Shown: positions 1 to 64,000 of the stretch, piece after piece
How the letters are laid out: each line of letters starts with the position of its first letter
How positions within the stretch are numbered: the stretch's first letter is position 1
Assembly (NCBI GenBank): GCA_002269645.1
Contig: NIVC01003539.1
Span: 28,224 to 92,223 of the forward strand
Reading direction: 5' to 3'
Length of the DNA: 64,000 nucleotides
Source of the DNA: Macrostomum lignano
Taxonomy: Eukaryota
Position numbers and translations under genes: made by a program
The notes under the pieces: model-generated
What the model was told of the DNA's origin: nothing
What the model saw: the letters and a program-made list of their open reading frames with translations, nothing else
Database searches by the model: none

Positions 1-264
1 TGTCTGTCAGAGTGTCTGTCCGTAAGTCTGTACGTGTGTCTGTGTGTCTGTCCGCGTGTCTGTGTCTGTCAGAGTGTCTGTCCGTAAGTCTGTACGTGTG
101 TCTGTCTGTGTGTCTGTCCGTGTGTCTGTCTGTCTGTGTGTCTGCCCGTGTATCTGTCCGTGTGTCTGTCTGTCTGTGTGTCTGCCCGTGTATCTGTCCG
201 TGTGTCGGTCTGTGTCTGTCTGTGTGTCTGTGTGTGTGTCTGTCTGTGTGTCTGCCCGTGTGCC

Positions 265-305
<41 letters not shown>

Positions 306-310
306 TTCTG
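1..310. repeat. (TGTC/TG)n microsatellite; (GACA)n also at about 650-840, 22940-23050 and 27505-28036
   Basis: Visible simple repeats. Confidence 0.97.
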
Positions 311-329
311 TAGGTCACTGCAGACTCAC

Positions 330-682
330 CTGGCAGCTATAATAGTCCACCAGCTCTTGCATGCTGGAGAACTGGGCTTTCCGGGTGATGAAGAATCCAG
401 CGCAGTTGTCCAGCTGGCGAATCCGATAGTGCTTGACGGTGTCCTGGCCATCCAGCGGCTTGTCCAACACTGACAGCGAGTAGCTGGCTGCAATTAATTT
501 CATTGGTTGGAGTTGGATGCGTAAATATAATAATATGCATGTACCATTTTACTACTCGCAGGCATGTGAGTAGTCTCTTTTAAATCTGAAAAAAAGTTTA
601 AATATTGTATTTAAATACAGATTACGATCTGTGTGAATGATTTTTGAAGGACAGACAGGACAGAGAAAGCATACATACAGAC

Positions 683-725
<43 letters not shown>

Positions 726-740
726 GGCAGACAGACAGAC

Positions 741-771
<31 letters not shown>

Positions 772-3700
772 GGCAGGCAGACAGACAGACAGGCAGGCAG
801 ACAGACAGACAGACAGACAGACACAGATACGCACACAGGTGACAGCTGTGCGGCCAGTCAGAGAGCATCAGTGCACCCACAGTCTCCAACACCTACTAGA
901 TTCCCCTGTCCCGCCCCATCGCTGCCGCACAGTGAATGTCAGCAGGCAATTTTATCTCCCACAGCCCACCGCAGCAGCTGTGCCCGCAGAAATCGCAACA
1001 AAAAGCTTCAAGTGCCAGCCTGAAACCAACTGCTGGGACTGTGGGGTGGATTTTGGTAAGAATTTACAGCCTAGAAGGACACAGGCCAGACAGACGGGAG
1101 AACAGTGCAAAACATATTTTGCTAAAGCACAATCCTGCGCTTCAATTTCAAACAAAACGATCAAAGAGCATTTTATGTCGACGACTAGAAAAGTTTCCCT
1201 AATGAATTAAAAATACGCGCTTTAAAAGCGTCACGCAACTGAAAACTAATGAAACCAAATTTAAGAGATCGAATAAACGCAGCCTTTCCTGTCTGCACAG
1301 GTGTGGGCGCTGCACTGATAAATTATTCACTAAGTCTCTCTGAAGGAGTTTCTCTCTCTCTCTCTCTCTCTCTCGACTCTTCTAGGCCGGCCTCTTGCCC
1401 GTCTCTTCTCGTGCCGAATTCTGGCGCGTGTTTCTAACATGCGCGCCGCCGCCCACCGCACAGTAGCCACGCGCTTGCGCAGTCTTACATACACCTGGCA
1501 CACTGCCAACAACATCTGCAACAGGTGGCACGCAGAGACACACAGAGACTGGCTGAGAGAGGTCGACAAGAAATTGGCAATTTAAATTAATTTCTTCTTC
1601 ACCTGCATGGCTGAGAGTCATTTCCTGTAGTGCAACTTATCTCTATCTACTCATTATCACTAAGTCTCCTTACGGCGAGGCAGCATGCTATCATTGCAAG
1701 CACAGCACACACACAATGACAAAAAAGCAAACAGAGAACAGGCAATTGAAAGTTATAGCTAAAAGAGACAGACAGGAAGATAATATCGAGGGGCCAGATC
1801 CAGTGAGATAAGGGAGTTGAGGCCTCAGCTCACCGTGCACTGTGCTGGATTCTCTGATCATGAAGGTGCCCGACGGGTTCTCCGCGCTGAGCAGGAGTCT
1901 CTCGGCCTCTTTTCTGGCGAGGGGTCCGGCGAACCAGCTGAAATTTGGGGGAGTTTTGGTAGCTCTTTGAGAGTGTGAGGGACACCTGAGCAGGCAGGGA
2001 CACCTGAGAAGACAGGGACACCTGAGCAGACAGAGACACCTGAGCAGACAGGGATACCTGAGCTGACAGGGACACCTGAGCTGACAGGGACACCTGAGCC
2101 GACAGTGACAGGGACACCTGAGCAGACAGAGACACCTGAGCAGACAGGGATACCTGAGCTGACAGGGACACCTGAGCTGACAGGGACACCTGAGCCGACA
2201 GTGACAGGGACACCTGAGCAGACAAGGACACCTGAGCAGACAGGGACACCTGAGCCAACAGTGACAGGGACACCTGAGCAGACATGGACACCTGAGCAGA
2301 CGTGGACACCTGAGCAGACAGGGACACCTGAGCAGACAGGAACACCTGAGCAGACAGGAACACCTGAGCTGACAGGAACACCTGAGCTGACAGGAACACC
2401 TGAGCAGACATGGACACCTGAGCTGACAGGAACACCTGAGCTGACAGGAACACCTGAGCTGACAGGAACACCTGAGCAGACAGGGACACCTGAGCAGACA
2501 GGGACACCTGAGCAGACAGGAACACCTGAGCTGACAGGAACACCTGAGCTGACAGGGACACCTGAGCAGACAGAGACACCTGAGCAGACAGGGACACCTG
2601 AGCCGACAGTGACAGGGACACCTGAGCAGACAGGGACACCTGAGCAGACAAGGACACCTGAGCTGACAGGGATACCTGAGCTGACAGGGACACCTGAGCT
2701 GACAGGAACACCTGAGCTGACAGGAACACCTGAGCTGACAGGGACACCTGAGCTGACAGGAACACCTGAGCTAACAGGAACACCTGAGCAGACATGGACA
2801 CCTGAGCTGACAGGAACACCTGAGCAGACAGGAACACCTGAGCTGACAGGGACACCTGAGCAGACAGGGACACCTGAGCAGACAGGGACACCTGAGCAGA
2901 CAGGGACACCTGAGCAGACAAGGACACCTGAGCAGACAGGGACACCTGAGCTAACAGGAACACCTGAGCTGACAGGAACACCTGAGCTGACAGGAACACC
3001 TGAGCTGACAGGAACACAGGAGACGAGTATAAATTATTGACACATCAATATCCCCAATAATTAGGGGAGAATCATTTCCAATAAAGAGGCAATTAAGTAA
3101 CGATACAATTATACGAGATGGGACTTATACAAAAAAATTAAAAAAAAACCTGACTAACTGTAAAAACAAAAAGTGGAACGCAGTGACACAAACAAAGAAC
3201 TAGCTAAAGCCCTAGTTAAAACTGAATCCCTGGCCACATGGCCACGCAAGCCGGCAAGTTGATACACCGAGAAAAGCAGGGAGCGGTTCCTAAGAAGCGC
3301 AGGGTGAGTTGCAGTCGCGATCAGCAAGAAATACAGCTGTGCCTGCCCAGTTCCTGGACACTATCAACATCACTGCGTTAAGAAGGCTGCTAGAGACAAA
3401 CAAAAGGCGGAAATCATAAAAAAACGATTTCGACTGCTAGAACGCATTGGGAACTCTGTGTTCAGCAGTTCTTGCGGCCTGTTTTGCTTGAAAGTGTTTC
3501 CCTCCCAAAGGAATTTGCGCCCTGAAAATTTTGCAGGGAATGGATAACCGCGAATTTGCCTGCCCTCTTCATCTTTTAGTGCGCTGACGCCGCTACCCCC
3601 TCCCTGATGCTTCAGGGGGTGCCGCCCCGCCACACCCTCCCTGATGCTTCAGATGTGCCGCCCTGCAACACCCTCCCTGATGCTTCAGTGGCCGCAGCTA

Positions 3701-6700
3701 CCCTCCCTGATGCTTCAGTGGCCGCAGCTACCCTCTCTGATGCTTCAGTGGCCGCAGCTACCCTCCCTGATGCTTCAGTGGCCGCAGCTAACCTCCCTGA
3801 TGGCCCTGATGCTTCAGTGACCGCTGCTACCCTCTCTGATGCTTCAGTGGCCGCAGCTAACCTCCCTGATGCTTCAGTGGCCGCAGCTAACCTCCCTGAT
3901 GCTTTAGTGGCCGCAGCTAACCTCCCTGATGCTTCAGTGGCCGCAGCTAACCTCCCTGATGCTTCAGTGGCCGCAGCTAACCTCCCTGATGCTTCAGTGG
4001 CCGCAGCTAACCTCTCTGATGCTTCAGTGGCCGCAGCTAACCTCCCTGATGCTTCAGTGGCCGCAGCTATCCTCCCTGATGCTTCAGTGGCCGCAGCTAA
4101 CCTCCCTGATGGCCCTGATGCTTCAGTGGCCGCTGCTACCCTCCCTGATGCTTCAGTGGCCGCAGCTACCCCCTCCCTGATGCTTCAGTGGCCGCAGCTA
4201 CCCCCTCCCTGATGCTTCAGTGGCCGCCGCTACCCCTCCCTGATGCGTGATGCCTCAGTATGAAAAACTAAATCCATCTCAAAGGAGGGCTGGAGCAGTC
4301 CGAAGACCCCTAAAAAACCTCTCTTACCATTTCGAGTCCAGCGAGTTGCCCTTAGCCAGCAGGTCCACGGGCGCGTAGCCGCAGGAGCGAGTGGTCCTGT
4401 GCTCAACGTACCACCACACCGGGTCTCTGCAAATTAAAAAACACTGCAACATCAGAATGATGATGATAAGTTTTGCACTTGAATTACCTAGCAGTCAGCC
4501 CCCAGCATTTTGAAACAAGTTTTATTACCTAGCCAGCAGGTGATTGTGACAGCATTTTATTGTGCCTGAATACCAGTATGAAAATTTTTATGTAGACTGC
4601 ATCCTAGGGGGGCCTTATGTATGACTCATAAAAAATGGTTCTGTAAAGTTCAAGAAGACGGTAATACAGAGACACGTAACGATAGCTTTGTGAAGGAGGG
4701 GAGAGGTTAGAGGTTATAACAAAGCAAATGAATTAACATTTGCGGCCCTTGCTGCTTCTCTCCCGGAACTCCCCGGCTTTCAGAAGATTTCCCCAGAATA
4801 TCGCCACACCTCACAGGCAGAAAAGTAGTTAAGTGGACCCTCCCGACCCAGTGACTAAACACCGTCACCGCTTGACAAAGACTATTACTTGCTTTTATGA
4901 TTGAACAAAGAGCGGTGATTAAGACCAGCTTGTTGTGTAATAAACGGACTAAATTTGCAAGTTTGCAAAACGGATCTTAAAACCATGAGATATTTTCAAA
5001 TCGAACTTTGCTACTCGAGCGTACTATGCTTATTCTACAGGCTTAGCCAGCACTGCATTATAGGAACCAGTATCTAAAAATCCCTGCACATCAAGAGCGA
5101 ACGCCTACATATATACATCAGATTCTATACATGGGTAGGAGACAGGGAGGGCACAGAACTGCACAGCGCATGCACCACAGCAGCAATAAAAACTTGCAAA
5201 ATTTCTGCTTTCGCTTGCCGGCCTGGCCTGGTTGGACGACAGCCAAAAAATCTTCAATTCTGACCTGCATGGTCTGACTCGTTTCCTGCGCGCAATGTCC
5301 CTTTTGAATTCTAGTGTCTTCTGTGCTCTCATCTAACCCCAGTGTGTCTTCTGTGCTCTCATCTAACCCCAGTGTGTCTTCTGTGCTCTCATCTAACCCC
5401 AGTGTGTCTTCTGTGCTCTCATCTCACCCCAGTGTGTCTTCTGTGCTCTCATCACACCCCAGTGTGTCTTCTGTGCTCTCATCTCACCCCAGTGTGTCTT
5501 CTGTGCTCTCATCTCACCCCAGTGTGTATTCTGTGCTCTCATCTCACCCCAGTGTGTCTTCTGTGCTCTCATCTCACCCCAGTGTGTCTTCTGTGCTCTC
5601 ATCTCACCCCAGTGTGTCTTCTGTGCTCTCATCTCACCCCAGTGTGTCTTCTGTGCTCTCATCTCACCCCAGTGTGTATTCTGTGCTCTCATCTCACCCC
5701 AGTGTGTCTTCTGTGCTCTCATCTCACCCCAGTGTGTCTTCTATGCTCTCATCTCACCCCAGTGTGTCTTCTGTGCTCTCATCTCACCCAGTGTGTCTTC
5801 TGTGCTCTCATCTCACCCCAGTGTGTCTTCTGTGCTCTCATCTCACCCCAGTGTGTCTTCTGTGCTCTCATCTCACCCCAGTGTGTCTTCTGTGCTCTCA
5901 TCTCACCCCAGTGTGTATTCTGTGCTCTCATCTCACCCTAGTGTGTCTTCTGAGCTCTCATCTCACCCCAGTGTGTCTTCTGTGCTCTCATCTCACCCCT
6001 GTGTGTATTCTGTGCTCTCATCTCACCCGTGTGTATTCTGTGCTCTCATCTCACCCCAGTGTGTCTTCTGTGCTCTCATCTCACCCCTGTGTGTATTCTG
6101 TGCTCTCATCTCACCCCAGTGTCTCTTCTGTGCTCTCATCTCCCCAGTGCGTCTCTAACCCATTACCCACTCACCTCCGTTTCTAACCCACTCACCTCAC
6201 CGTCTCTAACCCACTCACCTCACCTCCGTCTTAACCCACTCACCTCACCTCCGTCTATAACCCACTCACCTCACCGTCTCTAACCCACTCACCTCACCTC
6301 CGTCTCTAACCCACTCACCTCACCTCCGTCTATAACCCACTCACCTCACCGTCTATAACCCACTCACCTCACCGTCTCTAACCCACTCACCTCACCTCCG
6401 TCTCTAACCCACTCACCTCACCGTCTCTAACCTACTCACATCACCTCCGTCTCTAACCCACTCACCTCACCCCCGTCTATAACCCACTCACCTCACCTCC
6501 GTCTCTAACCCACTCACCTCACCTCCGTCTCTAACCCACTCACCTCACCTCCGTCTCTAACCCACTCACCTCACCTCCGTCTATAACCCACTCACCTCAC
6601 CTCCGTCTTAACCCACTCACCTCACCTCCGTCTTAACCCACTCACCTCACCTCCGTCTTAACCCACTCACCTCACCTCCGTCTCTAACCCACTCACCTCA

Positions 6701-8454
6701 CCGTCTCTAACCCACTCACCTCACCTCCGTCTCTAAGATAATCGTGTCTACTAACCCATTGTTATAACCTTTGGAACTAGATTGTGGTGGAAATATTAGA
6801 AATAGAAAACTGAATAAACGCGGAGAGAATGAAACCTAATCGAGATATCAGCTGCATCGTGAGCTGCATTCACAACCCGGCCGCCCACATACAATTCCAT
6901 TCAGTATTGAGCACATTTCTAGTCATGCCCAACAGCCCAATGAATTCCCAATTTAGCCATTCTGCAGACTCATGCTCCGAATTGATTGTCTAAAAACTGC
7001 CAGGTAACGCGAGAATAGATCACCAAGCAGCTAAAAGCCGACTGCCGCTCACCATTGTGCTCGTCTCTTCTGCCAGTTTGAGAGTCAGAGCTGTGCTGCA
7101 TGCTTGAATGCTCTCTACTCCCTCGTAGCAAAGCAATTCACCTGTTTCCCACTCTAAGGAGAATTAGTCATATCTGCTAACAAACCTGTTTTTCTATTTG
7201 ATGCGTTGGCAGGCCAAGTATCAAATTGGTGCCAAAATGGTTTCAAAGCATCTCGATTAGGCTAAGGGACAGGGGAGATTAGGCTAAGAGACAGGGGAGA
7301 TTAGGCTGAGAGACAGGGGAGATTGGGCTAAGGGACAGGGGAGATTAGGCTAAGAGACAGGGGAGATTAGGCTAAGGGACACTGGGACAGGGGAGATTAG
7401 GCTAAGGGACAGGGGAGATTAGGCTAAGAGACAGGGGAGATTAGGCTAAGAGACAGGGGAGATTAGGCTGAGAGACAGGGGAGATTAGGCTAAGGGACAG
7501 AGGAGATTAGGCTAAGGGACAGGGGAGATTAGGCTGAGAGACAGGGGAGATTAGGCTAAGGGACAGGGGAGATTAGGCTAAGAGACAGGGGAGATTAGGC
7601 TAAGGGACACTGGGACAGGGGAGATTAGGCTAAGGGACAGGGGAGATTAGGCTAAGGGACAGGGGAGATTAGGCTAAGAGACAGGGGAGATTAGGCTAAG
7701 AGACAGGGGAGATTAGGCTGAGAGATAGGGGAGATTAGGCTAAGGGACAGGGGAGATTAGGCTAAGGGACAGGGGAGATTAGGCTAAGAGACAGGGGAGA
7801 TTAGGCTAAGGGACAGGGGAGATTAGGCTGAGAGACAGGGGAGATTAGGCTGAGAGACAGGGGAGATTAGGCTAAGGACAGGGGAGATTAGGCTAAGGGA
7901 CAGGGGAGATTAGGCTGAGAGACAGGAGAGATTAGGTTAGACTTAGATTGGACAATTAGGCTAAAGGCATTAATTAAGCAAGCCAGAACTCACACAGCGT
8001 TGATGAGGTACATGACATCGCCAGCACAGAATGTGATTTCATCCTCAGTCCGTGCACTGTAATCGAATTTCGCCACAATCCGAGTGGATTGCTGCTGCTG
8101 CTGCTGTTGGCACTGAGCCAGCTGTTGCAGACCGTTGCTGCTAACCTGGTGCAGCTTCTTCAAAGATGAAGCTCGAGAAGATGACGAACTATTATTATTA
8201 TTATTGTGGCTGACAATGAGCGGCACAGGTGTTGTATTGGAGGAACGGGGCCTGGACTGGCACAGTTGCTGACTAGAATTGGACTGTCTGAATAGCGCAA
8301 TCTGCTGCTCCAGTCTCTGATGCAGCTCCGGCTCAGAGTTGAGCCGGTTCGAGCTGGCTTGTCCATTAGCGGCAAGCGGCTGCGGCATTGGGGCGCAGTC
8401 GAAATCAACAGCGCCGTCGCATTCGCCGCTTTGACGCGATACGCAGCCACCCAT
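330..8454 (-). CDS. Src/Frk (Src42A-like) non-receptor tyrosine kinase, N-terminal part (SH3+SH2); kinase domain beyond the left edge
   Basis: Phase-consistent GT-AG exons 8454-7994, 4426-4328, 1937-1834 and 487-330. Start MGGCVS (myristoylation Gly2, Cys4). SH3: [15 protein letters not shown]...DPVWWYV...GYAP. SH2: [16 protein letters not shown]...GTFMIRES...SYSLSV...[10 protein letters not shown]. Confidence 0.92.
1978..3022. repeat. 18-bp minisatellite GACACCTGAGCAGACAGG
   Basis: Tandem units in a Src intron. Confidence 0.97.
3594..4245. repeat. 30-bp minisatellite CCCTCCCTGATGCTTCAGTGGCCGCAGCTA
   Basis: Tandem units. Confidence 0.97.
5318..6736. repeat. Adjacent 30-bp (AGTGTGTCTTCTGTGCTCTCATCTCACCCC) and 26-bp (AACCCACTCACCTCACCTCCGTCTCT) minisatellites
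   Basis: Tandem units, switching at about 6150. Confidence 0.97.
7255..7940. repeat. 22-bp minisatellite TTAGGCTAAGGGACAGGGGAGA
   Basis: Tandem units. Confidence 0.97.
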
Positions 8455-10424
8455 CCTGCGCGATGATGCCTTCTAGCCGAAGTGTTGCGTTGCTGAATGA
8501 ATCCTTCCTGGACAAAGCAGCGTCAAGTTGTTTAAAGGAAACTAGGAAAATGCCTGCCTGGTGAGTGGCAATGGCAGAGTGCCAATGAGGTGGGTAAGAG
8601 AACTACAGATGAGTAGAGCCTTAACCAAATAGCTTATATAGCTCTCTAAATACAACACGTCTTGTTCTTAAGCGCGATATTAAGAGCGAAGTCTGTCTGG
8701 TAGTTCCTGTCAAGGGGGGGAATAATTTAAATTGTAATGCACCCCACAGCCGGGGTGGCGGTGTGGCCAATGGAGGAGGTTTGAAAGGCGTGGGTGGCGC
8801 CGGTAAGGACAGACAGGAGGGGCCCTGAAGCGAGTTTCAAGCGAGCCGGGTTTTTACTCGCATTTAACGGAAGGCCCTATGGGGGTCTGTCTGGGTGCCG
8901 GCATTTAAGATCGATAAATTATATGGGGGCCCGGCCCCGGAGGGGGGTGGGGGTGGCCCGGCCGGGCTGAGGAAGGAGGGGTCTGAGTTGCAAGGCTAGG
9001 GCGGGTGGGGTGGGGTGAGAATTAGAACAGGGCAGGGGGTGGAAGAGGGGGGTTGGTTCCCAGCAAGGCCTGTCTGTGCGTAGGAGTTTTAAATGGGGCG
9101 TGGAACTGGCAATGCGGATTGTTGTAATAAGGCCAAACCAAACTCATTCCCAGCCAATAGCAGGCTAGGGCAAGGCGATGCGCAAATAATCCTACTGTTA
9201 GTAGGTGACTTTAGACGCTAAGGAAAAACAGCTCAATGGCGGATTAAAGAGTGACGCCCAAGTTCGTCATGTCTATAAATAATCGAATAGTATGCGCCAG
9301 CCAATGCAAAAACTGGCACGCTTTGCACTTAGCGCGTTGTTGCTTATAGTTAAAAAAACAGCGCGCAGTTTAGAGGGAGCTGAAATAAAAGAACATTAGA
9401 AGACAGGCGGTCACATGCTGTATCCCCGAGATATAGATAGAACTTACGACATTTTCAAGCCCTTATTATAGTTTGAGAGAGAGCGAGAGAGAGAGAAGCT
9501 GCCTTCCCCCACTAATCCCATGCAGTACAGGCGTGCACAGTGCACAGCAGATTGCAAGATGGTGACTAAGTGACTAATAATAAAAAATAGCGCACAGTTT
9601 CAGCCCGGAAAGGAAACCGAATCAAATTAGTTCAGGTCTTAGCCTTGGCAATAGGGGCAAAACAAACAGGCCGAGGAACTGAGGAGACAACGTGGAACAA
9701 ATTTAAAAATAGACATTACGACAGAAATCAGCTCGCAGTTGTTTATAACGCGGCATGGCTGCACGTGATTTCATAAATTACAAGTTTATGAATTGCACTT
9801 TTAAACACAGGAAATGAGGAAAGAAACAACATCATCCAGATTCATCTTCACAGATCGGCAATTCATATTTTCAACAATGAGCTGATTGTGTGTGTGTTAC
9901 AGGCACAATGTATTTATTTGGTATTCAAGTTTATAATTACTTGATATTTGATACAGGCAGCCTGTTACATGATAGTTCTGCGTATCGAGCTAACAGACAG
10001 GTAAACTAACAAGGGCTGCTCAAGTAGGAGGACGGGAAGCTACGTTTCTAGGGATTTTTTAGGAGGCCGGTTTTACCAAAGAAATACATTATTACGGAGA
10101 ATGGAGGTTTTCATTTTTCCAGCGCCTAATTTAGAACCCTACTAACTTTCTAAATGAAAAGCTTTATGAAAATCAATAGAACTATAAGCAAGGCAAGACA
10201 TATCAAAAGATAAACATTGGGTCTTATTTACATTAAAATCAATAACCTCCTAAAATCCAAGAAACGTAGTCCTCCGTCCTAGTACTTGAGCAGGCCTTAG
10301 TAACTAACTTCTCAGTTAACTACATTAACTCACAGCTGATATTGTAAAAGCACAAATTAATTTGGTAAAAAACACGCGCGCTATATACTACTTACTTTTA
10401 GCACTGCTAACTGTATCGCTAAAT

Positions 10425-11047
10425 CAGGGGTTGCAAACTTTTTAACTCAAGGGCTGGCCCAGAGGAAGGGAAAGAGAGGAGGGAATAGATGGTAGAATGC
10501 ACAAGAGGGAAGGGAGAGAAGAAGGGAGAGGAGAGAAGGGAGAGACGAAGAGAGAGAAGAGAAGGGAGAGAAGGGAGAGGAGAGAAGGGAGAGAAGAAGG
10601 GAGAGAAGAGAAGGGAGAGAAGAGAAGGGAGAGAAGGGAGAGAAGAAGGGAGAGAAGAGAAGGGAGAGAAGAGAAGGGAGAGAAGGGAGAGGAGAGAAGG
10701 GAGAGAAGAGAAGGGAGAGAAGAGAAGGGAGAGAAGGGAGAGGAGAGAAGGGAGAGGAGAGAAGGGAGAGGAGAGAAGGGAGAGGAGAGAAGGGAGAGGA
10801 GAGAAGGGAGAGGAGAGAAGGGAGAGGAGAGAAGGGAGAGGAGAGAAGGGAGAGGAGAGAAGGGAGAGGAGAGAAGGGAGAGGAGAGAAGGGAGAGGAGA
10901 GAAGGGAGAGGAGAGAAGGGAGAGGAGAGAAGGCTGAGAGAGCTTAGAAGAGCCACAAACCTTAGGCGGGGCCGGATTGCAATGGTGAAGTTTCAAAGGA
11001 CCCCAAAGGCCGCATATGGCACGCGGGCTGGAGTTTGCTAACCCCTA
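10425..11047. mobile_element. hAT-type MITE containing an expanded GA-rich minisatellite (about 10505-10935)
   Basis: Imperfect termini CAGGGGTTGCAAACT and AGTTTGCTAACCCCTA with a subterminal GGCCGCATATGGCACGCGGGC. The flanking 8-mers (CGCTAAAT, TCCTACAG) differ, so no intact TSD. Confidence 0.55.
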
Positions 11048-11119
11048 TCCTACAGCATTACTATTCCCCTCTAGCTACCAGGCGTAGAGCTAACTAAAAT
11101 ATCCCCCCATGAATAAAAA

Positions 11120-13180
11120 TCAAATATAGGTGCACTTCTCGGCCGGAATGTGACCCGAGTTGCCAACGTATCGAACTGCCACCCGGCCATTTGGCCGAAT
11201 AGTTATCCAGGTGATGGAGCCGTGGTCTAGGCTGAACCGGAGCCAAGCCTCCGGCGGCAGCTGCAACGCCCGGCAGACGAAATAGCGAATAACGTTGGCG
11301 TGACAGACCAGCAATTCGTAGCTGTCCTCGGCTTGGCTGGCCGACGCCCGATGGAAGAAGCGGCGAAATGCGGACTCGATACGGGCTCCGTCCTGCGGGG
11401 GAGACCCCAGATAAGCAAAGCTAGCGAATTCTTTCGATTTTTTATTTGGCGATATTCGCGTGTTTCTCTACTGACAGTAGAAAATAAGGCATTTGAAATT
11501 GATAAAATTCTACAAAACTAGCTTGAATTTATGAGCAAATTATCAAATAGAGAGGCCGATGATCAATGAGAGGGGCGGATGATCTAAGTGAGGGGCGGAT
11601 GCTCAAGGAGAGGGGCGGATGATCTAAGTGAGGGGCGGATGATCTAAGTGAGGGGCGGATGCTCAAGGAGAAGGGCGGTGATCAAGAAGAGGGGCGGATG
11701 ATCAGAGAGGCGGATGATCAATGAGAGGAGGGGTAGATGATCAATGCGAGGAGGGGCGGATGATCAAGGAGAGGGGCGGATGATTAATGAGAGAACGGAT
11801 GATCAGTGGGCGGATGATCAATGAGTGAACGGATGATCAGAGGGGCGGATGATCAATGAGAGGAGGGGTGGATGATCAAGGAGAGGGGCGGTTGATCAAT
11901 GAGAGGGGCGGATGATCTAAGTGAGGGGCGGATGCTCAAGGAGAGGGGCGGATGATCTAAGTGAGGGCGGATGATCAATGAGAGGCGTGGTGGATGATCA
12001 ATGAGAGGAGGGGCGGATGATCAAGGAGAGGGGCGGATGATCAATGAGAGGAGGGGCGGATGATCAAGGATAGGGGCGGATGATCAGAGGGGCGGATGAT
12101 CAATGAGAGGAGTGGTGGATGATCAAGGATAGGGGCGGATGATAAATGAGAGGGGCGGATGATCCAGGAACCAAGTGGCATATGAAAACAGTAGGAAAAA
12201 ATAAATAAAATACACAGCAGCAGCGAGCAGACCTGATGAAATGTGTCCGGGCTGGGCTGATAGTGCGGCGCCGGTGGCTCAGGCGGCACAGGTGCGCCCT
12301 CCTCAAGCAAGGAGCAGGGCTCAGCGCTCAGGCTGCTCGGCAGATGACGGCGAATTGCTTCAGCTGTTTGCCTGCAGACACGGATTGAATGAAAGCGGCG
12401 AATACACAAATAAGGTTAAACAAAAAGGGCGACAGATGACCAAGGGGCGGATGACCTAAGGGGGGAGAGGAAGACACAAGACAGGATGCGGATAAGCAAC
12501 AGGTGAGATGAGTGACTTAAGGCGGCAGCTAAAGGCGGATACTGAAGGGGCAGATGACCCAGGGCAGACAACTGAAGGGGCGGATGGCCCAGGGCGGATA
12601 AAGGGCGGATAACTGAAGGGACAGGTGACCCAGGGGTGGATAGTATCCATGGAGGCCAACAAAAGGCCCTAAAAGTGGTTAAACAAAGCATGCAGGCCCC
12701 TCACTTGGCCCTAGTCATGGTGGAGAAGTGCAGCTTAATCAGCGGCAAGTTCAGCTCTTTGAGCCGCTGGCCAGTGAGCTCAGCCTGTTGCCAGCCGAGC
12801 TCAGTGAGACACCTGGCCGCGTCGGTGTCGCCGTCGCAGTACTGGGCGTGCCGCACCAGGATGAGGTGCCTGGACGATTTCGGCACAGCCTCCTCGAGAG
12901 CTTTCTCATAGGCTGCCCTTTCTTCATCATTACGCGGCGGCCGGACCAGACTCTTGGGATCTCGCCTATCCCAATTGTTATCCCAGCGTACGGACGGTTC
13001 GAAATTATTGGTGAAGGAGGCCAAAGCCTGGCTAGAGTGCAGGAACCGGGCGGCCAGGCCGGTGCCGCCGTAGGTTCCGCCAGCTCCGCTGCCGTCCTCA
13101 AAGCGCTGATAGTAACGATAGGCGCCTATTGCGGCCGCTGTGCCGAACAGGGCGGCGCATTTGCGTAGCACGCCGGACAT
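11120..13180 (-). CDS. PGAM5: Mitochondrial Ser/Thr phosphatase PGAM5
   Basis: Exons 13180-12705, 12371-12233 and 11392-11120, phases consistent. N-terminal hydrophobic anchor, WDNNWDRR, catalytic [59 protein letters not shown]. Confidence 0.96.
11560..12165. repeat. GAGGGGCGGATGATCAATGA-type minisatellite in a PGAM5 intron
   Basis: Degenerate tandem units of about 20 bp. Confidence 0.93.
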
Positions 13181-13247
13181 TCTGGCATGACAGATAGGGG
13201 GGGGGGGCAATTTTAATGGCTGACTGGCTGGAGATGAAATGTAGTGC

Positions 13248-13862
13248 TGCTCGCTATCTACCCTATGGTGTGCTCGCTATCTACCCTATGGGGTGCTCGC
13301 TATCTACCCTATGGTGTGCTCACTATCTACCCTATGGTGTGCTCGCTATCTACCCTATGGGGTGCTTGCTATCTACCCTATGGTGTGCTCGCTATCTACC
13401 CTATGGGGTGCTTGCTATCTACCCTATGGTGTGCTCGCTATCTACCCTATGGGGTGCTTGCTATCTACCCTATGGTGTGCTCGCTATCTACCCTATGGGG
13501 TGCTCGCTATCTACCCTATGGTGTGCTCACTATCTAATCTATGGTGTGCTCGCTATCTACCCTATAGTTTATTCGCTATCTACCCTATGGAGTGCTTGCT
13601 ATGTACTCTATGGTGTGCTCACTATCTACCCTATGGTTTATTTGCTATTTACCCTATGGTGTGCTCGCTATCTACCCTATGGTGTGCTCACTATCTAATC
13701 TATGTTGTGTTCGCTATCTACCCTATGGTTTATTCGCTATTTACCCTATGGTGTGCTCGCTATCTACCCTATGGTGTGCTCACTATCTAATCTATGTTGT
13801 GTTCGCTATCTACCCTATGGTTTATTCGCTATTTACCCTATGGTGTGCTCGCTATCTACCCT
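13248..13862. repeat. 23-bp minisatellite CTATCTACCCTATGGTGTGCTCG
   Basis: Tandem units between PGAM5 and the PRELI gene. Confidence 0.96.
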
Positions 13863-14364
13863 AGCATACTCCTACCTAAACACAAATAAAGACGCGCATT
13901 AAATTTACAAAACAAATCATAACAGTTTTACACTTTTAATTAATATAATTAAACTATGCATTCAAACTTGCGCCACTGTGAAACAATCTTCGGTAGAAAT
14001 CCAGTTGGTTCTCATATCCTTGAACTAAGCTTTTCGTTTATTAGTTAGTTATTTATTTATTTGTTGCAACAAACGTTGAACTCTACTAATAGTAGGCTAG
14101 TTAGCTGGGGAGAGATTGAGTTTAAAAGTAAAAAAACCCACAGAAAGTAATATATTAAAAATATGAGTATGCAAAATATTGCATAGGTTACAATTAAATC
14201 CAGCAAATAGAAATATGTTATGAAGAAATTATTAATATATAGTCGGTACAATAAACTATAGACATGGGAGTTGTCCGGGTAGTTTTCATATTTGATTTTC
14301 CTCACGAGTCGATCTCGTAACTTTGAAGACCATAAAAAATCAGCAATTTAGCAGAGAACTCGGG

Positions 14365-15467
14365 TCAATCATTTATCTGATTTTGCGCAGACCGGCAGAG
14401 GCAGCGAATTCTGCGACTGGCCAACAGGCCGCCCGGCCCGGCGCCAACATGGTTGAGCTTGTCGCGCAGAGACTGCCTGGCAGATCTGGCCAGCTCTTGG
14501 CCGGCTTTGTAGTTGCCGCGGGCCTTCTCAACAACGTTGGGAAACATCTGGCTGAGCACGTGCATGAAGCCGCGGTTCGTGTCCTCCACCCGCTTGGCGT
14601 AGCTGCTAATGAAGAAATTGTTTGCCTTGCGCTGGAGCCAGTCTGACACGCGGACAGTGTGCCGGATGCGGACGGTTTTCAGCACCTGGCGCAGGTGGAG
14701 TGGGACAGACAAATAAAGCTTATGACTGAATTTATTGAGAAACGGTGTGCGATAAGCAGAGTGTAAAGGGGGTGGGTCAGAGGATCGGGGGTGGGTGATA
14801 AGCAGAGTGTAAAGGGGTGGGTCAGAGGATCGGGGGTGGGTGATAAGCAGAGTGTACATATGGCTGGGGCAGGGGATTGTGGGGTGGGTGATAAGCAGAG
14901 TGTACATATGGCTGGGGCAGGGGATTGGGGTGGGTGATAAGCAGAGTGTACATGGGGCTGGGGCAGGGGATTGTGGGGTGGGTGATAAGCAGAGTGTACA
15001 TATGGCTGGGGCAGGGAATTTGGGGGTATTTGATAAGCCAAGTGTACATGGGGCTGGGTCAGGAGATTGTGGGGTGGGTGGATGGACATAGAGCTCACCC
15101 GAGTCTCATCCCCACACGGAGTGTAGTGCACGGTCTCGGTGAAAACGCCCAGCCGAGTGAGCAGTCCGATATTCCTTGTGGTTGTGACAATAGACTTGGC
15201 AGCCGGATCGATAACCGAGTCTTCAACAATGTACTCGCACATGCTGGTCAGGGATTTCAAATACCAGGGCAGCGCGCCGGGGGATCTCTGTTTAACTAAC
15301 AGTCGGCGGGTGTGCAAACAGCCGTCCACAATGCGCCTGTCGACAACGTCCTCTGCGACAATATGCTTAGCGTAGGGATTAGGATAGCGCCGCCAAAACG
15401 CCAGACAGACCCGTTCCCAGCTGAATGGCAGGCGCTGCGTCACTGATAGATGGCCGCTGTCCGCCAT
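14365..15467 (-). CDS. PRELI/MSF1-domain mitochondrial lipid-transfer protein (PRELID1-like)
   Basis: Exons 15467-15099 and 14685-14365 (phase 0). WERVCLAFWRRYPNPYAKHIVAEDVVDR...LHTRRLLVK...YIVEDSVIDP...TTTRNI matches the PRELI signature. Confidence 0.88.
14745..15080. repeat. 40-48-bp minisatellite filling the PRELI intron
   Basis: GGGTGGGTGATAAGCAGAGTGTA units. Confidence 0.93.
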
Positions 15468-15589
15468 GCTTAGACAGGGCAGTCGCCTCTCACTGCAATG
15501 CAATAATTAGGGTTTGTGACGGCAGTAAAGTTTAACCCAAATCCATTGTTTTGCAAAATATACTCCTAATCTACCTTAATCCTATCCCC

Positions 15590-16060
15590 TCCAATATACA
15601 CACCACACTCTTTAACCACCTCAACACCCCCAATGTACACCACACTGCTTAACCGACTAAAACTGCCCCCGATGTACACACCACACTGCTTAACCGACTC
15701 AAAACTGCACCCAATGTACACACCACACTCCTTAACCGACTCAAAGCTGCCCCCAATGTACACCACACTCCTTAACCGCCTCAACACTTCTCTAATGTAC
15801 ACACCACACTCCTTAACCGCCTCAACACCCCTAATGTACACACCACACTCCTTAACCGACTCAAAACTGCCTCCAATGTACACCACACTCCTTAACAGAC
15901 TCAAAACTGCCTCCAATGTACACCACACTCCTTAACCGACTCAAAACTGCCTCCAATGTACACCACACTAATTAACCGACTCAAAACTGCCTCCAATGTA
16001 CACCACACTAATTAACCGACTCAAAACTGCCTCCAATGTACACCACACTCCTAAACCGCC
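15590..16060. repeat. 40-bp minisatellite AATGTACACCACACTCCTTAACCGACTCAAAACTGCCTCC
   Basis: Tandem units. Confidence 0.95.
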
Positions 16061-16714
16061 TTTACTCTAATAGTGCAAATGTATGATACTGCAATCAGAC
16101 ACTAGAACTAGAACCAACTGTTTAGAAGAGTAAATAAGTAAAGCAAAACAGTGTTACATATCTCACAAAATAGGATAAAATTTCTTTCACCGAGAGCGAT
16201 TGTGCAGACATGAATAGTACACAATGCACTTTCTGTTTGAAAATAGCAAACTAATTAAATCATGCGACTAAAATTAAAAGCCACAATTAGGTTGACAAAT
16301 TCTAATTGGGCAAGCGCTTTAATAATATTTGACAGGCCAATAAGCTACTTGAACAATAATTTGATACTTGCTTAAAATTATGAATATACGAGCGTAAAAT
16401 CACAGTGGCTGAAACTACTTTCAATTTGGAATAAAATATGTTATCAATAGTTGCAAAAAGTCTTTCCCATGACAAAATATCGAAAAAAAACTTTTTGCTA
16501 TTGTCAATGGTCGCCCTTCAAATGGTTTCGAAGCTAAAGAAAAACTGCATTGCTTTAAAAACAGGGAATGAAAACACATTAGCATAATTCGTAAGTTATT
16601 ATTAAAGTAAATTGCACGTAAATTGCACGCACTAACCTAATCAGGAAAGCCGAATAGTCGATATTTTATCAGACACAAGAAACAAGGGTAAGCCGCGACA
16701 GGCGAGGGTTTGCC

Positions 16715-17660
16715 GGGAGCGAGTGTACGCTGGGGATAGAGTGGAGTGAAATTGATGGGTGGGAGCGAGAGTACACTGGGATAGAGTAAAGTGAAATTGA
16801 GGGGTGGGAGCGAGTGTACACTAGGGATAGAGTAAAGTGAAATTGAGGGTGGGAGCGAGTGTACACTAGGGGATAGAGTGAAGTGAAATTGAGGGTGGGA
16901 GCAAGTGCACGCTGACGATAGAGTGGAGTGAAATTGAGGGTTGGAGCGACTGTATGCTGGGGATAGGTAAAATTGAGGGGTTGGAGCGAGTGTACACTGG
17001 GGATAGAGTGGCGTGAAATTGAGGGGTTGGAGCGAGTGTACACTGGGGATAGAGTGGGGTGAAATTGAGGGGTTGGAGCGAGTGTACACTGGGGATAGAG
17101 TGGCGTGAAATTGAGGGGTTGGAGCGAGTGTACACTGGGGATAGAGTAAAGTGAAATTGAGGGGTTGGAGCGACTGTACGCTGGGGATAGAGTAAAGTGA
17201 AATTGAGGGGTTGGAGCGAGTGTACACTGGGGATAGAGTGGGGTGAAATTGAGGGGTTGGAGCGAGTGTACACTGGGGATAGAGTGGCGTGAAATTGAGG
17301 GGTTGGAGCGAGAGTACGCTGGGGATAGAGTGGGGTGAAATTGAGGGGTTGGAGCGAGTGTACACTGGGGATAGAGTGGGGTGAAATTGAGGGGTTGGAG
17401 CGAGTGTACACTGAGGATAGAGTGGCGTGAAATAGCGACTGTACGCTGGGGATAGAGTAAAGTGAAATTGAGGGGTGGAGCGAGAGTACACTGGGGATAG
17501 AGTGGGGTGAAATTGAGGGGTTGGAGCGAGTGTACACTGGGGATAGAGTGGGGTGAAATTGAGGGGTTGGAGCGAGTGTACACTGGGGATAGAGTGGGGT
17601 GAAATTGAGGGGTTGGAGCGAGTGTACACTGAGGATAGAGTGAAGGAAATTGAGGGGTAC
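16715..17660. repeat. About 46-bp G-rich minisatellite
   Basis: GGGGATAGAGTGGGGTGAAATTGAGGGGTTGGAGCGAGTGTACACT units. Confidence 0.96.
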
Positions 17661-18181
17661 ACTGCGAAAGGGTACACAAACAATGTAGTGAAGAAAATGA
17701 AAACTAGATTCTTGCAGAGGCCTTAGACTTCAGTTAGGATTTCATGGCAATTATTAAGTAGCGGTTAAATGGTTAAATGAGTTGTTGAAAGATTCGATAT
17801 AATTTTAAAAGTAAAAGTTGACTATGCTATTTTTTCAAAATCGAACATAGCCGAACAAAAAGCATAATAAATGTTTATCAAATTTGCGGAAAAAATAAAA
17901 CTAATTATCAATAAATTTGGCAGATACAATCAGGGTAAGTGAAACACGTGTCATCTTTGCATTTTCTTCAAATTCTGCGCAACAAAAAATCATAACTAAG
18001 TAGCGAATTAAATAGCTACACGTCGCAATTACAAATACAAAGCGAGGAGAAAAAACAGGCATTACAATTAGACGCAAAGCGAACCAGTTGAAAGTCCCAT
18101 CTTTCGACAGGTAAAAAACGACAGTTTAAAAATCCTCATTGAAAGGAAAGCACAGCAGACTAAGGCCCAGCCGCCGCCAGT

Positions 18182-21100
18182 TCACAGCGATCCCCGAATC
18201 AGGTTGCCATCATCGAAGCTGAACTGCACCGCCTTCTTGCCGCCTTCAGCCACGGCAGCGACAGCCGCCGACGTGGCCGCGGTGGCCAGACGAACGCCGC
18301 CGACTCGGCGACGCCGCCTAACCGAGGAACCGGCACGGCGGGGCACGTCGACGCCCAACTGATCGTCGCCCGATTCGTCATCGGCGGCGCCGGCATCCAT
18401 GTCGTCGTCAACGCCGCCGAATAGCTCGGGATCGCTAAAGTGCTGCGGCTCATCCTGCAACGCACCGTCGCCACCGACACCGCTGCCGATGATGCCGTTG
18501 TCGACAGCGTCGTTCTGCTGGCTGCCAGCCGGTATTTTATCGCCATTTTCACCGACATTATCGTCGTAATCTTCGTCGGAGTTGCTCGTCGAACTGCTGG
18601 AATCGTCGTCAAGGCAACCGTCCGACCACACTACCGGGCTTCTCCGTCCGAGTCGTTTAGCGCCAGCCGGGCACCTCGGCCGCCGCTGCCGCCTCCGCCG
18701 CCGCCAGCGGGGTTGTCAATGCGGCAGAGCATCTCGGCCAGGTCGGTGAAGCGCAGAGAAGGCGGCGCCTGCTCCTCCGGCGCGGTGGCGGCCACGGCTG
18801 CGGCGGCGGCCGCTGCGGCGGTGGCAGCAGCATTGGGATTGGTTGAGGATGCCAGGGATCGGACTGTTGGCGGCTGATCTGCAATGGCCGAAGTCGGGAT
18901 GTTCGGTAATTCGGGAGGATGTTCGGGAGGTTGCAGGTAACACAGGTAGAATAGGAAAGAATTTACTCGCCAAAAAGTCATCAAAAAGTCGCCTAAGATT
19001 AAATTTCAAGGGTTTTTATTGTGTGCGACTCTGAAACAACTCCGGGGACCGTAGACTCGTGTCTGGAGTCGCTAAAGAATCGCTGAGTTGCGTCTAAAGC
19101 GCATCTGCGTCACTTTAATGAATCAGAATCGCATTTCAGATTTTTAACAACTCAATGGTAGAAAGTTGAGCGCTAATACGACTTTTGGACGACTTTTTAG
19201 GCACTCTTACGATTCTGCAACTCACACGATGCCCTAGTGACTCAACAGTCGCCTCTCAGTCGCATTGCAGTCGCCCATCCTCGCATATATTTGCCCACAC
19301 CAATCATTAGCAATCTGAAGTTACCAACAAGCCGCACAAAAGGTTGAAAAGAACACATTACCAGTCAGAGTAGCCACAAACTTGGGGCCTGTTGCAATGC
19401 TTGCTTGCTCCCAAGGTACAGCTTGTGTTAAGCACAATATCATGAAAACTCACCTGTCGTTTAAACACCGGCAGCTTTTTAGATCGGCTCCACTTGGTAA
19501 TGGCGTCCAATGCGTAGCGATAGCCGACCTGGTAGATTTCTTCAAACGAGCCGAATTGCAGAGTGGCGTATCGTTCAATTGGCGGCCGCAGGTATTCGCA
19601 CAGGCCGTCAGATTTCACGCGCTCCAATTGGCGAACGCAGGACACGTACGCCAGACGGGACTGGATCTCGGTCAGGTTCGGCACGTTCACCTGATTGGGC
19701 GAAGTGATGCATTACACAACCTGATTGCGAAACTTAGCTAAGACAATGGAACAACTGCTGTCCTAAATAAGCTAATTGAGCTCCAGTGTGACATAGATAA
19801 GCTAATTGAGCTCCAGTACAGGTAAGCTAATAGAGCTCCAGTACAGGTAAGCTAACTGAGCTCCAGTGTGACATAGATAAGCTAATTGAGCTCCAGTACA
19901 GGTAAGCTAATAGAGCTCCAGTACAGGTAAGCTAACTGAGCTCCAGTGTGACATAGATAAGCTAATTGAGCTCCAGTACAGGTAAGCTAACTGAGCTCCA
20001 GTGTGACATAGATAAGCTAATTGAGCTCCAGTACAGGTAAGCTAATTGAGCTTCAGTGTAACACAGGTAAGCTAATTGAGCTCCAGTGTCACACAGGCAA
20101 GCTAATTGAGCTCCAGTATCATACAGGTAAGCTAATTGAGCTCCAGTGTCACACAGGTAAGCTAATTGAGCTCCAGTGTCACACAGGCAAGCTAATTGAG
20201 CTCCAGTGTCACACAGGCAAGCTAATTGAGCTCCAGTATCATACAGGTAAGCTAATTGAGCTCCAGTGTCACACAGGTAAGCTAATTGAGCTTCAGTGTC
20301 ACACAGGCAAGCTAATTGAGCTCCAGTATCATACAGGTAAGCTAATTGAGCTCCAGTGTCACACAGGTAAGCTAATTGAGCTCCAGTGTCACACAGTCAA
20401 GCTAATTGAGCTCCAGTGTCATATAGATAAGCTAATTAAGCTCCAGTGTCATATAGATAAGCTAATTAAGCTCCAGTGTCATATAGATAAGCTAATTGAG
20501 CTCCAGTGTCACACAGATAAGCCAATCAAGCGGGTGTCACGGGTGAGCTAATTAAACAACAGTCGCATATAGCCATGCATCAAACTAAATAGACGGAGAA
20601 GGTCGCACCTTGGCGGCAAACGGATTAATCCGCTTGTACAGCAGCCACCAGCCGGACAGCTCGTCTCCATAATTAGTCAAATTAGTCTCATCCTGCGACC
20701 CGACATCCACAGCGAAGATAGTAGACGGGGCAAACTTAGTTTTCATCACATCGGCCGGCAGGTTGTTGACGTAGCCGCCGTCTAGGAGCAAGTTGCCGCT
20801 GGCCGGGTCGCACAGGGGCGGCAGGTAGCCGCTCAGAGACATGCTGGCTCGAACGTAGCGCCACAACGAGCCGCTGGTGTGAACTCGCATCTGCGATTTA
20901 GTAATATCAGTAGTGATGCAGAAATATGGCAGCCACAGGTCCTCGATGCAACGATCGCCAAACACAGATTCGATGCCGCGGTTGAATGCCCGGCCAGTGA
21001 ACATTGCAGTCTGAGGATAGGTGAGATCCACCAGCTTGTTCCACAGCGAGCTCATCTCTTTAGAGAACTGCCGAGCCCTGGCTTCGAAGCCTTCTAGACG

Positions 21101-23005
21101 GGTCTCCTCAGCCCACAGGGCGCCCATGAACGAGCCGATGCTGGTGCCGCCAACCATGTCGATGGGATGCCGTGCTCAGTGAGTGCGCGCACAATGCCAA
21201 CGTGAGCGATGCCTCTGGCGCCGCCGCCGCCCAGTACCAGGCCTACCGCTGTGTTGGTGACCACTCGGGCCAGACGGGAAATGTCCGACATCGGGTCTGG
21301 CGGCTCGGCGAATACGCGTCTGCGGAGGCGAGATTGCTGCTCATTGTTGGGGCTGATCAGAATCATGAGCAAATGGCATTTTGGGGGCAGAGGCTGGGGT
21401 AGTTGATGTACATTTGTGGGCAGAGACTGGGGTAGGTGTTAATACATTTGGGGGCAGAGGATGGGGTAGGGGTTAATGCACATTTGGGGGCAGAGGCTGG
21501 GGTAGGGGTTAATGTACATTTGGGGGCAGAGGCTGGGGTAGGGGTTAATGTACATTTGGGGGCAGAGGCTGGAGTAGGGGTTAATGTACATTTGGGGCAG
21601 AGGCAGGGGTAGTTAATGTACATTTGGGGCAGAGGCTGGGGTAGGGGTCAATGTACATTTGGGGGCAGAGGCTGGGGTAGGGGTCAATGTACATTTGGGG
21701 GCAGAGGCTGGGGTAGTTAATGTACATTTGGGGCAGAGGCTAGGTAGGAGTAAGTGTACACCCGGGGTAGGAGTTCAAGGAAAGGAAAGGCGGTAGAGTC
21801 GCATCTTAGTCGCCCCCCCCCCCAGAAGGCAAACTCAGAGCAAACCGAGAACAGCAATGTAGACAAGGCGATCACCTGTAAACCTCGAGCAGCCGGCTGG
21901 AGCTGGCACAGGCTCCGGCGCCGCGCCTACGGCTAAACATTCGACGCGGGGCGCGCACGTGCAGGTGCTGTTGAATCACCAGACGATTGTCACCGAGGGG
22001 CTCGGAGGCGCGACTTAAAAACTCGCCAGTTTTTCCTGCAGTGGGCGCGTCGTTATGTCAATGTCTCAATGATCCGTTCATTAAAATGCACTACTGACTG
22101 TCTGTCTGCCTGTCTATCTATTTAGGTCAAAAAGTCCACTGTGACTGCAGGAATGTGGTGTATGCCATTATGTGCAAGACTTGCAATGACCGCTGTATCT
22201 ACGTAGGTGAGAGAGGAGGCGCTCTTAAAGTCAGACTTTAAGCTCACCTGAGCGACATCAGACTGGCTAAGGACACCCCAATCTCCAGACACTTTCGGTC
22301 ACCAAACCACAGTATTCACGACCTCCGCTTTATGGGTCTGTGGTACCTCAGTACTGAGTGCCTGGCCACTAAAGAGGGCGCTCAACGCAGGCGAGGAATA
22401 TGGAGCAGAAGCTCATCGCTTTACTACAGACTCAGACTCCGGCAGGTTTAAACACCGTCATCATTGAAAAAGACGCCTGCATCCCAATAGTGATCTGTTT
22501 CACGGACCACTCTGGGCGAGTTGTTCATCAAATTCGCACGGCCATTTCGAACCACGCTGCAGAGCTGGATACAGTGGCTGCCTATACTCGCTCTCGCTCA
22601 TTAAAGGACATTCTATGTCCATCCAATCTGCCCGCCGGAACTAATGGTCAGTCTCGAAACTCAAACCTCTTTTCTGATGAGCACTAGATGTACAGGTGTA
22701 CACACGCATTGCAACGTAACGCTCCAACCATATTGATCATTTTATTTTACACGTGGTTTTTTATATACTCACTATAAATACTCAACTCTGTTTTAATTTA
22801 CCCACTTTCACTGATTTTTATTTACAATATACCCTGACGAAGACCCGGTTCGGGTCGAAAATTTGTTTTTTTTCTTGGAATTTAATTGGAGAAATTGTGA
22901 CTTTGCTTCAACTGTATGCGTGGTTTCCTTTCGCCTTATCTATTTATCTATCTATCTATCTATCTATCTATCCATCTATCTATCTATCTACAGTGTATCT
23001 ATCCA

Positions 23006-23044
<39 letters not shown>

Positions 23045-26000
23045 GTCTGCCCGCCAGTCTCACCAGGCGTGGGATAGAGCGTGCTCTCCTTATGCAGCAG
23101 AATGAGCATGTTGAGCACTCGGCAAGAATCGGGCAGCACTACCTGCCGCACGTGATCCATAGTTTCAACTCTATCGCTGGCCAGGGCCACAATTAGCACA
23201 CAATCGGCCTGCCGAATGCACCGCTTAGTCCAGGCGGTCTTGTCCAGGTCGCAGAGGTACAGCAGCAACCGGTGATCGTCCTCCTGCTGAGCCAGCCAGC
23301 TGGTGACCCGGTACTCCTGGTCGCGATCGAATGCTCTGCGACCGAATCGTTTGAGCATGATGCGGGAGTTGAGGCGCAGACTGGCCCCGATGGTTGACAT
23401 GGCGTGCTGCAGCTCCAGGGAGAATGCTTCTAGGGGCACCTGGGGAGAATTGCAGATGAGAAATTTGAATGATTGAATCGGTATCGAAATAACCTCACTC
23501 ATTCAGCAGCCTCTCAAATAGCTTGGCTTCCATAGCTACCTCACTCATTCAGCAGCCTCTCAACCAGCTTGGCTTCCATAGCTACCTCACTCACTCAGCA
23601 GCCTCTCAATCAGCTTGGATTCCATAGCTATCTCACTCACTCAGCAGCCTCTCAATCAGCTTGGCTTCCATAGCTACCTCACTCATTCAGCAGCCTCTCA
23701 ACTACTAGCTTGGATTCCATAGCTACCTCACTCATTCAGCAGCCTCTCAACTACTAGCTTGGATTCCATAGCTACCTCACTCATTCAGCAGCCTCTCAAC
23801 CAGCTTGGCTTCCATAGCTACCTCACTCATTCAGCAGCCTCTCAACCAGCTTGGATTCCATAGCTACCTCACTCATTCAGCAGCCTCTCAACTACTAGCT
23901 TGGATTCCATAGCTACCTCACTCATTCAGCAGCCTCTCAACCAGCTTGGCTTCCATAGCTACCTCACTCATTCAGCAGCCTCTCAAATAGCTTTGATTTT
24001 ATAGCTACCTCACTCATTCAGCAGCCTCTCAAATAGCTTGAGCTATTTACCTTAGTGCTAGCTGGGAACAGGGCCACAGAACGCAGGTTGGACATTGGCA
24101 AACGGTACAGCTCGAACTCTCGCCCAGTCCTAGACTCAGGATTGTCAACAATATTGCCAAGAAGCCATTGCGACACCAGAGTGGTGAGTCGGGTCACTAT
24201 ATACGGATGACGCCGCTTGATGTTGTCCAGCAGGTCAACCGGGATGGCGGCCAGTTCGCTGTCCCGTACGGCCAGCACGGTGGTGGCTCTGGGCCTGGCG
24301 GTGAACACTTCTAAGAAACCAACCAGATCGCCCCTGCCCAGCTCGGCTGTGAGCTCCTTGTGACCCTGAGGAGTTGTGTGTGCCTGGCGAAGGCGGCCGT
24401 GCAACAGCAAGTAGACAGCGTTGGCGATGTCGCCCTGCAAGGCGGAGAATAGCCAGATAGCAGTTGTGTACTTTTAAATAGACTGGACTTCAGCTTAGAT
24501 AATAGTTATTAGCTGAATACTAACCGCAATCAACTCTGCTTAACTTGGAGGTGCTAACTCGTGTCTAGAGTCGGCTGTAGAATCACTGAGTTGCGTCTAA
24601 CTAAAGCACATCTGCGTCGCTTAATGAAGAAGAATCGCATTTCACATTTATAGCAACTCTATTTAGTCTACTTGAGTAAGTAGAAAGTTAAGCGCTAGCA
24701 CAACGACTCTTAAACGACTTTTTCTACGGTCTTAAAGCTCACGTGATGCCCTAGTGACTCAACAATCGCCTCTCAGTCGCATTGCAGTCGTTTGAGTCAG
24801 TCAAAAAAGTCACAAGAGCCGGCCCAGAGTTGCCTGAGTCACTACTGAGCTGTTTTCAACGGGATATGCTTTTACACTACTGTCAGTAGTTTTAGCCAGG
24901 GAAAATATTTCTGGTAGGGCTAGATCGCAAATTTTGGGCTTCCTTATAATTATCGAGCAGTTGAAGCTCTGGGTAAAGAAAAGTTGCCAGTCTTGGAACT
25001 TTGTAAGCCGAACTAAGGCAGTTAGAAGAAGTAAGGTAAGACTGGTGAAAAGGCTAGGGAATGCGTAAAACTGTTAAGGGTAGTCTATGCCTAATTTATA
25101 TTGCACAACTAAGAGTTAACTATTGTAAGAACTATTGCATGCTTAAATCCTACATTTTTTCCGTTTTACATCTTTGGGTGTCCTGACTCAATTCTTTGAT
25201 CTCTAAGTATCTAGGATTAGAGAAATCACGAGCCTGGTAGAAGCAATCTACCAAAACTCAAACCAGTTATAATCCATTAAGCATAACAATAACAAGCAGT
25301 AGCCTAAGCCGCAAACCACACTTTTCCATAAATATTTCCAAGAGCCTAACCTGCTTATAGAGCGGCTTGCCAGACTCCAGGCAGAGCCAGTCCAGCACAA
25401 AGTCCACCTGTCTGAGAAACGGCGACAGTCGTCTAACAATTAAACTGGCCAGCGGCAGCACCAGACTGGGCTGGGCCCGCATCAGGGCGTAGAAATTCCG
25501 GCTGCTGATGGCGGCCACGCAGGCGTCGGCTTCGCAGCGGACGGTGAAGAGCGACGCCTCGCCAGTGAGAATAGCGATCATGCCGCAGAGCTCGCCAGGA
25601 CCGGCCGAGTAGAGCAGTCTGGAGCCCTGGTAGCCCTGGAGCGCGGGATGAAAAATCATATGGAAGGCTAGCAGGGGTCAGTGGCAACGTGATTCAAGGG
25701 GTCAACAGGGTTCAATGATAGATGGAGTAACGGAGTTCAATGGGAAACGCTGATCAATTGGTTATGGGTAATGGTAATGGGCTCAATGGAACAAAAGGAG
25801 CTAAGGGGTTAACGGGGGTCGAAGACAAAAAAGGTCAAAGGGATAACGGGGGTTAAGGGGACAAAGGAGCCAAGGATTTAACGGGGGTCCAAGACAAAGA
25901 AGGTCAAGGGGGGTAACGGGGGTCAAGGGGGACAAAAAGGGTCAAAGGGGTAAGAGGTCAAGAGGACAAGAGGTCAAGGGGGTAGGGGTCAAAGACGTCC

Positions 26001-27549
26001 CGTTCATGGGCTCATGGGTAACGTCAGTCAAGCAATGCTCAAGAAAGGATGACTCTGATAGGGAGAGCGAATGCTGAGGTCACTCATAATCACAAATGTA
26101 ATTGAGACCCGTGTCCAGACAGTTCGCAGAGGAACAGCCCACCTGCTGCGTCACAGCCAGCCTGCCAGTGACAACATAGAACAGCGTAGGCAAATGCTCG
26201 CCCTGCTTGGCCAGCTTGGCACCGGCGTGCACATTCGCCAGGCTGACCCGACCGTCCAGCAGGCTGGCATCGGACAGGCCAAACAGCTCGGCTAGGTCAG
26301 CCTGGGCAGCGGACAGCAGCTGCTCCTGACGGGCCGCCTCCGAGTCTTCTGGGCCTGCGAAAATAAAAAAACAGTTGGGTAATTGACTGTCTATGGACAC
26401 ACCCGGTTCCGACACTGCCCACAAACTCGACATTCCAAAACTAGCTTTCGACACACGACACTCCGACATTATCCGACACACTCAACATTTCGACATTCCG
26501 ACAAAATCTATCGGCACATTCGACATGATCAATCGACACACAAAACAATCCGACACTCGACATTCCGACACTATCCATCGACACTCGAGATTCCGACATT
26601 ATCCATCGACACTCGACATACCGACGCTATACATCGACACTCGACATACCGACACTATCCATGGACACACTCGACATTCCTACACTATCCATGGACACAC
26701 TGATTCTGATTCTGATCCCCGCGCAACAAATGTAGATGAGGGAAATCCTTACCATCCTGATCCTGTCGCGGTCTTCGCTGCTTCCGAAGTCGTTGAAAAG
26801 TGACAGGCGTGCCATCACGTCCGGCTCGCTGCTGCTGCTGCTGCTGATGCCGCAGGCGGTGCTGGTGATGCCCGACTCCGCCGCCACCGCTGCCAACAAT
26901 GCGCGGCGCCTCGCCCATAGCCAGCAGTGACCGGTCGCCCGAGCTTGCTCCGGCGCCGCCCTTTCCGTTGCCGTCCAATTCGCTGTCGGAGTCCTCGCTA
27001 TCCTCGCTAGTGAAGATGACACCCGGTCGGCCTTCGGTTCTATCCAAGTTTGTCGACGAAGCGCTGGCGGTCCGTCGGTGATGCTTCGACGTCCAGCGTC
27101 GGTCGTTGCGCCGCCTCCGCATGGCGGTCTCCTCGGCGGCGTCGAAGTCGGTGGGATCGCCTCGATCTGCCAGGCCCGAGTCGGAGCCGGCGGAATCCGC
27201 TGAGGCGGCGGTGGCAGACGGCGACTTCGACCGGGAGCGGCGGAACACCCGGATGGGAATGGCTGCCGACGGTGTGGGCGTCAGGACCGGTGGCGGCTTT
27301 GATGCCATCGGCACCGGCTGGGGCGCTGGAGTGCTGGAGCCGGGGGGGACGCCGGTTGCCGCTGCAGCCGAGGAGGCCAGGCTCAGCACCCGACAGCCGG
27401 ATGGCGCATGGGAGTCTGAGCTGACCAGCTCGCTAGTGAGTCCTAGGTAGCCGTTAAGCGCCTGTTTTGTGCAAGTTATACAGGCTGTAATAAGATACGG
27501 ATGGCAGACAGACAGACCGACACAAAGACAGAGACACACAGACACAGAC

Positions 27550-27612
<63 letters not shown>

Positions 27613-27637
27613 CACAGACAGACAGACAGACAGACAG

Positions 27638-27671
<34 letters not shown>

Positions 27672-27681
27672 AGAGAGACAC

Positions 27682-27728
<47 letters not shown>

Positions 27729-27777
27729 CACAGACAGACACACAGACAGACACACAGACAGACAGACAGACAGACAC

Positions 27778-27843
<66 letters not shown>

Positions 27844-27853
27844 AGAGAGACAC

Positions 27854-27932
<79 letters not shown>

Positions 27933-27977
27933 CACAGACAGACACACAGACACACAGACAGACACACAGACAGACAC

Positions 27978-28036
<59 letters not shown>

Positions 28037-29010
28037 CACGCAGGGCAAACTCACCTGAAAGGTGACCCGCTGCAGCCGGATGACAATAAGCTGCACCAGC
28101 CGCACCATGGTGAGCCGGTGCTGCGGCTTGGCCAGCAACTCGGCCAGCCGGCCGGCGGGAATTCGCAGCACGCGGCACTCGGACGAAGCCACAACGGCGC
28201 GCAAAGATTTGAGCTTAGGCGAAGAACCAGTGAGAACTTCTAAGAAGCTGAGCAGAGAACAGATTGAGTGATGCTCGCCAAACTCGTGAAACTGCTGCTG
28301 TTGCTGCTGCTCCAGCAGGAGGAGTCGAACCCGGCCCCGCTGCACAATGTACAGATCCCCGTCGGCGTCGCCCAAATCAAAGAGAGTCTCGCCGTGGCGC
28401 AGCTGCACAATCTCCAGGCATTTGCACATCTCCAATAGAAACGATTTCTCCAATCCGTCGAATATCCTGAGCGACCGCACGGCCAGGTAAAACTCGTTCA
28501 GCATTGGCGGCGGCCAGGCGGAGTCGTCGTCGGCATCCGTTGGCTCCAGGAAATAGTCCGGTATGCCGTCCATCAGCGATTGCCGCTGCCTCAGCTGCTG
28601 CTGCTGCTGCTGCTGCTGGTACCGCTGGCCGGGCCTGAGCAGCTGCATCAACTCAGCGCCCTGCGGCAGGCGCGGCATTGTGGGCAAGTTTGGCGCCGCC
28701 TGCCGCATCACGCGGCGCAGCCAGTAGCTCAGACGGTCGCGCTTGCGAAACGCCGACCTGGACGGCTGCTGCGTCAGCGACGGATTGCGAAGCCTCGACC
28801 GGCCAGCCAGCTGCGGCCGGCCAGAAGCCGGTGCCCCTCGCTGCGCCAGCGGCCGACCGGTCGACCAGTAGCGCCGATAAAAGTACAGCAGCAGCAGGGC
28901 GCCGGACAGGGTCAGCAGAGCGGTGAGCACCAGGGCGTCCTGGCCCTGCCCCAGCTGGGGAATCAGCCGGATTGGGAACGGCTGCAGTTGTTGGGGCGGG
29001 GCTGCGGAGT
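18182..29010 (-). CDS. sws: Neuropathy target esterase / patatin-like phospholipase (PNPLA6/7, swiss cheese); two apparent single-base frameshifts; no in-frame ATG found
   Basis: Exons about 29010-28055, 27461-26753, 26354-26143, 25635-25351, 24434-24051, 23439-23064, 22035-21876, 21352-20609, 19690-19454 and about 18873-18182. N-terminal TM segment, cNMP-binding repeats, patatin motifs [47 protein letters not shown]. Confidence 0.93.
18960..19290. repeat. Dispersed non-coding repeat family, copy 1 (others at about 24550-24860 and 30480-30800)
   Basis: Shared blocks GAGTCGCT.TAGAATC.CTGAG.TGCGTCTAAAG (three places) and GATGCCCTAGTGACTCAACA.TCGCCTCTCAGTCGCATTGCAGTCG (copies 1 and 2). Class and exact ends not resolved. 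Confidence 0.7.
19770..20525. repeat. 30-bp minisatellite GCTAATTGAGCTCCAGTGTCACACAGGTAA
   Basis: Tandem units in an NTE intron. Confidence 0.96.
21375..21750. repeat. 36-bp G-rich minisatellite
   Basis: GTACATTTGGGGGCAGAGGCTGGGGTAGGGGTTAAT units. Confidence 0.95.
22125..22687 (+). pseudogene. Degenerate Penelope-like element fragment (GIY-YIG endonuclease) in an NTE intron
   Basis: Translates as [51 protein letters not shown], then after a frameshift [17 protein letters not shown]. In-frame stop at about 22239. Confidence 0.75.
23503..24040. repeat. 46-50-bp minisatellite filling an NTE intron
   Basis: CACTCATTCAGCAGCCTCTCAACCAGCTTGGCTTCCATAGCTACCT units. Confidence 0.95.
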
Positions 29011-29079
29011 CTGCGTGGATTCAGTTTGCCTAGCAACTAAATCTAATCTTAATTAGACAACCTTATCTTAACTTGATAG

Positions 29080-30175
29080 AGTAAGTGGAACACAAATCTC
29101 ACCCCCATAGAGTAAGCGGAGCTGAAATCTAAGCCTCATAGAGTAAGCGCAACTGAAATCTAAACATCATAGAGTAAGCGGAACTGAAATCTCACCCCAT
29201 AAGAGTAAGCGGAACTGAAATCTCACCCCTATAGAGTAAGCGGAACTGAAATCTCACCCCTATAGAGTAAGCGGAACTGAAATCTCACCCCATAAGAGTA
29301 AGCGGAACTGAAATCTCACCCCTATAGAGCAAGTGGAACTGAAATCTCACCCCCATAGAGTAAGCGGAACTGAAATCTCACCCCTATAGAGTAAGCGGAA
29401 CTGAAATCTAAACCTCATAGAGTAAGCGGAACTGAAATCTAAACCTCATAGAGTAAGCGGAACTGAAATCTAAACATCATAGAGTAAGCGGAACTGAAAT
29501 CTCACCTCATAAGAGTAAGCGGAACTGAAATCTCACCCCTATAGAGTAAGCGGAACTGAAATCTCACCCCCATAGAGTAAGCGGAACTGAAATCTAAACC
29601 TCATAGAGTAAGCGGAACTGAAATCTCACTCCCATAGAGTAAGCGGAACTGAAATCTCAACTCGATAGAGGAAGCGGGACTGAAATCTCAACCCGATAGA
29701 GTCAGCGAAAATGAAATCTTACCTCATAGAGTAAGCGGAACTGAAATCTCAACTCGATAGAGTAAGCGGAACTGAAATCTCAACTCGATAGAGAAGCGGG
29801 ACTGAAATCTCAACTCGATAGAGTAAGCGGGACTGAAATCTCAACTCGATAGAGTAAGCGGGACTGAAATCTCAACTCGATAGAGTAAGCGGGACTGAAA
29901 CCTCAACCCCATAGAGTAAGCGGAACTGAAATCTCAACTCGATAGAGTAAGCGGAACTGAAATCTCAACTCGATAGAGTAAGCGGGACTGAAATCTCAAC
30001 TCGATAGAGTAAGCGGGACTGAAATCTCAACTCGATAGAGTAAGCGGGACTGAAATCTCAACTCGATAGAGTAAGCGGGACTGAAACCTCAACTCGATAG
30101 AGTAAGCGGGACTGAAATCTCAACTCGATAGAGTAAGCGGGACTGAAACCTCAACCCCATAGAGTAAGCGGAACT
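29080..30175. repeat. 31-bp minisatellite TATAGAGTAAGCGGAACTGAAATCTCACCCC
   Basis: Tandem units with a left-to-right variant gradient. Confidence 0.96.
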
Positions 30176-31299
30176 CAACAATTTAGTACACAGGAACTAC
30201 AGCAGTTAATAAAGATTTATTTAGTTAAAAAAAACAAAATTTTGAAACACAGCTAAAAATTTTCTGACAATTTCAATAGGTAGTGGAAAAGCTTTGAAAA
30301 AAGTTGAGTAAAATATATATAAGAAGCTAAATGAACCACATTATGGAATGTATAACACACACACACACACGCACACACACACACACACACACACATACAC
30401 ACATACACACGATATTACGAGTACAATACAATAGGAAGCACATACGCGATATAAGAATTAGGTTAGTTGATTGAGATTATAACATTTTACTCGCCATTTA
30501 AGCTTATGGTTGTCTACTCGCATCTCAATTGATCCAGTAAGCAATGACAACTGCTTACGGGGAAAAGTCTATTTGAGGCGTTTTATTGTCTGCGACTCTG
30601 CAATGCCTCTGGGACGCTTCTTTAATGCCTCTGGGGCGCTTCTATAATGACTCTGGGGCGCTTCTATAATGCCTCTGGGGCGCTTCTATAATGACTCTGG
30701 GGCGCTTCTATAATGCCTCTGGGGCCGTAGAGTCCTAGCTTCCTAGCTGAAGCCTGCCAGAGTCGCTGTAGAATCACTGAGATGCGTCTAAAGGGAACTT
30801 TTTGAAGCACTTTATGAAGATGATCGATGAAAAAGCAGTTTAGTTGTGGATGCCCATGTTCGGTACCATGCTGCAGGATCTACAAGTAACCACTGGACTA
30901 GCGAAAGCAGTTGCCATTGAGTGCTGTGTTTTGCCGCAGTGCATCAAGTGAGATGAACCTGCATAAGCTTAAACGGGACGCAAAAGGCTAAATTATTATT
31001 TTGTGAAAGACAGGCCCAGCAAAGCAAAGGAAAATTCACTGGGAATCCAAGTCTCTGAAGAGAACGCCATTTTTGATTGGCGAAAACAACGTGAACTGCG
31101 TGAGAAAACTGTAAATAAAAATGACAAGATGCTATGGTAAGAACTGACATAGGCAGAGCTGGAAACCGAAGTCAGGACACTACGCATTAATACAATGGAG
31201 ATGGAAAATTTGAATGATTGAGATTTTTTGGATAGAAAGTGCAAAAGGTTAAGAATAGACAATGTTGGGAAGCTAAAAATTGGGATTCATGAATAGGGA

Positions 31300-31732
31300 A
31301 GACGGTAGGATCTGTGGGTGGGGAACAGCAGAATGGGATCTGTGAGTGGGGAATAGAATGGGATCTGTGAGTGGGGAACAGAATGGGATCTGTGAGTGGG
31401 GAACAGAATGGGATCTGTGAGTGGGGAACAGAATGGGATTTGAGTGGGGAACAGAATGGGATCAGTGACTGGGGAACAGAGTGGGATCTGTGAGTGGGGA
31501 ATAGAATGAGATCTGTGAGTGGGGAACAGAATGGGATCTGTGAGTGGGGAACAGAATGGGATCTGTGAGTGGGGAACAGAATGGGATCTGTGAGTAGGGA
31601 ACAGAATGGGATCTGAGTGGGGAACAGAATGGGATCAGTGAGTGGGGAACACAATGGGATCTGTGAGTGGGGAACACAATGGGATCTGAGTGATCTGAGA
31701 ATGGGATCTGAGTGGGGAACAGAATGGGATCT
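31300..31732. repeat. 25-bp minisatellite ATCTGTGAGTGGGGAACAGAATGGG
   Basis: Tandem units. Confidence 0.95.
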
Positions 31733-31817
31733 TAATGTAAGAATAATGGGGTGTGTATAGAATTAGCTAGCGGAGGACATTGTCACCAACAAAAGCAGCT
31801 CATGCAGTCACACCCAG

Positions 31818-34800
31818 TTACTCCCCAGCAACCAAGGCGGCGGCAGGCCTCCGACCGTAGACCAGCACGCACGGTACAGCGAAGGCGGCCTCGTCAAAGA
31901 CCCGACTATCAGCCGACAGGCAGTCGACTCTGCCGTCTTCCAAACGGTGCCATCGACAGGCGCCGGCGTCGCCATGGCGACTGCGAACGTAAACAACGTA
32001 TTGCTGCTGAAAGCATCGATAGCGCCAGGCAACGGCCAGCAGATCGTAGCAGTCAGAAGCAGAAGCAGCAGAACCTTCTTCTCCGCTGATTAACGGCGAA
32101 AATCCTCGAATTGGGAAGTCCAAAACGGCTGCCCGATGGTGGCGGCAGTCTGCAAGGCGAATCAGCAGGACTGGCGGCAGCGGAGGCCGCAGCCGCTGGC
32201 GTCGGATGGCCCGCTGGCCGAAAGCGCCGCAGGACGGGCACAGCCAGGCCTGGCGCCGGTCCAAGCCGCTGCCCGGCCGCCACAGCTCGGACAGGCAGTC
32301 GGACAGGCGGACGCGGTTGCGGCTACGGACGGGGCCGGACTGGCACCGACTGGCATCCCAGTTGAAGTCTTGGGCGGACTGCAGTTGGCGGTTGGAATAG
32401 GGGCTGCGCTATTTATTGAGTTGGGAGCTTAAACAGCCCAAATGATAATCCATGAACTATCAATAGTGGAGCTTGGACTGGAGTCCCAGATTCCTAACTC
32501 ACAGACATGGACTATCAATAGTGGAGCTTGGACTGGAGTCCCAGATTCCTAACTCACAGACATGGACTATCAATAGTGGAGCTTGGACTGGAGTCCCAGA
32601 TTCCTAACTCACAGACATGGACTATCAATAGTGGAGCTTGGACTGGAGTCCCAGATTCCTAACTCACAGACATGGACTATCAATAGTGGAGCTTGGACTG
32701 GAGTCCCAGATTCCTAACTCACAGACATGGACTATCAATAGTGGAGCTTGGACTGGAGTCCCAGATTCCTAACTCATGGACTATCAATAGTAGAGCTTGG
32801 ACTGGAATCCCAGATTACCAATCCATGGACTATCAATAGTAGAGCTTGGATTGGAGCCCCCGATATCTCCGATATCTTAAATAAGTTAAATCAAGGTAAG
32901 GATCCAAAAATGACCCCCATGACAGATGAGTCGACACAAACTCACCCAGGACCGAACCTGAAACCATTCAGGCCTGGGCGGCGGCGGCGGCGGCGGCACC
33001 AGCAGGTCGTCGGCATCTTCGGTGGCAGCCCTCGGCACCGCGGCGAAATACTCTATAGCAGCCGGGCCGCCGCTCGATTCCCAGGTGTCGTTGAGATTTG
33101 AAAACGTGACAGCCCGACAGTCTGTCTGATAGAAATCGAACTGGCAGTGCTCAAACAGATTAGCTAGCTCAGTTTTCAAGCTATTTAACCTGTCATTTAG
33201 GCTGGACAAGCTCACAGCCAATGGAAAGCTGGCAGGCTTCCTACAGCACTGTACGCTGCTGATGCCATGTACACAATAGCGAGAATGTGGTCGCGAGTTC
33301 GAATGCAAAACTGGACTGGTTGGACCAGCTCGTAACAGTACATAGAATCCTCCTGGTGCGGTAGGCCTAAAAAGTACAGGGATAGAGTTTAAACGTGATT
33401 TGATCAATTATGATCCCCGCAACAAAATCGGGGATTCTGATCCCAGCAGCACTATTTGGGATTTTGATCCCAGCAAAATTATTAGGAATTTTGATTCCAG
33501 CGAAATTATTAAGGGATTTTGATCCCAGAAAAACTGGGGATTTTGATCCCAAACACTATTTACTGGGGATTTTAATTCCAACAAAACTACTGGGGATTTG
33601 AGCCCAACAAAACTACTGGGGATTTTGATCCCAACAAAACTACTGGGGATTTTGATCCCAACAAAACTACTGGGGCTGGGGATTTTGATTCCAACAAAAC
33701 TACTGGGGCTGGGGATTTTGATTCCAACAAAACTACTGGGATTTTGATCCCAACAAAACTATTGGGGATTTTGATCCCGACAAAACTACTGGGGATTTTG
33801 ATCCCAACAAAACTATTGGGGATTTTGATCCCGACAAAACTACTGGGGATTTTGATCCCAACAAAACTACTGGGGATTTTGATCCCAACAAAACTACTGA
33901 GGGATTTTGATCCCAACAAAACTACTGAGGGATTTTGATCCCAACAAAACTACTGAGGGATTTTGATCCCAACAAAACTACTGGGGATTTTGATCCCAAC
34001 AAAACTACTGGGGATTTTGATCCCAACAAAACTACTGGGGATTTTGATCCCAACAAAACTACTGAGGGATTTTGATCCCAACAAAACTACTGGGGATTTT
34101 GATCCCAACAAAACTACTGGGGATTTTGATCCCAACAAAACTACTGGGGATTTTGATCCCAACAAAACTACTGGGGATTTTGATCCCAACAAAACTACTG
34201 GGGATTTTGATCCCAACAAAACTACTGAGGGATTTTGATCCCGACAAAACTACTGGGGATTTTGATCCCAACGAAACTACTGGGGATTTTGATCCCAACA
34301 AAACTACTGAGGGATTTTGATCCCAACAAAACTACTGAGGGATTTTGATCCCAACAAAACTACTGAGGGATTTTGATCCCAACAAAACTACTGGGGATTT
34401 TGATCCCAACAAAACTACTGGGGATTTTGATCCCAACAAAACTACTGGGGATTTTGATCCCAGCAACAATTTGAAAACAAAATAAAGTCTGCATTACCAG
34501 CATCTCACCATAGTCTGTGTACCAATCGTCCGCAGAGAACACCCTAGCCACTTTGCCGTCAGTCAGTTGAGCCAACAGCAGACAGTCGGAACGAATCTGG
34601 ATAAGTGTACAAAAATCTCAGTTTTCTATTGGCAGTCAGTATATCAACTAATCTCATAACGCAACAGCTACTGACCTCAAATTTTGCCCCAATCAGGGCG
34701 CACAGATCGCCTGCTTGGCCAGCAGTCGGAGCGTCGATTCGACAGCGCGTCGGCTGATAGCGTCGCCCGGTTGCCAATGGCAACGCCGGCACCAGACAGA

Positions 34801-37800
34801 AATGAAACGGATGCAGATTGGCAGATGGCAACAGTGAGTCGGTCGGAGAGTTCAGGCTGAGCTGCACAAACGGCTGGCAAGCATCGGACTGGTGGCCGCA
34901 CTCACAGCATTCGGTGACGCACTGCAGCTGACCTGTGAACAGATCCGACACCAGTGTGACCGCCGCCGCTTCAGCGTCTGCCTCTCTGGGCGGCTGTTTC
35001 TTGGAAGCCGAGTGTCCGGCGGCCAGCTCCACATGGAGGCCATTCAGCAGGCAAGCCAGGTAATCCTTTTTGGTAGTAATTACAGTTTGAAACTTTATAA
35101 GCTCGAAAGTCTTGTCTGCAACTCTCACTAGAGCAGAGGTTCACATTGTTTTAAATATTTAAACTGTCCGTTATATACAGATCAAGGTAGATCTTGTGAA
35201 GGGTAGATCCGTGAAGGTTAGATCTTGTAAAGTTTCTATATTGTAAAGGTTAGATCCTGAGAAGATCAGATCTTGTGAAGGTTAGATCCTGTGAAGTAGG
35301 ATGGATCCTGTAAAGCGTAGATCCTGTGAAGGATAGATCCTGTGAAGGATAGATCCTGTGAAGGATAGATCCTGTGAAGGATAGATCCTGTGAAGGATAG
35401 ATCCTGTGAAGGATAGATCCTGTGAAGGATAGATCCTGTGAAGGATAGATCCTGTGAAGTAGGATGGATCCTGTAAAGCGTAGATCCTGTGAATGATAGA
35501 TCCTGTGAAGTAGGATGGATCCTGTAAAGCGTAGATCCTGTGAAGGATAGATCCTGTGAATGATAGATCCTGTGAATGATAGATCCTGTGAAGGATAGAT
35601 CCTGTGAATGATAGATCCTGTGAAGGATAGATCCTGTGAAGGATAGATCCTGTGAAGAATAGATCCTGTGAAGCATAGATCCTGTGAAGGATAGATCCTG
35701 TGAAGGATAGATCCTGTGAAGAATAGATCCTGTGAAGAATAGATCCTGTGAAGCATAGATCCTGTGAAGAACTTATGAAATCCTTCATCTGATTAAAGAC
35801 TTTGCTTTTCACGGATATACTCATAAAACTTGGCATTGCCACTTCTCGACACAATATAAAGGATCCAATTAAAGAGATTGATAGTAAGAATGATTGTTAA
35901 CGAATATTCAAAAAGTAAGAATCAATACATTTTTGCAAATAAGACAATCATGGTTCTCGTAGGAACTGAGCCCAACTCACAACGCATTCCAAAGACGCAG
36001 CGACAGAGTCAACTCTGCTCAACTCTTCTTTCTGATCAGCGCAAGCCGACATTGTAGCCCGCAATTGGCGCATTAAGATTCGCCTAACAGCTCTGGCCGA
36101 CACAAACTCGTACAGGCCGGAGGTCATTGCGCGCAGCAGTTCGCAGGTTGCGTCAGTCAGTGGACGACGACGACGACCAGCGCCGTCGCCTGCTGCGAAG
36201 GTTTGAGATTGCCACTGCCGGAATTAGAGTTGCTAGACTTGGGCATACTGTATCAGCTTATATTCTCAGCAAGCAACCCTACCAGGCGGTAGGACGAGCA
36301 GCTGATCGACCAAGCGCGGCACGCCGCACAGCAGCTGTAGAGCGGCGTTCAAAGCGCCAGCATCGGCTCCAGGATTGGATAGGCCGCAACAGCAGCCTGC
36401 GGGGAAGCGCAGTCAGTGAGTCAGTGAGTCAGCTAGTTGCTGAGTTAGTGAGTCAGTGAGTTAGTCAGTGAGTCAGTGATTCAGTGAGTGAGTCAGTGAG
36501 TGAGTGAGTGAGTCAGTCAGTCAGTCAGTGAGTCAGTGAGTCAGTGAGTCAGTGAGTCAGTGAGTGAGTCAGTCAGTCAGTGAGTCAGTGAGTCAGTGAG
36601 TGAGTCAGTGAGTCAGTCAGTCAGTGAGTCAGTCAGTGAGTAGTCAGTGAGTCAGTGAGTCAGTGAGTGAGTCAGTGAGTCAGTCAGTCAGTGAGTCAGT
36701 CAGTGAGTAGTCAGTGAGTCAGTGAGTCAGTGAGTGAGTCAGTCAGTCAGTCAGTCAGTCAGTCAGTCAGTGAGTCAGTCAGTGAGTAGTCAGTGAGTCA
36801 GTGAGTCAGTGAGTCAGTCAGTGAGTCAGTCAGTCAATCAGTGAGTCAGTGAGTCAGTGAGTCAGTCAGTGAGTCAGTGAGTCAGTGAGTCAGTCAGTGA
36901 GTCAGTCAGTGAGTCAGTGAGTTAGTGAGTCAGTGAGTAATTTTTTTATTAGAGGCAGGGGGTTGTGTGCACCCTGGCGCACTTTAAGCGACATAGGCAC
37001 ACAACCGGCGAGAGGCATTACTGCCCATTCCCATTCCGCCGACTCCCCTGAGCAGGCATACAAGCGCGTGGATACGTACGCAGGCACACACTCACACAGG
37101 AGTGTACAGCGGCCCTAACTTTATATTATCGTTAGGCATGTACACTTCACTGCGCCTTGGGGGGTTGGCTCTCAAGGCCGTTAATTGCACGAGCAGAGCC
37201 AAGCCGAGATTCCAATTAAGCCCCAAATTAATGTGACTGCACTTGGAATCGAGCCTGGGTCGCTGGCACACCAGAGCAGCTGCGCTACCGCTGGGCTACG
37301 GCCCCCCTTGAGTCAGAGTGAGTGAGTGAGTGAGTGAGTGAGTGAGTGAGTGAGTGAGTGAGTGAGTCAGTCAGCCAGTCAGTAAACGCACAGCTAGCCT
37401 GGCTCATAGCAGGCAGCGGCGGTGGCTCCAGCAGGCCGGAGCGGGCGTCAACCACAGCGCCGGCTTCAATAGCGGCGGTGGCAGCGTCGGCGCGCGGCCA
37501 GTGGCCGCTGGCATCGGCGCCGCGGACAACGCGCAGTTCGATAAGTGCGCACTGGCCAGATCGAACTCTGCCGCGCAATGTCAAAGAGCTGTCAGTCAGC
37601 GGGGGGGGGAAAAATTGATAAGGATACTCGCTTCACAATCTTTACTCGCTACTCAGTAGTAGGCGATCTCTTACTAAGCATCGTAATTAAACTTGAGAGC
37701 ACAGAATTAATGCTACTCACTAGTCGGTCACGAGTTCGAATCCGCCACTACCGCAGCAGTCGCCAGCAGGCGGAGACAGCCAGAGCCTGGCCGGGGTGTC

Positions 37801-38016
37801 CGCAGACCAGCTGGCAGCATTATTGGCAGCTTTGATCTCGGCTTGATTGCCGGTGAGCAGAGCTGTCTGAGCAGCGTTGAGCACAGCGGCAAAGGTGTCA
37901 GTGGGTTGGAACCGGTGCACCAAACGGAGATCTGGTCGAGCAAAGCTGGACAGAGTCAGGCTGAGACTGGGGTCTCGCGATTTTGACTGATCAGAGTCTG
38001 CCAAATTGCTGTCCAT
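31818..38016 (-). CDS. USP4/11/15-like ubiquitin-specific protease, probably catalytically inactive
   Basis: Phase-consistent exons 38016-37721, 37588-37392, 36396-36283, 36192-35981, 35065-34676, 34596-34509, 33352-32946 and 32378-31818. UBL-like GQCALIELR...GHWPR, LLNGLHVEL, Zn-finger CCECGH...PFVQLSL and WLCPSC, LPPVLLIRL, YDLLAV...WHRLED...VLVYGRR. Further upstream exons are possible. Confidence 0.82.
32452..32850. repeat. 55-bp near-perfect tandem repeat
   Basis: ATGGACTATCAATAGTGGAGCTTGGACTGGAGTCCCAGATTCCTAACTCACAGAC units. Confidence 0.96.
33410..34465. repeat. 27-bp minisatellite GGGGATTTTGATCCCAACAAAACTACT
   Basis: Tandem units in a USP intron. Confidence 0.96.
35185..35770. repeat. 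16-bp minisatellite TGTGAAGGATAGATCC
   Basis: Tandem units. Confidence 0.96.
36410..36935. repeat. (AGTC/AGTG)n microsatellite; a second tract at about 37311-37382
   Basis: Simple repeat. Confidence 0.96.
36941..37307 (-). mobile_element. tRNA-derived SINE; a second, degenerate copy lies at about 38248-38615
   Basis: Head GGGGGCCGTAGCCCAGCGGTAGCG...CCCAGGCTCGATTCC with A-box- and B-box-like motifs, and a CTAATAAAAAAA tail. The body is shared with the 38250-38615 copy. Confidence 0.7.
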
Positions 38017-39711
38017 GCCAGGGCGCAGGGACTGAGTTGACAAATAATCATATGACTGATGCAGACATGAAATTGAGTGAGAATAAATAAGTGATATACT
38101 CAATCGAGATTGCTATGTTTGCAATTGGTTTATCATTTAAACAATTAAAATTTAAATGTATACACATGCTCGCTGGCCTATAATAAGTAGAAGATAGACA
38201 GTCTTTGCTTTCTAGATATGGCTTTTCTTCTAAATAAATTAATGTTATTTTTATTAGAAGCAAGGGGCTGTGTGCACCCTAGCGCACTTTAAGTGGCATT
38301 GACACACAACTGGCAAGAGGCATTACTGCCCATTCTTCTGATTCCCCTGAGCAGGCACACACTCACAGGAGTGTATATCAGCCAATCCAGCCAATCTAGC
38401 TGGCATAAATTGTGGTAGACATAGACTGCAATTGTAAATTTCACATTTTCAGCCAAAACCAAGTTACATGGCTAGTGTAATCTCAGATTTTGTGCATGCA
38501 TGATAGCAGGCCTAACTTATTTATCATAAGATGTATGCCTTGGGAAGCTGGGATTGGCTTTCAATGGTATTAACTGCATAAGCAGAGCCAAGCCAAGATT
38601 CAAATTTAGCCCTTAATTAATTCCAGATTCATCAAAAATAAGATCAATAAAAGCTATTTTGCCAAGGTAAGAGCAACCTTTCTGATTTTAACTTGCCAAT
38701 TGGCTAGTGAGTCAACTAAATATCTAACAAACAAAAATAATAAAAGCTAGTCTATTATATTTCAATTTAGTTATACAATATATTATAATTATATGCTGGG
38801 TTTTTTGCTGGCACTAAGATGTGAGATTATATCCAAGGTCAAATTACAGAATACAATTTGGAAAGTCAATATATTATATAGCATCTCTATTAATGGCTAT
38901 TGTATAAAAAACCTAAAAAACCTACTAGGCCTAGATTTTTGCTAGTGCTAGGATATAAAATTATATCCAAGGTCTAATTTATAGATGTAGGGTGCAAGCC
39001 TAACTTAGAAAGTCAAGATGCTATATAGACCTATAGGCTAGGTAAGCCTATTTACTATATAGCTAAATAATGTATAACTTTGGCCAATTAGTTATTACCA
39101 ACATTAAAATAAATATAATAGGATTGGGATGGCTACACACTAAATGATAAATGGAATAGGGTGGCTGACTAAGAGTGAAAGATGAATGAGTCATTATGCT
39201 AATTGCCATTTTCCACACTCCTTACAGATACTATTTTTGGGGGAAATTCTTATATGCAACAAGGTTCTAAATAGTCTAATACTGCATGCATGGCAAGTAT
39301 CAAAGGTTTAGCAAAGCTTTTGGCATGCTCTGCCTAGTAGTGCTATAAACTTTTTTTATTGGCATGCCACAACTGTCAAAAGACCAAAGAAGGTCCTATA
39401 GCTTATATTGTTGCAATTCTAGAAAAGGTCCTTAGGCTTTATTGTTATGCTTGTATAACCATGAAATTTGCCTCTGGTTCATTGGTGCATACTCAATGGA
39501 TTTGATCCAATCCTCCAACATGTAACATGTAAGGCAAAAAATTCTCATATACATAGTGCATATATAGGACCATAGGCCATTTGCTTAGTTTGTTATATAA
39601 ATTAACTATATAGTAGAAGTCAAACAAGATCTAGATCTCAATTTTGGCACTTTTTTCAATCTTAATATTAGTTTCAAGATCTTGAAAAAAAGTCAAGATT
39701 TATACTGTAAC

Positions 39712-40009
39712 CATACATGCGCAACCTGCAAAATTCGGTCGGCCATGCGACTTCATTTTAACAAAAATGCGACGTAGTTTTTGGCCAAAAATGCGACTTA
39801 CATATAAAAAAACCCTGACTCAAAATTAACGCAACTTTGGATAAACGGCAGGAGTAACTATGACTGTCTTATTAAGTCAAAATGCCTCGTCAGCTACTTA
39901 GTACTACTACTTTGGTATTTTTTCGGGTGGGAATTTTTGCGACTTCCTTGGTTGGTCGCCAAATCGGTCGGCCAGATCGGCCGACTTGGCCGACTGTTGC
40001 GCATGTATG
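39712..40009. mobile_element. 298-bp MITE with perfect 14-bp TIR and 8-bp TSD (hAT/P-type)
   Basis: TIRs CATACATGCGCAAC (39712-39725) and GTTGCGCATGTATG (39996-40009). TSD ACTGTAAC at 39704-39711 and 40010-40017. Confidence 0.9.
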
Positions 40010-40870
40010 ACTGTAACTATGTGACTATTAGTAACTAACTATAGCATTTATCATCTTTGATATTTAAATTAATAACAATGTTGTTATTAACAAGTTAAAT
40101 ATTATATAATAATTGTTTTTCTTTTTTTCTTTATATATAATCATTGTATACATTTAAAAAATGAATACAAATATTATTATTAGCATTGCTAACTATAGTT
40201 TAGATTATATATTAGTATATGCTAGGTCTAATGCTAGAAAAAATGTATGGGTCCTCATTTGTATGCCAGGACTAGAAATGTATTATTAATATAACATTTC
40301 CACTGTGTTATATACTAATCACTAATGTTTCCATTGGGATATATGCTAATATAGGCCTATGTTGAAAAATGGCAAATAGGCCTACATTGTATATGGGATA
40401 AAACAAGTAATAAGTTATTAAATAAGTTCTATGAGTTGCAATTTGCAGATTTGAGGGAAAGGGTCCAATTTGCAATTCACTATGACACTATATTGCTAAG
40501 CTACTGGCTGCCATGCATGCAATTAAAATACTAGGCCTTGGTGGATAGCTAGAATGTATGTAATTTAAATACTATGTGGTGTGGTTGTGGATAGCTGCCG
40601 TGCATATAATTTAAACACTAGGTGGACAGCTAACTATGCACACAAGCTCTCTATATATTTTAATGTTATAATTATCAGTAGAAACTGATTGGCCAAAGTT
40701 ATATGCTAGATATGATAAAAATATAATTATCATATCAGGCCTACAATTATAGATCTACTCATAAAAAAGCTACTGTTTTTATGGCATGCTAAGCTAGCCA
40801 TATATAGAGATTGCCAGCCTTCTAAATAATCAACATAATTTGCCAAGTTAGGGCCTACTTGTGCTATGCC

Positions 40871-41085
40871 CAGGGGCATAGCCAAGAATTTCCTACAGGG
40901 GGATATATACACCAAGGTGAATTTTCTATGAGAGGGATACACCAAGGTAAAAGTGCTATGACACCAAGGTAAGAGTCACATGGTAGCATGTATAGCAACA
41001 AAGGGCAACAAAAAAGTTTTGGTCAGGCTCTTTGGGGGGGATACATCCCCCCTATTGGACCCTATCCCCCCTCTCTACGCCTCTG
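40871..41085. mobile_element. Possible degenerate Harbinger-type MITE
   Basis: Imperfect inverted ends CAGGGGCATAGCC and CTCTACGCCTCTG with internal G/C runs. No TSD seen. Confidence 0.35.
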
Positions 41086-44000
41086 GCTAGGCCACCTAGC
41101 CAGAGGCTAGGCCTAGCCTAGGACTATTTCATCTTGCTGTTTAAGTACTAAGGCCTAGGCATAGTCCCTGCACCTAAGCACCTTAGTAAAAACGTTACTA
41201 AGTTATTGGTTCAGAACCGTGTTAGGCACTGTGTTAGGCAGGCCTACAAGGACAACTCAAGTAGCCAGCCAGCAGGCCTACTGGCTAGGCCCTACCCTAC
41301 TGATTTTGAAACTGGAATTTAGATGGATTTAATTCTGTCTATGACGTTTCCTGTAAAGGCTAGAATATTTAAATAACTTTAATTCTTTCATTTTCCTACA
41401 GATAAGATAGTTCCAGATCAATTTTTTGTTTTGGAACCAGTTCTTATTACAAGGTTAACAAAACAACAGTCATGCTCAGGCATGCTCATGCACCTGCATG
41501 TGCGATATTAGCTCGATATCGGGTCTGTATAAAAGCTAGCACTGGCATCACTGGCATCAATGTAGTTAAACAAAAGTTTTATGAAATTTTAATTCACTAA
41601 CAACTCGATGTTTTTTTAAACACAATTTATGTCGTTTTTTACAAATTAATGCATTAGCTGTTAAGAAATTTGTCTATAAAGCTTCAGCTTTATTGATATC
41701 TAAAAGATTCAATATTCAACTCATAGCCACTAAATTTTATTCTAGGTACACGTAGTATTGTATAAAAGCTACGTATTGTATAAAAGCTAAGCTATAAAAT
41801 TATAAATGCAAATTGATGATTGCACGCTTGTATGTATATGAACGGAACTTAAAGTGTATAAATCTGTGATTTTTACTTATACTATACTAATAAATCTTAA
41901 TTTTACTTAATAAGGTGATTTCATTTCATCCGAAGTCATTCGATCATATACTAAATATTTGGATGCTACATTCGTTCGTGGTTCGTTCAAGTAAAAACCA
42001 AGGATAATATAAAAATAACTAAACTGAAAGTCAAGGATACAAATTTCTTGGACATAAAATAGCTACATTGTTCAGGATTTGACTGAAAAATGTACACTCC
42101 CACAATCATGTTTTTTATTTGCATATATTAGCCTTGGTACACTTTGTAGTATCCTTCTTGAAGTATTGATTTGGCGGCCGTATACTTTATAACTGAAAAT
42201 TTATGTGTGAAAACTCACACAATATTTGAACGAAAGCACTATGAAACTTGCATGAAACAATTAAATTTGGCGATATAAACATTAATTGCAACCATGAAAA
42301 AGAGGTATATAATTTTTAAGAAAAGAAATTCATAATTTCCAAAGAAAGTAAAAATACATTTAAAATGAGCAAGAAGCAACATTACCTGCTAAATTTTTGT
42401 GTTGTCAAAGTCCCAGAAGAAGCAAACTAGATGCTGAAATATAGATTATTTTTATTTTGAGACAATACAGAAATATTTAATCAACAACCATGCAAACTCT
42501 TTGTAATGAAAAATAACTAAAGGATCAAGGAATAAAACTGTAAACATGACAAGAAAAAAACTATAAGTAAAAACATAAACATGAGATGACATGTAAATTT
42601 TTGGTGAATTATGAATGGATTTTCTTGATAGGAAAATTTATTATTAAAAAGTTAGTATTTTCTCATTAAAAATTCACAAAATGAAGCTGGGTAGTTGCAT
42701 TTCCATGCTACTTTTATACCTACTGAATTACAAGGAACTGGCAAGTATAGCCTGAGACTGCCTACAGCCAAAACCAGGTGTGTGTACATCCAGATGTTGT
42801 TGCCAGAAGGTCGCTTAAGGAAACAGAGTCGCAGTGCCCTACTAATAGGTAACTTCGCATTGGCGTTTTGTTGCGACCTTGCAATTTTCGTTACGCCACC
42901 ATTGTAATTTTTGTTAACTGGTTAAGTAACCATAGTAAAATTTCTATACATGTAAAAGGAAGTGATGTAATTACTCTGTATGTATATACGAGCGTAGAAT
43001 TACTTTTTCATGCAATAAATGTATGTGTGTCATGTTGAAAATTATCTAGAACAATTAGTTGACTTTAAGACATCATTTACTGACCTAATAAGTGTACATA
43101 TTGCTTCGAATTAAAGACGGCCTAATCAAATAAAATTTAATATTGTGGCCGAGTTACAGCCCACAGACATGCATCCAGATGGGGGCTAAGACGGATATTC
43201 TCTGAGTTAATCAACAAATCAGGGCAGATATAACCGTCTGAGCTAAACAGAATTAAATGTATTAAGATCGACATGCAAAGCTGATATGAAAGAAATCAAA
43301 GGTGGATTATGCACTCAATGTGCCATAATGCAGTATGTATACAGGTTACATATATACAGTTGGCTCAAGCTCAAGTAATTGAAGACACGCAGTGTTCAGT
43401 GATAAGAAAGAACTGTATATTTTGTTCATTGAAAAATTGCAATTCATTTTATGATTTTACACAAATTTAAATTTTGTGCCATATAGGAGCAAAGGCAGAG
43501 TGCAAAAAACGAAGTTCATAGCGAGGCTCGAGAAAATGATAACGATAAAAAGGAGTTTATTGTCATTTGATTAGCTTGTATAAAATGCATATCAAGTCAA
43601 TGCAAAATGCCAGTGGAAATTAAAAAAATCGATGATTTAGAATTTTGCTTATTACGTTCTTAAAAAGTGCAATCCTATATACTAAAAATGAGTTGTCTGT
43701 ATGTATGTATGTATATGGGTATGCGATTGATTTCAGAAAAAACGGCTCAACCGATTTTCTTCAAACTTGCATCATTCGATCAGAAATTTTCCTGGCACAG
43801 TACATGCATCTTGGCTAAGAAATTGCTCAATGTTAAAGGGATTAAATATTCGAAAAACACGCTTTTTTGCAAAGGTCAAGCAAAATTTTCGACTTGAAAT
43901 GCATTGTAAGAATGCTAGAGAAAAAACTGACTGACTGAATTTCAATTCTGATAAAGATTGCATCACAACAAGTTGAAAACAGTGCCGAAGAAATGCACAC

Positions 44001-44289
44001 ACGACTTGATTGAAATTGCGTAACCATATTGCTAACTCGAAGTGAGACTGATACTGGCTGACTGAGAAATTGATTATGTCATAACTTTTTACTCCAATTG
44101 ACTTGCTGTAAGAATTGAATTATAAGGGCCACAATTCATGTTCTCCAATTGAAAAGAGATAGCCCTGATGCGAACAGACTGGAATGCTAATGTAGCGACC
44201 TGGGTTCGAGTCTTAGAAGCGCAAAATAATTTTTTTATTAAAACACCTTAAAAACTAAAAAACTGCTAAACATAAAAAAAGCGCAATAG

Positions 44290-47200
44290 AAGAGCCACCA
44301 TGTCAAACCTAAAGGAGCCACCATGTCGAACATTAAAGAACCACCATGTCGAACATAAAAGAGCCACCATATCGAACATAAAAGAGTTACCATGTTAAAA
44401 ATTAAAGAGCCACCATGTCGAACATAGAAGAGCCACCATGTCGAACATAGAAGAGCCACCATGTCAAACATTAAAGAGCCACCATTTCAAACCTAAAGGA
44501 GCCACCATGTCGAAAATTAAAGAGCCACCATGTCGAACATAAAAGAGCCACCATATCAAACATAAAAGAGTTACCATGTCAAACATTAAAGAGCCACATT
44601 GTCAAGCATTAAAGACCCACCATTTCAAACCTAAAATAGTTACCATGTCAAACATTAAATAGCCACCATGTCAAACATTAAAGAGCCACCATGTCGAACA
44701 TAAAAGAGCCACCATATTAAACATAAAAGAGTTACCATGTCAAACATTAAAGAGCCACCATGTCGAACATTAAAGAGCCACCATGTCAAACATTAAAGAG
44801 CCACCATGTCGAACATTAAAGAGCCACCTTGTCAAATATTAAAGAGCCACCATTTCAAACCTAAAGAAGCCACCATGTCGAACATACAAGAGCCACCATG
44901 TCGAACATAGAAAAGCCACCATGTCAAACATTAAAGAGTCACCATGTCAAACATTAAAGAGCCACCGTTTCAAACCTAAAAGAGCCACCATGTTAAAAAT
45001 TAAAGAGCCACCATGTCAAACATAAAACAGACACCATTAAGAACATTAAAGAGCCACCATGTCAAATATAAAACAGCCACCATTTCGAAAATTAAGGAGC
45101 CACCATTTCAAAAATTTAAGAGCCGCTATGTTAAACATTAAAGGGCCACCTTGTCAAATATTAAAGAGCCACCATTTCAAACCTAAAAGAGCGACCCTGT
45201 CGAACATACAAGAGCCACCATGTCGAACATAAAAGAGCCACCATGTCGAACATACAAGAGCCACCATGTCGAACATAGAAAAGCCACCATGTCGAACATA
45301 GAAAAGCCACCATGTTAAACATTAAAGAGCCAATATTTCAAACCTAAAGGAGCCACCATGTCGAACATAAAAGAGTCACCATGTTAAAAATTAAAGAGCC
45401 ACCATGTCGAACATTAAAGAGCCACCATTTCAAACATTAAAGAGCCACCATGTCAAACATTAAAGAGCCACCGGTTCAAACCTAAAAGAGCCACCATGTC
45501 GAACATTAAAGAGCCACCATGTCAAACATAAAACAGACACCATGTCAAACATTAAAGAGCCACCATGTCAAACATTAAAGAGCCACCGGTTCAAACCTAA
45601 AAGAGCCACCATGTCGAACATTAAAAAGCCACCATGTCAAACATTAAAGAGCCACATTGTCAAACATTAAAAAGCCACCATTTCAAACCTAAAAGAGCCA
45701 CCATGTCAAACATTAAAGAGCCACCATGTCAAACATTAAAGAGCCACCTTGTCAAATATTAAAGAGCCACCATTTCAAACCTAAAGAAGCCACCATGTCG
45801 AACATACAAGAGCCACCATGTCGAACATTAAAGAGCCACCATATCAAACATAAAAGAGTTACCATGTCAAACATTAAAGAGCCACCATGTCAAACATTAA
45901 AGAGCCACCATGTCGAACATAAAAGAGCCACCATATCAAACATAAAAGAGTTACCATGTCAAACATTAAAGAGCCACCATGTCGAACATTAAAGAGCCAC
46001 CATGTCAAACATTAAAGAGCCACCTTGTCAAATATTAAAGAGCCACCATTTCAAACCTAAAAGAGCCACCATGTCGAACATTAAAGAGCCACCTTGTCAA
46101 ATATTAAAGAGCCACCATTTCAAACCTAAAGAAGCCACCATGTCGAACATACAAGAGCCACCATGTCGAACATAAAAGAGCCACCATATCAAACATAAAA
46201 GAGTTACCATGTTAAAAATTAAAGAGCCACCATGTCGAACATAAAAGAGCAACCATGTCAAACATAAAACAGACACCATTAAGAACATTAAAGAGCCACC
46301 ATGTCGAACATTAAAGAGCCACCATGTCAAATATAAAACAGCCACCATTTCGAAAATTTAAGAGCCGCCATGTTAAACATTAAAGGGCCACCTTGTCAAA
46401 TATTAAAGAGCCACCATTTCAAACCTAAAAGAGCGACCCTGTCGAACATACAAGAGCCACAATGTCGAACATAAAAGAGCAGCTATGTAGAACATAAAAG
46501 AGCCACCATGTCAAACATAAAAAAGCCACCATGTCAAACATAAAAGAGCCAACATGAAGAACATTAAAGAGCCACCATGTCGACCATTAAAAGAGCCACC
46601 ATGTCGAACATACAAGAGCCACCATGTCGAACATAGAAAAGCCACCATGTCGAACATAGAAAAGCCACCATGTTAAACATTAAAGAGCCAATATTTCAAA
46701 CCTTAAGGAGCCACCATGTCGAACATAAAAGAGTCACCATGTTAAAAATTAAAGAGCCACCATGTCGAACATTAAAGAGCCACCATGTCGAACATTAAAG
46801 AGCCACCATGTCAAACATAAAACAGACACCATGTCAAACATTAAAGAGCCACCGGTTCAAACCTAAAAGAGCCACCATGTCGAACATTAAAGAGCCACCT
46901 TGTCAAATATTAAAGAGCCACCATTTCAAACCTAAAGGAGCCACCATGTCGAACATTAAAAAGCCACCATGTCGAACATTAAAAAGCCAACATGTCAAAC
47001 ATAAAAGAGCCACCATGTCAAACCTAAAAAAGCCACCATGTCAAACATAGAAGAGCCACCATGTCAAACATAATAGAGCCACCATGTCAAACATTAAAGA
47101 GCCACCATGTCAAACATAGAAGAGCCACTATGTCAAACATAAAAGAGCCACCATGTCGAACATAAAAGAGTCACCATGTTAAAAATTAAAGAGCCACCAT

Positions 47201-47709
47201 GTCGAACATTAAAGAGCCACCATGTCGAACATTAAAGAGCCACCATGTCGAACATTAAAGAGCCACCATATCAAACATAAAAGAGTTACCATGTCAAACA
47301 TTAAAGAGCCACCATGTCGAACATTAAAGAGCCACCATATCAAACATAAAACAGACACCATGTCAAACATTAAAGAGCCACCATGTCGAACATTAAAGAG
47401 CCACCATGTCAAACATAAAACAGCCACCATTTCGAAAATTAAGGAGCCACCATTTCGAAAATTAAAGAGCCGCCATGTTAACCATTAAAGGGCCACCATG
47501 TCAAACATTAAAGAGCCACCATGTCGAACATAAAAGAGCCACCATGTCGAACATTAAAGAGCCACCATGTCAAACATTAAAGAGCCACCGGTTCAAACCT
47601 AAAAGAGCCACCGTGTCGAACATAAAAAAGTCAACATGTCAAACATAAAAGAGCCACCATGTCAAACCTAAAAAAGCCACCATGTCAAACATAGAAGAGC
47701 CACCATGTC
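44290..47709. repeat. 23-bp satellite GAGCCACCATGTCGAACATTAAA; resumes at 62436 to about 62545
   Basis: Well over 100 variant units. The register continues across the Polinton insertion. Confidence 0.97.
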
Positions 47710-47801
47710 AGTAGTATACGTTTTTTTGACACAAAGCCGATTTCCTTATGGCGAAATACATAGTAAGTACAGGCCCAAAAAAATGGCAGAGTCTGAAATT
47801 T
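47710..47801 (+). repeat. Left terminal inverted repeat (92 bp)
   Basis: Reverse complement of 62344-62435 with one mismatch. Confidence 0.97.
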
Positions 47802-48047
47802 GCCGTGCACGCAAACTAGCTTTTACGCAATGAATTAACCAATTAGCTGAATCACTTTTACGCAAACACCTGTCTATCCACCTAAATTCTATCCGCAATG
47901 AATGCAGCTAATTACAAGCCCAACCAAAATTCAATTTGACACAAAGCTTATTTCGCGTATAACTTAACGCATTTAAATTCTTCTTTTCAAGCAGTATTGT
48001 ATATTTCAACTAGATACAAACACAATTTGACGCACAAATTAGCGAGT

Positions 48048-48611
48048 TTACAAATATTGAGGCAGCACTCGTAAAACAAAATTGCGTAATTTAGCATACA
48101 AGTATCGAAACGAACCAGTGCGAATTATATTCCGTTTAAAAGCGCTTCGAATAAAACACTCTAGGTTTCCTCTGGTAGTCAACTTATGAAAAATATAAAA
48201 AATTACCCAAAATCCACAACTTCCACTCTGTGGGTCTTGGATAGCAAAGCGACTATAACACCAATTTTTCGAATTTCCACATTCTTTTCCTAGCCATTTT
48301 GCTATTCTTGGCAATGGTACTAGACCAAGAGAATCAAAATATTCACCAAGTCGTTTGCTACCGCGACCTGCTCGATGACCATAAACCCAAACGCATACCC
48401 AATGTTTTCCGGGCAGGTTGGAGACGTCAGTATTAACGATAAAAAAATAGTCTTTACCGTCTAAAGGTAAGCGTCTAAGTCCACCAACAAAGTTTTGAGG
48501 AAAAACACCAAGAAATACAACATTTAAAAAATGTGCGCACAATTTCGATACAACATTGCGAAGGAAGCGATCTGTTACACCACGATCTAGGATAGAATCA
48601 ATTACTTCCAT
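48048..48611 (-). CDS. Adenain-like cysteine maturation protease
   Basis: IVNTD...PGKHW (His), EYFDSLG (Asp), IQDPQSGSCGFW (Gln, Cys). Overlaps the MCP stop by 10 nt. Confidence 0.93.
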   Translation of the reverse strand: MEVIDSILDRGVTDRFLRNVVSKLCAHFLNVVFLGVFPQNFVGGLRRLPLDGKDYFFIVNTDVSNLPGKHWVCVWVYGHRAGRGSKRLGEYFDSLGLVPLPRIAKWLGKECGNSKNWCYSRFAIQDPQSGSCGFWVIFYIFHKLTTRGNLECFIRSAFKRNIIRTGSFRYLYAKLRNFVLRVLPQYL

Positions 48612-49924
48612 ACTGTGCCAGGAACAATGTCGCGAAGTTCAGTCAGTTGCAGTTGCTTGTCAAATATACCTCCAAATATGACGTTGTACACGGTACTAGT
48701 TGCAGCATTGAAGCGTAACTCTAGTTTTACATTTCCTTCCTTATACAGTTGCACTCCCCGTCCGACACCAGGTTCACTTCCAAGACTGAATGCAAAAATT
48801 GAGTAACCATTGGCGTAATCCAGCATATTAAATCCAATATCTCGTCCCTGTAGATAGATTCCAAGCTGTTGTAGCAAAAAATTATACTCTGTCACACAAT
48901 CATCTCCAAAGTTTGTCTGCAGCGGACGCGATGGTACCGAGTCTCCATTCACAAACACACCAATGCTGCTCACATTTGCATGCTCAAAGTTGAACGGATT
49001 TGTGTCCATGCTTCCATTGAATGCCTTGTTGCTTACGATTGCCATCAATAAAAGCCGTGGTACCCCACTAGGAAACAAATTTTCATGCGTATGGCTAGAC
49101 GATCCTCGGGGTATAGTAAACGTACCAAGGCTTAGACTTCGGTGCGGATATAATGCATTGTGACTTTTAAGTCCATGAGCATGTGCACTGATAACACTCG
49201 GCGAGGGTTGAACAAACCGCAATCGTAGTTCTGCACGCAAAAACTTGATCTCATAGTCTTTTAAAACCGCACCAGCTTCTAATGTTGACCCGCTCAGGAC
49301 AAATTTACTTTTTGCCGGTATGAGCTTGATCCGTAGTGGTGTCTTTGATAGTAGATACCGAGGCTGACGAAACAAATCCAAGAATAACGGCCCCGATACA
49401 GTGCACCGCCTATTGTTAGCAATGAGCGCCTGCCTCTTTGTTCGTCCATCGTTTTCACTTGTTGCATTCATTTTACCAGCTGTATCCTTGTAAAACCCCC
49501 ACGGCAGTAAACCAGCCTTCTGAGCTGTATGTCCATATTCCAGTAATGTAAGAAGCATAGCCTTGTATGGATACATAAAACTACCACCTTCAACTACAGT
49601 ATCGCCAATAGTAAATTGAACGTCCTCAAACAATGTTCCAATAACCAAATTATTCAAACAAACAAAATTTTTCGTTGCATCTATAGGTTCACCTTCACTA
49701 TCACTAACGCTGAAGCATACCGTGAGCACAGTTTCTTGTAGATCCAAATACAAATCGCCTGCAGGCACAACTTCAAATTCGATAGGTGATCCTTTTGTAA
49801 TACCATGTTGCGGTTGAATGTTAGTATATCGATTATCCAAAACACTAAACTGAACAGGACTTTGATCAAATAGCGACAATTCACTTTTAAGAGCAGCAAT
49901 ATCAGGTCCAAGCAAATGGTTCAT
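48602..49924 (-). CDS. Major capsid protein (double jelly-roll, Polinton hexon-like)
   Basis: 440 aa from ATG 49924. KSELSLF...P.Q...GSPIEF...DLYLDLQETVL, GPLFLDLFRQPRYL, FNGSMDTNPFNFEH and EGNVKLELRF recalled as Polinton MCP motifs. Confidence 0.88.
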   Translation of the reverse strand: MNHLLGPDIAALKSELSLFDQSPVQFSVLDNRYTNIQPQHGITKGSPIEFEVVPAGDLYLDLQETVLTVCFSVSDSEGEPIDATKNFVCLNNLVIGTLFEDVQFTIGDTVVEGGSFMYPYKAMLLTLLEYGHTAQKAGLLPWGFYKDTAGKMNATSENDGRTKRQALIANNRRCTVSGPLFLDLFRQPRYLLSKTPLRIKLIPAKSKFVLSGSTLEAGAVLKDYEIKFLRAELRLRFVQPSPSVISAHAHGLKSHNALYPHRSLSLGTFTIPRGSSSHTHENLFPSGVPRLLLMAIVSNKAFNGSMDTNPFNFEHANVSSIGVFVNGDSVPSRPLQTNFGDDCVTEYNFLLQQLGIYLQGRDIGFNMLDYANGYSIFAFSLGSEPGVGRGVQLYKEGNVKLELRFNAATSTVYNVIFGGIFDKQLQLTELRDIVPGTVWK

Positions 49925-49925
49925 G

Positions 49926-50384
49926 CTACTTTTCAAACAGACTAAAAAGTTTCTTGCTTGCAGTAGCAGTTCGACGTTTTCCTATACCACCGGTCTTCTT
50001 GCGTTTTCTTTTGTTCACGCGTCCCTTTCCACACTGTCTTGTTCGTCGTTTCTTTTGCCGTTTCTTCTTTCCTAAGCTTATAGCCACTCCACTGGTTCTT
50101 TTCCTTCGCTTTGGTCTCGAAACTGCAGTTGTATTAAACATCTCTTCGCTCGATTCTGTGTCCAAGTGACGCTTCCGACCCATACCAATTTTTGCTGTCG
50201 CACTTTTCAAATACTCCAGACCACGATCCAAGAAATCTTTCTTTGCGTTGCGTAGTACAGGATACACCAATCTGTCCGCCAAATTTGACAAAAAACCGTA
50301 ACCTTCGTAAACAGGAATGCCATATCCACCTCCACCTTCAGCAGATCTATTCGGACCAGAATAAAAAGCAAAAATAGGATCCAT
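49926..50384 (-). CDS. Basic putative virion core / DNA-condensing protein
   Basis: ATG 50384. Gly-rich GGGGYG...YEGYGFL head and a very Lys/Arg-rich C-terminus. Position between integrase and MCP. Confidence 0.7.
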   Translation of the reverse strand: MDPIFAFYSGPNRSAEGGGGYGIPVYEGYGFLSNLADRLVYPVLRNAKKDFLDRGLEYLKSATAKIGMGRKRHLDTESSEEMFNTTAVSRPKRRKRTSGVAISLGKKKRQKKRRTRQCGKGRVNKRKRKKTGGIGKRRTATASKKLFSLFEK

Positions 50385-50425
50385 TTCAACAGTCTTCTCT
50401 TCGTCATGCAATCCCAATTCATGTG

Positions 50426-51586
50426 TTACTTATACACTTTAGAAAATAGTTTAGCAGTCTTTGCGTCAAGATCATTTTCGTTTAACCACTGACTTCTTGA
50501 GATTGGCATACCTTTCCATTTTACTAGATACAGACGACTTCCATTTTTCGCTCGATCAGTTTCAATAACTTTTTCAATTTCATTAGGTGTTTCATCTGTC
50601 TCGTTTACCAACATTAGTTCCGCTTGGTTAAACCTTCCTTTCAGCACTTCAAATCCATCTTCAGGGTCCACTAATTCGTACATTGGCGGGTCTGTCAAGT
50701 GTACACGATGAATGCGATATTTTGAATTACTCCAAGTCGTAGTGTATCCTTTTTCAAATGTTCCTCGACGTCGTGTAATTCTAACCCAATCACCAACTTT
50801 AAATTTATTCTCATTCTTTTTAGTGTACGACTTCGCAAACATTTTGTCCCACAAAATTCCTTGTAAATGCGGGTCTGTCTCTACCCGTTTTGGTGTTTCT
50901 CCACTCAAGGATCGATGAGGACTAGAGTTGAAATTATCTTCCAATTGCGGTAAAATGTCAAACCATCGAGGTAAATTTTTTGCTCGAAAGTATCGTAATA
51001 GACGTTCCTTTAACGAGCGGATAAATCGTTCAGCCATGCTTGCCTTGTAATTGCTTTGGCTAACAAAAAATCGAACTCCTTCCTGTTTCAGCATTTGACG
51101 TGTAGCTCTTCCGAGAAACTCCATACCAGCATCACCTTGTAAATAAACAGGCTTAAAACCACTTCGAAAAATCTCTAGTAATACTTGACTAACTTCTGAA
51201 GGCTTCTTTGTACGCAATGGTCTTAGTCGTACAACTCTAGTAAAACAGTCGATAAGAACAAGTATGTAACGATAACCTCGATTTTCCGTCTTGTATTGAG
51301 GTAAATCTGCCAAATCGATTTGAAACTGAAACTTTGCAACTGGTGGCACACTAATTTTTGGAGTTGGAAAGTTTCGTCGTGTTTTTCGAAATAAATGATG
51401 CTCATTTGTTGATCGCACCCAATTATCAACTTCGCGCTTTGCAACTTTGTTCGTAATCTGTGGAAACTTTTTACGTACTTCACGAACAAGTATAGTCTTG
51501 TTACCACTAAATGAAGTAGGCCTGTTCAAGTTAAAAAAAGCATCCGTCAAAAATTCTTCAATTTCCTTACGCACTCGCTTCATCAT
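50426..51586 (-). CDS. RVE (DDE) integrase with C-terminal chromodomain
   Basis: FQIDLADL (D), YLQGDAGMEF (D), KASMAERFIRSLKERL (E). Chromodomain EIEKVI...YLVKWKGMP...QWLNENDL. Confidence 0.96.
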   Translation of the reverse strand: MMKRVRKEIEEFLTDAFFNLNRPTSFSGNKTILVREVRKKFPQITNKVAKREVDNWVRSTNEHHLFRKTRRNFPTPKISVPPVAKFQFQIDLADLPQYKTENRGYRYILVLIDCFTRVVRLRPLRTKKPSEVSQVLLEIFRSGFKPVYLQGDAGMEFLGRATRQMLKQEGVRFFVSQSNYKASMAERFIRSLKERLLRYFRAKNLPRWFDILPQLEDNFNSSPHRSLSGETPKRVETDPHLQGILWDKMFAKSYTKKNENKFKVGDWVRITRRRGTFEKGYTTTWSNSKYRIHRVHLTDPPMYELVDPEDGFEVLKGRFNQAELMLVNETDETPNEIEKVIETDRAKNGSRLYLVKWKGMPISRSQWLNENDLDAKTAKLFSKVYK

Positions 51587-51867
51587 CAGTTAGATTGATG
51601 CTAGTCGTTTGACAGTTGCAACAAAAGAACGAAGCCTCGATCGAATCTCCGTCAGTATCCTCGTTGTGCTCCTTTCCCAGAAACGGCACACATTCAGATT
51701 TTATGCAAAAAAACTCACAGAGACGAATCAAAAGTTTTTGGAAGATAGATGACATGGTTTGTCTTATTAAACTATATATTTTTCATAAACAAAAAATTAA
51801 CCTTTTTAAAAAGCTTATAGTGCTCGAATCAATTTTGTTAAAACGTAATCTGTAATTTTAAAACAAC

Positions 51868-52557
51868 TTAATTCAGTGTTTGATAATTTTCAAACAGACT
51901 AAGATCCTCCTTTGCAACAGTTTTTGGAGCAGACATTAGCTCGTTTCGTACATGACGCCCGATTTGGTTTGCTGCGATTCCACGTTTTCGAAGAAAGTCT
52001 AAAAATGTTTTTAGTCCACTAGGCGGTTGAGTCTCGTGTCGCTTAAGCGGTCTGTCTCGAACAACATATTCCATGAGATCTTGTATCTCGGCATCAGTCA
52101 AATTAGCCAGCATTGGTTCTGCATTCTTGTCCATGTCCGAAAATAGGTTTTGAGCGAGAGCTTCGAAACGTGGTAAAAAAACTTTAGGAATTTCCCTTGA
52201 TTCGCTGGCATATGAACTTCTTACAGTAGTCCCTTTGCGAACAAGTGACAGATTGTCCTCGTCTCCAGTGCGATAGACTTTGCGCAATTTTAAAAGTTTG
52301 TCTTCCAATCTGCTTCGTTTCAATTGAGCTGTGTAATTTGGCTCCTTTTCCATTTCCTTGTCCAAGTTATCCATTTGGTCTCTCATTTCCACCATATTTT
52401 TTGCCAGAGCATCTTGCGGTGCGTCTAAAACTTCAGTTTTTCGAGGTGTCTCAGCAGTTGGTGACGATCCTTGCTCTGCACCTTGACATGCAGATTGATA
52501 CACAGATTCAGGTACTAGATACATTCGTTGAAAACTACTACTCTCGTTAGTTCGCAT
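51868..52557 (-). CDS. Hypothetical Polinton protein (229 aa, coiled-coil-rich)
   Basis: Clean ATG-to-stop ORF in the gene array. N-terminal RMYLVPE resembles the KMxLVP starts I recall from Polinton proteins. Confidence 0.7.
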   Translation of the reverse strand: MRTNESSSFQRMYLVPESVYQSACQGAEQGSSPTAETPRKTEVLDAPQDALAKNMVEMRDQMDNLDKEMEKEPNYTAQLKRSRLEDKLLKLRKVYRTGDEDNLSLVRKGTTVRSSYASESREIPKVFLPRFEALAQNLFSDMDKNAEPMLANLTDAEIQDLMEYVVRDRPLKRHETQPPSGLKTFLDFLRKRGIAANQIGRHVRNELMSAPKTVAKEDLSLFENYQTLN

Positions 52558-52567
52558 TATATTCCTA

Positions 52568-52995
52568 CTACTTTCGTTGAATTGATCGTATTAAATTCGC
52601 TGCTCCCGCGGCGGTACCAACTACTCCAGACGTTATCCCAAGCGCAGTGCTTATAGCAGGTAGAGCGGCAATAATTGGAGCCAAAAAAGGTAAAAATCCT
52701 CCGTGTTGGACAAGTATTTTCCTTTTTGCAGTAATTGGAGTCTTCTGTTCCAAAAGCTGGCGTATATATCTGCGATGCTTCTCAAGTCGTCTTTTGTTAC
52801 AGTTACTAATTTTAATACGTCCACTAATAATATTAAACAGAAAGTCTACTAGACATCGTATCTCCGACTCTGAAAGTGTTTGTAAAAAACTTTTTCTCTG
52901 CTTTGGATGCTTTAGCCGATAAACAATTTGTAGTAAAAAAGCACACTGACACAATGAGCGAGCATTTTGTTTTCCTTTTCTGTTAGTTCGCTCAT
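52568..52995 (-). CDS. Conserved Polinton virion protein with QHGG/FLPFLAPII amphipathic tail (protein VI-like); start unresolved
   Basis: K.RK..L......I..L.D...N...G.I.I....KRRL.KH...IRQL...KRKILVQHGGFLPFL pattern. No in-frame ATG. ATG 52995 joins if the A6 run at 52935-52940 is really A7. Confidence 0.72.
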
Positions 52996-53051
52996 TCTTA
53001 CAAAACAAATTCACAAAATTTTCTATTACACAATTAATCTTTGCTTATAAA

Positions 53052-54041
53052 TTAGTCCGACCTATGTTTAAAATGCAGTACGACAACAACGTGTGCTCCC
53101 GGATCAAAATTAAACGGTTTTCCGCGCTGGTCCGATAGTCGAATCGAAATCTCGTGAATTTGTTGTCGATTTGTTTTCAAGTAGTAGGGTGTTTGCAATG
53201 CACTGCTATCGCGTATAAGTTCTCCGTTTTTCTTTTGTTGGAGTTCCACAACTCGAAGCAACGGTACTGATGTACTTCCCACTGCTTGATACTCGATTAT
53301 ATCTGTGTAACAGTACATGTAAACCGTTTTACTAGGCATCGGAGAAGGTAGCACAGCATCCAAGTAGGTTTTGTTAATGCGCCAAACACGATTTCTCAAC
53401 CAATATTGGTGTACTTTGATGTACACTTCTCCTTCCGTTTTTCGAAGATAGTCTCCATGCGAAACAAGTCGTATAGCTTCACCAGGCGATAGAACACAAT
53501 AAAAAACATAATAGTTCTCAGGTACTAGCGCTAGAGTATTGTCGAGACTTTTTATCAAATCCAAGTATGAACCATCCGGTGGTTGTACACTACCAGCGGC
53601 AGGTTTTGATAATTTTTCCGAGACAAGTCCAGAAAGTTTCTTCCAAGAGTCAAATTTGAAAGCGTCCATAAATGTAACTGGTAGTTCTAATCCAATAGTT
53701 TTTTCGCCTGAATTTCGTAAAAGCCAGGCAAATTTTTCATCTGTACCAGACGGTTGCCAGGAAACGTAAGCATCCAAGTCTGCCTCTGCCCAAACACGAC
53801 CCCAATAGTTTTTCTTTAATCGTATTATTGAGTCAATGTCCGCAAAATATGGAACTTCAAATCGACGCTCACGATGAGCATTTGGCGTCGTAATTGCTCC
53901 ATGGCACAGTAATTCAACTAGTGCAACCTCGAAGAATCCGTTCAATAAATTTATTGGTTCAGTTAGTCGCACTCGAAATTCATTAGGCGAGTTGGTTTCG
54001 TAACTGATATCGTTTGACGGCAAAAAAACGTAAAAACTCAT
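53052..54041 (-). CDS. Minor capsid protein (penton, single jelly-roll)
   Basis: ATG 54041. FYVFLPSN...NSPNEFRVRL..PINL..GFFEVALVE and C-terminal YCYTDIIEYQAVG...PLLR...ISIRLSDQRG.PF.F...VVLHFK. Confidence 0.87.
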   Translation of the reverse strand: MSFYVFLPSNDISYETNSPNEFRVRLTEPINLLNGFFEVALVELLCHGAITTPNAHRERRFEVPYFADIDSIIRLKKNYWGRVWAEADLDAYVSWQPSGTDEKFAWLLRNSGEKTIGLELPVTFMDAFKFDSWKKLSGLVSEKLSKPAAGSVQPPDGSYLDLIKSLDNTLALVPENYYVFYCVLSPGEAIRLVSHGDYLRKTEGEVYIKVHQYWLRNRVWRINKTYLDAVLPSPMPSKTVYMYCYTDIIEYQAVGSTSVPLLRVVELQQKKNGELIRDSSALQTPYYLKTNRQQIHEISIRLSDQRGKPFNFDPGAHVVVVLHFKHRSD

Positions 54042-54098
54042 TTTGAAATAAAACACAAACTAATATTGACAACAGTTTATAATTTGCTTATAATAATA

Positions 54099-54788
54099 TT
54101 ACACAAACTTTGCATCACATTCACGAGTATAGACAACTTGTTCATCACCAGAAAATATTCCTGTTCTCAATCGTAAAAAATCTGGTGTCACTTGCCGCAG
54201 GTCAATGAATAAATATGAAAAAGGTTTGTTATTTGTTGCGTCTTCATACACATTCACTAGAAACCTACTATTACGCGGATACATTTGTCGACCGAGATGT
54301 TCAACTGTGGTTCGATCGCGCACACTACGAGTTAGACAAATATAACTAGCTGATAAACTTCGCATGCGTGCTTCTGGATCAGACTTGTTAAAAAGACCTT
54401 GACAAAGGTACAGACAAGTCAAAGGGATATGATGCGCATGCTTTGTAAACATACTAGTAAATTCTGGCAACTTAGCAATCTCGCTTTGCAAGTCGTCAAC
54501 AACAACCAAATCGTGTGGTAAAAAACGATTAATCATCTGTGGTGTGAATTCGGGTACAAAAACAATAGGGTCAAGACCGCTTTTTTGCCAGCATGTTCTA
54601 ATTCGTTGTTGATCGTCTGGTTTCAAACTTGATCCATGGCACCAAACAAGACGGCACGGTTTTTTATCAAATAATTCTTTTCGTTCAGTCAACAAACGCA
54701 ACGTCCATTCAGTTTTACCCGAGTTTGAAGGTCCAGCAATAATAAATGTAGAATCGTGAGCTAGTTGCATATTGTATGGCTGCTGCAT
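54099..54788 (-). CDS. A32/FtsK-like genome-packaging ATPase
   Basis: ATG 54788. Walker A AGPSNSGKT, Walker B LVVVDD, HH..LTCLYLCQ, KPFSYLFIDL. Confidence 0.93.
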   Translation of the reverse strand: MQQPYNMQLAHDSTFIIAGPSNSGKTEWTLRLLTERKELFDKKPCRLVWCHGSSLKPDDQQRIRTCWQKSGLDPIVFVPEFTPQMINRFLPHDLVVVDDLQSEIAKLPEFTSMFTKHAHHIPLTCLYLCQGLFNKSDPEARMRSLSASYICLTRSVRDRTTVEHLGRQMYPRNSRFLVNVYEDATNNKPFSYLFIDLRQVTPDFLRLRTGIFSGDEQVVYTRECDAKFV

Positions 54789-54790
54789 TT

Positions 54791-55234
54791 TCAAGCACCA
54801 AAGCGTTGCTTAACTTGCATAACCTTGGTAACCAACTTCGCAGCTAGTTTTTCTTTCCAACCAGTAGACGGATCGTGGGCAATCTCTCGTGCACCAGATT
54901 CTAATAGCTTATCAGCTTTTAACCTCTCTTGCACGTCAGAATTTTTATCATAGGCCACGTCGTGAAGCATGCACAAATTGTCAAGCCGATTAATTCCTCG
55001 TTGTCCTTTTGCTAGCCTAGCTTGCAGTTGCGTACCTGGACCACAAAACTGATATCCGCCGGGTAAATGTGCTTCAAATGGTAAATGATTAATTAACCAA
55101 TTTACGACACCATAACCTTGTTGCTTTTTATTAATCTTTCTAATAGATTTCTTCTTTTTACGAATGCTCTTCTTTTTCTTTTTAAAACCTCGATCTTTCG
55201 CTGGAGACATTTTTACAACATATATTTTAGGCAT
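54791..55234 (-). CDS. Parvovirus-type phospholipase A2 domain virion protein
   Basis: Ca-loop GYQFCGPGT and catalytic NRLDNLCMLHDVAYD. Basic N-terminus followed by QQGYG. Confidence 0.9.
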   Translation of the reverse strand: MPKIYVVKMSPAKDRGFKKKKKSIRKKKKSIRKINKKQQGYGVVNWLINHLPFEAHLPGGYQFCGPGTQLQARLAKGQRGINRLDNLCMLHDVAYDKNSDVQERLKADKLLESGAREIAHDPSTGWKEKLAAKLVTKVMQVKQRFGA

Positions 55235-55325
55235 AAATTTTTAAAATTGCTTATAGTATTTACAAAGCTCTCGCATAGTGCACCAATCACCAAAGAAAAA
55301 AATCAGTTTATTATTATTATTATAC

Positions 55326-55808
55326 TTATTGGCCAGTGCTGCCAAAGCCGCCAAAGCCGCGCCGCTTGGTCGGCGGCTCAATCATCCGAATCGAATTGTC
55401 TGCTTCAGTCACATAGACTGAAGCAAGCACGGCCTGCTCCAGAACCAGTTGTGCAATACTGAGCCCGGCATAGTACTCAAAGTCTTCCGGACTGTAATTA
55501 AACAAGACTATACAGATTTCACCAGTATAGTCGGGGTCGATTACGCCACCGCCAACAAATAAGCTGTGCAGAGCCATGCTGGAACGTCCCGCTATCCTGC
55601 CATAGGTACCAGGCGGTAAGCGAATTTTGAGTCCGGTTCGCACACTCCGGGACTCGTAGGCCGGAATGGTACCATCGACGCCAGCGCAAAGATCATACCC
55701 GATCGACCCGACAGTTTTTCGGGTCGGAATCGTTGCCGAATCGTATAGACGTTCAACTAAAAGCTTACGATCAGTTAGTTGTTGTTGCTGCTGCTGCTCG
55801 GGATTCAT
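55326..55808 (-). CDS. dut: Trimeric dUTPase
   Basis: All five motifs present: GYDL, GRSS, GVIDPDYTGE, AQLVL, RGFGGFGSTG. ATG at 55808. Confidence 0.96.
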   Translation of the reverse strand: MNPEQQQQQQLTDRKLLVERLYDSATIPTRKTVGSIGYDLCAGVDGTIPAYESRSVRTGLKIRLPPGTYGRIAGRSSMALHSLFVGGGVIDPDYTGEICIVLFNYSPEDFEYYAGLSIAQLVLEQAVLASVYVTEADNSIRMIEPPTKRRGFGGFGSTGQ

Positions 55809-56132
55809 GTCGATTCTTGTAGCTGAAAGTTTAAAAAAAAGTTTTTTTTCTTGAAACATGAACGATAGCACTACATTTACGTCTACTACAAACACAAGCT
55901 TAGTCTTGAGAATCTAACTATAAAAAATATACTTTTTCAAATAATTAAACACAAAAAAGTGCTAAAATTATAATTTAAACGAATGCCGGTATCATTTATT
56001 TATTGTAAATAATGATCAATGAAAAAATTAATGATGGGTTACAGTCTTCTATAGCATGCTATTACTTTGTACAACAAAAGAGATCAGAGCATATTGTTAA
56101 TTAATTAGCCAAGTGCCAGTGTCCAAAGGGTA

Positions 56133-56431
56133 GCGAATTAATTGAACTTGTCCAGGATCGCTTCGTATCGAAGAAGCTTAGTGCAAGTTTTCTTTGTTGC
56201 ATCAAAAAAAACTTTCTGTTTTCGAGAACGAATGGACTGTATGCGCGAAAACACAAGTTGTCGCTTGTGTAAGACTCTTAAATAGTCTTGATGCTTTAAA
56301 CTGCTCTGTGCGGCTTTAGAAGCAGTACTGCTCCAGCTTTGCGACCGATTGAGACTGGAACTTTAAACGATTGCTGCTTAACCAGACCGGACCGGACTGG
56401 ACCGGACCGGACTGGACCGGACTCCCCGCGC

Positions 56432-56463
<32 letters not shown>

Positions 56464-57177
56464 ACCACCACCACCGCCGCCACCACCACCACTGCCGCCG
56501 CCCGCCCCCACACCACCGTGGGACGTATTTGTTGACAGTGTGCTTGCATGGCTTTTGCGATAAACGCAGAGCATCAAGTCTAGCTGCTCGATTGCTCTAT
56601 ATTGCCAATTACTACCTCGAGATTGAAAATTGTCAATTTTTATTAACAACTGATTAATAACGCGTGCGAACCAGTCATTGTAGGCCTCGGGAGATAACAG
56701 CATGTCACTGTTTGTAATCGTCTCATCAAATGATATTGTCGCAATGTTGGTATTAAAATAGACCGAAATGATCTCTTCGCTGCTCGAGCCATCGTTGTCG
56801 TCTGCTGCTGTTTTCGGTCGAAATAGTGTCACTTTCAAGTGAAAGCAGACTCTTATTAATAAACTGGGTGAGCCAATTTTTTCCAATATTTTAAATATTG
56901 GTTCTCTTAAAGACGCAATCAACTCGCCAGGAAGTAACTCGCCAGAGCTGTTGCCTTGTTGTTCAAGAGTGGGAGTAAATTCGACAAAATTTACCCGACC
57001 ACGATGAGCTGACTCGCGCAAAGCGATGGACCACCCATCTGGTGGGTTTTCGATCAGGTTTTGCAGCGATCCGGTCAGTAATCGTTGCGGTGAAAAACAA
57101 GCACCATGCGAGTGAGCATGCAGCTCGGCTTGATTACTGAACTTTTTTCTGCAGATTTGGCATTGTGCACGCGGCAT
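56133..57177 (-). pseudogene. Remnant of protein-primed PolB: C2H2 finger plus N-terminal domain, low-complexity junction, then a C-terminal-like fragment in another frame
   Basis: CQICRKKF...LHAHSH. YFNT...IDNFQSRGSNWQYRAIEQLDL resembles the GSGW region of Polinton PolB N-termini. After the (CCG/CCA)n-(GGACC)n patch, another frame reads LKHQDYLRVL...IQSIRSRKQKVF (about 56330-56133). No exonuclease or palm motifs anywhere in the element. Confidence 0.6.
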
Positions 57178-57400
57178 TGTGTGCACCTAGCTCGACAACG
57201 AGCGTATCGAGCATAATATTAATAGATGATCCGGTTTGTCATTTGCGGCTGTAAGAAAAATGATGATTTGGTTAGTTATAGGTATAGCTGACACGTTTAC
57301 TATTAGAGAAAACAATTGGTAAATAAATAAAAAAAGACAAAATGTTTGTAAAAGAATGCATCGCAACTGCGATTTGACAGCAATTGTTTACTTGTTAAGT

Positions 57401-57958
57401 TTAGTTATTAACAGAGATTAAAAAATCCTTGACATGGTTAAGAATATTATTCAATTCATGAGTGTTTTGAACGCCCATAATAACAAACTTTTTCGAAAAA
57501 AATATGTTACAAAAAAGCCTTGGTTTTGATGCTGATCTAACAGAAACTGCTTGTGGGAAATTTTCTGCATCGTATCCAACCAGATAATTCGAATAGTAGC
57601 CTGCATATCTTTTTAGACTAGAGAAACCGAATTTTGGCCAAAGATGACCAATAAAGCCGACATAGGTACTGCTCTGAATTTTTACTGAATCAAAATCTAC
57701 ACAATTAATAGTGTCGTTGATAAATCGTAAAACTGAGACTATCTGAGAATTTGATTTACAGCCATATATAGTTAGTTTTCCTGCTGGATAAAGTTGGATT
57801 TTAGCATTTGAATAAATTGTCTTTAGCATTGTTGGTCGGCTTAGGAATAGTTTGCAAAACCGGTTTCTGGTCTGTAGCTTCTGTTTGGTCTGCTTTAAAT
57901 CAAATTTTTCAAACGGGTGCAGCTTCAGACTCGCAGTAACTATTAATAGGACAAGTCG
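57401..57958 (-). CDS. TATA-binding-protein-like factor (about 185 aa open frame after a splice acceptor; first ATG only at 57829)
   Basis: Two TBP repeats: LIVTASL...FDLK...NRFCK...AKIQLYPAGKLTIYGCKS and KIQSSTY...YDAENFPQAV...KPRLFCNIFFSKKFVIMG. Compare TBP TALIFSSGKMVCTGAKS, KIQNMVG, YEPELFPGL and KPRIVLLIFVSGKVVLTG. Confidence 0.8.
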   Translation of the reverse strand, partial: RLVLLIVTASLKLHPFEKFDLKQTKQKLQTRNRFCKLFLSRPTMLKTIYSNAKIQLYPAGKLTIYGCKSNSQIVSVLRFINDTINCVDFDSVKIQSSTYVGFIGHLWPKFGFSSLKRYAGYYSNYLVGYDAENFPQAVSVRSASKPRLFCNIFFSKKFVIMGVQNTHELNNILNHVKDFLISVNN

Positions 57959-58168
57959 CTAAAACGGAAAATAAATAATAAGAAAAGTTAAACATGACTA
58001 TACTATCGTAAATTCTAATATTAAATTACAAAACCTGGTTAGCGTACAAGGAGTAGCAAAAAATGTTTTGAGCTTTTCCCTAAAAAATAATATTTCCCTA
58101 GCCAAAAATTTGATAAATATAGTGGAATAAGTTAGTTAAAACTTGGATAAAATTAGTCAAAAATTTTG

Positions 58169-59366
58169 TTACTCATCATCAGAGCTGCTGTACGAGTCGT
58201 CCGATGAAGACACGCTAGCTGTAGTAGCGTCCGCAGCAGCACGCTTTAAAAATGCTGTCTCCTTGGACGCTACCCTGGTTCCAGAGGCAGGTGTACTCAC
58301 CAAGATCTTTGCTGGTGGAGCCTCCACCCAGTCTGTGCCATCTGCACCAGCTTCGGCAGAATTGTTTTGCTGTTTTGCACCGCTGCGTTTTCGAACTTGC
58401 TTTTTAGGCGGCGGTTCAATAGAGGCTGGCGCTGCATTCGATGTAGTCGACTTCTTCGATACGGTGGTGGTAGACCGACGCTTTGCAGGTGACTTGGCAG
58501 GTGTCACCTGGCTTGAATTCTGCAGGCTTTGTTCATTTGCTTCTTCTTGCTCACAGGTAGATGTTGGGGACGGACTCCTGCTTCTAATTGCTGACTTGGT
58601 CGCGGGTAGGTGTGCAAGCACTCCCTTGAACATGTCGAGGCGCTGCAACATGTTGTCGGAAGATTCTATGAGTGTCAGAGAGCGCACAGCGAATGTAATG
58701 CGCCAGACGAGGCAGCCTTTTGGACAATACAAGCTCGTTGCTTGCACTGTCATTTGGTAGGTACCGCTGACACCTTTGAAATCGGAAATGGACACCTCCT
58801 TCCCGTGTGGATGATCGTTGCTGATCCTGATTGTGGCACAAGGGTAAGCAGGCTTTATAGCCAGCCATTGTTGAGGCACAAACTCGAGGACGTCGTTAGC
58901 ATGCTGATGAGCTGGTTTTGTTAGTCGTGCCAAGGGTCGAGCATCTTGAATCTCGTTCAACTTGACCGATAGACCTTTTTCGACTTGACTGCAAAACATT
59001 ATATAAATTATGAATATAGTTTCCTAAAATTAATTGTATAAATTTAATATGGTGCTCACCGGAGAGAGTGGAAGAGTTCCTTATCGCAGCTGTCTGGATG
59101 AAATTGGACACTTACTGCGTCGCGAGAGTCGTGTCTGCAAGACGGATGATCGAGCTCTGGCCTTTCTGCGATTCCACGAAAAAGCTCCATTGGAGCCTTG
59201 GTTTGCAATATAATTGGGTACCATTTTGTACACTCGATTGATGGTTTCCACGCAATAGATCGAAACTGGCAGGACGAACCAGTCGTGGTTGTAGACTGCT
59301 CTCCAACGTAAAAATCGGACTCGAGTCGGAGCGTACAATTGACTCCGTCTTGATGCAAGCTGCCAT
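58169..59366 (-). CDS. Spliced gene, probable OB-fold single-stranded DNA-binding protein with acidic tail
   Basis: 71-nt GT-AG intron 59059-58989 joins ORF 59056-59379 in frame to ORF 58169-58999 (CG/T = Arg). PIILQTKAPMELFRGI resembles the T7-like viral SSB motif. Ends SSSDDSYSSSDDE. ATG 59366 needs one extra base at the 59310-59314 run. Confidence 0.6.
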
Positions 59367-60059
59367 GTCTTACAAGCAATTGAATATAGTATTTCTTTTG
59401 CTGTAATGATTGAGCTCATGAAAAATTGACCATTTCGGGTCTTGTATTTATAGCAAGCTTTGCATGCTGTTTGTGAACTAGTAAACAAATTTAATTGTTG
59501 CGTGCTGATTAAGACATTGTTGCGTGCCAAAGGTGGCATAAGTTTCTAGGGTGGGTTGCATGATTAGGTCTAATTTTACGCAAATGTAGGTTGATATTTT
59601 ATACAATAAAATTAATGAATCTTAGGCACACTAGTTATAAATTTGCAAGAGTAACACGATGGCAAGCGTTTAATAAGAAGACTGCTGGTTGCTGCTTCAT
59701 TAGATTGGTTTTGTTCTCAAGTAGAATGTAATTAAAATATTTTGCGACTTGAAAAATTAGCAATCTTGGATTTTAGAGTAAAAATAAGCTGCACGCGGTG
59801 CTATGAAATTAATTTATTGAAAGTTTTGCTTGCATGTTGGAATTTTTTAGCTCGCACGGTGACAAGAGATTGCTTGAGTAACCTATATATAGAGTGTTAC
59901 TTTTCAAACAGAAAAAGGTATAGTTGTAACTCAGCTTTTGCAGTCCTATATTGAGCAGAAGCTATATAGAGTTACACTATCATGCTGCGACGCGCAGCTT
60001 GTTGGGACTATAATGACTGCCGCTGCTATAACCGCATGCAGTCAGTGCAGTTGACACAC

Positions 60060-60770
60060 AAATGCTGTTTGGACTAAGCTAAATTACTGTGTTGAGACAG
60101 TTAAGCTGGACCACGGCTAAATCACTATTGATACGGTTAATTGCTACTAGACCCATGGCTAAATCACTGTACGTTGAGACGGTTAAGCTGGACCACGACT
60201 AAATCGCTGTACGTTGAGACGGTGGTTAAGCTGGACCATGGTTATAAAACTGGACGGGTGGTTAAGCTGGACGACTACAGCTAAAATTACTGTTGAGTCA
60301 GTTATGCTAGACCACAGCAGCCAAATCACAGTTGAGGTAAAGCTGACCATAGCTAATTCTCACTGTTGAGACGGGTGCTGCTGCTTGGCTCACAGCTAAA
60401 TAACTGGACAGTTAAGCTAATCGGACTACAGCTAAATCCCTGTTGAGACAGTTGCCTGGACCACAGCTAAAATCACTGTTGAGGCAGTTAAGTCTGGACA
60501 ACAGCTAAAATTACTGTTGAGACAGTTAAGCCTTGACTATAGCTAAATCATCGTTGAGGTAGTTAAGCCTGGACTATAGCTAAATCACTGTTGATGCAGT
60601 TTTAAGCTAGACCACAGCTAAATCATACTGCTGAGGCAAAAAAGCCGGACCACGGCTAAAAACTGTTGAGGCAAAAGCTGGACCACAGCTAAATCATACT
60701 GTTGAGGCAAAAGCTGGACCACAGCTAAATCATACTGTTGAGGCAAAAGCCAGACCATGGCTAAAGAAAC
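60060..60770. repeat. Array of about 18 diverged 34-42-bp units with an internal palindrome
   Basis: Consensus CTGTTGAGRCAGTTAAGCTGGACCACAGCTAAATCA containing AGCTG-N5-CAGCT. Confidence 0.9.
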
Positions 60771-60927
60771 GTATGAAAAAAAAATTATTTGCATGGATTA
60801 ATAATTTTTGTTTAATGATGACTGTACAAGATATTGACTTTATATTGAATTAAATAATTTCAATAAATGGCGAATAAAATTGAAAGAATTTTTTAGAATA
60901 ATGAATTTATAGAGATTATATTATTGA

Positions 60928-61566
60928 TTACAGACTTGTTTGATATATACTAAAAGAGCAATTACTTGGACACATTGCTGGCAAAATTTTATGAAGAGTT
61001 AGAAAAAATGTCTTTTTAAGATAGGTCCCAATATTCAAATACTTGAGTTGTATTACAGGTCTTTGTAATTCTACTTGGTAGAAGCCTGTGCTCATTTGAG
61101 AGACTTTTACAGACTTGATGTCCTTCTGTACAATAATTGGCGAGTTTAGCAGCGGTTGAACTTGGGTAGAAATAGCAATTGATGATGATGGTGTTTCAGT
61201 TGCTGTCGTTGGTTTGGTACTTGTAGGCTTACTGCAAGTTTGCTTTGTTGGGTCATTGTAGCTGGTTGGTGATGGTGGTGGTGGTGCATACTGCAGTTGG
61301 TCAGTTGGTCGTGGGTTCGATTGCTGCCTAATTGACTGAATAACATCAGTTCTTGTGTAAATGCGATCTAGCTCAGTTGTCTGTCTCTCGACATGAATCG
61401 AGGTTACTCTGGCGAGAGATGTAGAATATGATGCTCTTGCAGCAGAATTGGATGTGGTGGTGTCGTGGCAAATGCGTTTGCACTGATCTGGAGGTGGCCG
61501 CGTGAAGAAACCATTCTTGAATGCTATAATAATGGATAAGATGAGGGAAATTTGGTATAGGTGCAT
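60928..61566 (-). CDS. Orphan 212-aa protein with signal-peptide-like N-terminus and Thr/Pro/Ser-rich middle
   Basis: MHLYQISLILSIIIAF, CKRIC, PPPP/TKPTT-rich stretch and CPSNC. Clean ORF on the same strand as all element genes. Confidence 0.55.
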   Translation of the reverse strand: MHLYQISLILSIIIAFKNGFFTRPPPDQCKRICHDTTTSNSAARASYSTSLARVTSIHVERQTTELDRIYTRTDVIQSIRQQSNPRPTDQLQYAPPPPSPTSYNDPTKQTCSKPTSTKPTTATETPSSSIAISTQVQPLLNSPIIVQKDIKSVKVSQMSTGFYQVELQRPVIQLKYLNIGTYLKKTFFLTLHKILPAMCPSNCSFSIYQTSL

Positions 61567-61584
61567 GTATACAATGTATATAGA

Positions 61585-61810
61585 AACTGAACTAGCAGAG
61601 AATCAGTCTAAACAGAAACCGAACTAGCAGACAATCAATCTAGAAATTCTGAACTAGCAGAGTATTAGTCTAAACAGAAACCGAACTAGCAGAAAATCAA
61701 TCTAGAGACTGAACAAACAGAGGATCGGTCTAAACAGAAACCGAACTAACAATCAATCTAGAAACTAAACTATAGCGAACAGTCAATCTAAAAAAGAAAA
61801 CTGAACTAGA
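61585..61810. repeat. About 30-bp degenerate tandem repeat upstream of the orphan ORF
   Basis: AACTAGCAGA.AATCA.TCTA units. A GTAAGA donor-like site lies just upstream on the minus strand (about 61828). Confidence 0.75.
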
Positions 61811-62343
61811 GTAGGTGATTATCTTACCTTGTTTAACATAGCGCTCGGCCAATTCCTGCTGACGTGATCGCTTCATTTCACTTAAGATGTAAGTATAGTT
61901 GAACAAGTAGTATAATGTAAACTTGGTTTAAGTTATTTAATATTTTCTGTGTCAGTGTGTTCGTATATATATATAGTATAAAGAAGAAGCATGTTGACGC
62001 AGTTGTTGACATAGTATCTGTAAACCATCTGCTCAAGTTGGTGCAAAAATTCTATAGGCACTCAAGAATAGATCATTTACTATCTTTCTTCAAAAGGGTG
62101 ATAATATTCACAAGTTTTCAATATTTCAAAAACACTTGAAATGTGTGAATAGCTTTGGAGTAAATTTGTCTTGAATGGAATCCTTTGAAGTGTGTTTGTG
62201 TCACCATTGCTAGAATCGGTTACTTGTATTTTGGACAGGTGGATATGCAATTCGTCTGAATAATCACGTTGCGTAAAAGATATTTAGCGTGCACTTGGAA
62301 TTTCAGACTGCGTGCACATGGAATTTCAGACTGCGTGCACATG

Positions 62344-62435
62344 AAATTTCGGACTCTGCCATTTTTTTGGGCCTGTACTTACTATGTATTTCGCCATAAG
62401 GAAATCGGCTTTGTGTCAAAAAAACGTATACTACT
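62344..62435 (-). repeat. Right terminal inverted repeat (92 bp), preceded by extra copies of a 23-bp unit (62296-62343)
   Basis: Ends ...AAAACGTATACTACT. Subterminal TGGAATTTCAGACTGCGTGCACA is repeated. Confidence 0.97.
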
Positions 62436-62639
62436 CATGTCGAACATAAAAGAGCCACTATGTCAAACATAAAAGAGCCACCATGTCAAACATAGAAGAG
62501 CCACTATGTCAAACATAAAAGAGCCACCATGTCAAACATTCAAGATATCCAATTTCAAATGTAAAGGTATAAAGCGCCATGCCAATTTAAAGGAGCCACT
62601 ATAAAGCTAAGGAAATTGTCGCTCTAGCTACTTATTGTC

Positions 62640-63195
62640 TGGATGGTTGCTATTTGGGGATGCTATCTATCTTGGGGATGCTTGCTATTTGGAGGATGCT
62701 TGCTTTCTGGGGGATGCTTGCTATCTGGGAATGCTTGCTATCTGGGGATGCTTGCTATCTGGGGGATGCTTGCTATCTGGGGATGTTTGCTATCTGGGGA
62801 TGCTTGCTATCTGGTGGATGCTTGCTATCTGAGGGATGCTTGCTATCTGATGATGCTTGCTATCTGGGGATGCTTGCTATCTGGGGTATGCTTGCTATCT
62901 GAGGGATGCTTGCTATCTTGGGGTATGCTTGCTATCTGAGGGATGCTTGCTATCTTGGGGATGCTTGCTATCTGGGGGATGCTTGCTATCTGCGGAATGC
63001 TTGCTATCTTGGGATGCTTGCTATCTGGGATGTTTGCTATCTGGGGGATGCTTGCTATCTGGGGGATGCTTGCTATCTGGGGATGCTTGCTATCTGGAGG
63101 ATGCTTGCTATCTTGGGATGCTTGCTATCTGGGAAATGCTTGCTATCTGGGAGAATGCTTGCTATCTGGAGGATGCTTGCTATCTGGGGATGCTT
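62640..63195. repeat. 18-19-bp minisatellite GATGCTTGCTATCTGGGG inside the Helitron
   Basis: Direct tandem units. Confidence 0.95.
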
Positions 63196-63345
63196 GTGGT
63201 CTTGGGAAGATTTCTTATTGCAATTCACTTTCATTGAGCAGTTTGTCTGTTGTCTTTGTGAAGGATTTTTTGGCTGTCTTTTTGTTAATTGTAGAGAACA
63301 GAGATTCTATCCAGATGTCCCCCATCGGGGGGCGAAGATTGCTAG

Positions 63346-64000
63346 TCCAATATACTAAAAATGGTCTGTCGGTATGTGTGTGTGTGTATGTGTGTGTGTG
63401 TGTGATTGATTTTTAGCAAAAACGGCTCAACCGATTTTCTTCGAACTTGCACTGTTCGATCAGAAATTTTCCCGTGACAGTACATGCATCGTGGCTAAGA
63501 AATTGCTTGATGCTAAAGGGATTAAATATTCGAAAACATGCTTTTGCAAAGGTCAAGCAGCTCTTTCGACTTGAAATGCATCGTAAGAATGCTAGCAGAA
63601 AACTGACTGGTTGAATCTGATTCTGAAATAGATTGCATCACAATACACTTTATTTCGTCTGTGTACTGGCTGAATTTGACACTCAATTGAATTGCGTCAC
63701 AGCTTTGAGTGTGAAAGCATAGGCAGTACTGAATTTATATTACTAACCATATTGTAAACTTTCATAGACACTGGTACTGACTTGCCTAAGAAATTGATTA
63801 TGTCATAACTGCTTCGTGAGACTTTTACTCTACCTGACTTGTGTGAGTGTTGAATATATAAGTGGTACAACATCACTGATAACTTCGATGAGAGCTAGCC
63901 TAGAGCTGAACAGACCAGACTGCTAATGCAGCGACCTAGGTTCGAATCTAAGTAGTTTTAAAAGTAGTAGTGTAAAAATTTTTTATTAAAAGTTTTATTA
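63346..64000 (+). mobile_element. Second, head-to-tail copy of the same Helitron family (runs off the right edge)
   Basis: TCCAATATACTAAAAATG start directly after the CTAG. Colinear but diverged similarity to 43673-44240. Confidence 0.78.

Follow-up and report, generated by a model that had tools for sequence, protein, structure and literature searches.

Introduction

Helitrons that directly abut one another have been described in maize, where dissimilar elements share a CTAG|TC junction and one of the two routes proposed has a newcomer insert into the A|T at which a resident element begins (PMC2267711), and where insertion near or inside other Helitrons is reported to be favoured (PMC3288121). 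Very long Helitrons are described as rare and as resulting mostly from nested transposable elements (PMC12001565). Defective copies are given as 96% of vertebrate Polintons, so that a defective state is ordinary among them (PMC8097293). In a literature search of openly available papers, no description of the transport of Polintons by Helitrons was found.

Here we analyse a window of 64,000 nucleotides from Macrostomum lignano, in which a Polinton lies inside a Helitron that abuts a second Helitron. We propose, with a probability of about 0.72, that three separate events (a resident Helitron, a second Helitron and a Polinton) were stacked at this one site. The Macrostomum Polinton and the Helitron family are both apparently undescribed; the only paper retrieved on Polintons in this genus seems to deal with Tc1/mariner elements.

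Results

A satellite-bearing Helitron hosts the Polinton

The features of the two Helitron copies are as follows.

43673..44285, plus strand: 5' arm of Helitron copy 1 (begins with TC next to a host A; contains a (TGTA)n microsatellite and conserved blocks also found in copy 2)
44286..47703, plus strand: 23-bp satellite, left block (some 149 in-register monomers, one step being 24 bp)
47704..47709, plus strand: left target site duplication (TSD), CATGTC
62436..62441, plus strand: right TSD, CATGTC
62442..62539, plus strand: 23-bp satellite, right remainder (register matches the left block)
62641..63196, plus strand: 18-bp satellite (about 31 copies)
63319..63345, plus strand: Helitron copy 1, 3' end (5-bp-stem hairpin at 63319-63332, CTAG at 63342-63345)
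63346..64000, plus strand: 5' arm of Helitron copy 2 (a diverged relative, running off the window end)

A previous sequence-only reading had placed an A/TC start at 43673, a hairpin-CTAG end at 63345 and another TC start at 63346, and these coordinates proved exact. The host element spans 43673-63345, or 19,673 bp with the Polinton and 4,941 bp after subtraction of the Polinton and one 6-bp TSD; the same reading had described this empty form as mostly two satellites, and the 23-mer and 18-mer arrays indeed occupy 4,083 of the 4,941 bp (83%). The 5' boundary is A43672|T43673C43674, and the element is edged by A43672 and T63346 without a TSD, T63346 being the first base of copy 2. A TC start with the AT-rich 5' motif occurs in the window only at 43673 and 63346; the flank upstream of the second start is unrelated to that of the first, the best local match between the two being 15 nt.

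The 3' CTRR of copy 1 is the CTAG at 63342-63345. Its hairpin (CCCCC/ATCG/GGGGG, a 5-bp stem, -5.4 kcal/mol) is no more stable than shuffled sequences (z -0.24) and its stem stops 13 nt short of the element end, making it weak when taken alone. When both strands of the 64 kb were scanned for CTRR|T preceded by a GC-rich hairpin with a 5-bp stem, four sites were obtained, one of which ends at exactly the base preceding the second TC start; the exactness of this meeting, at one of only four sites, indicates that the junction is not due to chance.

No RepHel open reading frame (ORF) was found, the host parts containing no frame longer than 160 aa and only one 115-aa frame besides repeat read-throughs. 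Together these data support a non-autonomous, non-coding, satellite-bearing Helitron. Classification as a Helentron or HINE was rejected, because no subterminal inverted repeats were present between the ends of copy 1: an end-against-end comparison gave no common 11-mer at up to one mismatch and no exact match of at least 10 nt. Blast of the copy 1 3' end against the window returned no other copy, hence none upstream of 43673, and the Helitron 5' motifs had no matches in metagenome contigs or in viral contigs. The link of the 5' arm to the 3' end as one family draws on this one locus together with module-level contig ends.

The Polinton interrupts the 23-bp satellite

The element between the two TSDs carries its genes on the minus strand.

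47710..62435, minus strand: Polinton/Maverick, 14,726 bp
47710..47813, strand not assigned: left terminal inverted repeat (TIR), starting AGTAGT
48048..48638, minus strand: probable adenain-type maturation protease (weak Pfam Peptidase_C5, E 0.042, under the cut-off; His/Asp/Cys-like motifs by eye)
48602..49924, minus strand: major capsid protein, 440 aa, open frame (113 full-length homologues, several named F54H12.2-like, a label that we take to mark Polinton capsids)
50426..51589, minus strand: retroviral-type integrase with chromodomain, open frame (Pfam rve E 4.5e-8, above the cut-off; Chromo E 1e-6)
52568..53044, minus strand: ORF with adenovirus pX-like C-terminal part (Pfam Adeno_PX E 2.9e-6)
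53052..54059, minus strand: 335-aa ORF, possibly a minor capsid protein by position and size only (no Pfam or PHROG match)
54099..54809, minus strand: probable packaging ATPase (motifs resembling Walker A and B by eye; Pfam, PHROG and PDB without a significant match)
54791..55240, minus strand: parvovirus-type phospholipase A2-like ORF (Pfam Phospholip_A2_4 E 3.6e-9)
55326..55913, minus strand: dUTPase (Pfam dUTPase E 2e-29)
56104..57177, minus strand: pPolB remnant (retains the N-terminal part and the final 40-80 codons; lacks the middle, with the endonuclease VII and polymerase domains; breakpoint close to 56300)
57401..57829, minus strand: TBP-like ORF (Pfam TBP E 2.2e-7; ESM Atlas 0.93 to TBP clusters)
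62332..62435, strand not assigned: right TIR, ending ACTACT

The element shows the traits of a Polinton/Maverick, with TIRs, a 6-bp TSD (range 5-8), a length of 14,726 bp (range 13-25 kb), an integrase and a major capsid protein. The 104-nt TIR arms are 96% complementary and their outermost 84 nt are identical. The TIR tip had no matches in viral contigs, and the capsid query gave eight pattern matches there, none of which was confirmed as a relative. The TBP-like gene was dropped as a novelty, because MELD viruses are already on record as having such genes (PMC8502044).

CATGTC is frequent in the 23-bp array, with 89 occurrences in 149 monomers. Despite this, a TSD arising by chance was rejected by the register test: excision in silico of the Polinton and one TSD brought back the exact 23-bp register, with a junction monomer one mismatch from the reference monomer, and this recovery shows that the duplication is real. 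The nesting of the Polinton, asserted in the sequence-only reading, is thus confirmed and placed in the 23-bp satellite of copy 1.

The same reading had called the provirus polymerase-defective, which agrees with the loss of some 1,000 internal codons from pPolB. In tblastn with four pPolB proteins, all carrying Pfam DNA_pol_B_2, a 1,299-aa pPolB was matched at residues 2-172 and 1260-1295 and nowhere in between. These matches support the view that the Polinton is a polymerase-defective deletion derivative and not an autonomous member; with the catalytic middle of pPolB gone, further copying would need a polymerase from another copy. One M. lignano pPolB with polymerase domains (P0122) matches the N-terminal remnant at 88% identity across 41 residues. 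A further match of the remnant (P0116) was rejected as spurious, being a bacterial repeat protein for which tblastn against the window gave nothing, and ESM Atlas returned nothing clear for the remnant.

Other copies in sequencing-run contigs

Contigs from four sequencing runs were compared with the locus. Main Polinton contigs exceeded minor-variant joints in median depth by 8.6-9.9x in three runs and by 4.0x in the fourth, from which several near-identical Polinton copies probably exist. Among the contig ends listed (six per run), one run (X9) contained two contigs with non-satellite DNA at the TIR tip, including an 18-nt piece absent from the window; at 90% likeness, this flank may belong to a diverged relative. 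In addition, a gene model (P0114) joins three of the Polinton's ORFs (99-100%) to Gypsy sequence that is absent from the window. These two contexts favour self-mobility of the Polinton, while neither counting nor linking the junctions of the composite itself.

The summed depth of the satellite was about 2,200-3,900x that of the Polinton, a depth ratio with no single-copy control and not a copy number. In all four runs, some of the listed contig ends looked like the 18-mer or like the join of 5' arm and satellite, and ends in other copies show the host's modules (5' arm-satellite, satellite-spacer and spacer-18-mer). Satellite-only joints from 47676/47702 to 62436 were also present in all four runs and come from other satellite-bearing family members; they were rejected as an empty allele, because any such member yields them and the locus is not provable from them. 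No empty allele of the exact Polinton site was seen among the contigs listed for the four runs, no composite-spanning contig was found among the run contigs, and none of those listed crossed the pPolB break near 56300. Contigs over 55034-56264 were rejected as a sign that most copies are without pPolB, as they contain only the join of dUTPase to the pPolB tail that is expected in full-length copies too.

The two Helitron copies meet at a CTAG|TC junction but differ in their arms

Copies 1 and 2 meet at an exact CTAG|TC junction with zero host bases between them, and likeness between them begins precisely at the TC. Pairwise alignment of the 5' arms gave 464 matches and 106 mismatches, and in a MAFFT alignment, which contained several multi-base gaps, 154 of 578 columns differed. 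Divergence was 15% up to aligned column 290 and 38% beyond it, a clustering reached in 0 of 10,000 permutations. Over the 5' arm, to which comparison of the window's two units is confined, these values fit copy 2 being a member of a related, diverged subfamily, and probably not a rolling-circle twin of copy 1. The tandem array of the sequence-only reading is accordingly retained as an exact CTAG|TC junction, and that junction by itself is no proof of a rolling-circle array; that the units are copies of one element in such an array is not supported over the arms.

Discussion

We infer an order of events that would begin with copy 2, a Helitron of one subfamily, resident at the site, its 5' TC preceded by a host A. 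Copy 1, a non-autonomous Helitron of a related subfamily, would then have inserted into that A|T by means of a RepHel made elsewhere, giving A|TC...CTAG|TC with no duplication. Finally, the integrase would have placed a young Polinton into the 23-bp satellite of copy 1, producing the 6-bp TSD. The two Helitron arms have diverged by 15-38%, compared with full identity of the TIRs over their first 84 nt. Entry of the Polinton after copy 1 had arrived would need no long-cargo step, and one locus fits entry before or after.

The near-identical Polinton copies could instead be explained if, along the lines inferred in the sequence-only reading, rolling-circle transposition of the Helitron had copied the defective 14.7-kb Polinton to other loci as cargo of a 19.7-kb unit. 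Both ends of copy 1 are intact, the depth pattern makes several such copies probable, Helitrons of up to 39 kb are reported in maize (PMC6431247), and the Polinton at this locus cannot make its own polymerase. We nevertheless consider this very unlikely, as its integrase frame is open and the family occurs in other contexts, with a TIR tip on non-satellite DNA (X9) and a Gypsy neighbour (P0114); the defect of the other copies is only presumed, since the contigs listed never cross the 56300 break, and the polyploidy of M. lignano, described as a hidden polyploid of variable chromosome number, can alone raise depth several-fold (PMC5704211, PMC12869490). There is correspondingly little chance that, as rolling-circle copying of the composite would entail, some near-identical copies share the TSD and satellite register while their outer flanks differ. 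A milder reading, in which the pPolB-deleted form itself reaches new sites using the polymerase of other copies, is possible, if rather doubtful.

That copies 1 and 2 form an old head-to-tail dimer of a single rolling-circle event, since decayed, with the Polinton arriving much later, would account for the exact junction without a host base, and work on bats and plants has ascribed such junctions to the rolling-circle process (PMC5876387, PMC2267711). This is improbable, because clustered divergence of 15-38% with multi-base gaps and intact terminal motifs points to subfamilies under constraint and not to even decay, and there is no third unit upstream of 43673. It is less probable still that the host is a chimera, its 5' arm at 43673 and 3' end at 63345 derived from different elements by satellite recombination or nested insertion. 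Such an origin would agree with the absence of a visible full-length second copy and of any other match to the 3' end in the window, but the 23-mer is in register on either side of the Polinton, the module joins recur in contig ends of other copies, and an oyster non-autonomous rolling-circle element with two arrays is on record (PMC7492417).

With three stacked events as the preferred history, the locus is a real but unremarkable instance of one mobile element cleanly nested in another, and makes a good marker, having an exact TSD, exact Helitron ends and a datable young Polinton. Were the composite mobile, defective DNA proviruses would gain a route of multiplication without polymerase or integrase, and animal Helitrons would be moving about 20 kb.

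The closest likeness to the junction is the pair of maize Helitrons at r1 (Du et al. 2008, PMC2267711), likewise CTAG|TC without a host base, whose dissimilar elements were read as consecutive insertions; the present pair, by contrast, is animal and non-coding, belongs to subfamilies with an evident relationship (5' arms 73-81% alike) and has a Polinton in its first member. The oyster Cg_HINE elements (PMC7492417) are likewise non-coding and have a microsatellite at the 5' end, tandem arrays (in some cases two) in the centre and a palindrome at the 3' end, where the present element has its weak hairpin, but are Helentrons with subterminal inverted repeats, whereas none were found here and the ends are canonical TC/CTAG. 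In Halocafeteria, virophages and PLVs are described as integrating DNA viruses inside other mobile elements and near Helitrons (10.64898/2026.07.28.741278), although the host is a protist, nesting is in MULE- and LINE-rich loci, and Helitron-borne transport is not reported in the part of that source available to us. Adintoviruses (PMC8502044) and nematode Polintons (10.1101/2023.08.22.554363) agree with the nested element in size (13-25 kb), TIRs, 5-8-bp TSD and a gene set of integrase, capsid, PLA2-like and pX-like genes, with TBP-like genes in the related MELD viruses; the clean internal pPolB deletion, and the placing of the PLA2-like and pX-like sequences in separate ORFs, set the present element apart from these animal relatives. 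Finally, Heli1Xen1 (PMC12001565) has the same TC/CTAG ends and rare, very long copies due to nested elements, the nested element here being a near-complete Polinton.

Host Helitron and nested Polinton

The nesting of a Polinton within a Helitron is real and well defined. Boundaries proposed for the host Helitron (copy 1) by the sequence-only reading, namely an A/TC start at 43673 (host A at 43672), a hairpin-CTAG end at 63345 and an adjoining second TC start, proved correct, as did its 4,941-bp empty element made mostly of two satellites (83% satellite). From left to right, copy 1 comprises a 612-bp 5' arm, a 23-bp satellite (~149 monomers), the Polinton, a remainder of a few 23-bp monomers, a 100-bp spacer, an 18-bp satellite (~31 copies) and a 150-bp 3' end. 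An ORF scan of the empty element detected no RepHel-sized frame. The 3' hairpin has only a 5-bp stem, of stability no greater than shuffles; a hairpin-plus-CTRR|T scan of both strands of the window returned four sites, one of them lying directly ahead of the second TC. A search for subterminal inverted repeats between the copy 1 ends found none; the ends are thus those of a canonical Helitron, and a Helentron reading was dropped on the same grounds.

The Polinton occupies 47710-62435 (14,726 bp), with 104-bp TIRs that are 96% complementary and identical over their first 84 nt; size and TSD ranges were taken from passages of 10.1101/2023.08.22.554363. Because the flanking CATGTC also recurs within the satellite, 89 times over 149 monomers, the TSD was checked by a 23-bp register test: removal of the Polinton and one hexamer regained the register, leaving a junction monomer with one mismatch to the reference.

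Pfam searches of 17 Polinton frames identified an integrase with chromodomain, a pX-like part, a PLA2-like domain, a dUTPase and a TBP-like ORF, along with a weak C5 protease match. For a 440-aa ORF, the probable major capsid protein, 113 homologues match over the full length, and several of them bear the name F54H12.2-like, a label of Polinton capsids; the ATPase and minor capsid are putative calls from motifs and position. The TBP-like ORF and features of the right third are as follows.

57401-57829, minus strand, TBP-like ORF (Pfam E 2.2e-7; Atlas 0.93 to clusters of Nucleocytoviricota and archaea)
58169-59023, minus strand, ORF with no family match
59056-59545, minus strand, ORF in two frames with no family match
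60078-60765, internal degenerate array of a 36-40-mer
60928-61602, minus strand, ORF with no family match
61582-61772, internal degenerate array of a 32-mer

Close to ORF boundaries of the Polinton, a 22-nt motif built on a TTTTCAAACAGA core occurs three times (49924-49945, 51881-51902 and 59895-59916); it is possibly a transcription signal.

Deletion of the pPolB polymerase domains

Four pPolB proteins (P0121-P0124), all carrying Pfam DNA_pol_B_2, were compared with the window. Residues 2-172 of P0121 (1,299 aa) matched 57108-56554 and residues 1260-1295 matched 56217-56110, with nothing between; P0123 and P0124 matched by their C-terminal ends only, and P0122 only by residues 6-46 (88% identity). 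This pattern indicates that ~1,000 codons, polymerase domains included, have been lost, with the break lying near 56300, bearing out the earlier description of the element as polymerase-defective. The remnant (56104-57177, minus strand) keeps an N-terminal part and the extreme C-terminus; the integrase and capsid frames are still open. For pPolB in general, PMC11161782 describes the N-terminal region as a terminal-protein domain. Two records, P0122 and P0117, bear the name Macrostomum lignano, which makes this species or a close relative the probable host; the former places a related pPolB with catalytic domains on record for this species, and the latter (PAA86599.1, a gene model, 42-63% identical) has the same N-terminus-plus-C-terminus layout. 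P0117 may be either another deletion derivative, of independent origin, or an artefact of how the model was spliced. Among vertebrate Mavericks the majority are defective, according to PMC8097293.

Origin of the two Helitron units

Two units are visible, although copy 2, which begins at 63346, meets the window edge before any satellite. Of the tandem array that had been proposed, the exact CTAG|TC junction stands, and a reading of the units as rolling-circle twins is not supported: one alignment of the 5' arms counted 464 matching and 106 mismatching positions, and a second showed 154 differences over 578 columns, at 15% in the first 290 and 38% beyond, a clustering reached by none of 10,000 permutations. 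Twins made in one rolling-circle event would be identical when formed and decay evenly; by their sequences the copies look like two subfamilies. Helitrons insert between A and T; since a resident Helitron has A|T at its own 5' edge, insertion there gives CTAG|TC. Du et al. (PMC2267711) describe a junction of this kind where two unlike maize Helitrons meet, infer that the insertions were consecutive and give A|T-edge insertion as one of two routes; a preference for insertion in or near other Helitrons is cited in PMC3288121.

We favour, at a probability of roughly 0.7, a sequence in which a resident Helitron (copy 2) would have occupied the site, a related non-autonomous satellite-bearing Helitron would have entered its A|T edge, and a young Polinton would then have been inserted by integrase in the satellite of the newcomer. 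The anatomy, the TSD, the arm divergence and the pPolB deletion are directly observed; we infer the order of events, the A|T target and any helper polymerase. An old rolling-circle dimer is unlikely: PMC5876387 attributes head-to-tail junctions to rolling-circle replication too, but the arms differ in a clustered fashion rather than evenly. Still less probable is that the composite of copy 1 and Polinton moved as Helitron cargo, as had been suggested; both Helitron ends are intact and maize Helitrons of up to 39 kb are mentioned in PMC6431247, making transport physically plausible, but no observation here demands such a move, and mobilisation by the Helitron is currently disfavoured. That the host Helitron is chimeric is equally improbable.

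Probable other copies of the Polinton

A fraction of 0.65-0.95 of the words from 52600-62560 was present in 20 of the 24 runs listed (7 studies), all as contigs. Contigs of four runs, one per study, were compared over 47640-62640, a span that leaves out the Helitron ends and a single-copy control. Long near-identical contigs of the Polinton body were present in all four (for example, 4,508 bp with 1 difference), their depth being a median of 9.4, 8.6, 9.9 and 4.0 times that of minor-variant joints inside the element (from 6, 5, 6 and 4 joints among those listed). This ratio suggests several near-identical copies, with the caveats that depth is not equivalent to copy number and that M. lignano is described as a hidden polyploid of variable karyotype in PMC5704211 and PMC12869490. 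Most such joints lie in the right third (58169-61602), and contig depth climbs over 60666-62168. Among the rows listed, seven substitution sites showed only a non-window letter in at least two of four runs, and three single-base indels only the non-window form in at least three, indicating that the window Polinton is very close to the commonest form, yet not the same. No contig among those listed crossed the pPolB break or gave the depth of either TIR-satellite junction in the four runs.

Among the loose ends listed (six per run), two contigs of one run, X9, continued from the TIR tip into ~130 nt of non-satellite sequence, and an 18-nt segment of this flank had no match in the window; the other loose ends, in all four runs, were satellite-region ends. 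The X9 contigs may represent a relative at 90% likeness. Satellite depth was ~2,200-3,900 times that of the Polinton, and some loose ends resembled the 5'-arm/satellite join (by eye against 44260-44285) and the 18-mer, which together indicate a very abundant host Helitron family, mostly without the Polinton.

In agreement in direction with the contig evidence for the Polinton outside this locus, P0114 (UniParc UPI0007A14F58), a 1,879-aa chimeric gene model, contains the pPolB N-terminal remnant (98.9%), the dUTPase (100%) and the 52476-51952 ORF (100%), with no polymerase domain, together with two tandem Gypsy gag-pol repeats, neither matching the window. The fusion is an annotation artefact; the record implies a different setting for the same Polinton, be it another locus or a haplotype that later received an insertion.

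Remainder of the window

Positions 1-37444 hold minus-strand host genes with small exons and introns containing differing minisatellites, approximately one family per intron; exons matched cNMP-binding (28070-29020) and, weakly, UCH (34562-35140). GC falls from ~50% to ~35% at 38 kb. Across 38248-38621 and 36943-37232, the AT-rich block and the intron before it share two short, diverged duplicated segments, one of 120 nt (84%) and one of 72 nt (81%).

Comparison with known systems

Searches of the open-access literature brought up no account of Polinton transport by a Helitron, nor any of this Macrostomum element; very long Helitrons due to nested TEs are noted as rare in PMC12001565. Integrating DNA viruses inside host TEs are described for a protist in 10.64898/2026.07.28.741278. 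Satellite-carrying non-autonomous rolling-circle elements of oyster include, in the account of PMC7492417, some with two arrays, as has copy 1. PLA2-like, pX-like and TBP-like genes are already known in the Polinton group, as stated in PMC8502044, and the window Polinton has all three.

Follow-up and report, generated by a model that had tools for sequence, protein, structure and literature searches.

The question raised by this locus is whether an endogenous virus in which all virion and integration genes are open is also a virus that can replicate itself. The window, a stretch of 64,000 nt from contig NIVC01003539.1 of Macrostomum lignano, contains an element of 14,726 bp (positions 47710-62435, devoid of N). 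The element is flanked by two copies of the TSD CATGTC (47704..47709 and 62436..62441, both on the plus strand) and is bordered by TIRs of 92 bp (left arm 47710..47801, plus strand; right arm 62344..62435, minus strand). The arms share 84 identical bases, followed by one mismatch and 7 more identical bases, and the pair can be extended to 104 nt at 96% identity. The termini AGTAGT/ACTACT represent one of the two end motifs described for animal Mavericks/Polintons (adintoviruses), which have either (AGT)2//(ACT)2 or (AG)3//(CT)3 ends and a 6-bp TSD (PMC8097293). These are the borders that the original prediction had specified (92-bp TIRs with one mismatch, AGTAGT termini, an exact 6-bp TSD), and all were confirmed on the sequence.

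The element is inserted into a host satellite array with a 23-bp unit, which spans 44286..47709 (148.9 copies according to TRF) and resumes at 62436-62539 (4.5 copies). The satellite unit itself includes the hexamer CATGTC, and the left and right satellite flanks overlap in phase by exactly the 6 TSD bases. A chimeric assembly, which had been named as a way in which the prediction might fail, is not encountered, as contig C2542 repeats the element with both flanks. For one other insertion site, a related empty locus, paralogous at 86-95%, has the corresponding hexamer once. A search for an empty allele of the CACATT site matched a repeat family and retrieved no empty allele.

The seven ORFs listed in the original prediction (protease, MCP, mCP, ATPase, integrase, PLA2, and dUTPase) are all uninterrupted, and all genes mentioned below are on the minus strand. 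The adenain-like cysteine protease (187 aa, 48048..48611) is assigned by weak but concordant indications, namely matches to PF00770 (E 0.035) and ASFV S273R (E 0.008), the His, Asp, and Cys motifs, and a homologue in a related family. The predicted MCP (440 aa, 48602..49924) has 113 full-length homologues, several of which are named F54H12.2-like, a name that we take to be a marker of the Maverick MCP. Its best PDB profile match is adenovirus hexon (E 0.6), and its pN/pS is 0.04 when compared to a polymerase-bearing copy, as expected under purifying selection; the single-sequence structure prediction has a pLDDT of 30, which is too low to show a jelly-roll fold. A basic protein without Pfam match (152 aa, 49926..50384) is, from its composition, a putative DNA-condensing core protein. 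The integrase (386 aa, 50426..51586) is of the retroviral type, with an rve domain (PF00665, 4.5e-8), a C-terminal chromodomain (PF00385, 1e-6), and D, D, and E motifs at residues 89, 149, and 184. The predicted mCP (329 aa, 53052..54041) is named from its gene position and from the N-terminal pattern of this protein; its Atlas neighbours are exclusively unnamed clusters (score 0.97). The putative packaging ATPase (229 aa, 54099..54788) is assigned by Walker A and B motifs and by position, with no Pfam family over the cut-off and no PDB match. Profile matches identify a parvovirus-type PLA2 (147 aa, 54791..55234; PF08398, E 3.4e-9) and a dUTPase (177 aa, 55326..55859; PF00692, E 1.5e-29). The ends, the 6-bp TSD, the rve integrase with chromodomain, and the protease are shared with Mavericks/Polintons (PMC8097293, PMC8502044), as would be the putative ATPase and the two predicted capsid genes.

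The element also encodes a protein-X-like frame (52571..53044; PF05829 Adeno_PX, E 2.9e-6), which lacks an in-frame ATG in the window and differs from it by an indel near the 5' end in three sequencing runs. PLA2 and protein-X-like genes are likewise found in adintoviruses (PMC8097293, PMC8502044), where they are a feature of the Alpha-type module. Unlike in adintoviruses, the two domains are here encoded in separate ORFs, and a gene for a TBP-like protein is present (142 aa, 57401..57829, with the frame open to 185; PF00352, E 2.3e-7). The latter has an NCBIfam match below the cut-off (8.5e-7), a pN/pS of 0.11, and a counterpart at the same position in three related families. A word-index search with this protein found nothing; a full HMMER scan returned four relatives (41-44%), all without a name and located on short contigs, together with a fibronectin match that we consider to be due to chance. 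PHROGs and NCBIfam named only the dUTPase and the TBP-like protein.

A different picture emerges for replication. The original prediction considered the element to be an endogenous virus with an intact virion and integration module, which holds for these ORFs, but it overlooked that 3,161 bp of pPolB are missing. The window element has no polymerase ORF, none of its frames encodes a catalytic domain of a polymerase, and a PF03175 profile search of the species' own genome lists no match within it. The gap becomes evident by comparison with a 96%-identical copy on contig C84, where the corresponding stretch encodes PF03175 (6e-20) and Endonuclease_7. The deletion took three parts of pPolB, namely the protease domain, the nuclease domain, and the polymerase domain. 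An orphaned 3' remnant (56101..56301, minus strand) aligns to the C84 copy immediately downstream of the deleted stretch. On the upstream side, the start of a 293-aa ORF of the window (56296..57177, minus strand) runs on as a frame of 1414/1415 codons in contigs C1136 and C2373. Because its replication gene is deleted, the window element cannot copy itself in the way in which Polintons are thought to. That it is a complete, self-replicating endogenous virus, as the open virion and integration ORFs might suggest, is refuted for this copy, and we regard this reading as practically excluded. An intact virion module does not imply an autonomous virus.

The 293-aa ORF consists of a C2H2 finger, a terminal-protein domain, and a Gly linker, and ends at the deletion junction (at ca 56302). 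In related pPolBs, the linker is followed by a conserved D/N-C-F motif, from which we infer the active site of a vOTU domain; the 293-codon frame stops just before this conserved Cys motif, and linker lengths vary among the deleted copies. The frame has the N-terminal position in pPolB, ahead of linker and vOTU, that is expected of a terminal protein, and it also matches adintovirus and MELD PolB. Its structure model (pLDDT 78) agrees with the features of a PRD1-like terminal protein (a 4-5-stranded sheet with two helices), and its best structural matches, including the best PDB match, are Y-family little-finger/PAD domains, a resemblance that has been published for terminal proteins. A candidate linking residue is found in the pair G188-S189, which is invariant in 12 of 12 sequences. 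According to the model, this pair is on the loop that follows helix 163-186 and precedes strand 192-205, with a Ser next to Gly between the last helix and the last strand. A search for longer proteins, with the terminal-protein domain as query, gave a single, uninformative match. According to its model, the frame folds like a Polinton terminal protein, being identified by this fold, and a priming role is predicted. As the frame has this fold and ends before the next domain, the deletion appears to have left a free-standing gene for a primer protein. Stand-alone terminal proteins are known from adenovirus and PRD1, and a split terminal-protein gene from a coral polinton; these resemble the ORF described here in that the domain has an ORF of its own and that a Ser is placed in the loop joining the last helix to the last strand (10.1101/2024.03.18.585575). 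However, those genomes keep their polymerase, whereas here the terminal protein alone remains.

The deleted form is present in many copies. Its junction was found full-length at 98-100% identity in 30 of 40 scored places (from 48 candidates) and is letter-identical in 28. Based on flanking hexamers, there are 17 insertion sites, at which 16 hexamers besides CATGTC flank the other deleted copies. A matching 6-bp duplication at both ends was found for 16 of the 17, with both ends on one contig for only 5 of these 16 and with several sites on at least two contigs; by chance, a mean of 0.07 such pairs is expected (maximum 3 in 20,000 shuffles). Polymerase-bearing copies, in contrast, were found at 2 sites, and these match the TIR probe at 99-100%. 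A polymerase-internal probe matched at three of three places in one search; a second search yielded 10 places, of which 3 are identical, 3 belong to one rearranged site, and 4 are distant. The 26 fetched copies of the deleted type differ from the window by 0-0.35%, although assembly may have evened out some of the differences, given that ends belonging to different sites are joined on four contigs. The insertion was thus correctly predicted to be recent and precisely bounded. The copies proposed for a check of number and identity do exist and are nearly identical, but they form a polymerase-less subfamily with at least 17 insertions.

Among the deleted copies, two sub-variants can be distinguished in the right-hand 2 kb (94-97% vs. 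99.9%), and there are variants in TIR and linker length. Coding changes among these copies (37 non-synonymous vs. 20 synonymous) do not clearly indicate continuing selection on their own virion genes. Between deleted and polymerase-bearing copies, synonymous divergence is ca 5%, and a tract beside the deletion, in which the dUTPase gene is located, diverges by 11-13%; the resident polymerase-bearing copies are therefore not the direct parent. An 8.5-kb rearranged derivative was considered as a second amplified family and rejected, as all four contigs share one site.

The fact that a single clean deletion is common to near-identical copies at independent sites shows that amplification followed the loss of the polymerase. 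We consider it likely that the element represents a helper-dependent, non-autonomous Maverick subfamily which, like an integrated defective-interfering genome, is copied in trans. A single deletion spared the two TIR origins, the integrase, the complete set of virion genes, and the terminal-protein frame, and the shortened genome was copied and integrated at no fewer than 17 new sites. A full-length relative expressed in the same cell would supply pPolB, and this enzyme would replicate the deleted genome, in linear form, from the TIR origin that both have in common. This shorter genome may be copied or packaged no less efficiently than that of the helper, as in defective-interfering genomes, and an integrase, its own or that of the helper, would insert it with a 6-bp duplication. 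Spread might occur via particles or might be confined to germ-line cells. Within the host genome, the deleted form has reached far more places than the full-length virus on which it probably depends. A nested element also encodes a pPolB, which we do not favour as the helper because it has no tblastn similarity to the pPolB of this element and because its TIRs differ. More tentatively, the deleted form may have evolved into a satellite, the terminal protein of which primes for a helper polymerase that has been cleaved from its own terminal protein; it would supply virion proteins and outcompete the helper. If true, such a satellite would multiply the priming capacity of the helper, and satellite and helper together would form a naturally occurring Polinton system in two integrated parts, with the same terminal protein/polymerase split as in adenoviruses.

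Copy number might also have risen without any helper, if the element were a giant cut-and-paste transposon that moves by its own rve integrase and gains copies by host replication and gap repair. The open integrase with its D, D, and E motifs, the intact TIRs, and the ratio of 17 to 2 sites would suit such a transposon, yet pPolB is described as required for Polinton replication (PMC6431247), the (AGT)2 end motif has been interpreted as an origin for protein priming (PMC8097293), and the one empty related locus examined has no excision footprint, to which we attach little weight since this locus is paralogous. We consider cut-and-paste movement unlikely. Slightly less credible still is a single germ-line burst from an outside infection that was already dominated by the deleted genome, with a helper virus outside this assembly and passive copies ever since. 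Such a burst would account for the near-identity of the deleted copies, for their synonymous distance from the resident polymerase-bearing copies with the mosaic tract at the deletion, and for the other type's letters that prevail in sequencing runs X17 and X19 (see below), but the two sub-variants suggest more than one round, and the genome itself contains helper-type copies with matching TIRs, which appear to be transcribed.

It is very improbable that the many copies, or the deletion itself, are an artefact, be it through assembly or through duplication of the host genome. Such an artefact might be suspected from the contigs that join ends of different sites, from the sites found on several contigs, and from the fact that no listed run contig bridges the deletion junction (these represent the longest pieces only, and the adjacent repeat interrupts the reads). 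However, the 17 different hexamers have different flanks, 16 of them paired, the junction is letter-identical at so many places, and the element is present in 20 of 24 listed sequencing runs from 7 studies.

These runs also provide information on transcription. A 276-aa ORF with an acidic tail (58169..58999, minus strand) is joined to a 5' exon over intron 58989-59059, and the splice joint is found in runs X17 and X19. An accessory gene with a Ser/Thr-rich second exon (60928..61876, minus strand; exon 61828-61876, intron 61524-61827) has its splice joint in X9, X17, and X19, not in X10, and the phases are compatible. Both introns have GT..AG borders, and these spliced joints show, at the level of sequence, that the element group is transcribed, the RNA label of the runs being a guess (none of the listed runs is recorded as RNA). 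Of 121 variant places, 39 are listed, and among these the run letter is carried by polymerase-bearing copies at 30-32 and by deleted copies at 1-7, whereby run contigs drop rare variants. As the letters are mostly those of the polymerase-bearing type, helper-type transcripts are the likely source of the X17 and X19 sequences. Vertebrate Mavericks, unlike this element with its two spliced accessory genes, are reported to be intronless.

In non-autonomous transposons, defective-interfering genomes, and helper-dependent adenovirus genomes, cis signals are kept while the replication function is lost and spread occurs via a helper; short non-autonomous Polinton families are contained in Repbase. 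Copying of ERVs by complementation in trans is cited in PMC8097293. Compared to all of these, the element described here keeps ca 75% of the helper length (14.7 of 19.6 kb), and its whole virion and integration module is open, so that it could also provide proteins and not just use those of the helper. From axolotl, tuatara, and pike, many Maverick copies without working pPolB have been reported, their amplification being called unexplained and the large numbers of polymerase-defective copies in some genomes perplexing (PMC8097293). In these defective vertebrate Mavericks, the genes have decayed through stops and frameshifts, whereas here one clean deletion is common to near-identical copies, and the amplified form differs from Mavericks/Polintons in general by having no pPolB catalytic domains. 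A search of openly accessible papers found no description of such a polymerase-deleted Maverick subfamily.

One polymerase deletion preceded at least 17 independent integrations, which leaves two options, namely that pPolB acts in trans or that Polintons are able to move without it. To our knowledge, replication and spread of Polintons have never been observed in animals. As the host carries both forms, which can be told apart by single-letter differences and by the unique junction, and as the family appears to be transcribed, this question is open to observation.

A few additional features concern single regions of the element. The Atlas relatives of the 276-aa ORF are viral clusters (score 0.88-0.93) with DUF2738/DUF5871 on 10-31% of members; these domains are presumably linked to single-strand binding protein, and the ORF possibly codes for such a protein. 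An unknown 229-aa ORF (51868..52557, minus strand) has a homologue in a related family. Internal tandem repeats of 36-40 bp (60078..60765) vary in length between copies, and the polymerase-bearing copies have ca 1.6 kb of extra sequence beside them. The pPolB of the polymerase-bearing copies carries an Endonuclease_7 (HNH-type) domain, as does pPolB2 from nematodes and oomycetes.

The element occupies 47710-62435 (14,726 bp, zero N) and is bounded as the original prediction had it: the terminal inverted repeats (TIRs) are 92 bp long with one mismatch between the arms and start with AGTAGT, and the target-site duplication (TSD) CATGTC is found on either flank. The insertion site is inside a 23-bp satellite, and the in-phase overlap of the satellite flanks is exactly the six duplicated bases. 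The minus strand carries every gene of the element. Of the genes that had been named, three (integrase, PLA2, and dUTPase) score above their Pfam cut-offs, and the assignments of protease, ATPase, MCP, and mCP are supported by weaker evidence. The same strand encodes a basic protein (152 aa), a protein-X-like frame, a TBP-like protein (57401-57829), a possible SSB ORF, and an ORF of 293 aa that includes a C2H2 finger. Host exons are found to the left, also on the minus strand (14679-15467 and 27476-28708); judged from translations, we take the host frames there to be PRELI/MSF1-like and cyclic-nucleotide-binding (NTE-like). To the right, an 18/35-bp satellite (62641-63196) starts 200 bp from the element.

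A protein-primed DNA polymerase (pPolB) is encoded in no frame of the element, as checked by ORFs and translations. The TIR was used as a probe against the 764-Mb genome, and 40 places were scored among 68 candidates. The copy on contig C84 (19,582 bp, 96% identical to the window element) has an extra 3,161 bases at ~56302 and an extra ~1.6 kb near 60770. Two domains are encoded in the 3.2-kb stretch absent from the window element: PF03175 (E 6e-20) and Endonuclease_7. Because the start of the 293-aa ORF runs on through 1414 codons on contig C1136 and 1415 on contig C2373, we identify this ORF as the first fifth of pPolB, the terminal protein (TP) region; in the window, a stop directly past the junction closes it. 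The element is Maverick-derived but, compared to an intact Maverick, lacks pPolB. The deleted genome has 75% of the length of its proposed helper, which is close to the lower packaging limit of adenovirus.

The deleted form is amplified. A probe of 126 bp across the junction had full-length matches (98-100%) at 30 of the 40 places scored (from 48 candidates); at the remaining 10, only one half matched. A first polymerase-internal probe found 3/3 places; a second gave 10 places, of which three were identical, three were contigs belonging to a single rearranged site, and four were distantly related. Insertion ends taken from 29 other junction contigs and two end-only contigs carry 17 distinct target hexamers, 16 of which are present at both left and right ends (five sites with both ends on one contig, 11 across contigs, one of these resting on a contig that stops short of the junction). 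Random hexamers gave a mean of 0.07 and a maximum of 3 matches (20,000 trials) compared to these 16 paired sites. The polymerase-bearing copies occupy two sites, both paired. A related locus (86-95%) without the element has the hexamer once. The polymerase was lost first, and at least 17 integrase-type insertions followed. Copy number and identity bear out the recent insertion originally proposed, as 26 deleted-type copies differ from the window by 0-0.35% over 47800-60000. That interpretation is partly supported: the insertion is recent and precisely bounded, but the polymerase is missing.

Full-length relatives with the same TIR are resident in the genome. We consider it likely that a helper pPolB would copy the deleted genome in trans, starting at the shared origin, and that the copies would then integrate at new sites. 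That the deleted form acts as a satellite with a working free terminal protein is a rather doubtful addition. Cut-and-paste movement by the integrase only is unlikely as the source of the insertions. Slightly less probable still is a single burst from a mixed infection of external origin whose helper is unsampled; this reading is favored by the 5% distance from the resident polymerase-bearing copies and by a mosaic tract (55210-56210). An autonomous virus, with the polymerase encoded in no frame, is practically negligible.

An artefact is very improbable. Contigs C84, C4161, C4450, and C4064 have two element ends bearing hexamers of different sites and are mis-joins across near-identical copies; some differences between copies may therefore be smoothed by assembly. 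The window copy, for which chimeric assembly had been named as a refuting outcome, is not among them and reappears with both flanks on C2542.

Compared to the C1136 copy (pS about 5%), pN/pS is 0.04 for MCP, 0.14 for integrase, 0.12 for ATPase, 0.11 for the TBP-like gene, 0.26 for the TP region, and 1.26 for the last accessory exon, values which mostly reflect the period preceding the deletion. Among the deleted copies themselves, there are 20 synonymous and 37 non-synonymous changes, which give no clear sign of selection. The mosaic tract, in which dUTPase (pS 0.40) is located, has 11-13% substitutions compared to a polymerase-bearing copy (elsewhere 0.4-6%). Recombination of two lineages may have accompanied the origin of the deletion.

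The element is present in 20 of 24 listed runs, with RNA on record for none of the 24. RNA-seq for capsids had been suggested as a check. Assembled contigs of four runs (X9, X10, X17, X19) were compared in detail and contain spliced joints. The joint 58988-59060 (intron 58989-59059) occurs in X17 and X19, and 61523-61828 (intron 61524-61827) in X9, X17, and X19. Because both are GT-AG joints with compatible phases and neither was found in the DNA-like run X10, the family is transcribed. Both introns sit in accessory genes; vertebrate Mavericks, in contrast, are reported as intronless. At 39 listed variant places inside the element, the run letter occurs in polymerase-bearing copies at 30-32 and in deleted copies at 1-7. 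Most of these letters come from X17 and X19, while X9 and X10 match the deleted type; since strain differences could account for them, they are only a hint of helper-type sequence.

In its mode of working, the deleted form would resemble a defective-interfering or non-autonomous genome. Short non-autonomous Polintons exist in Repbase. Defective Mavericks are described as common, and their amplification as perplexing, in PMC8097293; none were seen in the anole according to PMC3014272. PMC8502044 treats PLA2/pX modules and mentions TBP once, in the legend to a MELD-virus figure, and PMC10748475 treats HNH-bearing pPolBs. No description of a polymerase-less, virion-complete, TP-retaining Maverick subfamily was found in the mainly open-access literature searched.

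The TBP-like gene is located between the SSB-like gene and pPolB here and in three related Maverick families (genome stretches L077-L081). It gave 78 matches among 88 scored, and its protein has only four close relatives among 1.84 billion representatives. While the form keeping the terminal protein was amplified, two other derivatives were not: an 8.5-kb rearranged one (L062-L064, L067-L069), present on four contigs at one site with the TSD ATCATA, which lacks the integrase and the majority of the virion genes, and one on contig C105 (L134-L135) without the entire SSB-TBP-pPolB-dUTPase block (one site). Genome-wide, scoring 91 of 974 candidates gave at least 119 PF03175 matches, and there are relatives of the MCP with 63-81% identity. 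This points to many further Maverick families in the genome, several of which have long uninterrupted frames for the polymerase.

One deleted copy carries an 8.45-kb element inside its MCP gene (L017:241-8695, corresponding to C4072:14540-22995; also on C2932). The nested element has TIRs of ~1.2 kb, an AGTAG start, and a short target duplication. Its own pPolB (PF03175) is split over several frames, perhaps due to introns, and includes what we take to be a Vsr-like motif. No match to the Maverick family's capsid, integrase, ATPase, or protease was found in it. With 40/40 scored places at 96-100% (80 candidates), it is an abundant, capsid-less and apparently integrase-less pPolB element.

Follow-up and report, generated by a model that had tools for sequence, protein, structure and literature searches.

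The Macrostomum lignano DNA analysed here, a window of 64,000 nt, carries a Maverick/Polinton element in which TATAAG(C) words stand ahead of virion genes, and the question raised by this locus is which factor reads them. The original prediction was that host TBP drives the early genes of the element and that a TBP encoded by the element itself reads TATAAG as a late promoter. As judged from sequence comparison, TATAAG(C) is probably a variant TATA box of the virion genes, at which the element TBP would replace host TBP late, working with host RNA polymerase II.

The element and its TATAAG words

The element, a 14.7-kb copy of family A, lies on the minus strand (47710..62435) and shows AGTAGT ends, 104-bp terminal inverted repeats (TIRs; 96% identity) and a 6-bp target duplication. 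TIRs with AG-type ends and a 6-bp target duplication are those of a Maverick/Polinton, and so is the gene set, comprising an integrase (Pfam rve plus chromo), an adenain-type protease with a weak Pfam match to Peptidase_C5 (E 0.035), and a packaging ATPase and capsid proteins recognised from homologous proteins of other elements rather than through Pfam. The catalytic part of polB is deleted from this copy, leaving only the N-terminal part; other lineages or copies have ORFs of 1,276 to 1,454 aa at that place, assigned by length and position rather than by a Pfam scan. No RNA polymerase was found on the element.

All the TATAAG words of the original prediction were found on the minus strand, and their conservation was followed across five lineages whose silent sites are saturated (4-fold-site identity of 0.24 to 0.33; random, 0.26). 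TATAAGC precedes the minor capsid gene by 51 nt (54086..54092; 5/5 lineages, at 43 to 54 nt) and a putative protein VI-like gene, so labelled in that prediction, by 54 nt (53043..53049; 5/5). A further copy, conserved in 5/5 lineages, lies within the core gene (50076..50082), 158 nt before the major capsid gene and with an ATG-free leader. The PLA2-domain gene has TATAAGC at 55249..55255 (exact in 4/5 lineages), although the 21 nt once given between motif and ATG probably does not hold: the start is likely to be the second ATG, at 55210, 45 nt downstream, because the ORF of a near-identical copy begins there. The site at 51813..51819 (exact in 4/5 lineages, TATATGC in the fifth) precedes a small ORF/integrase pair, as had been proposed; the 62-aa small ORF, with a Cys-Cys motif (51567..51755, minus strand), begins 64 nt downstream and has a homologue in 5/5 lineages. 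TATAAGT, 50 nt before the core protein gene (50428..50434), is drawn from the last integrase codons (TAT AAG TAA) and is present in 4/5 lineages, with TATTAGC in the fifth.

Three sites were rejected as conserved promoters on lineage comparison. TATAAGG (48739..48745), 134 nt before the protease gene, lies within the major capsid gene (Tyr-Lys-Glu-Gly) and occurs in 3/5 lineages, the others having TAC AAA or TAT AAA; it is also present at this place in family C, which lacks a TBP; the site is doubtful and may be a coincidence of codons. TATAAGC at 52649..52655, within the VI-like gene and 98 nt before the gene for a hypothetical 229-aa protein, occurs in 1/5 lineages, is missing from a 98% copy and is possibly a lineage-specific word of chance origin. 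GATAAGC at 54913, noted earlier for the ATPase gene, is present, and its place holds TATAAGC in one other lineage and nothing in three. Thus, the motif stands before most virion genes but not almost all of them, 3 of 9 named genes being without a conserved site. These three look like the second genes of pairs (the ATPase gene begins 2 nt past the PLA2 stop), and the ATPase, 229-aa protein, integrase and protease would be read in that manner.

The predicted enrichment was clear against shuffled sequences. In the virion half (7,591 nt), TATAAGC occurs six times in the sense and never in the antisense orientation (shuffle mean of 0.37; none of 300 shuffles reached 6) and ranks first among 5,234 7-mers with either a second- or a third-order Markov model, while TATAAG occurs eight times (shuffle mean of 1.98; 0/300 shuffles). 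The replication half contains no TATAAG, in agreement with its predicted lack of TATAAGC, and TATAAGC is absent from all six early halves examined. In the modules of the five lineages, 36 sense TATAAG words were counted versus 2 antisense, and 13 of the 36 lie 40 to 59 nt upstream of an ORF start, compared to 2.7% for permuted words. Over these saturated lineages the motif was found 26 times versus 2.1, mostly in intergenic positions and strand specifically. By codon resampling alone, coding TATAAG was not significant in 4/5 elements. In 5/5 lineages the core-gene site reads NNT ATA AGC while the residues on either side of it vary; codon use yields about 0.015 per lineage for such a match.

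Position of the motif and the early unit

The spacing from motif to start codon is 41 to 64 nt. Eighteen stray ATGs lie at +7 to +37, versus none in the 800 nt between +38 and the start (11.8 expected), with a +37 cut-off that was picked after the positions were seen and a second zone that consists mostly of Lys/Arg-rich capsid leaders; in family B the same test was not significant (3 versus 6.3 expected). No clear initiator signal was found in families A and B. Indirectly, this geometry strongly suggests that the motif sits at the position of a TATA box, with the RNA start about 30 to 38 nt downstream. A baculovirus-type initiator, with its start in TAAG, was rejected because stray ATGs are tolerated as far as +35 and [AGT]TAAG is not enriched (22 versus a shuffle mean of 29.8), and the likeness to the baculovirus late element drawn earlier was left unsupported on the same grounds.

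For its part, the unit of the SSB-like gene, TBP and polB has the canonical box expected of it, TATAAATA, at 59445..59452 (minus strand), with TATAWAWR in 4/5 lineages and TATAAAAT in the fifth. The SSB-like gene contains a 71-nt GT..AG intron (58989..59059, minus strand), whose joint is present in two of four contig sets, those from runs X5 and X8 (two studies); that these sets derive from RNA is a guess. The four presumed-RNA sets also cover the virion module, with contigs uninformative on starts, strand and level. A phase-0 splice donor to the TBP exon is predicted late in the SSB-like gene (58295..58300, minus strand; a single GTRAG donor of this phase in each of 5/5 lineages), and the resulting SSB-TBP joint was not seen in those four sets. 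Given its canonical TATA and its splicing, this unit is likely to be fired first, by host TBP. The proposed early/late split thus stood as far as the boxes are concerned, canonical for the replication unit and variant for the virion genes, on the strength of enrichment, conservation, TATA geometry and the contrast with TBP-less elements.

The element TBP and the boxes of other families

The TBP exon (57401..57958, minus strand; about 185 aa) is open from a phase-0 splice acceptor conserved in 5/5 lineages. It encodes the two-repeat saddle fold of TBP, as indicated by Pfam (TBP), AF2 (pLDDT of 94.7) and Foldseek (TM of 0.66 to 0.77 to TBPs). Among the four intercalating phenylalanines, Phe190 and Phe207 are kept, Phe116 is changed to Tyr and Phe99 is replaced, and DNA binding may be weaker because Phe99 is lost. 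All canonical contact residues are present in host TBP. The element TBP, a predicted product of splicing onto the SSB-like exon, would exceed host TBP in its preference for T1A2T3A4A5G6C7 by means of Leu114->Gln, Val122->Thr and Phe116->Tyr, with Phe190, Pro191, Phe207 and the acidic stirrup, which in TBP serves TFIIB, retained. Once made by the early unit, it would bring host RNA polymerase II to the virion genes late.

Leu114, which according to PMC13566119 clashes with C or G at position 7, is Gln in 6/6 family A TBPs (C7 in 78%) and is kept in families B and D, which have A7. Pro191, said to force T1 in PMC1636458, is kept in the family A TBP, whose family has T1 in 26 of its 29 NATAAGC sites; B and D, the families in which C1 is found, have lost it. 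A prediction that TBP-D retains Pro191 failed, Asn being found there, and the fit of C1 in 3/7 family D sites to this loss was noticed only afterwards. Leu114->Gln and similar changes are found in many other divergent TBPs. G6/C7 is structurally allowed for TBP, and crystal structures show wild-type TBP bound to each single variant, G(-26) (1qn5) and C(-25) (1qn3).

Co-occurrence of a TBP gene and a variant box extended to other families of the same genome. Family B, with TBP-B, has (C/T)TTAAGAA boxes (top word (C)TTAAGAA, 37 versus 4.6), also, as a point against the proposed reading, ahead of its TBP gene, and family D, with TBP-D, has (T/C)ATAAGAA (ATAAGAA, 6 versus 0.38). In contrast, TBP-less family C has TATAAATA at the same gene positions, in the core gene even in the same frame, and 25 outside lineages have TATAAAA with a TCAGT-like signal at +30 to +34; the figure of 0/81 TBPs for outside loci is weak since these loci are mostly partial. 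Host H3 upstream regions contain TATAAA in 7/16 cases and TATAAG in 0/16. In trees of MCP and of integrase, no more than two clades with a TBP are independent (A; B plus D), versus two TBP-less ones (C; outside), and the TBP tree, with long branches, is compatible with one or two captures. Outside the host genome, 98 matches to divergent TBP proteins were obtained, without DNA context; viral contig scans for TBP-bearing Maverick relatives gave 0, 0, 1, 3 and 0 loci, three TBP loci not being Mavericks. The box variants TATAAGCA, CTTAAGAA, TATAAGAA and TATAAAAG were named as binding probes for TBP-A, -B and -D and host TBP.

Candidate readers and known systems

Host TBP/TFIID could instead read TATAAGC as a weak TATA box, the virion genes firing only once replication has raised template number to a high level and the element TBP acting elsewhere, in competition with host TBP or at the early promoter. 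The crystallised single variants, the TATA position of the motif and the lost Phe99 are in accordance with this, but it is unlikely, as it accounts neither for a box that changes by family in step with the TBP of that family nor for the TATAAATA that family C, without a TBP, retains in this host. It is quite improbable that specificity comes from another element or host protein, such as the 229-aa protein or a TRF2-like paralogue, and not from the element TBP alone. Herpesvirus vTBP does need five partner proteins (PMC12529657), and the 229-aa protein has counterparts in family B and in outside elements; however, it also occurs in TBP-less elements with TATAAA, and the TBP residue changes follow the bases.

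A TAAG late initiator of baculovirus type, or a mimic of the late promoter of a helper large DNA virus read by helper RNA polymerase, as for mavirus/CroV, has a very low probability. While families A, B and D share a TAAG core and virophage promoter mimicry has been described, a start at the second TAAG base (PMC8789824) would place the 18 stray ATGs in leaders, bare TAAG lacks enrichment, the early genes are spliced, and three families show three flanks in one host. A LEF-8 search of the genome was blank, as was its control search. Chance or a codon artefact accounts for the protease site, and perhaps for 52655, yet as a general explanation it is scarcely credible in view of the top 7-mer rank, the excess in saturated lineages and the intergenic, strand-specific placement, and for the six conserved sites it is refuted.

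Returning to the element TBP as reader, it is possible, if somewhat short of evenly balanced, that TATAAGC, YTTAAGAA and YATAAGAA belong to private orthogonal TBP-promoter pairs arising by single-residue saddle changes, with captured TBPs running the early/late programme of animal Mavericks, silencing capsid genes in the host and insulating families. A TBP-gated late promoter, if true, would speak to the control of Maverick/Polinton capsid genes: it would constitute a virus-type cascade, account for quiet integrated copies and mark late genes by sequence alone. As the DNA face of cellular TBP is nearly invariant, the presence of three such natural pairs of TBP and box within a single genome would allow recognition rules to be tested directly.

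The element shares with Mavericks/Polintons (adintoviruses) its TIRs and 6-bp TSD, an rve integrase that carries a chromodomain, capsids, ATPase, adenain protease and PLA2 domain and, putatively, pPolB. Baculoviruses likewise have a TAAG core before late structural genes but use a viral four-subunit RNA polymerase (LEF-4/8/9 and p47) that starts within the motif, unlike the TATA-like geometry found here. Mavirus and other virophages, small elements with a DJR capsid, also carry one motif before most virion genes; virophage promoters match giant-virus late motifs and borrow helper machinery, whereas the motif here follows a factor on the element. For Mavericks/Polintons, a TBP label stands in the legend to a figure by Starrett et al. 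(PMC8502044), the accessible text of which lacks the word "promoter", and no promoter code or role for the TBP was found in the literature searched. In yeast TBPm3 (TGTAAA), TATA specificity is shifted by a few substitutions at minor-groove residues (PMC1636458); that case was engineered, whereas the present series would be natural. The beta- and gammaherpesvirus vTBPs (KSHV ORF24, EBV BcRF1, HCMV UL87) share with the element a virus-encoded TBP fold, a TATA variant (TATT(WAA)) before structural genes, canonical early TATA boxes, host polymerase II and a more polar DNA-binding face (PMC12529657). With a TATAAG motif, a small cellular-type TBP, and neither ORF18/30/31/34/66 partner homologues nor a Pol II-binding domain among its ORFs, the element is not a member of the vTBP/TATT class but would be a functional analogue of it, and would represent a second, independent origin of that strategy. 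It differs in its stand-alone two-repeat exon within an integrated 15- to 20-kb Maverick, in a variant at positions 6 and 7 (1 and 2 in family B) instead of 4, and in the presence of several family-specific codes in one genome.

The window element and its TATAAG sites

The Maverick/Polinton of the window (62435→47710, minus strand) has AGTAGT ends, 104-bp TIRs and a 6-bp duplication, and is inserted into a satellite of 23-bp units (44150-47700 and 62436-62540). A degenerate internal repeat array occupies part of its early half (60100-60760), and a second array, of short units, lies past its left end (62640-63200). Pfam supported the integrase plus chromo, PLA2, dUTPase and TBP genes, and weakly the protease; the labels minor capsid, protein VI-like, core and SSB are those of the original prediction, together with gene position, the SSB-like label being an Atlas lead only (scores ≤0.90). 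Many copies are present in the genome, with at least 97 capsid matches (96 of 475 candidates scored). The polB of the window copy is truncated after a Gly-rich run (56296-55900), and in 15 of the 18 window-family copies compared (plus-strand) TBP and ATPase are about 3.15 kb apart rather than 6.3 kb, so that the high-copy form is a polB-deletion derivative retaining TBP and the virion module. The frames broken in the window copy, in the VI-like gene (~52975) and SSB-like exon 1 (~59309), are open in other copies. In several family A lineages (L006, L010, L017, L161), TBP is followed by, or fused to, an ORF that starts with a kinase-like P-loop motif and that the window copy lacks.

All eight TATAAG sites that the original prediction had placed before virion-module genes as candidate late promoters were found in the sequence, as were GATAAGC at 54913 and the canonical TATA, TATAAATA, at 59452. 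The expected enrichment was borne out: TATAAGC occurs six times on the coding strand of the virion half and is absent from the opposite strand (mean of the shuffles, 0.37; 0/300 shuffles reached 6), ranking first among 5,234 7-mers. No TATAAG was found in the replication half of the window element, and the baculovirus-type word [AGT]TAAG was not enriched in the virion half.

Conservation was assessed in five family A lineages, one copy each (capsid identity, 66-100%), whose four-fold sites are 24-33% identical versus 26% at random, so that silent sites are saturated. Exact TATAAG[C/T] precedes the minor capsid, VI-like and major capsid genes in 5/5 lineages, and PLA2, core and the small ORF ahead of the integrase in 4/5, the fifth carrying one-mismatch variants. 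This unannotated 62-amino-acid ORF (51567-51755), with a hydrophobic N-terminus and a Cys-Cys motif, precedes the integrase in all five. A site before dUTPase is present in three lineages, the window copy not being among them. Thus, the claim that almost every virion gene carries the motif holds for six sites kept in four or five lineages, but not for the ATPase and 229-amino-acid genes (1/5 each) or the protease, whose TATAAGG (3/5) falls within conserved Tyr-Lys-Glu-Gly codons. The signal is mainly intergenic: on codon resampling per element, coding TATAAG was unremarkable in four of five, and coding TATAAGC was borderline (1-27/400). Within the core gene, NNT ATA AGC is present in 5/5 lineages, with a variable preceding residue (chance from codon use, about 0.015 per lineage). 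In one lineage (L012-L015, L020), PLA2 is preceded by four to six TATAAG sites as the result of a tandem duplication.

Position of the box and the early unit

Of the 26 conserved-class sites, 20 are found 41-64 nt upstream of the homologous ATG and the others 86-165 nt. Between +7 and +37 from the first T there are 18 stray ATGs, and the stretch between +38 and the start, 800 nt in all, has none against an expectation of 11.8, the +37 cut-off having been set after an earlier look at the data; the test was not significant in family B. This distribution points to a likely RNA start some 30-38 nt downstream of the motif, as with a TATA box. Baculovirus late RNA starts at the second base of TAAG, according to the accessible part of PMC8789824, and excerpts of PMC13483298 warn that such short motifs can arise by chance. 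A start of that type was rejected, given the likely downstream start and the lack of [AGT]TAAG enrichment, and the proposed likeness to the baculovirus element was not supported. The motif is real, and almost certainly serves as a promoter element at the TATA position. Genes lacking a conserved site begin within a few bases of the preceding stop codon, which suggests paired expression with the upstream gene.

As anticipated for the replication half, a canonical or near-canonical TATA precedes SSB-like exon 1 in 5/5 lineages, and six early halves contained no TATAAGC. All five lineages have a conserved splice acceptor where the TBP frame begins and a single phase-0 donor late in the SSB-like gene, from which an SSB-like exon to TBP exon splice is predicted. 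A 71-nt GT..AG intron was skipped in contigs from two of four runs, from two studies (RNA status guessed); the predicted junction to the TBP exon did not appear in these contigs.

Promoter words and TBPs across Maverick families

At least 150 TBP matches were scored from 330 candidates in a Pfam search of the genome, and eight of nine fetched loci belong to a second Maverick family. De novo top words of virion modules, taken family by family, were TATAAGC in family A (26 versus 2.1), (C)TTAAGAA in family B (37 versus 4.6; six copies, own TBP) and, in one copy of the later-found family D with a third TBP, ATAAGAA preceded by T or C (6 versus 0.38). Family C (two lineages, without TBP or polB match) bears TATAAATA at the same gene positions. 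Among 81 outside loci (36 clusters; 25 lineages once 11 under 3 kb were left out), the top word was TATAAAA, plus TCAGT-like bases at +30 to +34; none of the 81, most of them partial, had a TBP match. Box type and TBP co-occur, with variant boxes in TBP-bearing A, B and D and TATAAA-type boxes in C and the outside lineages. Since trees group B with D and place A apart, these would represent two independent TBP-bearing clades at most.

Family C elements (L024-L037, L065-L068) are about 10 kb, TIR bound, with a virion module and integrase; one bears a Fic-domain gene. Family B has a canonical TATA at the first gene near the TIR; some 80-90 nt upstream of its TBP gene (L051, L040, L167-L170) stands CTTAAGAA, an arrangement in which positive feedback would be possible.

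The window TBP has the two-repeat TBP fold (predicted structure pLDDT, 94.7; Foldseek TM, about 0.7 to cellular TBPs). In yeast numbering, transferred through the colinear host TBP, TBP-A keeps F190, P191 and F207, carries L114Q, F116Y, V122T and L205N, and has lost F99; TBP-B and TBP-D keep L114, carry V122S and F116Y, and have lost P191. In secondary sources, C/G at position 7 is described as clashing with Leu72 (L114) (PMC13566119), and P191 as permitting only T at position 1 (PMC1636458). By these rules, the changes fit C7 and strict T1 in A, and A7 and C1 in B and D. An advance prediction for TBP-D held at L114 but not at P191; the fit of C1 to the lost P191 is post hoc. By pseudo-symmetry, V122 may be tied to position 6. 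Two large groups of divergent metagenome TBPs (P0133-P0226) share a GRP-x-ML motif or F99P/L205N with TBP-A and probably come from other Maverick-like elements.

Alternative readings and known systems

The best explanation is that the element TBP probably reads the TATAAGC box, and the virion genes, from their class, would be late. That host TBP reads the variant as a weak TATA box stays in contention, as wild-type TBP has been crystallized on each single variant (1qn5, 1qn3). Host TBP is canonical, and upstream regions of host H3 genes (near-duplicates) contain TATAAA in 7/16 and TATAAG in 0/16. Host TBP and a TRF2-like paralogue (L056, L057) have one open frame and three assembly matches each.

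The literature searched, with subscription papers and Repbase outside its scope, yielded no Maverick promoter code or TBP role; a term search of PMC11296320 and PMC11161782 did not find "promoter." Starrett et al. label TBP in a figure legend, and the accessible portions do not use that word (PMC8502044, 10.1101/697771). The Maverick TBP and box would work like the beta/gamma-herpesvirus vTBP-TATT system, as described in the available part of PMC12529657, but are not a member of it.

Follow-up and report, generated by a model that had tools for sequence, protein, structure and literature searches.

Deletion of the polymerase core from a Maverick element of Macrostomum lignano was followed by its insertion at 17 or more sites

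Results

Gene content of the element

The window analysed here (64,000 nucleotides of Macrostomum lignano contig NIVC01003539.1, positions 28,224 to 92,223, assembly GCA_002269645.1) contains a Maverick/Polinton element of 14,726 bp (Table 1). It is bounded by terminal inverted repeats (TIRs) with 104-bp arms that are 96% complementary and end in AGTAGT, and it is flanked by the 6-bp target-site duplication (TSD) CATGTC; matching TSDs were found at 15 of the 17 insertion sites described below. The main open reading frames (ORFs) of the element are all on the minus strand.

Table 1. Features of the element in the window (window coordinates).
Feature	Position	Strand	Evidence or remark
TSD, left copy, 6-bp CATGTC	47704..47709	+	within 23-bp satellite
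TIR, protease end, begins AGTAGT	47710..47813	+	104/104 identical to full-length C84, 103/104 to C1136
Adenain-like cysteine protease, 187 aa	48048..48611	-	weak Pfam Peptidase_C5, E 0.035; His/Cys motifs present
Major capsid protein, double jelly-roll type, 440 aa	48602..49924	-	Atlas match to DJR-like clusters; Pfam: no match
Basic 152-aa ORF, likely core protein	49926..50384	-	kept in sister families
rve integrase + chromodomain, 386 aa, frame open	50426..51586	-	Pfam rve E 4.5e-8, Chromo E 1e-6; D, D, E motifs
229-aa ORF	51868..52557	-	kept in sister families
pX-like core-protein gene	52568..52995	-	sibling ORF matches Adeno_PX, E 2.3e-6
329-aa ORF, candidate penton	53052..54041	-	position; no Pfam/PDB match
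Packaging-type ATPase, 229 aa	54099..54788	-	Walker A/B motifs; weak Pox_A32 in sibling, E 0.046
Parvovirus-type phospholipase A2 gene	54791..55234	-	Pfam Phospholip_A2_4 E 3.4e-9
dUTPase	55326..55859	-	Pfam dUTPase E 1.5e-29; within ~1-kb diverged tract
Last 66 codons of pPolB, stranded out of frame and with own frameshift after QKVF	56101..56302	-	
Deletion junction, 3,163 bp missing (pPolB codons ~292-1345), one shared base	56302..56302	-	
Truncated pPolB ORF, 293 aa: C2H2 finger, terminal-protein-type domain, Gly-rich linker	56296..57177	-	stop two codons past junction
Native Gly/GPVRS low-complexity linker	56381..56517	-	Gly-rich at same place in sister families
Predicted PRD1-type terminal-protein (D1) fold; predicted priming Ser189 at 56611-56613	56557..57042	-	structure model + alignment
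TBP-like ORF, 142 aa	57401..57829	-	Pfam TBP E 2.3e-7
276-aa ORF	58169..58999	-	unassigned
Second deletion, ~1.6 kb missing, present in full-length siblings and C105	60765..60778	.	sibling comparison
TIR, TBP end	62332..62435	-	104/104 identical to C84 and C2373
TSD, right copy, 6-bp CATGTC	62436..62441	+	

The rve and chromodomain matches of the integrase exceeded the Pfam cut-offs, and the major capsid protein (MCP) was placed among double jelly-roll (DJR)-like clusters with an Atlas score of 0.98 (PF21738 is found on 14–30% of the cluster members), an assignment that is borderline, with a recognition value of 2287, just below the 2300 mark. The packaging ATPase and the cysteine protease were recognised by their motifs, with family matches that were weak and below cut-off; we take the His and Cys motifs to have the roles known from such proteases. 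The 329-aa ORF may be the penton, to judge from its position and motifs; it matched no Pfam family or PDB structure, and its structure model was poor (pLDDT 35). The TBP-like ORF is kept upstream of the protein-primed polymerase gene (pPolB) in sister families, and in C1668 it is, on a by-eye reading, fused to a kinase-like P-loop stretch.

Compared to the adintovirus alpha type, which carries a PF03175 pPolB and a phospholipase A2 (PLA2) gene (PMC8502044), the element has in common the AGTAGT TIRs, 6-bp TSD, rve integrase, ATPase, protease, DJR capsid, PLA2 gene and pX-like domain, and the pPolB of its full-length siblings has the order TP-vOTU-exo-EndoVII-palm. It differs from that type in that the dominant form here lacks the polymerase core, that separate ORFs encode PLA2 and the pX-like domain, and that a dUTPase and the TBP-like ORF are also carried (PMC8502044).

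The window copy was inserted where a 23-bp satellite of 149 copies has its edge, beside an 18-bp satellite (44286–47710, 62436–62539 and 62641–63196), and several further copies of the element likewise lie in micro- or minisatellites. Internal tandem arrays of 38–40 bp and 31/62 bp (60078–60765 and 61581–61772) vary in length from copy to copy, which accounts for most of the size differences among copies. The ~1.6 kb missing from the deleted lineage at the second deletion is AT-rich (sibling stretch L036:1261-2895). Total length fell from ~19.6 kb in the full form to 14.7–15.3 kb in the deleted lineage.

A single deletion removed the polymerase core

An earlier note on this DNA, made from the letters alone, had reported no PolB exonuclease or palm motifs between the TIRs, and a six-frame scan of 47600–62600 agreed: the tested motifs were absent, save two isolated KxY-type matches elsewhere in the element. 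The features that the note had picked out were also recovered, namely an N-terminal C2H2 finger (weak, Pfam E 0.017, below cut-off) and FQSRGSNW in the 293-aa ORF, GGC/GGT and CCGGT arrays at 56381–56517, and an LKHQDYLRVL...SIRSRKQKVF segment in a different frame from that ORF. Its proposal that the two fragments are the ends of one pPolB was borne out by the genome. The N-terminal 216 aa matched 93 places, two of them at 94% identity in open frames of 1,414 and 1,415 aa, and in the full-length siblings on contigs C1136 and C2373 both pieces are joined in a single ORF of 1,411/1,412 aa with PF03175 (E 3.6e-20) and Endonuclease_7 (E 1.4e-11) matches. A third full-length sibling, C84, has a broken pPolB frame, leaving open polymerase frames in two of three contigs.

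Compared to these siblings, the window copy shows a clean loss of 3,163 bp at 56302 with a single shared base, running from about codon 292, five residues ahead of the Cys in a likely vOTU motif, to codon 1345. The motifs lost correspond to vOTU, ExoI, EndoVII, ExoII and PolA-C. The expectation of a missing core thus held, with a loss slightly larger than the roughly 2–3 kb proposed, and the accompanying idea that low-complexity filler had taken its place fell, because the Gly/GPVRS repeats are a native linker: the Gly run begins at aa 226 of the full sibling ORF too, and in the window the patch ends ~80 bp before the junction. Deletion of the pPolB catalytic core was one event with a single origin. 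Because that core is gone, and is complete in siblings C1136 and C2373, the window copy is a derivative Maverick and not an autonomous member.

The junction is genuine and shared

A DNA search for the short form gave 91 candidates, of which 40 were scored, so that copy counts here are lower bounds. At least 30 contigs carry the short form (30 of the 40 scored candidates matched the whole 1,301-base query at 97–100%), and the junction letters were identical in 30 of 30. When four sequencing runs from four studies, one of which may be the assembly's own source, were searched with the sibling gene, a joint skipping 3,163 bases appeared in three; the fourth, X18, showed no joint and was also without cover at the 3' end. 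Contig depths for joint and core were ~140:31–35, 143:76 and 16:5, nearer to 2–4:1 than to the assembly's 17:2, although depths are not copy numbers.

The note had named one outcome that would undo its reading, a full PolB collapsed at the GC-rich patch, and a related possibility is that the many copies are segmental duplicates of one dead insertion. Some sites are indeed represented by two contigs (the window copy and C2542, for example) and several contigs have swapped ends. Set against this, the flanks at 17 sites are unrelated and have TSDs of their own, 80 bp separate the patch from the junction, and full-length copies were assembled through the same patch. The same junction in 30 contigs and in three of four runs indicates that it is not an assembly collapse, and together with the flanks it refutes both forms of this explanation, to which we give next to no probability.

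The deleted form spread after the loss

Flanks were taken from both sides of the other 29 contigs with the short form and of two more copies that are partial. They revealed at least 17 distinct insertion flanks of the deleted form, 15 with both ends and a matching 6-bp TSD (13, plus the pairs C593/C4064 and C3713/C724) and two with a single end. The TSDs matched inside one contig at four sites and across contigs at the remaining ones; cross-contig pairing reflects contigs that end within the element or near-identical copies joined with swapped ends. An empty homologous locus with one copy of the TSD was found at C2778 for one insertion site; it was covered by only one of the four runs, X5. A search for the empty site of C4373 returned repeat copies only.

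Copies of the deleted form were nearly identical, with a mean pairwise divergence of 0.10% and a maximum of 0.37% (459 pairs, 31 contigs). Shared variants among them were nested, being carried by 22, 16, 15, 13 and 12 copies, a pattern that fits copies of copies made over repeated rounds of copying. One junction at 17 sites with 0.10% divergence is what spread after loss of an essential gene looks like: the deleted form inserted at 17 or more sites after losing its polymerase, and these TSD-flanked insertions are independent and young. By comparison, the full core was present in 3 of 31 candidates, all of them scored, at two sites. A count of deleted against full copies, which the note had called for, thus shows a very young polymerase-less lineage outnumbering its complete sibling (at least 17 sites vs 2).

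Probable source of the polymerase

We consider it most likely (probability about 0.68) that the polymerase core was lost in the one 3,163-bp deletion and that the 17 or more new insertions were then made with polymerase supplied in trans by intact siblings sharing the TIRs. Full-length siblings with the same ends, which the note had proposed searching for, do exist: their ends matched those of the deleted form at 104 of 104 positions in three of four comparisons and at 103 in the fourth. C1136 and C2373 had 0 mismatches over 6,959 bases, which indicates that the polymerase-bearing form moved in the same period. It is from the matching ends and this shared period of movement that we infer supply by the siblings. 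The fused TP-polymerase of a sibling would prime at the shared ends and copy the shorter genome, and the element's own or the sibling's integrase would insert the copies; a genome 25% shorter may have a copying advantage, as in defective-interfering genomes.

As the main alternative, the deleted element may move without any Maverick polymerase, its integrase cutting and pasting it and host replication or gap repair raising the copy number, as for ordinary DDE transposons. In most copies the integrase is open and has its D, D and E motifs, the fresh TSDs seen at every site fit a polymerase-free route equally well, and polintons lacking polB also stay mobile in butterflies (bioRxiv 2025.02.07.637071). 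We nevertheless regard this route as unlikely, since siblings with matching ends (103–104/104) moved in the same period and the published Maverick model is protein-primed replication from the ends (PMC8097293). The single empty site examined (C2778) showed no excision footprint, which is not decisive, and excision may still occur.

Supply in trans could also have come from a parent that is unassembled or exogenous, or else from one of the sister families, and not from the two assembled sibling sites. Assembled full-length siblings are 2.9% diverged from the deleted form, and a ~1-kb tract (55210–56300, from the junction through the dUTPase) is 10–16% diverged from the full-length sibling vs 1–5% elsewhere. 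No donor for the dUTPase tract above 89% aa identity was found among 119 scored candidates. The 2.9% distance and the missing donor indicate that the deleted form is a mosaic whose direct parent is absent from the assembly; the junction may have arisen in a cross between two variants, and an unassembled true parent may be the actual helper. Moreover, run X5 holds a core that differs in letters from C1136, and the genome has many further pPolB families. However, sister families show little TIR similarity past the terminal AGTAGTA, differing after the first seven bases, whereas the assembled siblings match at their ends and keep the polymerase frame open in two of three contigs. Short clusters of full-length-type alleles also occur in single deleted copies (C4450/C3727, C892, C1135 and C4064) and may be the product of gene conversion with the sibling, old states, or noise left by polishing; if not the last, they could reflect contact with the siblings. 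Overall, a source other than the assembled siblings appears very unlikely to us, and supply by those siblings is preferred.

Capsid genes in the deleted lineage

Most copies have open frames for the capsid protein, ATPase, protease and integrase. The pX-like gene has a frameshift near its start in the window copy (27 aa) that is private to that copy: the gene is 142 aa in 22 of the other 29 copies read, deleted or partial, including C2542 at the same site, and its loss was rejected as a trait of the lineage. On the deleted branch, synonymous to replacement changes numbered 13:1 in MCP, 11:4 in the integrase and 8:3 in the ATPase. The dead C-terminal pPolB remnant, read in its old frame, showed the same bias (11:6), which indicates that the purifying selection on the capsid genes is mostly older than the deletion; this remnant has one later frameshift, common to 29 of 29 deleted copies read at the site. 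These counts say little about selection after the deletion, the copies being almost identical and most of the deleted branch predating the loss. The earlier note had called the element capsid-competent, which is plausible for the lineage from its reading frames and doubtful for the window copy because its pX-like gene is broken near the start.

Other derivatives and sister families

A second derivative of the same family (C4827, C300 and C2428; ~8.5 kb, one site, TSD ATCATA) has lost 1,153 bp of pPolB, the integrase and most of the capsid module, and has its inner part inverted; its joint is also present in run X5. In a third, decayed derivative (C105), window 55225 is joined to 59221, with loss of the dUTPase, all of pPolB and the TBP-like and 276-aa ORFs; the capsid and integrase regions are kept. 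Mavericks abound in the genome: sister families stand at 65–81% capsid identity, and the 119 PF03175 matches belong to many pPolB families, with open frames of >1,100 aa for several of them. A 271-aa protein record joins the terminal-protein (TP) and C-terminal parts of the C889 sister polymerase. As C889 is full-length, the record is probably a false gene model and not another deletion.

Discussion

Two points go beyond the earlier note: the deleted form has been mobilised on many occasions since the loss, and a whole TP-type domain was kept. Modelling of the first 216 aa (pLDDT 76) gave the order strand, strand, helix, strand, strand, helix, loop, strand, in agreement with the LF/PAD-like fold of terminal protein D1, in which two helices accompany a sheet of four or five strands. 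The best 9 of 48,161 solved chains were all Y-family polymerases, aligned chiefly on the little-finger domain (Z 5.2–7.3; for example 4ir1 residues 239–341, Z 6.6, rmsd 2.6, 98 aligned), the best Z of 7.3 being middling when taken alone; Foldseek against the PDB gave no match at E ≤ 0.001. The closest viral models were an adintovirus C2H2-domain protein (E 2.8e-9) and a MELD virus PolB (E 1.5e-4). G188, S189 and W191 were invariant in 8 of 8 aligned sequences, and G188-S189, a Ser next to a Gly, lies in the loop between the helix at 163–186 and the last strand at 192–207. Such a fold with resemblance to Y-family polymerases is the signature described for the TP domain of pPolB, and the same source places the priming Ser or Tyr in that loop (bioRxiv 2024.03.18.585575). 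On the strength of the model, then, the 293-aa ORF is predicted to hold a whole TP-type domain with Ser189 as the priming residue.

Cleavage between TP and vOTU has been proposed (bioRxiv 2024.03.18.585575), and the deletion cuts near that point, so that the remnant ORF is close to a natural cleavage product. It resembles the stand-alone terminal proteins of adenovirus and PRD1 in predicted fold, priming-residue loop and an end at the proposed vOTU cut; those genomes, unlike the window element, keep a separate polymerase gene (bioRxiv 2024.03.18.585575). That the cut spared TP is weak evidence, since any break after aa ~210 of 1,411 would do so, and changes in the domain on the deleted branch (6 synonymous, 9 replacement) showed no departure from neutral (p 0.15). 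It is quite unlikely, in our estimation, that the deletion made a stand-alone TP gene, and with it a packaged defective-interfering Maverick with its own primer protein, capsid and integrase and a polymerase taken from a sibling. If true, the separation of TP and polymerase that has been proposed for the origin of adenoviruses would be re-enacted here in a living system, and this would be a sign of present-day replication in the family.

Non-autonomous DNA-transposon derivatives and defective-interfering genomes commonly have an internal deletion and intact ends and outnumber the complete form. Unlike these, which usually lose mobilising or structural genes, the present element kept its integrase and capsid module and lost only its replicase. 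Non-autonomous Polintons are reportedly listed in Repbase. Polintons that lost capsid genes have been noted (PMC4028283), and it has been called perplexing that defective Mavericks are so numerous in axolotl and tuatara (PMC8097293). In Pieris butterflies, polB-lacking polintons are mobile by a mechanism that the preprint calls open (bioRxiv 2025.02.07.637071). These are similar to the present case in being TIR-flanked, near-identical copies beside polB-bearing relatives that stayed mobile after the loss. There the loss was tied to LINE/LTR cargo and the first case comprised two copies, whereas here there is one clean internal deletion, a kept TP ORF, 17 sites with TSDs and a candidate helper with matching ends (bioRxiv 2025.02.07.637071). 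The literature searched, which also took in PMC10748475, PMC5499653, PMC6431247 and bioRxiv 2022.07.12.499685, gave no account of this Maverick family or of a TP-retaining derivative, and public protein searches gave no useful outside homologues (1, 2 and 4 matches, one of them a chance repeat protein).

Maverick replication and integration are not known to have been watched in an animal. That a polymerase-less form outnumbers the complete one in a very young family shows that an element can do without a polymerase in cis, and the junction provides a natural marker for telling borrowed replication from cut-and-paste. Because the host, for which a candidate helper is named here, is a laboratory flatworm, the question left open by the butterfly preprint becomes testable by observation and knock-down.

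Follow-up and report, generated by a model that had tools for sequence, protein, structure and literature searches.

The locus studied here raises the question of what a Polinton would do with a TATA-binding protein (TBP) of its own, and on which promoters such a protein might act. The window, i.e. the whole 64,000-nucleotide stretch analysed from Macrostomum lignano (contig NIVC01003539.1, positions 28,224 to 92,223), contains an open frame with TBP-like repeats. A first-pass annotation, made from the letters alone, had assigned this frame to a Polinton-like provirus and had suggested a divergent TATA specificity that could redirect host Pol II to element promoters. In this study, the element, the fold and relatives of the protein, its start codon and the DNA ahead of the neighbouring genes were investigated computationally. 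Our reading of the sequences is that the window TBP is probably the late-transcription factor of a nuclear Polinton (adintovirus-type) virus with a trans-spliced early cassette.

The element and its genes

The TBP gene lies in a Polinton of 14,726 bp (47710-62435; Table 1) whose 104-nt terminal inverted repeats start AGTAGT and which is flanked by a target duplication of 6 bp. Both features, (AGT)2-ended terminal repeats and a duplicated target of this length, are described for the ends of Mavericks (PMC8097293). A 23-bp satellite array surrounds the element, at 44286-47710 (149 copies, left) and 62436-62559. The genes follow one another on a single strand in the order SSB-like gene, TBP, polymerase B, dUTPase, phospholipase A2 (PLA2), ATPase, minor capsid, pX-like gene, 229-aa gene, integrase, basic gene, major capsid and protease. 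Pfam cut-offs were passed by the integrase, dUTPase, PLA2 and pX matches, and the ATPase and protease matched the right families weakly; Pox_A32 was found, below cut-off, in 3 of 8 aligned homologues of the packaging ATPase. The major capsid frame had no Pfam or PDB sequence match, and the capsid labels are putative, based on position and homologues; the label of the minor-capsid gene is drawn from its position. The two-exon gene upstream of TBP probably encodes a single-strand DNA-binding protein (SSB); its ESM-atlas lead was DUF2738-like (0.94), and the fold model of exon 2 alone reached a pLDDT of 44 with a best Z of 2.7. Joining of its intron was recorded in three of four runs presumed to be RNA. 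Internal tandem repeats of 23-75 bp occur at the early end of the element (60078-60765, 61581-61772 and 62287-62355), a possible origin or enhancer region.

The provirus assignment held in that the element is a Polinton; the polymerase frame of this copy is truncated and stops after 293 codons. The deletion is common to 26 of the 30 fetched loci, and sister copies retain the polymerase domain, so that a protein-primed polymerase B is present at the family level (DNA_pol_B_2, 1.2e-19, in a sister copy). The polymerase-deleted subfamily (the window and L001-L030) has the same junction in 26/30 loci, is about 99% identical, keeps the TBP, integrase and morphogenesis genes, and is widely spread in the genome; it looks like a helper-dependent derivative.

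Table 1. Coordinates of features of the Polinton in the window.
Feature	Position	Strand	Remarks
6-bp target duplication (47704-47709) and left terminal inverted repeat	47704..47813	+	repeat starts AGTAGT
Adenovirus-type protease	48048..48611	-	Peptidase_C5 0.035, below cut-off
Major capsid protein (putative label)	48602..49924	-	113 homologues, including fish, sea cucumber and spider genome proteins
Candidate box TATAAG(G) inside capsid gene, before protease	48740..48745	-	weakest box; absent in families C and D
Candidate box TATAAG(C) inside 152-aa gene, 158 nt before major capsid gene	50077..50082	-	
rve integrase with chromodomain	50426..51586	-	Pfam rve 4.5e-8, Chromo 1e-6
Candidate box TATAAG over integrase end, 50 nt before basic 152-aa gene	50429..50434	-	
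Candidate box TATAAG(C) before small ORF and integrase	51814..51819	-	
Adenovirus pX-like gene	52568..53044	-	PF05829 2.9e-6; 5' end out of frame in this copy
Candidate box TATAAG(C) before 229-aa gene	52650..52655	-	family A only
Candidate box TATAAG(C) before adenovirus pX-like gene	53044..53049	-	
Minor-capsid-like gene	53052..54041	-	conserved in families A-E; no Pfam match
Candidate box TATAAG(C), 51 nt before minor-capsid-like gene	54087..54092	-	
Packaging ATPase	54099..54788	-	Walker A motif in frame
Phospholipase A2-like protein	54791..55234	-	Pfam PF08398 3.4e-9
Candidate box TATAAG(C) before phospholipase A2 gene	55250..55255	-	
dUTPase	55326..55859	-	Pfam 1.5e-29
Polymerase B (protein-primed), N-terminal part	56296..57177	-	about 3 kb absent in this subfamily
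Trans-splice acceptor of polymerase transcript	57249..57265	-	spliced-leader letters on one X7 contig
TBP coding exon	57401..57958	-	185 codons, without own start codon; Pfam, AlphaFold, Foldseek, selection
Polypyrimidine tract and AG, candidate spliced-leader acceptor	57959..57985	-	abuts TBP codon 1, phase 0
Two-exon gene upstream of TBP	58169..59366	-	intron 59059-58989; exon 1 out of frame in this copy
Right terminal inverted repeat and 6-bp target duplication (62436-62441)	62332..62441	-	

Matches to the window TBP numbered 84 in the genome, 22 of them full length at 100%. Five more families (B1, B2, C, D and E) share 39-46% protein identity with the window TBP, whose own family is named A. 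Gene order is the same in the sister families, which have a deoxynucleoside kinase gene between the TBP and polymerase genes, a position at which the window's family has no kinase gene. TBP and kinase form one frame of 469-473 codons in family E (L040:4040-5446, L041 and L042), which may have arisen by loss of a stop and not be a functional fusion; a TBP-kinase fusion was rejected as a general property, the single frame being confined to family E and the kinase having its own Met.

Fold, contact surface and relatives of the TBP

The frame, read stop to stop from 57958 to 57401, had been reported to hold two TBP-like repeats in about 185 codons, and this description was borne out. Pfam PF00352 was matched in two stretches (E 2.2e-7, 31 bits against a cut-off of 22.9), a PDB sequence search returned TBP chains (best 3e-4), and the nearest ESM-atlas clusters were TBP (0.96). 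The structure prediction proposed in the first-pass annotation as a check gave the TBP fold: the AlphaFold model, built on a six-sequence alignment, has two TBP lobes (mean pLDDT 90.5, pTM 0.60), its best Foldseek matches are cellular TBPs (E 5e-9), and its matches among viral models (BFVD) include annotated TBPs of large DNA viruses. With two repeats and the saddle fold both present, the protein is a member of the TBP family PF00352. A single-sequence protein search with the window TBP gave 36 candidates and no significant match; a profile search of 1.84 billion representatives gave 125 matches, four of them close (below 1e-30).

Residues were mapped in yeast numbering via the host TBP, which is canonical at each mapped position. 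All motifs cited in the first-pass annotation were found in the frame, and its view that the intercalating aromatics are largely kept proved right for the C lobe only. Positions F99, F116, F190 and F207 correspond to P42, Y57, F134 and F153, so that the C-lobe pair is retained, F99 is lost and F116 is Tyr. The motif NRF (F34) was rejected as the first intercalating Phe, since F34 precedes strand 2 of the model and F99 aligns with P42. Both Asn positions are changed as had been stated (N69 to L4, N159 to S96), and the window TBP has neither the four intercalating Phe nor the two minor-groove Asn of a canonical TBP. The group I TBPs carry the replacements F99P, F116Y, L114Q (9/10), V122T, V161T and L205N, and F190, F207, R196 and E188 are retained in all ten. 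Acidic residues of the C-lobe stirrup are D130 and E132 in the window TBP, corresponding to positions E186 and E188. TFIIB binding is the role described for this stirrup (PMC7221094). Position 186 is acidic in six of six genome families and is N or S in four outside group I proteins. The DNA-contact surface of the viral TBP thus appears to be rewired from hydrophobic to polar with the TFIIB-binding acids kept. K133, K138 and K145 are lost, as is the basic N-lobe patch, the loss of which may free the viral TBP from host regulators.

The window TBP gene is under purifying selection. Nei-Gojobori dN/dS was 0.17 in all four B1-B2 pairs (dS 1.2-1.4, with silent sites at or near saturation between group I families), 0.15 between two family A copies and 0.15-0.33 in group II.

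Relatives were sought by a Pfam scan of the genome, in which 150 of 330 candidates were scored. Besides the host TBP and a TRF2-like paralogue, the scan revealed numerous copies of further element TBPs, which come from a second Polinton group, with a capsid about 30% identical, and from a third. Two more capsid families, chosen to serve as controls without TBP, proved to have TBP frames too (group IV), and TBP is present in all four capsid-gene Polinton groups sampled in this genome. Outside it, a divergent metagenomic TBP clade comprises 21 loci; 16 have integrase, protease or capsid beside TBP, and the remaining five are 1-2-kb contigs. Scans of viral contigs with the capsid protein and with one TBP clade gave no match, and two other TBP clades gave one locus each there, with cellular-like TBPs and no Polinton genes matched nearby. 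The first-pass annotation had set TBP outside the standard Polinton gene set and had suggested a search of other Polintons; the search indicated that TBP is no rarity, being carried by four genome groups and by unrelated metagenomic elements.

Further features of these groups were recorded. Group II (L089, L092, L093, L095, L096 and L098-L100) is a high-copy Polinton with an ATG-led TBP, and the gene ahead of this TBP is presumably exonuclease-like. One PC4-like gene lies near the end of the group II element L133, and an interleukin-17-like gene (Pfam 5e-8; L090:4133-4789), host or element, is close to a group II element. Groups III (L106) and IV (L127-L131) are further Polinton groups with TBP frames. 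No polymerase match was obtained in the fetched group IV stretches, which contain a candidate SSB-like gene; one copy also has a Fic-domain gene, and both copies seen have an interrupted TBP frame.

In a 64-row tree, group I formed one clade (support 99), and all element-type TBPs fell outside the cellular set on long branches (support 88). A clade of group I with the host TBP, to which the window TBP is about 22% identical, was rejected on 28 of the 64 rows (AU p=0.0009). F99P, N159T/S and V161T are common to groups I and II and the metagenomic clade, suggesting a single, old viral family. The window TBP gene, judged by these comparisons, is neither unique to the window nor a recent capture.

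Start codon and candidate promoter boxes

The first ATG of the TBP frame is codon 44, which lies mid-fold, so that the frame as printed must be incomplete. A pyrimidine tract and YAG acceptor abut the frame in phase 0 in six of six families. Between the upstream stop and this acceptor, no GT[AG]AG donor was found in any of the six, and no usable upstream ATG in five; B2 and E have no ATG at all there, and in family D a single in-frame ATG lies 33 nt ahead of the acceptor. Two outside relatives have Q at the acceptor place, which is what translation of an acceptor would produce. GC-containing motifs ahead of the TBP acceptor (L031:4420-4548, L033:4480-4564 and L040:5420-5560) are candidate E2F-like sites.

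Four runs, presumed to be RNA, were compared over 56530-60050; X7 coverage has gaps between genes, to which no weight is given here. At 57249, the AG ahead of the polymerase gene, one X7 contig runs out into 23 foreign letters, which are present at least 58 times in the genome and match the published 35-nt spliced leader of Macrostomum lignano, a leader that ends in ATG (PMC8629364). Six of eight further loci have the leader sequence followed by GTAAG (ATG|GTAAG), as in a leader gene, and the first eight loci are not leader genes; the host leader does end in ATG with a donor site after it. A genomic retrocopy was rejected as the source of the joint, since among at least 40 copies of the region there is none that starts at the acceptor or shares a contig with one of the at least 58 leader matches. 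Leader copies without a donor site and with other DNA after them were seen at L051-L058, L177 and L178, six sharing the next letters; they are probably retroposed trans-spliced RNAs of a mobile element.

The family A joint lies 71 nt before the polymerase's own ATG and therefore shows trans-splicing, not AUG donation. The polymerase ATG of A and D lies five codons ahead of the first Cys; B1, B2 and C have an acceptor CAG at precisely this place, and from these sister families we infer AUG donation. At the TBP acceptor, no joint or loose end was listed in the four presumed RNA runs; each of the four has contigs running across it unspliced, one of them by only 12 letters. The terminal AUG of the leader is very probably the TBP start codon as well, giving M-R-L-V, a start close to the register of the ATG-led TBP relatives. 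Host genes of flatworms are described to use the spliced-leader AUG as initiator methionine (PMC9851317).

TATAAG(C) is a non-canonical candidate promoter box before the morphogenesis genes in all five sister families examined. In the window, TATAAG occurs eight times in sense and once in antisense orientation in the 8.6 kb behind the polymerase, and does not occur on the sense strand of the 6.1-kb early region. Five stretches, one per family, among ten examined (42.6 kb), contain 32 sense and 3 antisense copies, against a Markov expectation with a mean of 7.3 and a maximum of 14 in 100; the boxes had first been spotted by eye in the same stretches that were later counted. TATAAGC, the top de novo 7-mer, was found 24 times in sense and never in antisense in these stretches. 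Box positions are conserved gene by gene across families, the distances being 43-54 nt to the minor capsid gene, 46-51 nt to the basic gene and 124-165 nt to the major capsid gene, and the box in the 152-aa coding DNA is kept via silent positions in six of six families.

Other lineages have other boxes, namely CTTAAGA in group II (13 sense, 0 antisense), TATAAAT(A) in group IV (13 sense, 1 antisense) and ATAAACG, ranked second de novo, in the metagenomic clade (13 sense, 0 antisense). CTTAAGA, TATAAAT and ATAAACG each occur 0-1 times on the group I sense strand, TATAAGC is absent from groups II and IV, and each lineage's box is at or below background in the other groups. This pattern suggests a separate pairing of TBP and box in every Polinton lineage; with four lineages only, TBP and box could also differ merely through lineage age. 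The group II box also precedes the group II TBP gene itself, which suggests positive feedback. The group IV box TATAAATA is canonical TATA, readable by host TBP. A small element (L135, L107 and L037) has AGTAGT near one end and integrase-like, PLA2 and RING-finger genes, with no capsid, polymerase or TBP match. It lies twice near group I copies and has TATAAG on both strands, not clearly before genes.

When TBP sits on its box, the 5' half is contacted by the C lobe and the 3' half by the N lobe; in selection experiments, wild-type yeast TBP selected no G at positions 6-7 (PMC1636458). TATAAGC retains the 5' half of TATA and has an altered 3' half, and the N lobe of the window TBP is without both Phe; this correspondence is only suggestive, because C-lobe base contacts are changed too. 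The altered TATA specificity proposed in the first-pass annotation has thereby gained changed contact residues and a candidate target, TATAAG(C), and binding and the redirection of Pol II stay conjectural.

Upstream ATGs numbered 13 per 741 positions at +6 to +24 and 14 per 2176 beyond +28 (background 0.014), by a measure biased by its stopping rule. Tolerance of ATG at +6 to +24 fits a TATA-like box with a start at least 25 nt downstream. None of 12 polymerase-B viral loci had a TBP profile match; these loci are no test of nuclear Polintons, because they are partial and most have another promoter type, an AT tract touching the ATG. One TBP-negative contig (L160) has CTTAAGA 6 times against 3. 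Eight histone H3 host loci, an uninformative host-promoter control, have no TATA within 130 nt.

Late transcription and known systems

Under the late-factor role favoured here, an early cassette composed of the SSB-like gene, TBP, (deoxynucleoside kinase) and polymerase would be transcribed by the host machinery, and its transcript would be cut into mRNAs by spliced-leader trans-splicing, of which one joint was seen, at the polymerase acceptor. The leader AUG would supply the TBP start codon. The polar-surfaced viral TBP would bind TATAAGC, a box disfavoured by ordinary TBP, and would recruit host TFIIB and Pol II through the acidic C-lobe stirrup. Transcripts would begin about 25-30 nt downstream of the box, and the capsid, packaging, protease and integrase genes would thereby be switched on. 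A wider claim, advanced tentatively and held to be nearly balanced, is that this Polinton branch has an orthogonal transcription code made of an old viral TBP, co-diverging private boxes and, here, leader-dependent starts. The TATAAGC, CTTAAGA and TATAAATA lineages in one nucleus would then not cross-activate capsid genes, and ATAAACG would serve elsewhere.

The boxes might instead be late promoters read by host TBP, TRF2 or a helper virus, with the element TBP acting otherwise, by soaking up TFIIB or bending DNA at the replication origin. Canonical TATA in group IV and the TRF2-like paralogue of the host are in line with this account, and a loss of one N-lobe Phe and a change of the other may weaken binding. 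Wild-type TBP also tolerates single box variants, to judge from structure titles that report it bound to G(-26) and C(-25) variants of the adenovirus box. However, three different boxes in three co-resident lineages would have to be attributed to a single host factor, and the changed contact residues are invariant across group I families with saturated silent sites, so that selection for a new specificity fits better than decay; we regard this account as unlikely.

Were the late role retained and the start codon taken from a cis-spliced upstream exon of the element, the cis intron or introns of the element (at least one) and the lack of leader at the TBP acceptor would be accommodated. The missing donor in all families, the absence of any ATG in B2 and E, the known donor of the upstream gene, which is of phase 2 and would not fit, and the polymerase of B1, B2 and C, which needs exactly one added codon at the ATG place, make such an exon improbable. 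A degraded processed copy of host TBP, carried passively, would suit the low identity to host TBP and the loss of key residues, but is contradicted by open frames in six families, by dN/dS well below 1, by the conserved position of the gene, by the rejected grouping with host TBP and by relatives in unrelated metagenomic Polintons. The first-pass annotation had named this possibility as one that would overturn its claim, and with dN/dS of 0.17 and AU p=0.0009 it is exceedingly improbable. A dedicated late-transcription factor remains, in our assessment, the probable role of the window TBP.

If true, a dedicated late factor with late promoters would constitute an early-to-late switch, bearing on Polintons as true viruses and offering a direct assay for an ordered Polinton life cycle, and it would be a one-protein version of the multi-protein herpesvirus late switch. 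Natural TBP/box pairs of different specificity would provide a test of the evolvability of TATA recognition and possible orthogonal Pol II promoters. A viral start codon from the host spliced leader would, if true, be a new kind of host dependence, binding the virus to hosts with an AUG-terminated leader; genes whose start codon is taken from the leader would be overlooked or shortened by gene callers. Viral TBPs in herpesviruses and large DNA viruses, and late promoters driven by herpesvirus TBP, are already known. Our searches, mainly of openly readable literature, returned no report on Polinton TBP function, lineage-specific boxes or leader dependence, nor on leader-AUG use by a Polinton. 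The label 'TBP' appears in a figure legend for MELD viruses with adintovirus-like PolB, in a text whose accessible part gives no function or promoter motif (PMC8502044), and the supplement of that paper (3,999,981 characters) contains no whole-word TBP or TATA.

Polintons, Mavericks and adintoviruses share polymerase B, integrase and PLA2 with the window element, which also has candidate ATPase, protease and capsid genes, whereas the eight conserved vertebrate Maverick genes are described without TBP, and intact vertebrate Mavericks are intronless, unlike the spliced and trans-spliced genes of the window element (PMC8097293, PMC8502044). Flatworm leader-AUG initiation is known for host mRNAs (PMC9851317), and the presumed recipients here are a viral polymerase and TBP. 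Cellular TBP and TRF2 resemble the window TBP in fold, C-lobe Phe pair, R196 and acidic stirrup, and differ from it in sequence (about 22% identity) and in most base-contacting residues; the window TBP lies outside the cellular group.

Nucleocytoviricota TBPs, to which the nearest atlas clusters and BFVD folds point, are likewise divergent and two-lobed with the basic N-lobe patch lost (PMC7221094), and are at most 17% identical to the window TBP in structural alignments. Large DNA viruses of this group carry their own RNA polymerase; no RNA polymerase gene was identified in the 15-18-kb element. Many Nucleocytoviricota encode a TFIIB homologue (PMC7221094), and none was identified in the element. 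The survey describes viral TBPs as rarely keeping host TFIIB contacts (PMC7221094); contrary to this trend, the TFIIB acids are retained in six genome families.

The closest functional parallel may be the herpesvirus vTBP (KSHV ORF24 and its beta/gamma homologues), in which a nuclear DNA virus has its own TBP fold, as here (PMC12529657). KSHV ORF24 is needed for TATTWAA late promoters, and both systems have a TATA variant before structural genes, the timing in the window element being predicted; both proteins are polar at L114, V122, V161 and L205 (PMC12529657). Herpesvirus vTBPs are large, with Pol II-binding and C-terminal DNA-binding domains and viral partners, whereas the window TBP is a bare 185-aa core for which no partner factor was identified in the element. 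Compared with the herpesvirus proteins, the window TBP keeps the TFIIB-binding acids and loses F99, and it would work like a vTBP while not being a member of that family.

Follow-up and report, generated by a model that had tools for sequence, protein, structure and literature searches.

A TBP-like gene of Macrostomum lignano Mavericks opens at a splice acceptor and may take its start codon from the host spliced leader

How is a gene translated if its coding exon begins at a splice acceptor and has no start codon of its own? The question is raised by a TBP-like coding exon of 185 codons (57401 to 57958, minus strand) in the window, the whole stretch of 64,000 nt of Macrostomum lignano DNA that was analyzed. 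Across its 5' boundary the minus strand reads TTATTTATTTTCCGTTTTAG and then CGA CTT GTC, the first exon base being 57958. The pyrimidine tract and TAG before Arg1 (57959 to 57985) form a phase-0 acceptor, whose TAG (57961 to 57959) is also an in-frame stop codon, and the first in-frame ATG (57829 to 57827, Met44) lies 43 codons downstream, within the first TBP repeat. An A/T-rich gap of 210 nt (57959 to 58168, minus strand) extends from the upstream stop codon to the acceptor and would be either an outron or the 3' part of an intron.

In the genome, 40 matches to the TBP region were scored, 31 of which, the window's copy included, are full length at 97 to 100% identity. These near-identical copies, together with the copies L021 to L023 (∼80% identical), in which the acceptor AG is retained, rule out an error of assembly or of one copy as the cause of the missing ATG. 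A protein search of the genome gave 84 matches, from which 20 divergent loci were fetched. Among these, the loci whose 5' end is intact fell into five further Maverick families at 40 to 46% identity, two of them close to each other. In all five a pyrimidine tract and CAG stand directly before the invariant Arg1 codon, again in phase 0; an in-frame Met upstream of Arg1 was found only in L042 and L043. Among 413 YAG sites on the sense strand of the element, the TBP acceptor is jointly the most pyrimidine rich (rank 1 to 2). The stop-to-acceptor gap is 124 to 490 nt in the other families. AATAAA is absent from the window's gap, and two of the six families have one 71 to 75 nt above the acceptor. 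The acceptor is a real, conserved feature. An earlier note on this DNA, made from the letters alone, had described a frame that lacks an ATG and opens at a phase-0 acceptor formed by the in-frame TAG, with the first ATG 43 codons down; this description holds in the sequence, in the 31 copies, and in position and phase in the six families.

That the gene is TBP-like is indicated by a Pfam match above the cut-off (E 2e-7) and by Atlas (0.96). The claim that the similarity extends above the first ATG cannot be reproduced with a single sequence (the phmmer match begins at residue 50, and Pfam covers residues 127 to 179), but it is borne out by a profile of the six families, by conservation, and by a structural model. 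The profile matched solved TBPs in the PDB (E 6e-9), from position 6 in one case and from positions 14 to 18 in most others. Identity across families is 0.38 for residues 1 to 43, which hold five invariant residues, and 0.40 and 0.39 for the remainder. In the model (pLDDT 89), these 43 residues are folded as a strand (4 to 11), a helix (21 to 30), and a strand (35 to 38), the first strand-helix-strand of TBP, and Met44 opens the strand at 44 to 49. Foldseek returned TBPs (best E 1.8e-7) with TM values of at most 0.44 and an rmsd of about 8 Å, so the relative placing of the TBP halves differs in the model. Sequence and predicted fold together point to a two-repeat TBP core. TATA binding by TBP is characterized by four DNA-intercalating phenylalanines; F134 and F153 of the second repeat align with TBP phenylalanines, and in the first repeat Tyr57 aligns with one and the other is unaligned. 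Because the first 43 codons are conserved, folded, and aligned with TBP, and because an acceptor precedes Arg1, the protein very likely needs a start that is spliced on.

We also searched representative proteins for relatives, and examined 9 of the 121 found. Four distant relatives of 184 to 190 aa start with a Met one or two columns before Arg1, although these starts are gene-caller predictions, which cannot reveal splicing. Two of these four stand-alone proteins have Gln at the position of Met44, and in P0001 and P0002 a Gln, compatible with CAG, stands just before the equivalent of Arg1. Protein search, a weak one for this purpose, found no full-length or fused TBP-like forms, and no related loci turned up in viral or metagenome contigs.

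The gene lies in a Maverick/Polinton-type element of 14.7 kb (47710 to 62435, minus strand), with terminal inverted repeats (TIRs) of 104 nt each and a 6-bp target duplication (47704 to 47709 and 62436 to 62441). Its long ORFs are all on the minus strand. The integrase has a Pfam rve match (E 4.5e-8) plus a chromo domain, as expected of Mavericks/Polintons. Pfam also identified the dUTPase, a phospholipase A2-like gene, and a protein X-like gene (Adeno_PX, E 3e-6), and the protease matched at E 0.042. What we take to be the capsid and packaging ATPase genes were labeled from motifs and gene order, with no Pfam match. The TIRs, 6-bp duplication, integrase, and putative protease-like gene are shared with Mavericks and adintoviruses, as far as the accessible parts of their descriptions go (PMC8097293, PMC8502044). 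PolB is shared as well, in sister copies of the window's element. In the sister copy L025 the PolB frame is 1,415 aa (DNA_pol_B_2, E 4e-20), with an endonuclease VII-like domain (E 1.4e-11) N-terminal to the polymerase domain (L025:5151-9398). By comparison with L025, the window's copy lacks ∼3.2 kb of PolB at 56302 and retains only a 5' remnant (56296 to 57177, minus strand) with its own ATG at 57177. It does not have the protein-primed PolB of an autonomous Maverick, and so we classify it as a nonautonomous derivative. The high-copy element is an expanded nonautonomous Maverick from which most of PolB is gone and in which the putative capsid-block genes are kept; PolB deletions of other types, filled differently, occur in L021 to L024 and L027. 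The element is embedded in a very-high-copy repeat, and tandem repeat tracts lie both within it (60060 to 60770 and 61590 to 61810) and in its flank (62436 to 62550 and 62640 to 63200).

Could the host supply the start? The earlier note proposed that the spliced leader (SL) of a flatworm host donates an AUG. The published work on the M. lignano SL, in the part that was accessible (PMC8629364), gives the 3' sequence of the leader and an acceptor motif, [T/C]TNCAG, and makes an unpaired acceptor a requirement for predominant trans-splicing. The motif fits the TBP acceptor in five of the six families, the window's family having TAG, and it fits cis acceptors too. The 21-mer at the 3' end of the SL has 61 exact matches in the genome (control, 0). 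We examined 12, 5 from tandem clusters and 7 not clustered. All five clustered loci have an ATG followed by a GTAAG donor and share a common downstream sequence. They are host SL RNA genes with a leader that ends in AUG before the donor, which the proposal presupposes, and they mark the host as a Macrostomum-type flatworm. The seven nonclustered matches (L029 to L034 and L060) have no donor, do not run into TBP, and are followed by unrelated sequence, several sharing flanks; they resemble trans-spliced RNAs that were retroposed. In Schistosoma mansoni, initiation at the SL AUG was reported (Cheng et al. 2006, as cited in the accessible part of PMC9851317), and for parasitic flatworms the part of PMC12582326 that we could consult describes acceptors that are often used both in cis and in trans, but rarely so in operons.

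Could the acceptor be served in cis instead? The next gene upstream, on the same strand, has an exon 1 with its own ATG at 59366 (59060 to 59366), a 71-nt GT-AG intron (58989 to 59059; joint 58988/59060 in contigs of five of eight runs), and an exon 2 (58169 to 58988); a TATA-like box (59445 to 59453) lies above its ATG. Of 21 copies checked, only the window's has a broken frame in exon 1. We call the gene SSB-like, a lead only: VIA gave a best Z of 3.1 and Atlas 0.86 to 0.90, the model of exon 2 has a pLDDT of 56, and Foldseek returned no match to exon 2 at E ≤0.001, with phage Enc34 SSB and DUF2815 at E of about 3. The earlier note had considered a donor at 58172 and set it aside as out of phase, correctly, since the upstream frame puts it in phase 2. 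Its exclusion of cis-splicing does not stand, however, because it missed a consensus phase-0 donor, GTGAGT at 58295 to 58300 (minus strand), in the tail of the upstream ORF, from which a 342-nt intron ending just before 57958 is predicted. A GTRAGY donor is present at the homologous Leu|Val-Ser position in six of six families, within P-x-x-K-x-L|V-S, the sole invariant stretch of a poorly aligned tail. In all 12 copies compared it is the only phase-0 GTRAG from exon 2 to the acceptor, and none of the nine remaining Val-Ser dicodons has GTRAG (Fisher P = 2e-4, for related sequences). The third base of the Val codon is A or G only, and identity stops after +6. The donor is intact in all 25 window-family loci that bear the exact acceptor string, and its use would remove 259 to 619 nt across families. 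It is absent from L076 and L077, broken SSB-like loci with no TBP gene, a weak control. From its sequence the donor at 58300 is probably functional, and the acceptor is complemented by an upstream cis donor.

Transcript data from 24 runs were available, all as assembled contigs and with RNA status guessed or unknown, and eight runs were examined: four over 55200 to 62500 and four others over 57100 to 59480. The first four gave no listed joint at 57958 in 55200 to 62500, where 4 joints and 103 loose ends were obscured by the flanking repeat. The other four gave one joint, that of the 71-nt intron, and eight loose ends, of which none resembled the SL and none fell at 57958 or 59368. Over 57958 the contigs of X1, X4, X6, X15, and X17 are continuous, and contigs of X7 and X12 are unspliced through 58300. 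Because contigs drop rare variants and there was no positive control, these data weigh for neither model. A contig break at 57962 in X3 was rejected as an SL join since its position does not fit, and contig ends at 58037 (X7) and 58128 (X12) were not used as a poly(A) site since their positions differ. A second GT-AG intron, of 304 nt (61524 to 61827, minus strand; joint 61523/61828 in four of four runs), belongs to the element's 5'-most gene. We read both joints as cis-splicing, the RNA status of the runs being guessed. When the first 5.2 kb of 13 family loci were compared with the 5'-most gene (60928 to 61876, minus strand, ATG at 61876), no match was listed, not even for L025, a sister copy with 96% identity; in L021 and L022 its counterpart sits downstream of the PolB remnant.

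The starts of neighboring genes bear on the choice between the two routes. We surveyed PolB starts at 30 loci, 25 of which had the CxxC in frame; L042 and L044 lacked the start region. Eight loci of two families (the window's and that of L043) have an ATG of their own five codons above the first Cys. Nine loci of three families have instead a CAG that ends exactly where that ATG ends, 12 nt above the Cys. In six loci of the sixth family the CAG is at 30, 27, or 24 nt, always in phase 0, so the indels have kept the phase. The PolB frame contains no upstream Met in 10 loci from two families; in 5 loci from two other families a Met lies higher up (L037 and L038 at −40 codons, L039 to L041 at −19). 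The acceptor and the PolB frame of the L043 family are in different phases, which excludes phase-0 cis fusion as a mechanism common to all.

The kinase gene (Pfam dNK), absent from the window's family, has a YAG 2 to 9 nt ahead of the ATG in each of 14 copies; three times this YAG is the TBP stop codon. YTNYAG lies within 28 nt of the ATG in four of five kinase families versus 3 of 52 late-gene starts (Fisher P = 4e-4; the families are not independent, and 2 of 54 late starts were dropped for want of a Met). Early starts as a whole have YTNYAG in 21 of 23 cases, but the acceptor itself served to define 10 of these 21, and it was fixed before the dUTPase ATGs were chosen, so that circularity is avoided in the kinase comparison alone. 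In L045 (3940 to 5319, minus strand), L046, and L047 the TBP frame continues into the deoxynucleoside kinase, giving 460 aa with Pfam TBP and dNK matches; this family still retains an acceptor-like TAG and an ATG at the kinase start. The dUTPase gene (55326 to 55830, minus strand) has an acceptor 14 nt before its ATG at 55808. In its eight copies the spacer from acceptor to ATG is 4 to 22 nt, the acceptor is in frame in none, and there is no donor at a conserved position upstream; GTRAG is present in the PolB-dUTPase gap of L025, L064, and L065. The earlier note had pointed to AGs before two neighboring ATGs. Both exist, and the one at the dUTPase (14 nt) looks like a conserved acceptor, but the one at the SSB-like gene (2 nt) does not: it is an AAG, and L035, L036, and L046, the only loci in which homologues of this start were located, have no pyrimidine-tract YAG there. 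We rejected it as an SL site.

We consider an AUG donated by the SL to be the best single explanation for the start of the TBP-like gene, with a probability of about 0.55. The block of SSB-like, TBP, (kinase,) PolB, and dUTPase genes would form a single transcription unit driven by the TATA-like box at 59453, from its sequence the likely promoter of the block. Cleavage of the RNA downstream of every gene would be followed by recapping through SL trans-splicing at the next gene's acceptor, and the terminal AUG of the leader would be joined in frame to Arg1. This would yield a minimal TBP core of 186 residues, which might, speculatively, be a transcription factor for the late genes. With a phase-0 acceptor at the first codon a gene's own ATG would become dispensable, as may have happened to TBP in all six families and to PolB in at least two. 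SL use in the gene block is favored by the interchange of ATG and acceptor at PolB and by the acceptors that precede the ATGs of kinase and dUTPase. The host SL genes, the phase-0 YAG of the six families, the Met of the distant relatives near Arg1, and the reports on Schistosoma and on operon acceptors also count for it. Against it are the conserved phase-0 donor at 58300, by which the acceptor is not unpaired and which would fit the phase-0 PolB acceptors too, the TAG of the window's acceptor where the motif has CAG, the Mets further up in PolB, and the GTRAGs in the PolB-dUTPase gap. The earlier proposal of an SL-donated AUG is thus favored by the comparison of PolB, kinase, and dUTPase, and it has lost its exclusion of cis-splicing. 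Cleavage at a 3' site could separate the acceptor from the donor at 58300; from uncut transcripts this donor would likely yield a second, cis-spliced fusion isoform, and the two routes may coexist. For the wider proposal, that this Maverick clade has an SL-resolved replication operon in which TBP and some PolB start codons were ceded to the host SL, we see the odds as even.

A possible, though doubtful, alternative is that splicing is in cis only, with the donor at 58300 joined to 57958. The TBP core would then be the C-terminal domain of an SSB-like fusion of ∼517 aa, and unspliced RNA would give the SSB-like protein alone. All that was said of the donor argues for this (its homologous position in six families, its uniqueness as a phase-0 GTRAG, its base choice, its integrity in the 25 loci, and, weakly, its absence where TBP is absent), as do the GT-AG joints elsewhere in the element. 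The conserved P-x-x-K-x-L-V-S may, however, be a protein motif, the tail past the donor is partly conserved as protein, the X7 and X12 contigs are unspliced there, and the nearest outside relatives look stand-alone; nor would cis fusion account for the ATG/AG interchange of PolB or for acceptors at the kinase and dUTPase genes whose frame is wrong or whose phase varies. Routes other than the SL AUG and cis fusion alone are, taken together, unlikely. In one, which we find improbable, a small leader exon with an ATG would lie farther 5' in the element and be cis-spliced to 57958 as well as to other genes: the joint-supported donor at 61827 does have a phase-0 ATG four codons upstream, but the longer frame there is phase 1 and suits its own gene, which has no listed match in the part of the 13 family loci that was compared, and no conserved leader ending in ATG was seen among phase-0 donors. 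More improbable still is a start at Met44, giving a truncated protein, or a gene that is untranslated. Met44 is invariant in the six families and the window's element is nonautonomous, yet residues 1 to 43 are as conserved as the rest and form a strand-helix-strand in the model, some relatives have Gln at this position, and the conserved phase-0 acceptor would be left unexplained.

If the SL supplies the start, the nearest precedent is that of Schistosoma, where the same kind of AUG-ending leader is joined in frame to a start-less coding exon. There the genes are the host's, whereas here they belong to a virus-like mobile element, the loss of the ATG is fixed throughout the six families, and the leader faces competition from a conserved cis donor. 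Operons of M. lignano, in the accessible part of their description (PMC8629364), have the same SL 3' sequence and acceptor motif, and the gaps of 124 to 490 nt on the same strand are below the 1-kb operon threshold used there; unlike in those operons, the TBP acceptor has an upstream donor, and its SL use is proposed. In the literature searched, where subscription journals were thinly covered, neither SL use by Mavericks nor Macrostomum Mavericks appeared as the subject of a paper. In adenovirus the E2 unit is a spliced block of DNA-binding-protein and polymerase genes with some starts on a separate exon, the E2B genes being cis-spliced to a short upstream leader exon. That is cis-splicing of a viral exon, and no conserved viral leader was found here. 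Cap-snatching RNA viruses gain host 5' sequence for expression by start-snatching, and NeSL retrotransposons insert at SL genes; these involve other chemistry or insertion, and neither involves loss of an own start codon at a splice acceptor.

If our reading is true, a DNA virus-like element depends on a host noncoding RNA for its first codon, which would directly exemplify parasite adaptation to SL trans-splicing. It would also be a built-in host-range lock, tying the elements to hosts with an AUG-ending leader, and the interchange of ATG and acceptor at PolB would be a natural series for the loss of a start codon to the SL. On either reading these Mavericks have spliced genes. In the accessible part of their description (PMC8097293) intact vertebrate Mavericks are intronless, whereas the flatworm elements carry introns and genes headed by acceptors. 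Annotation based on ORFs will consequently truncate or miss their TBP and PolB proteins.

A pX-like frame (52568 to 53044) has no Met in the window, but we dropped it as a second case of a missing ATG since sister families carry their own. TATAAGYAA occurs above four late genes (55247, 54084, 53041, and 50426, minus strand); these are four of the eight matches in the window, versus 1.4 expected. Across the six families TATAAG lies within 80 nt upstream of 17 of 52 late starts versus 1 of 23 early starts. TBP-like genes have been noted in some MELD viruses, according to the accessible part of PMC8502044. Judged from its position, the TATAAG motif is likely a late promoter and a candidate target of the TBP-like protein.
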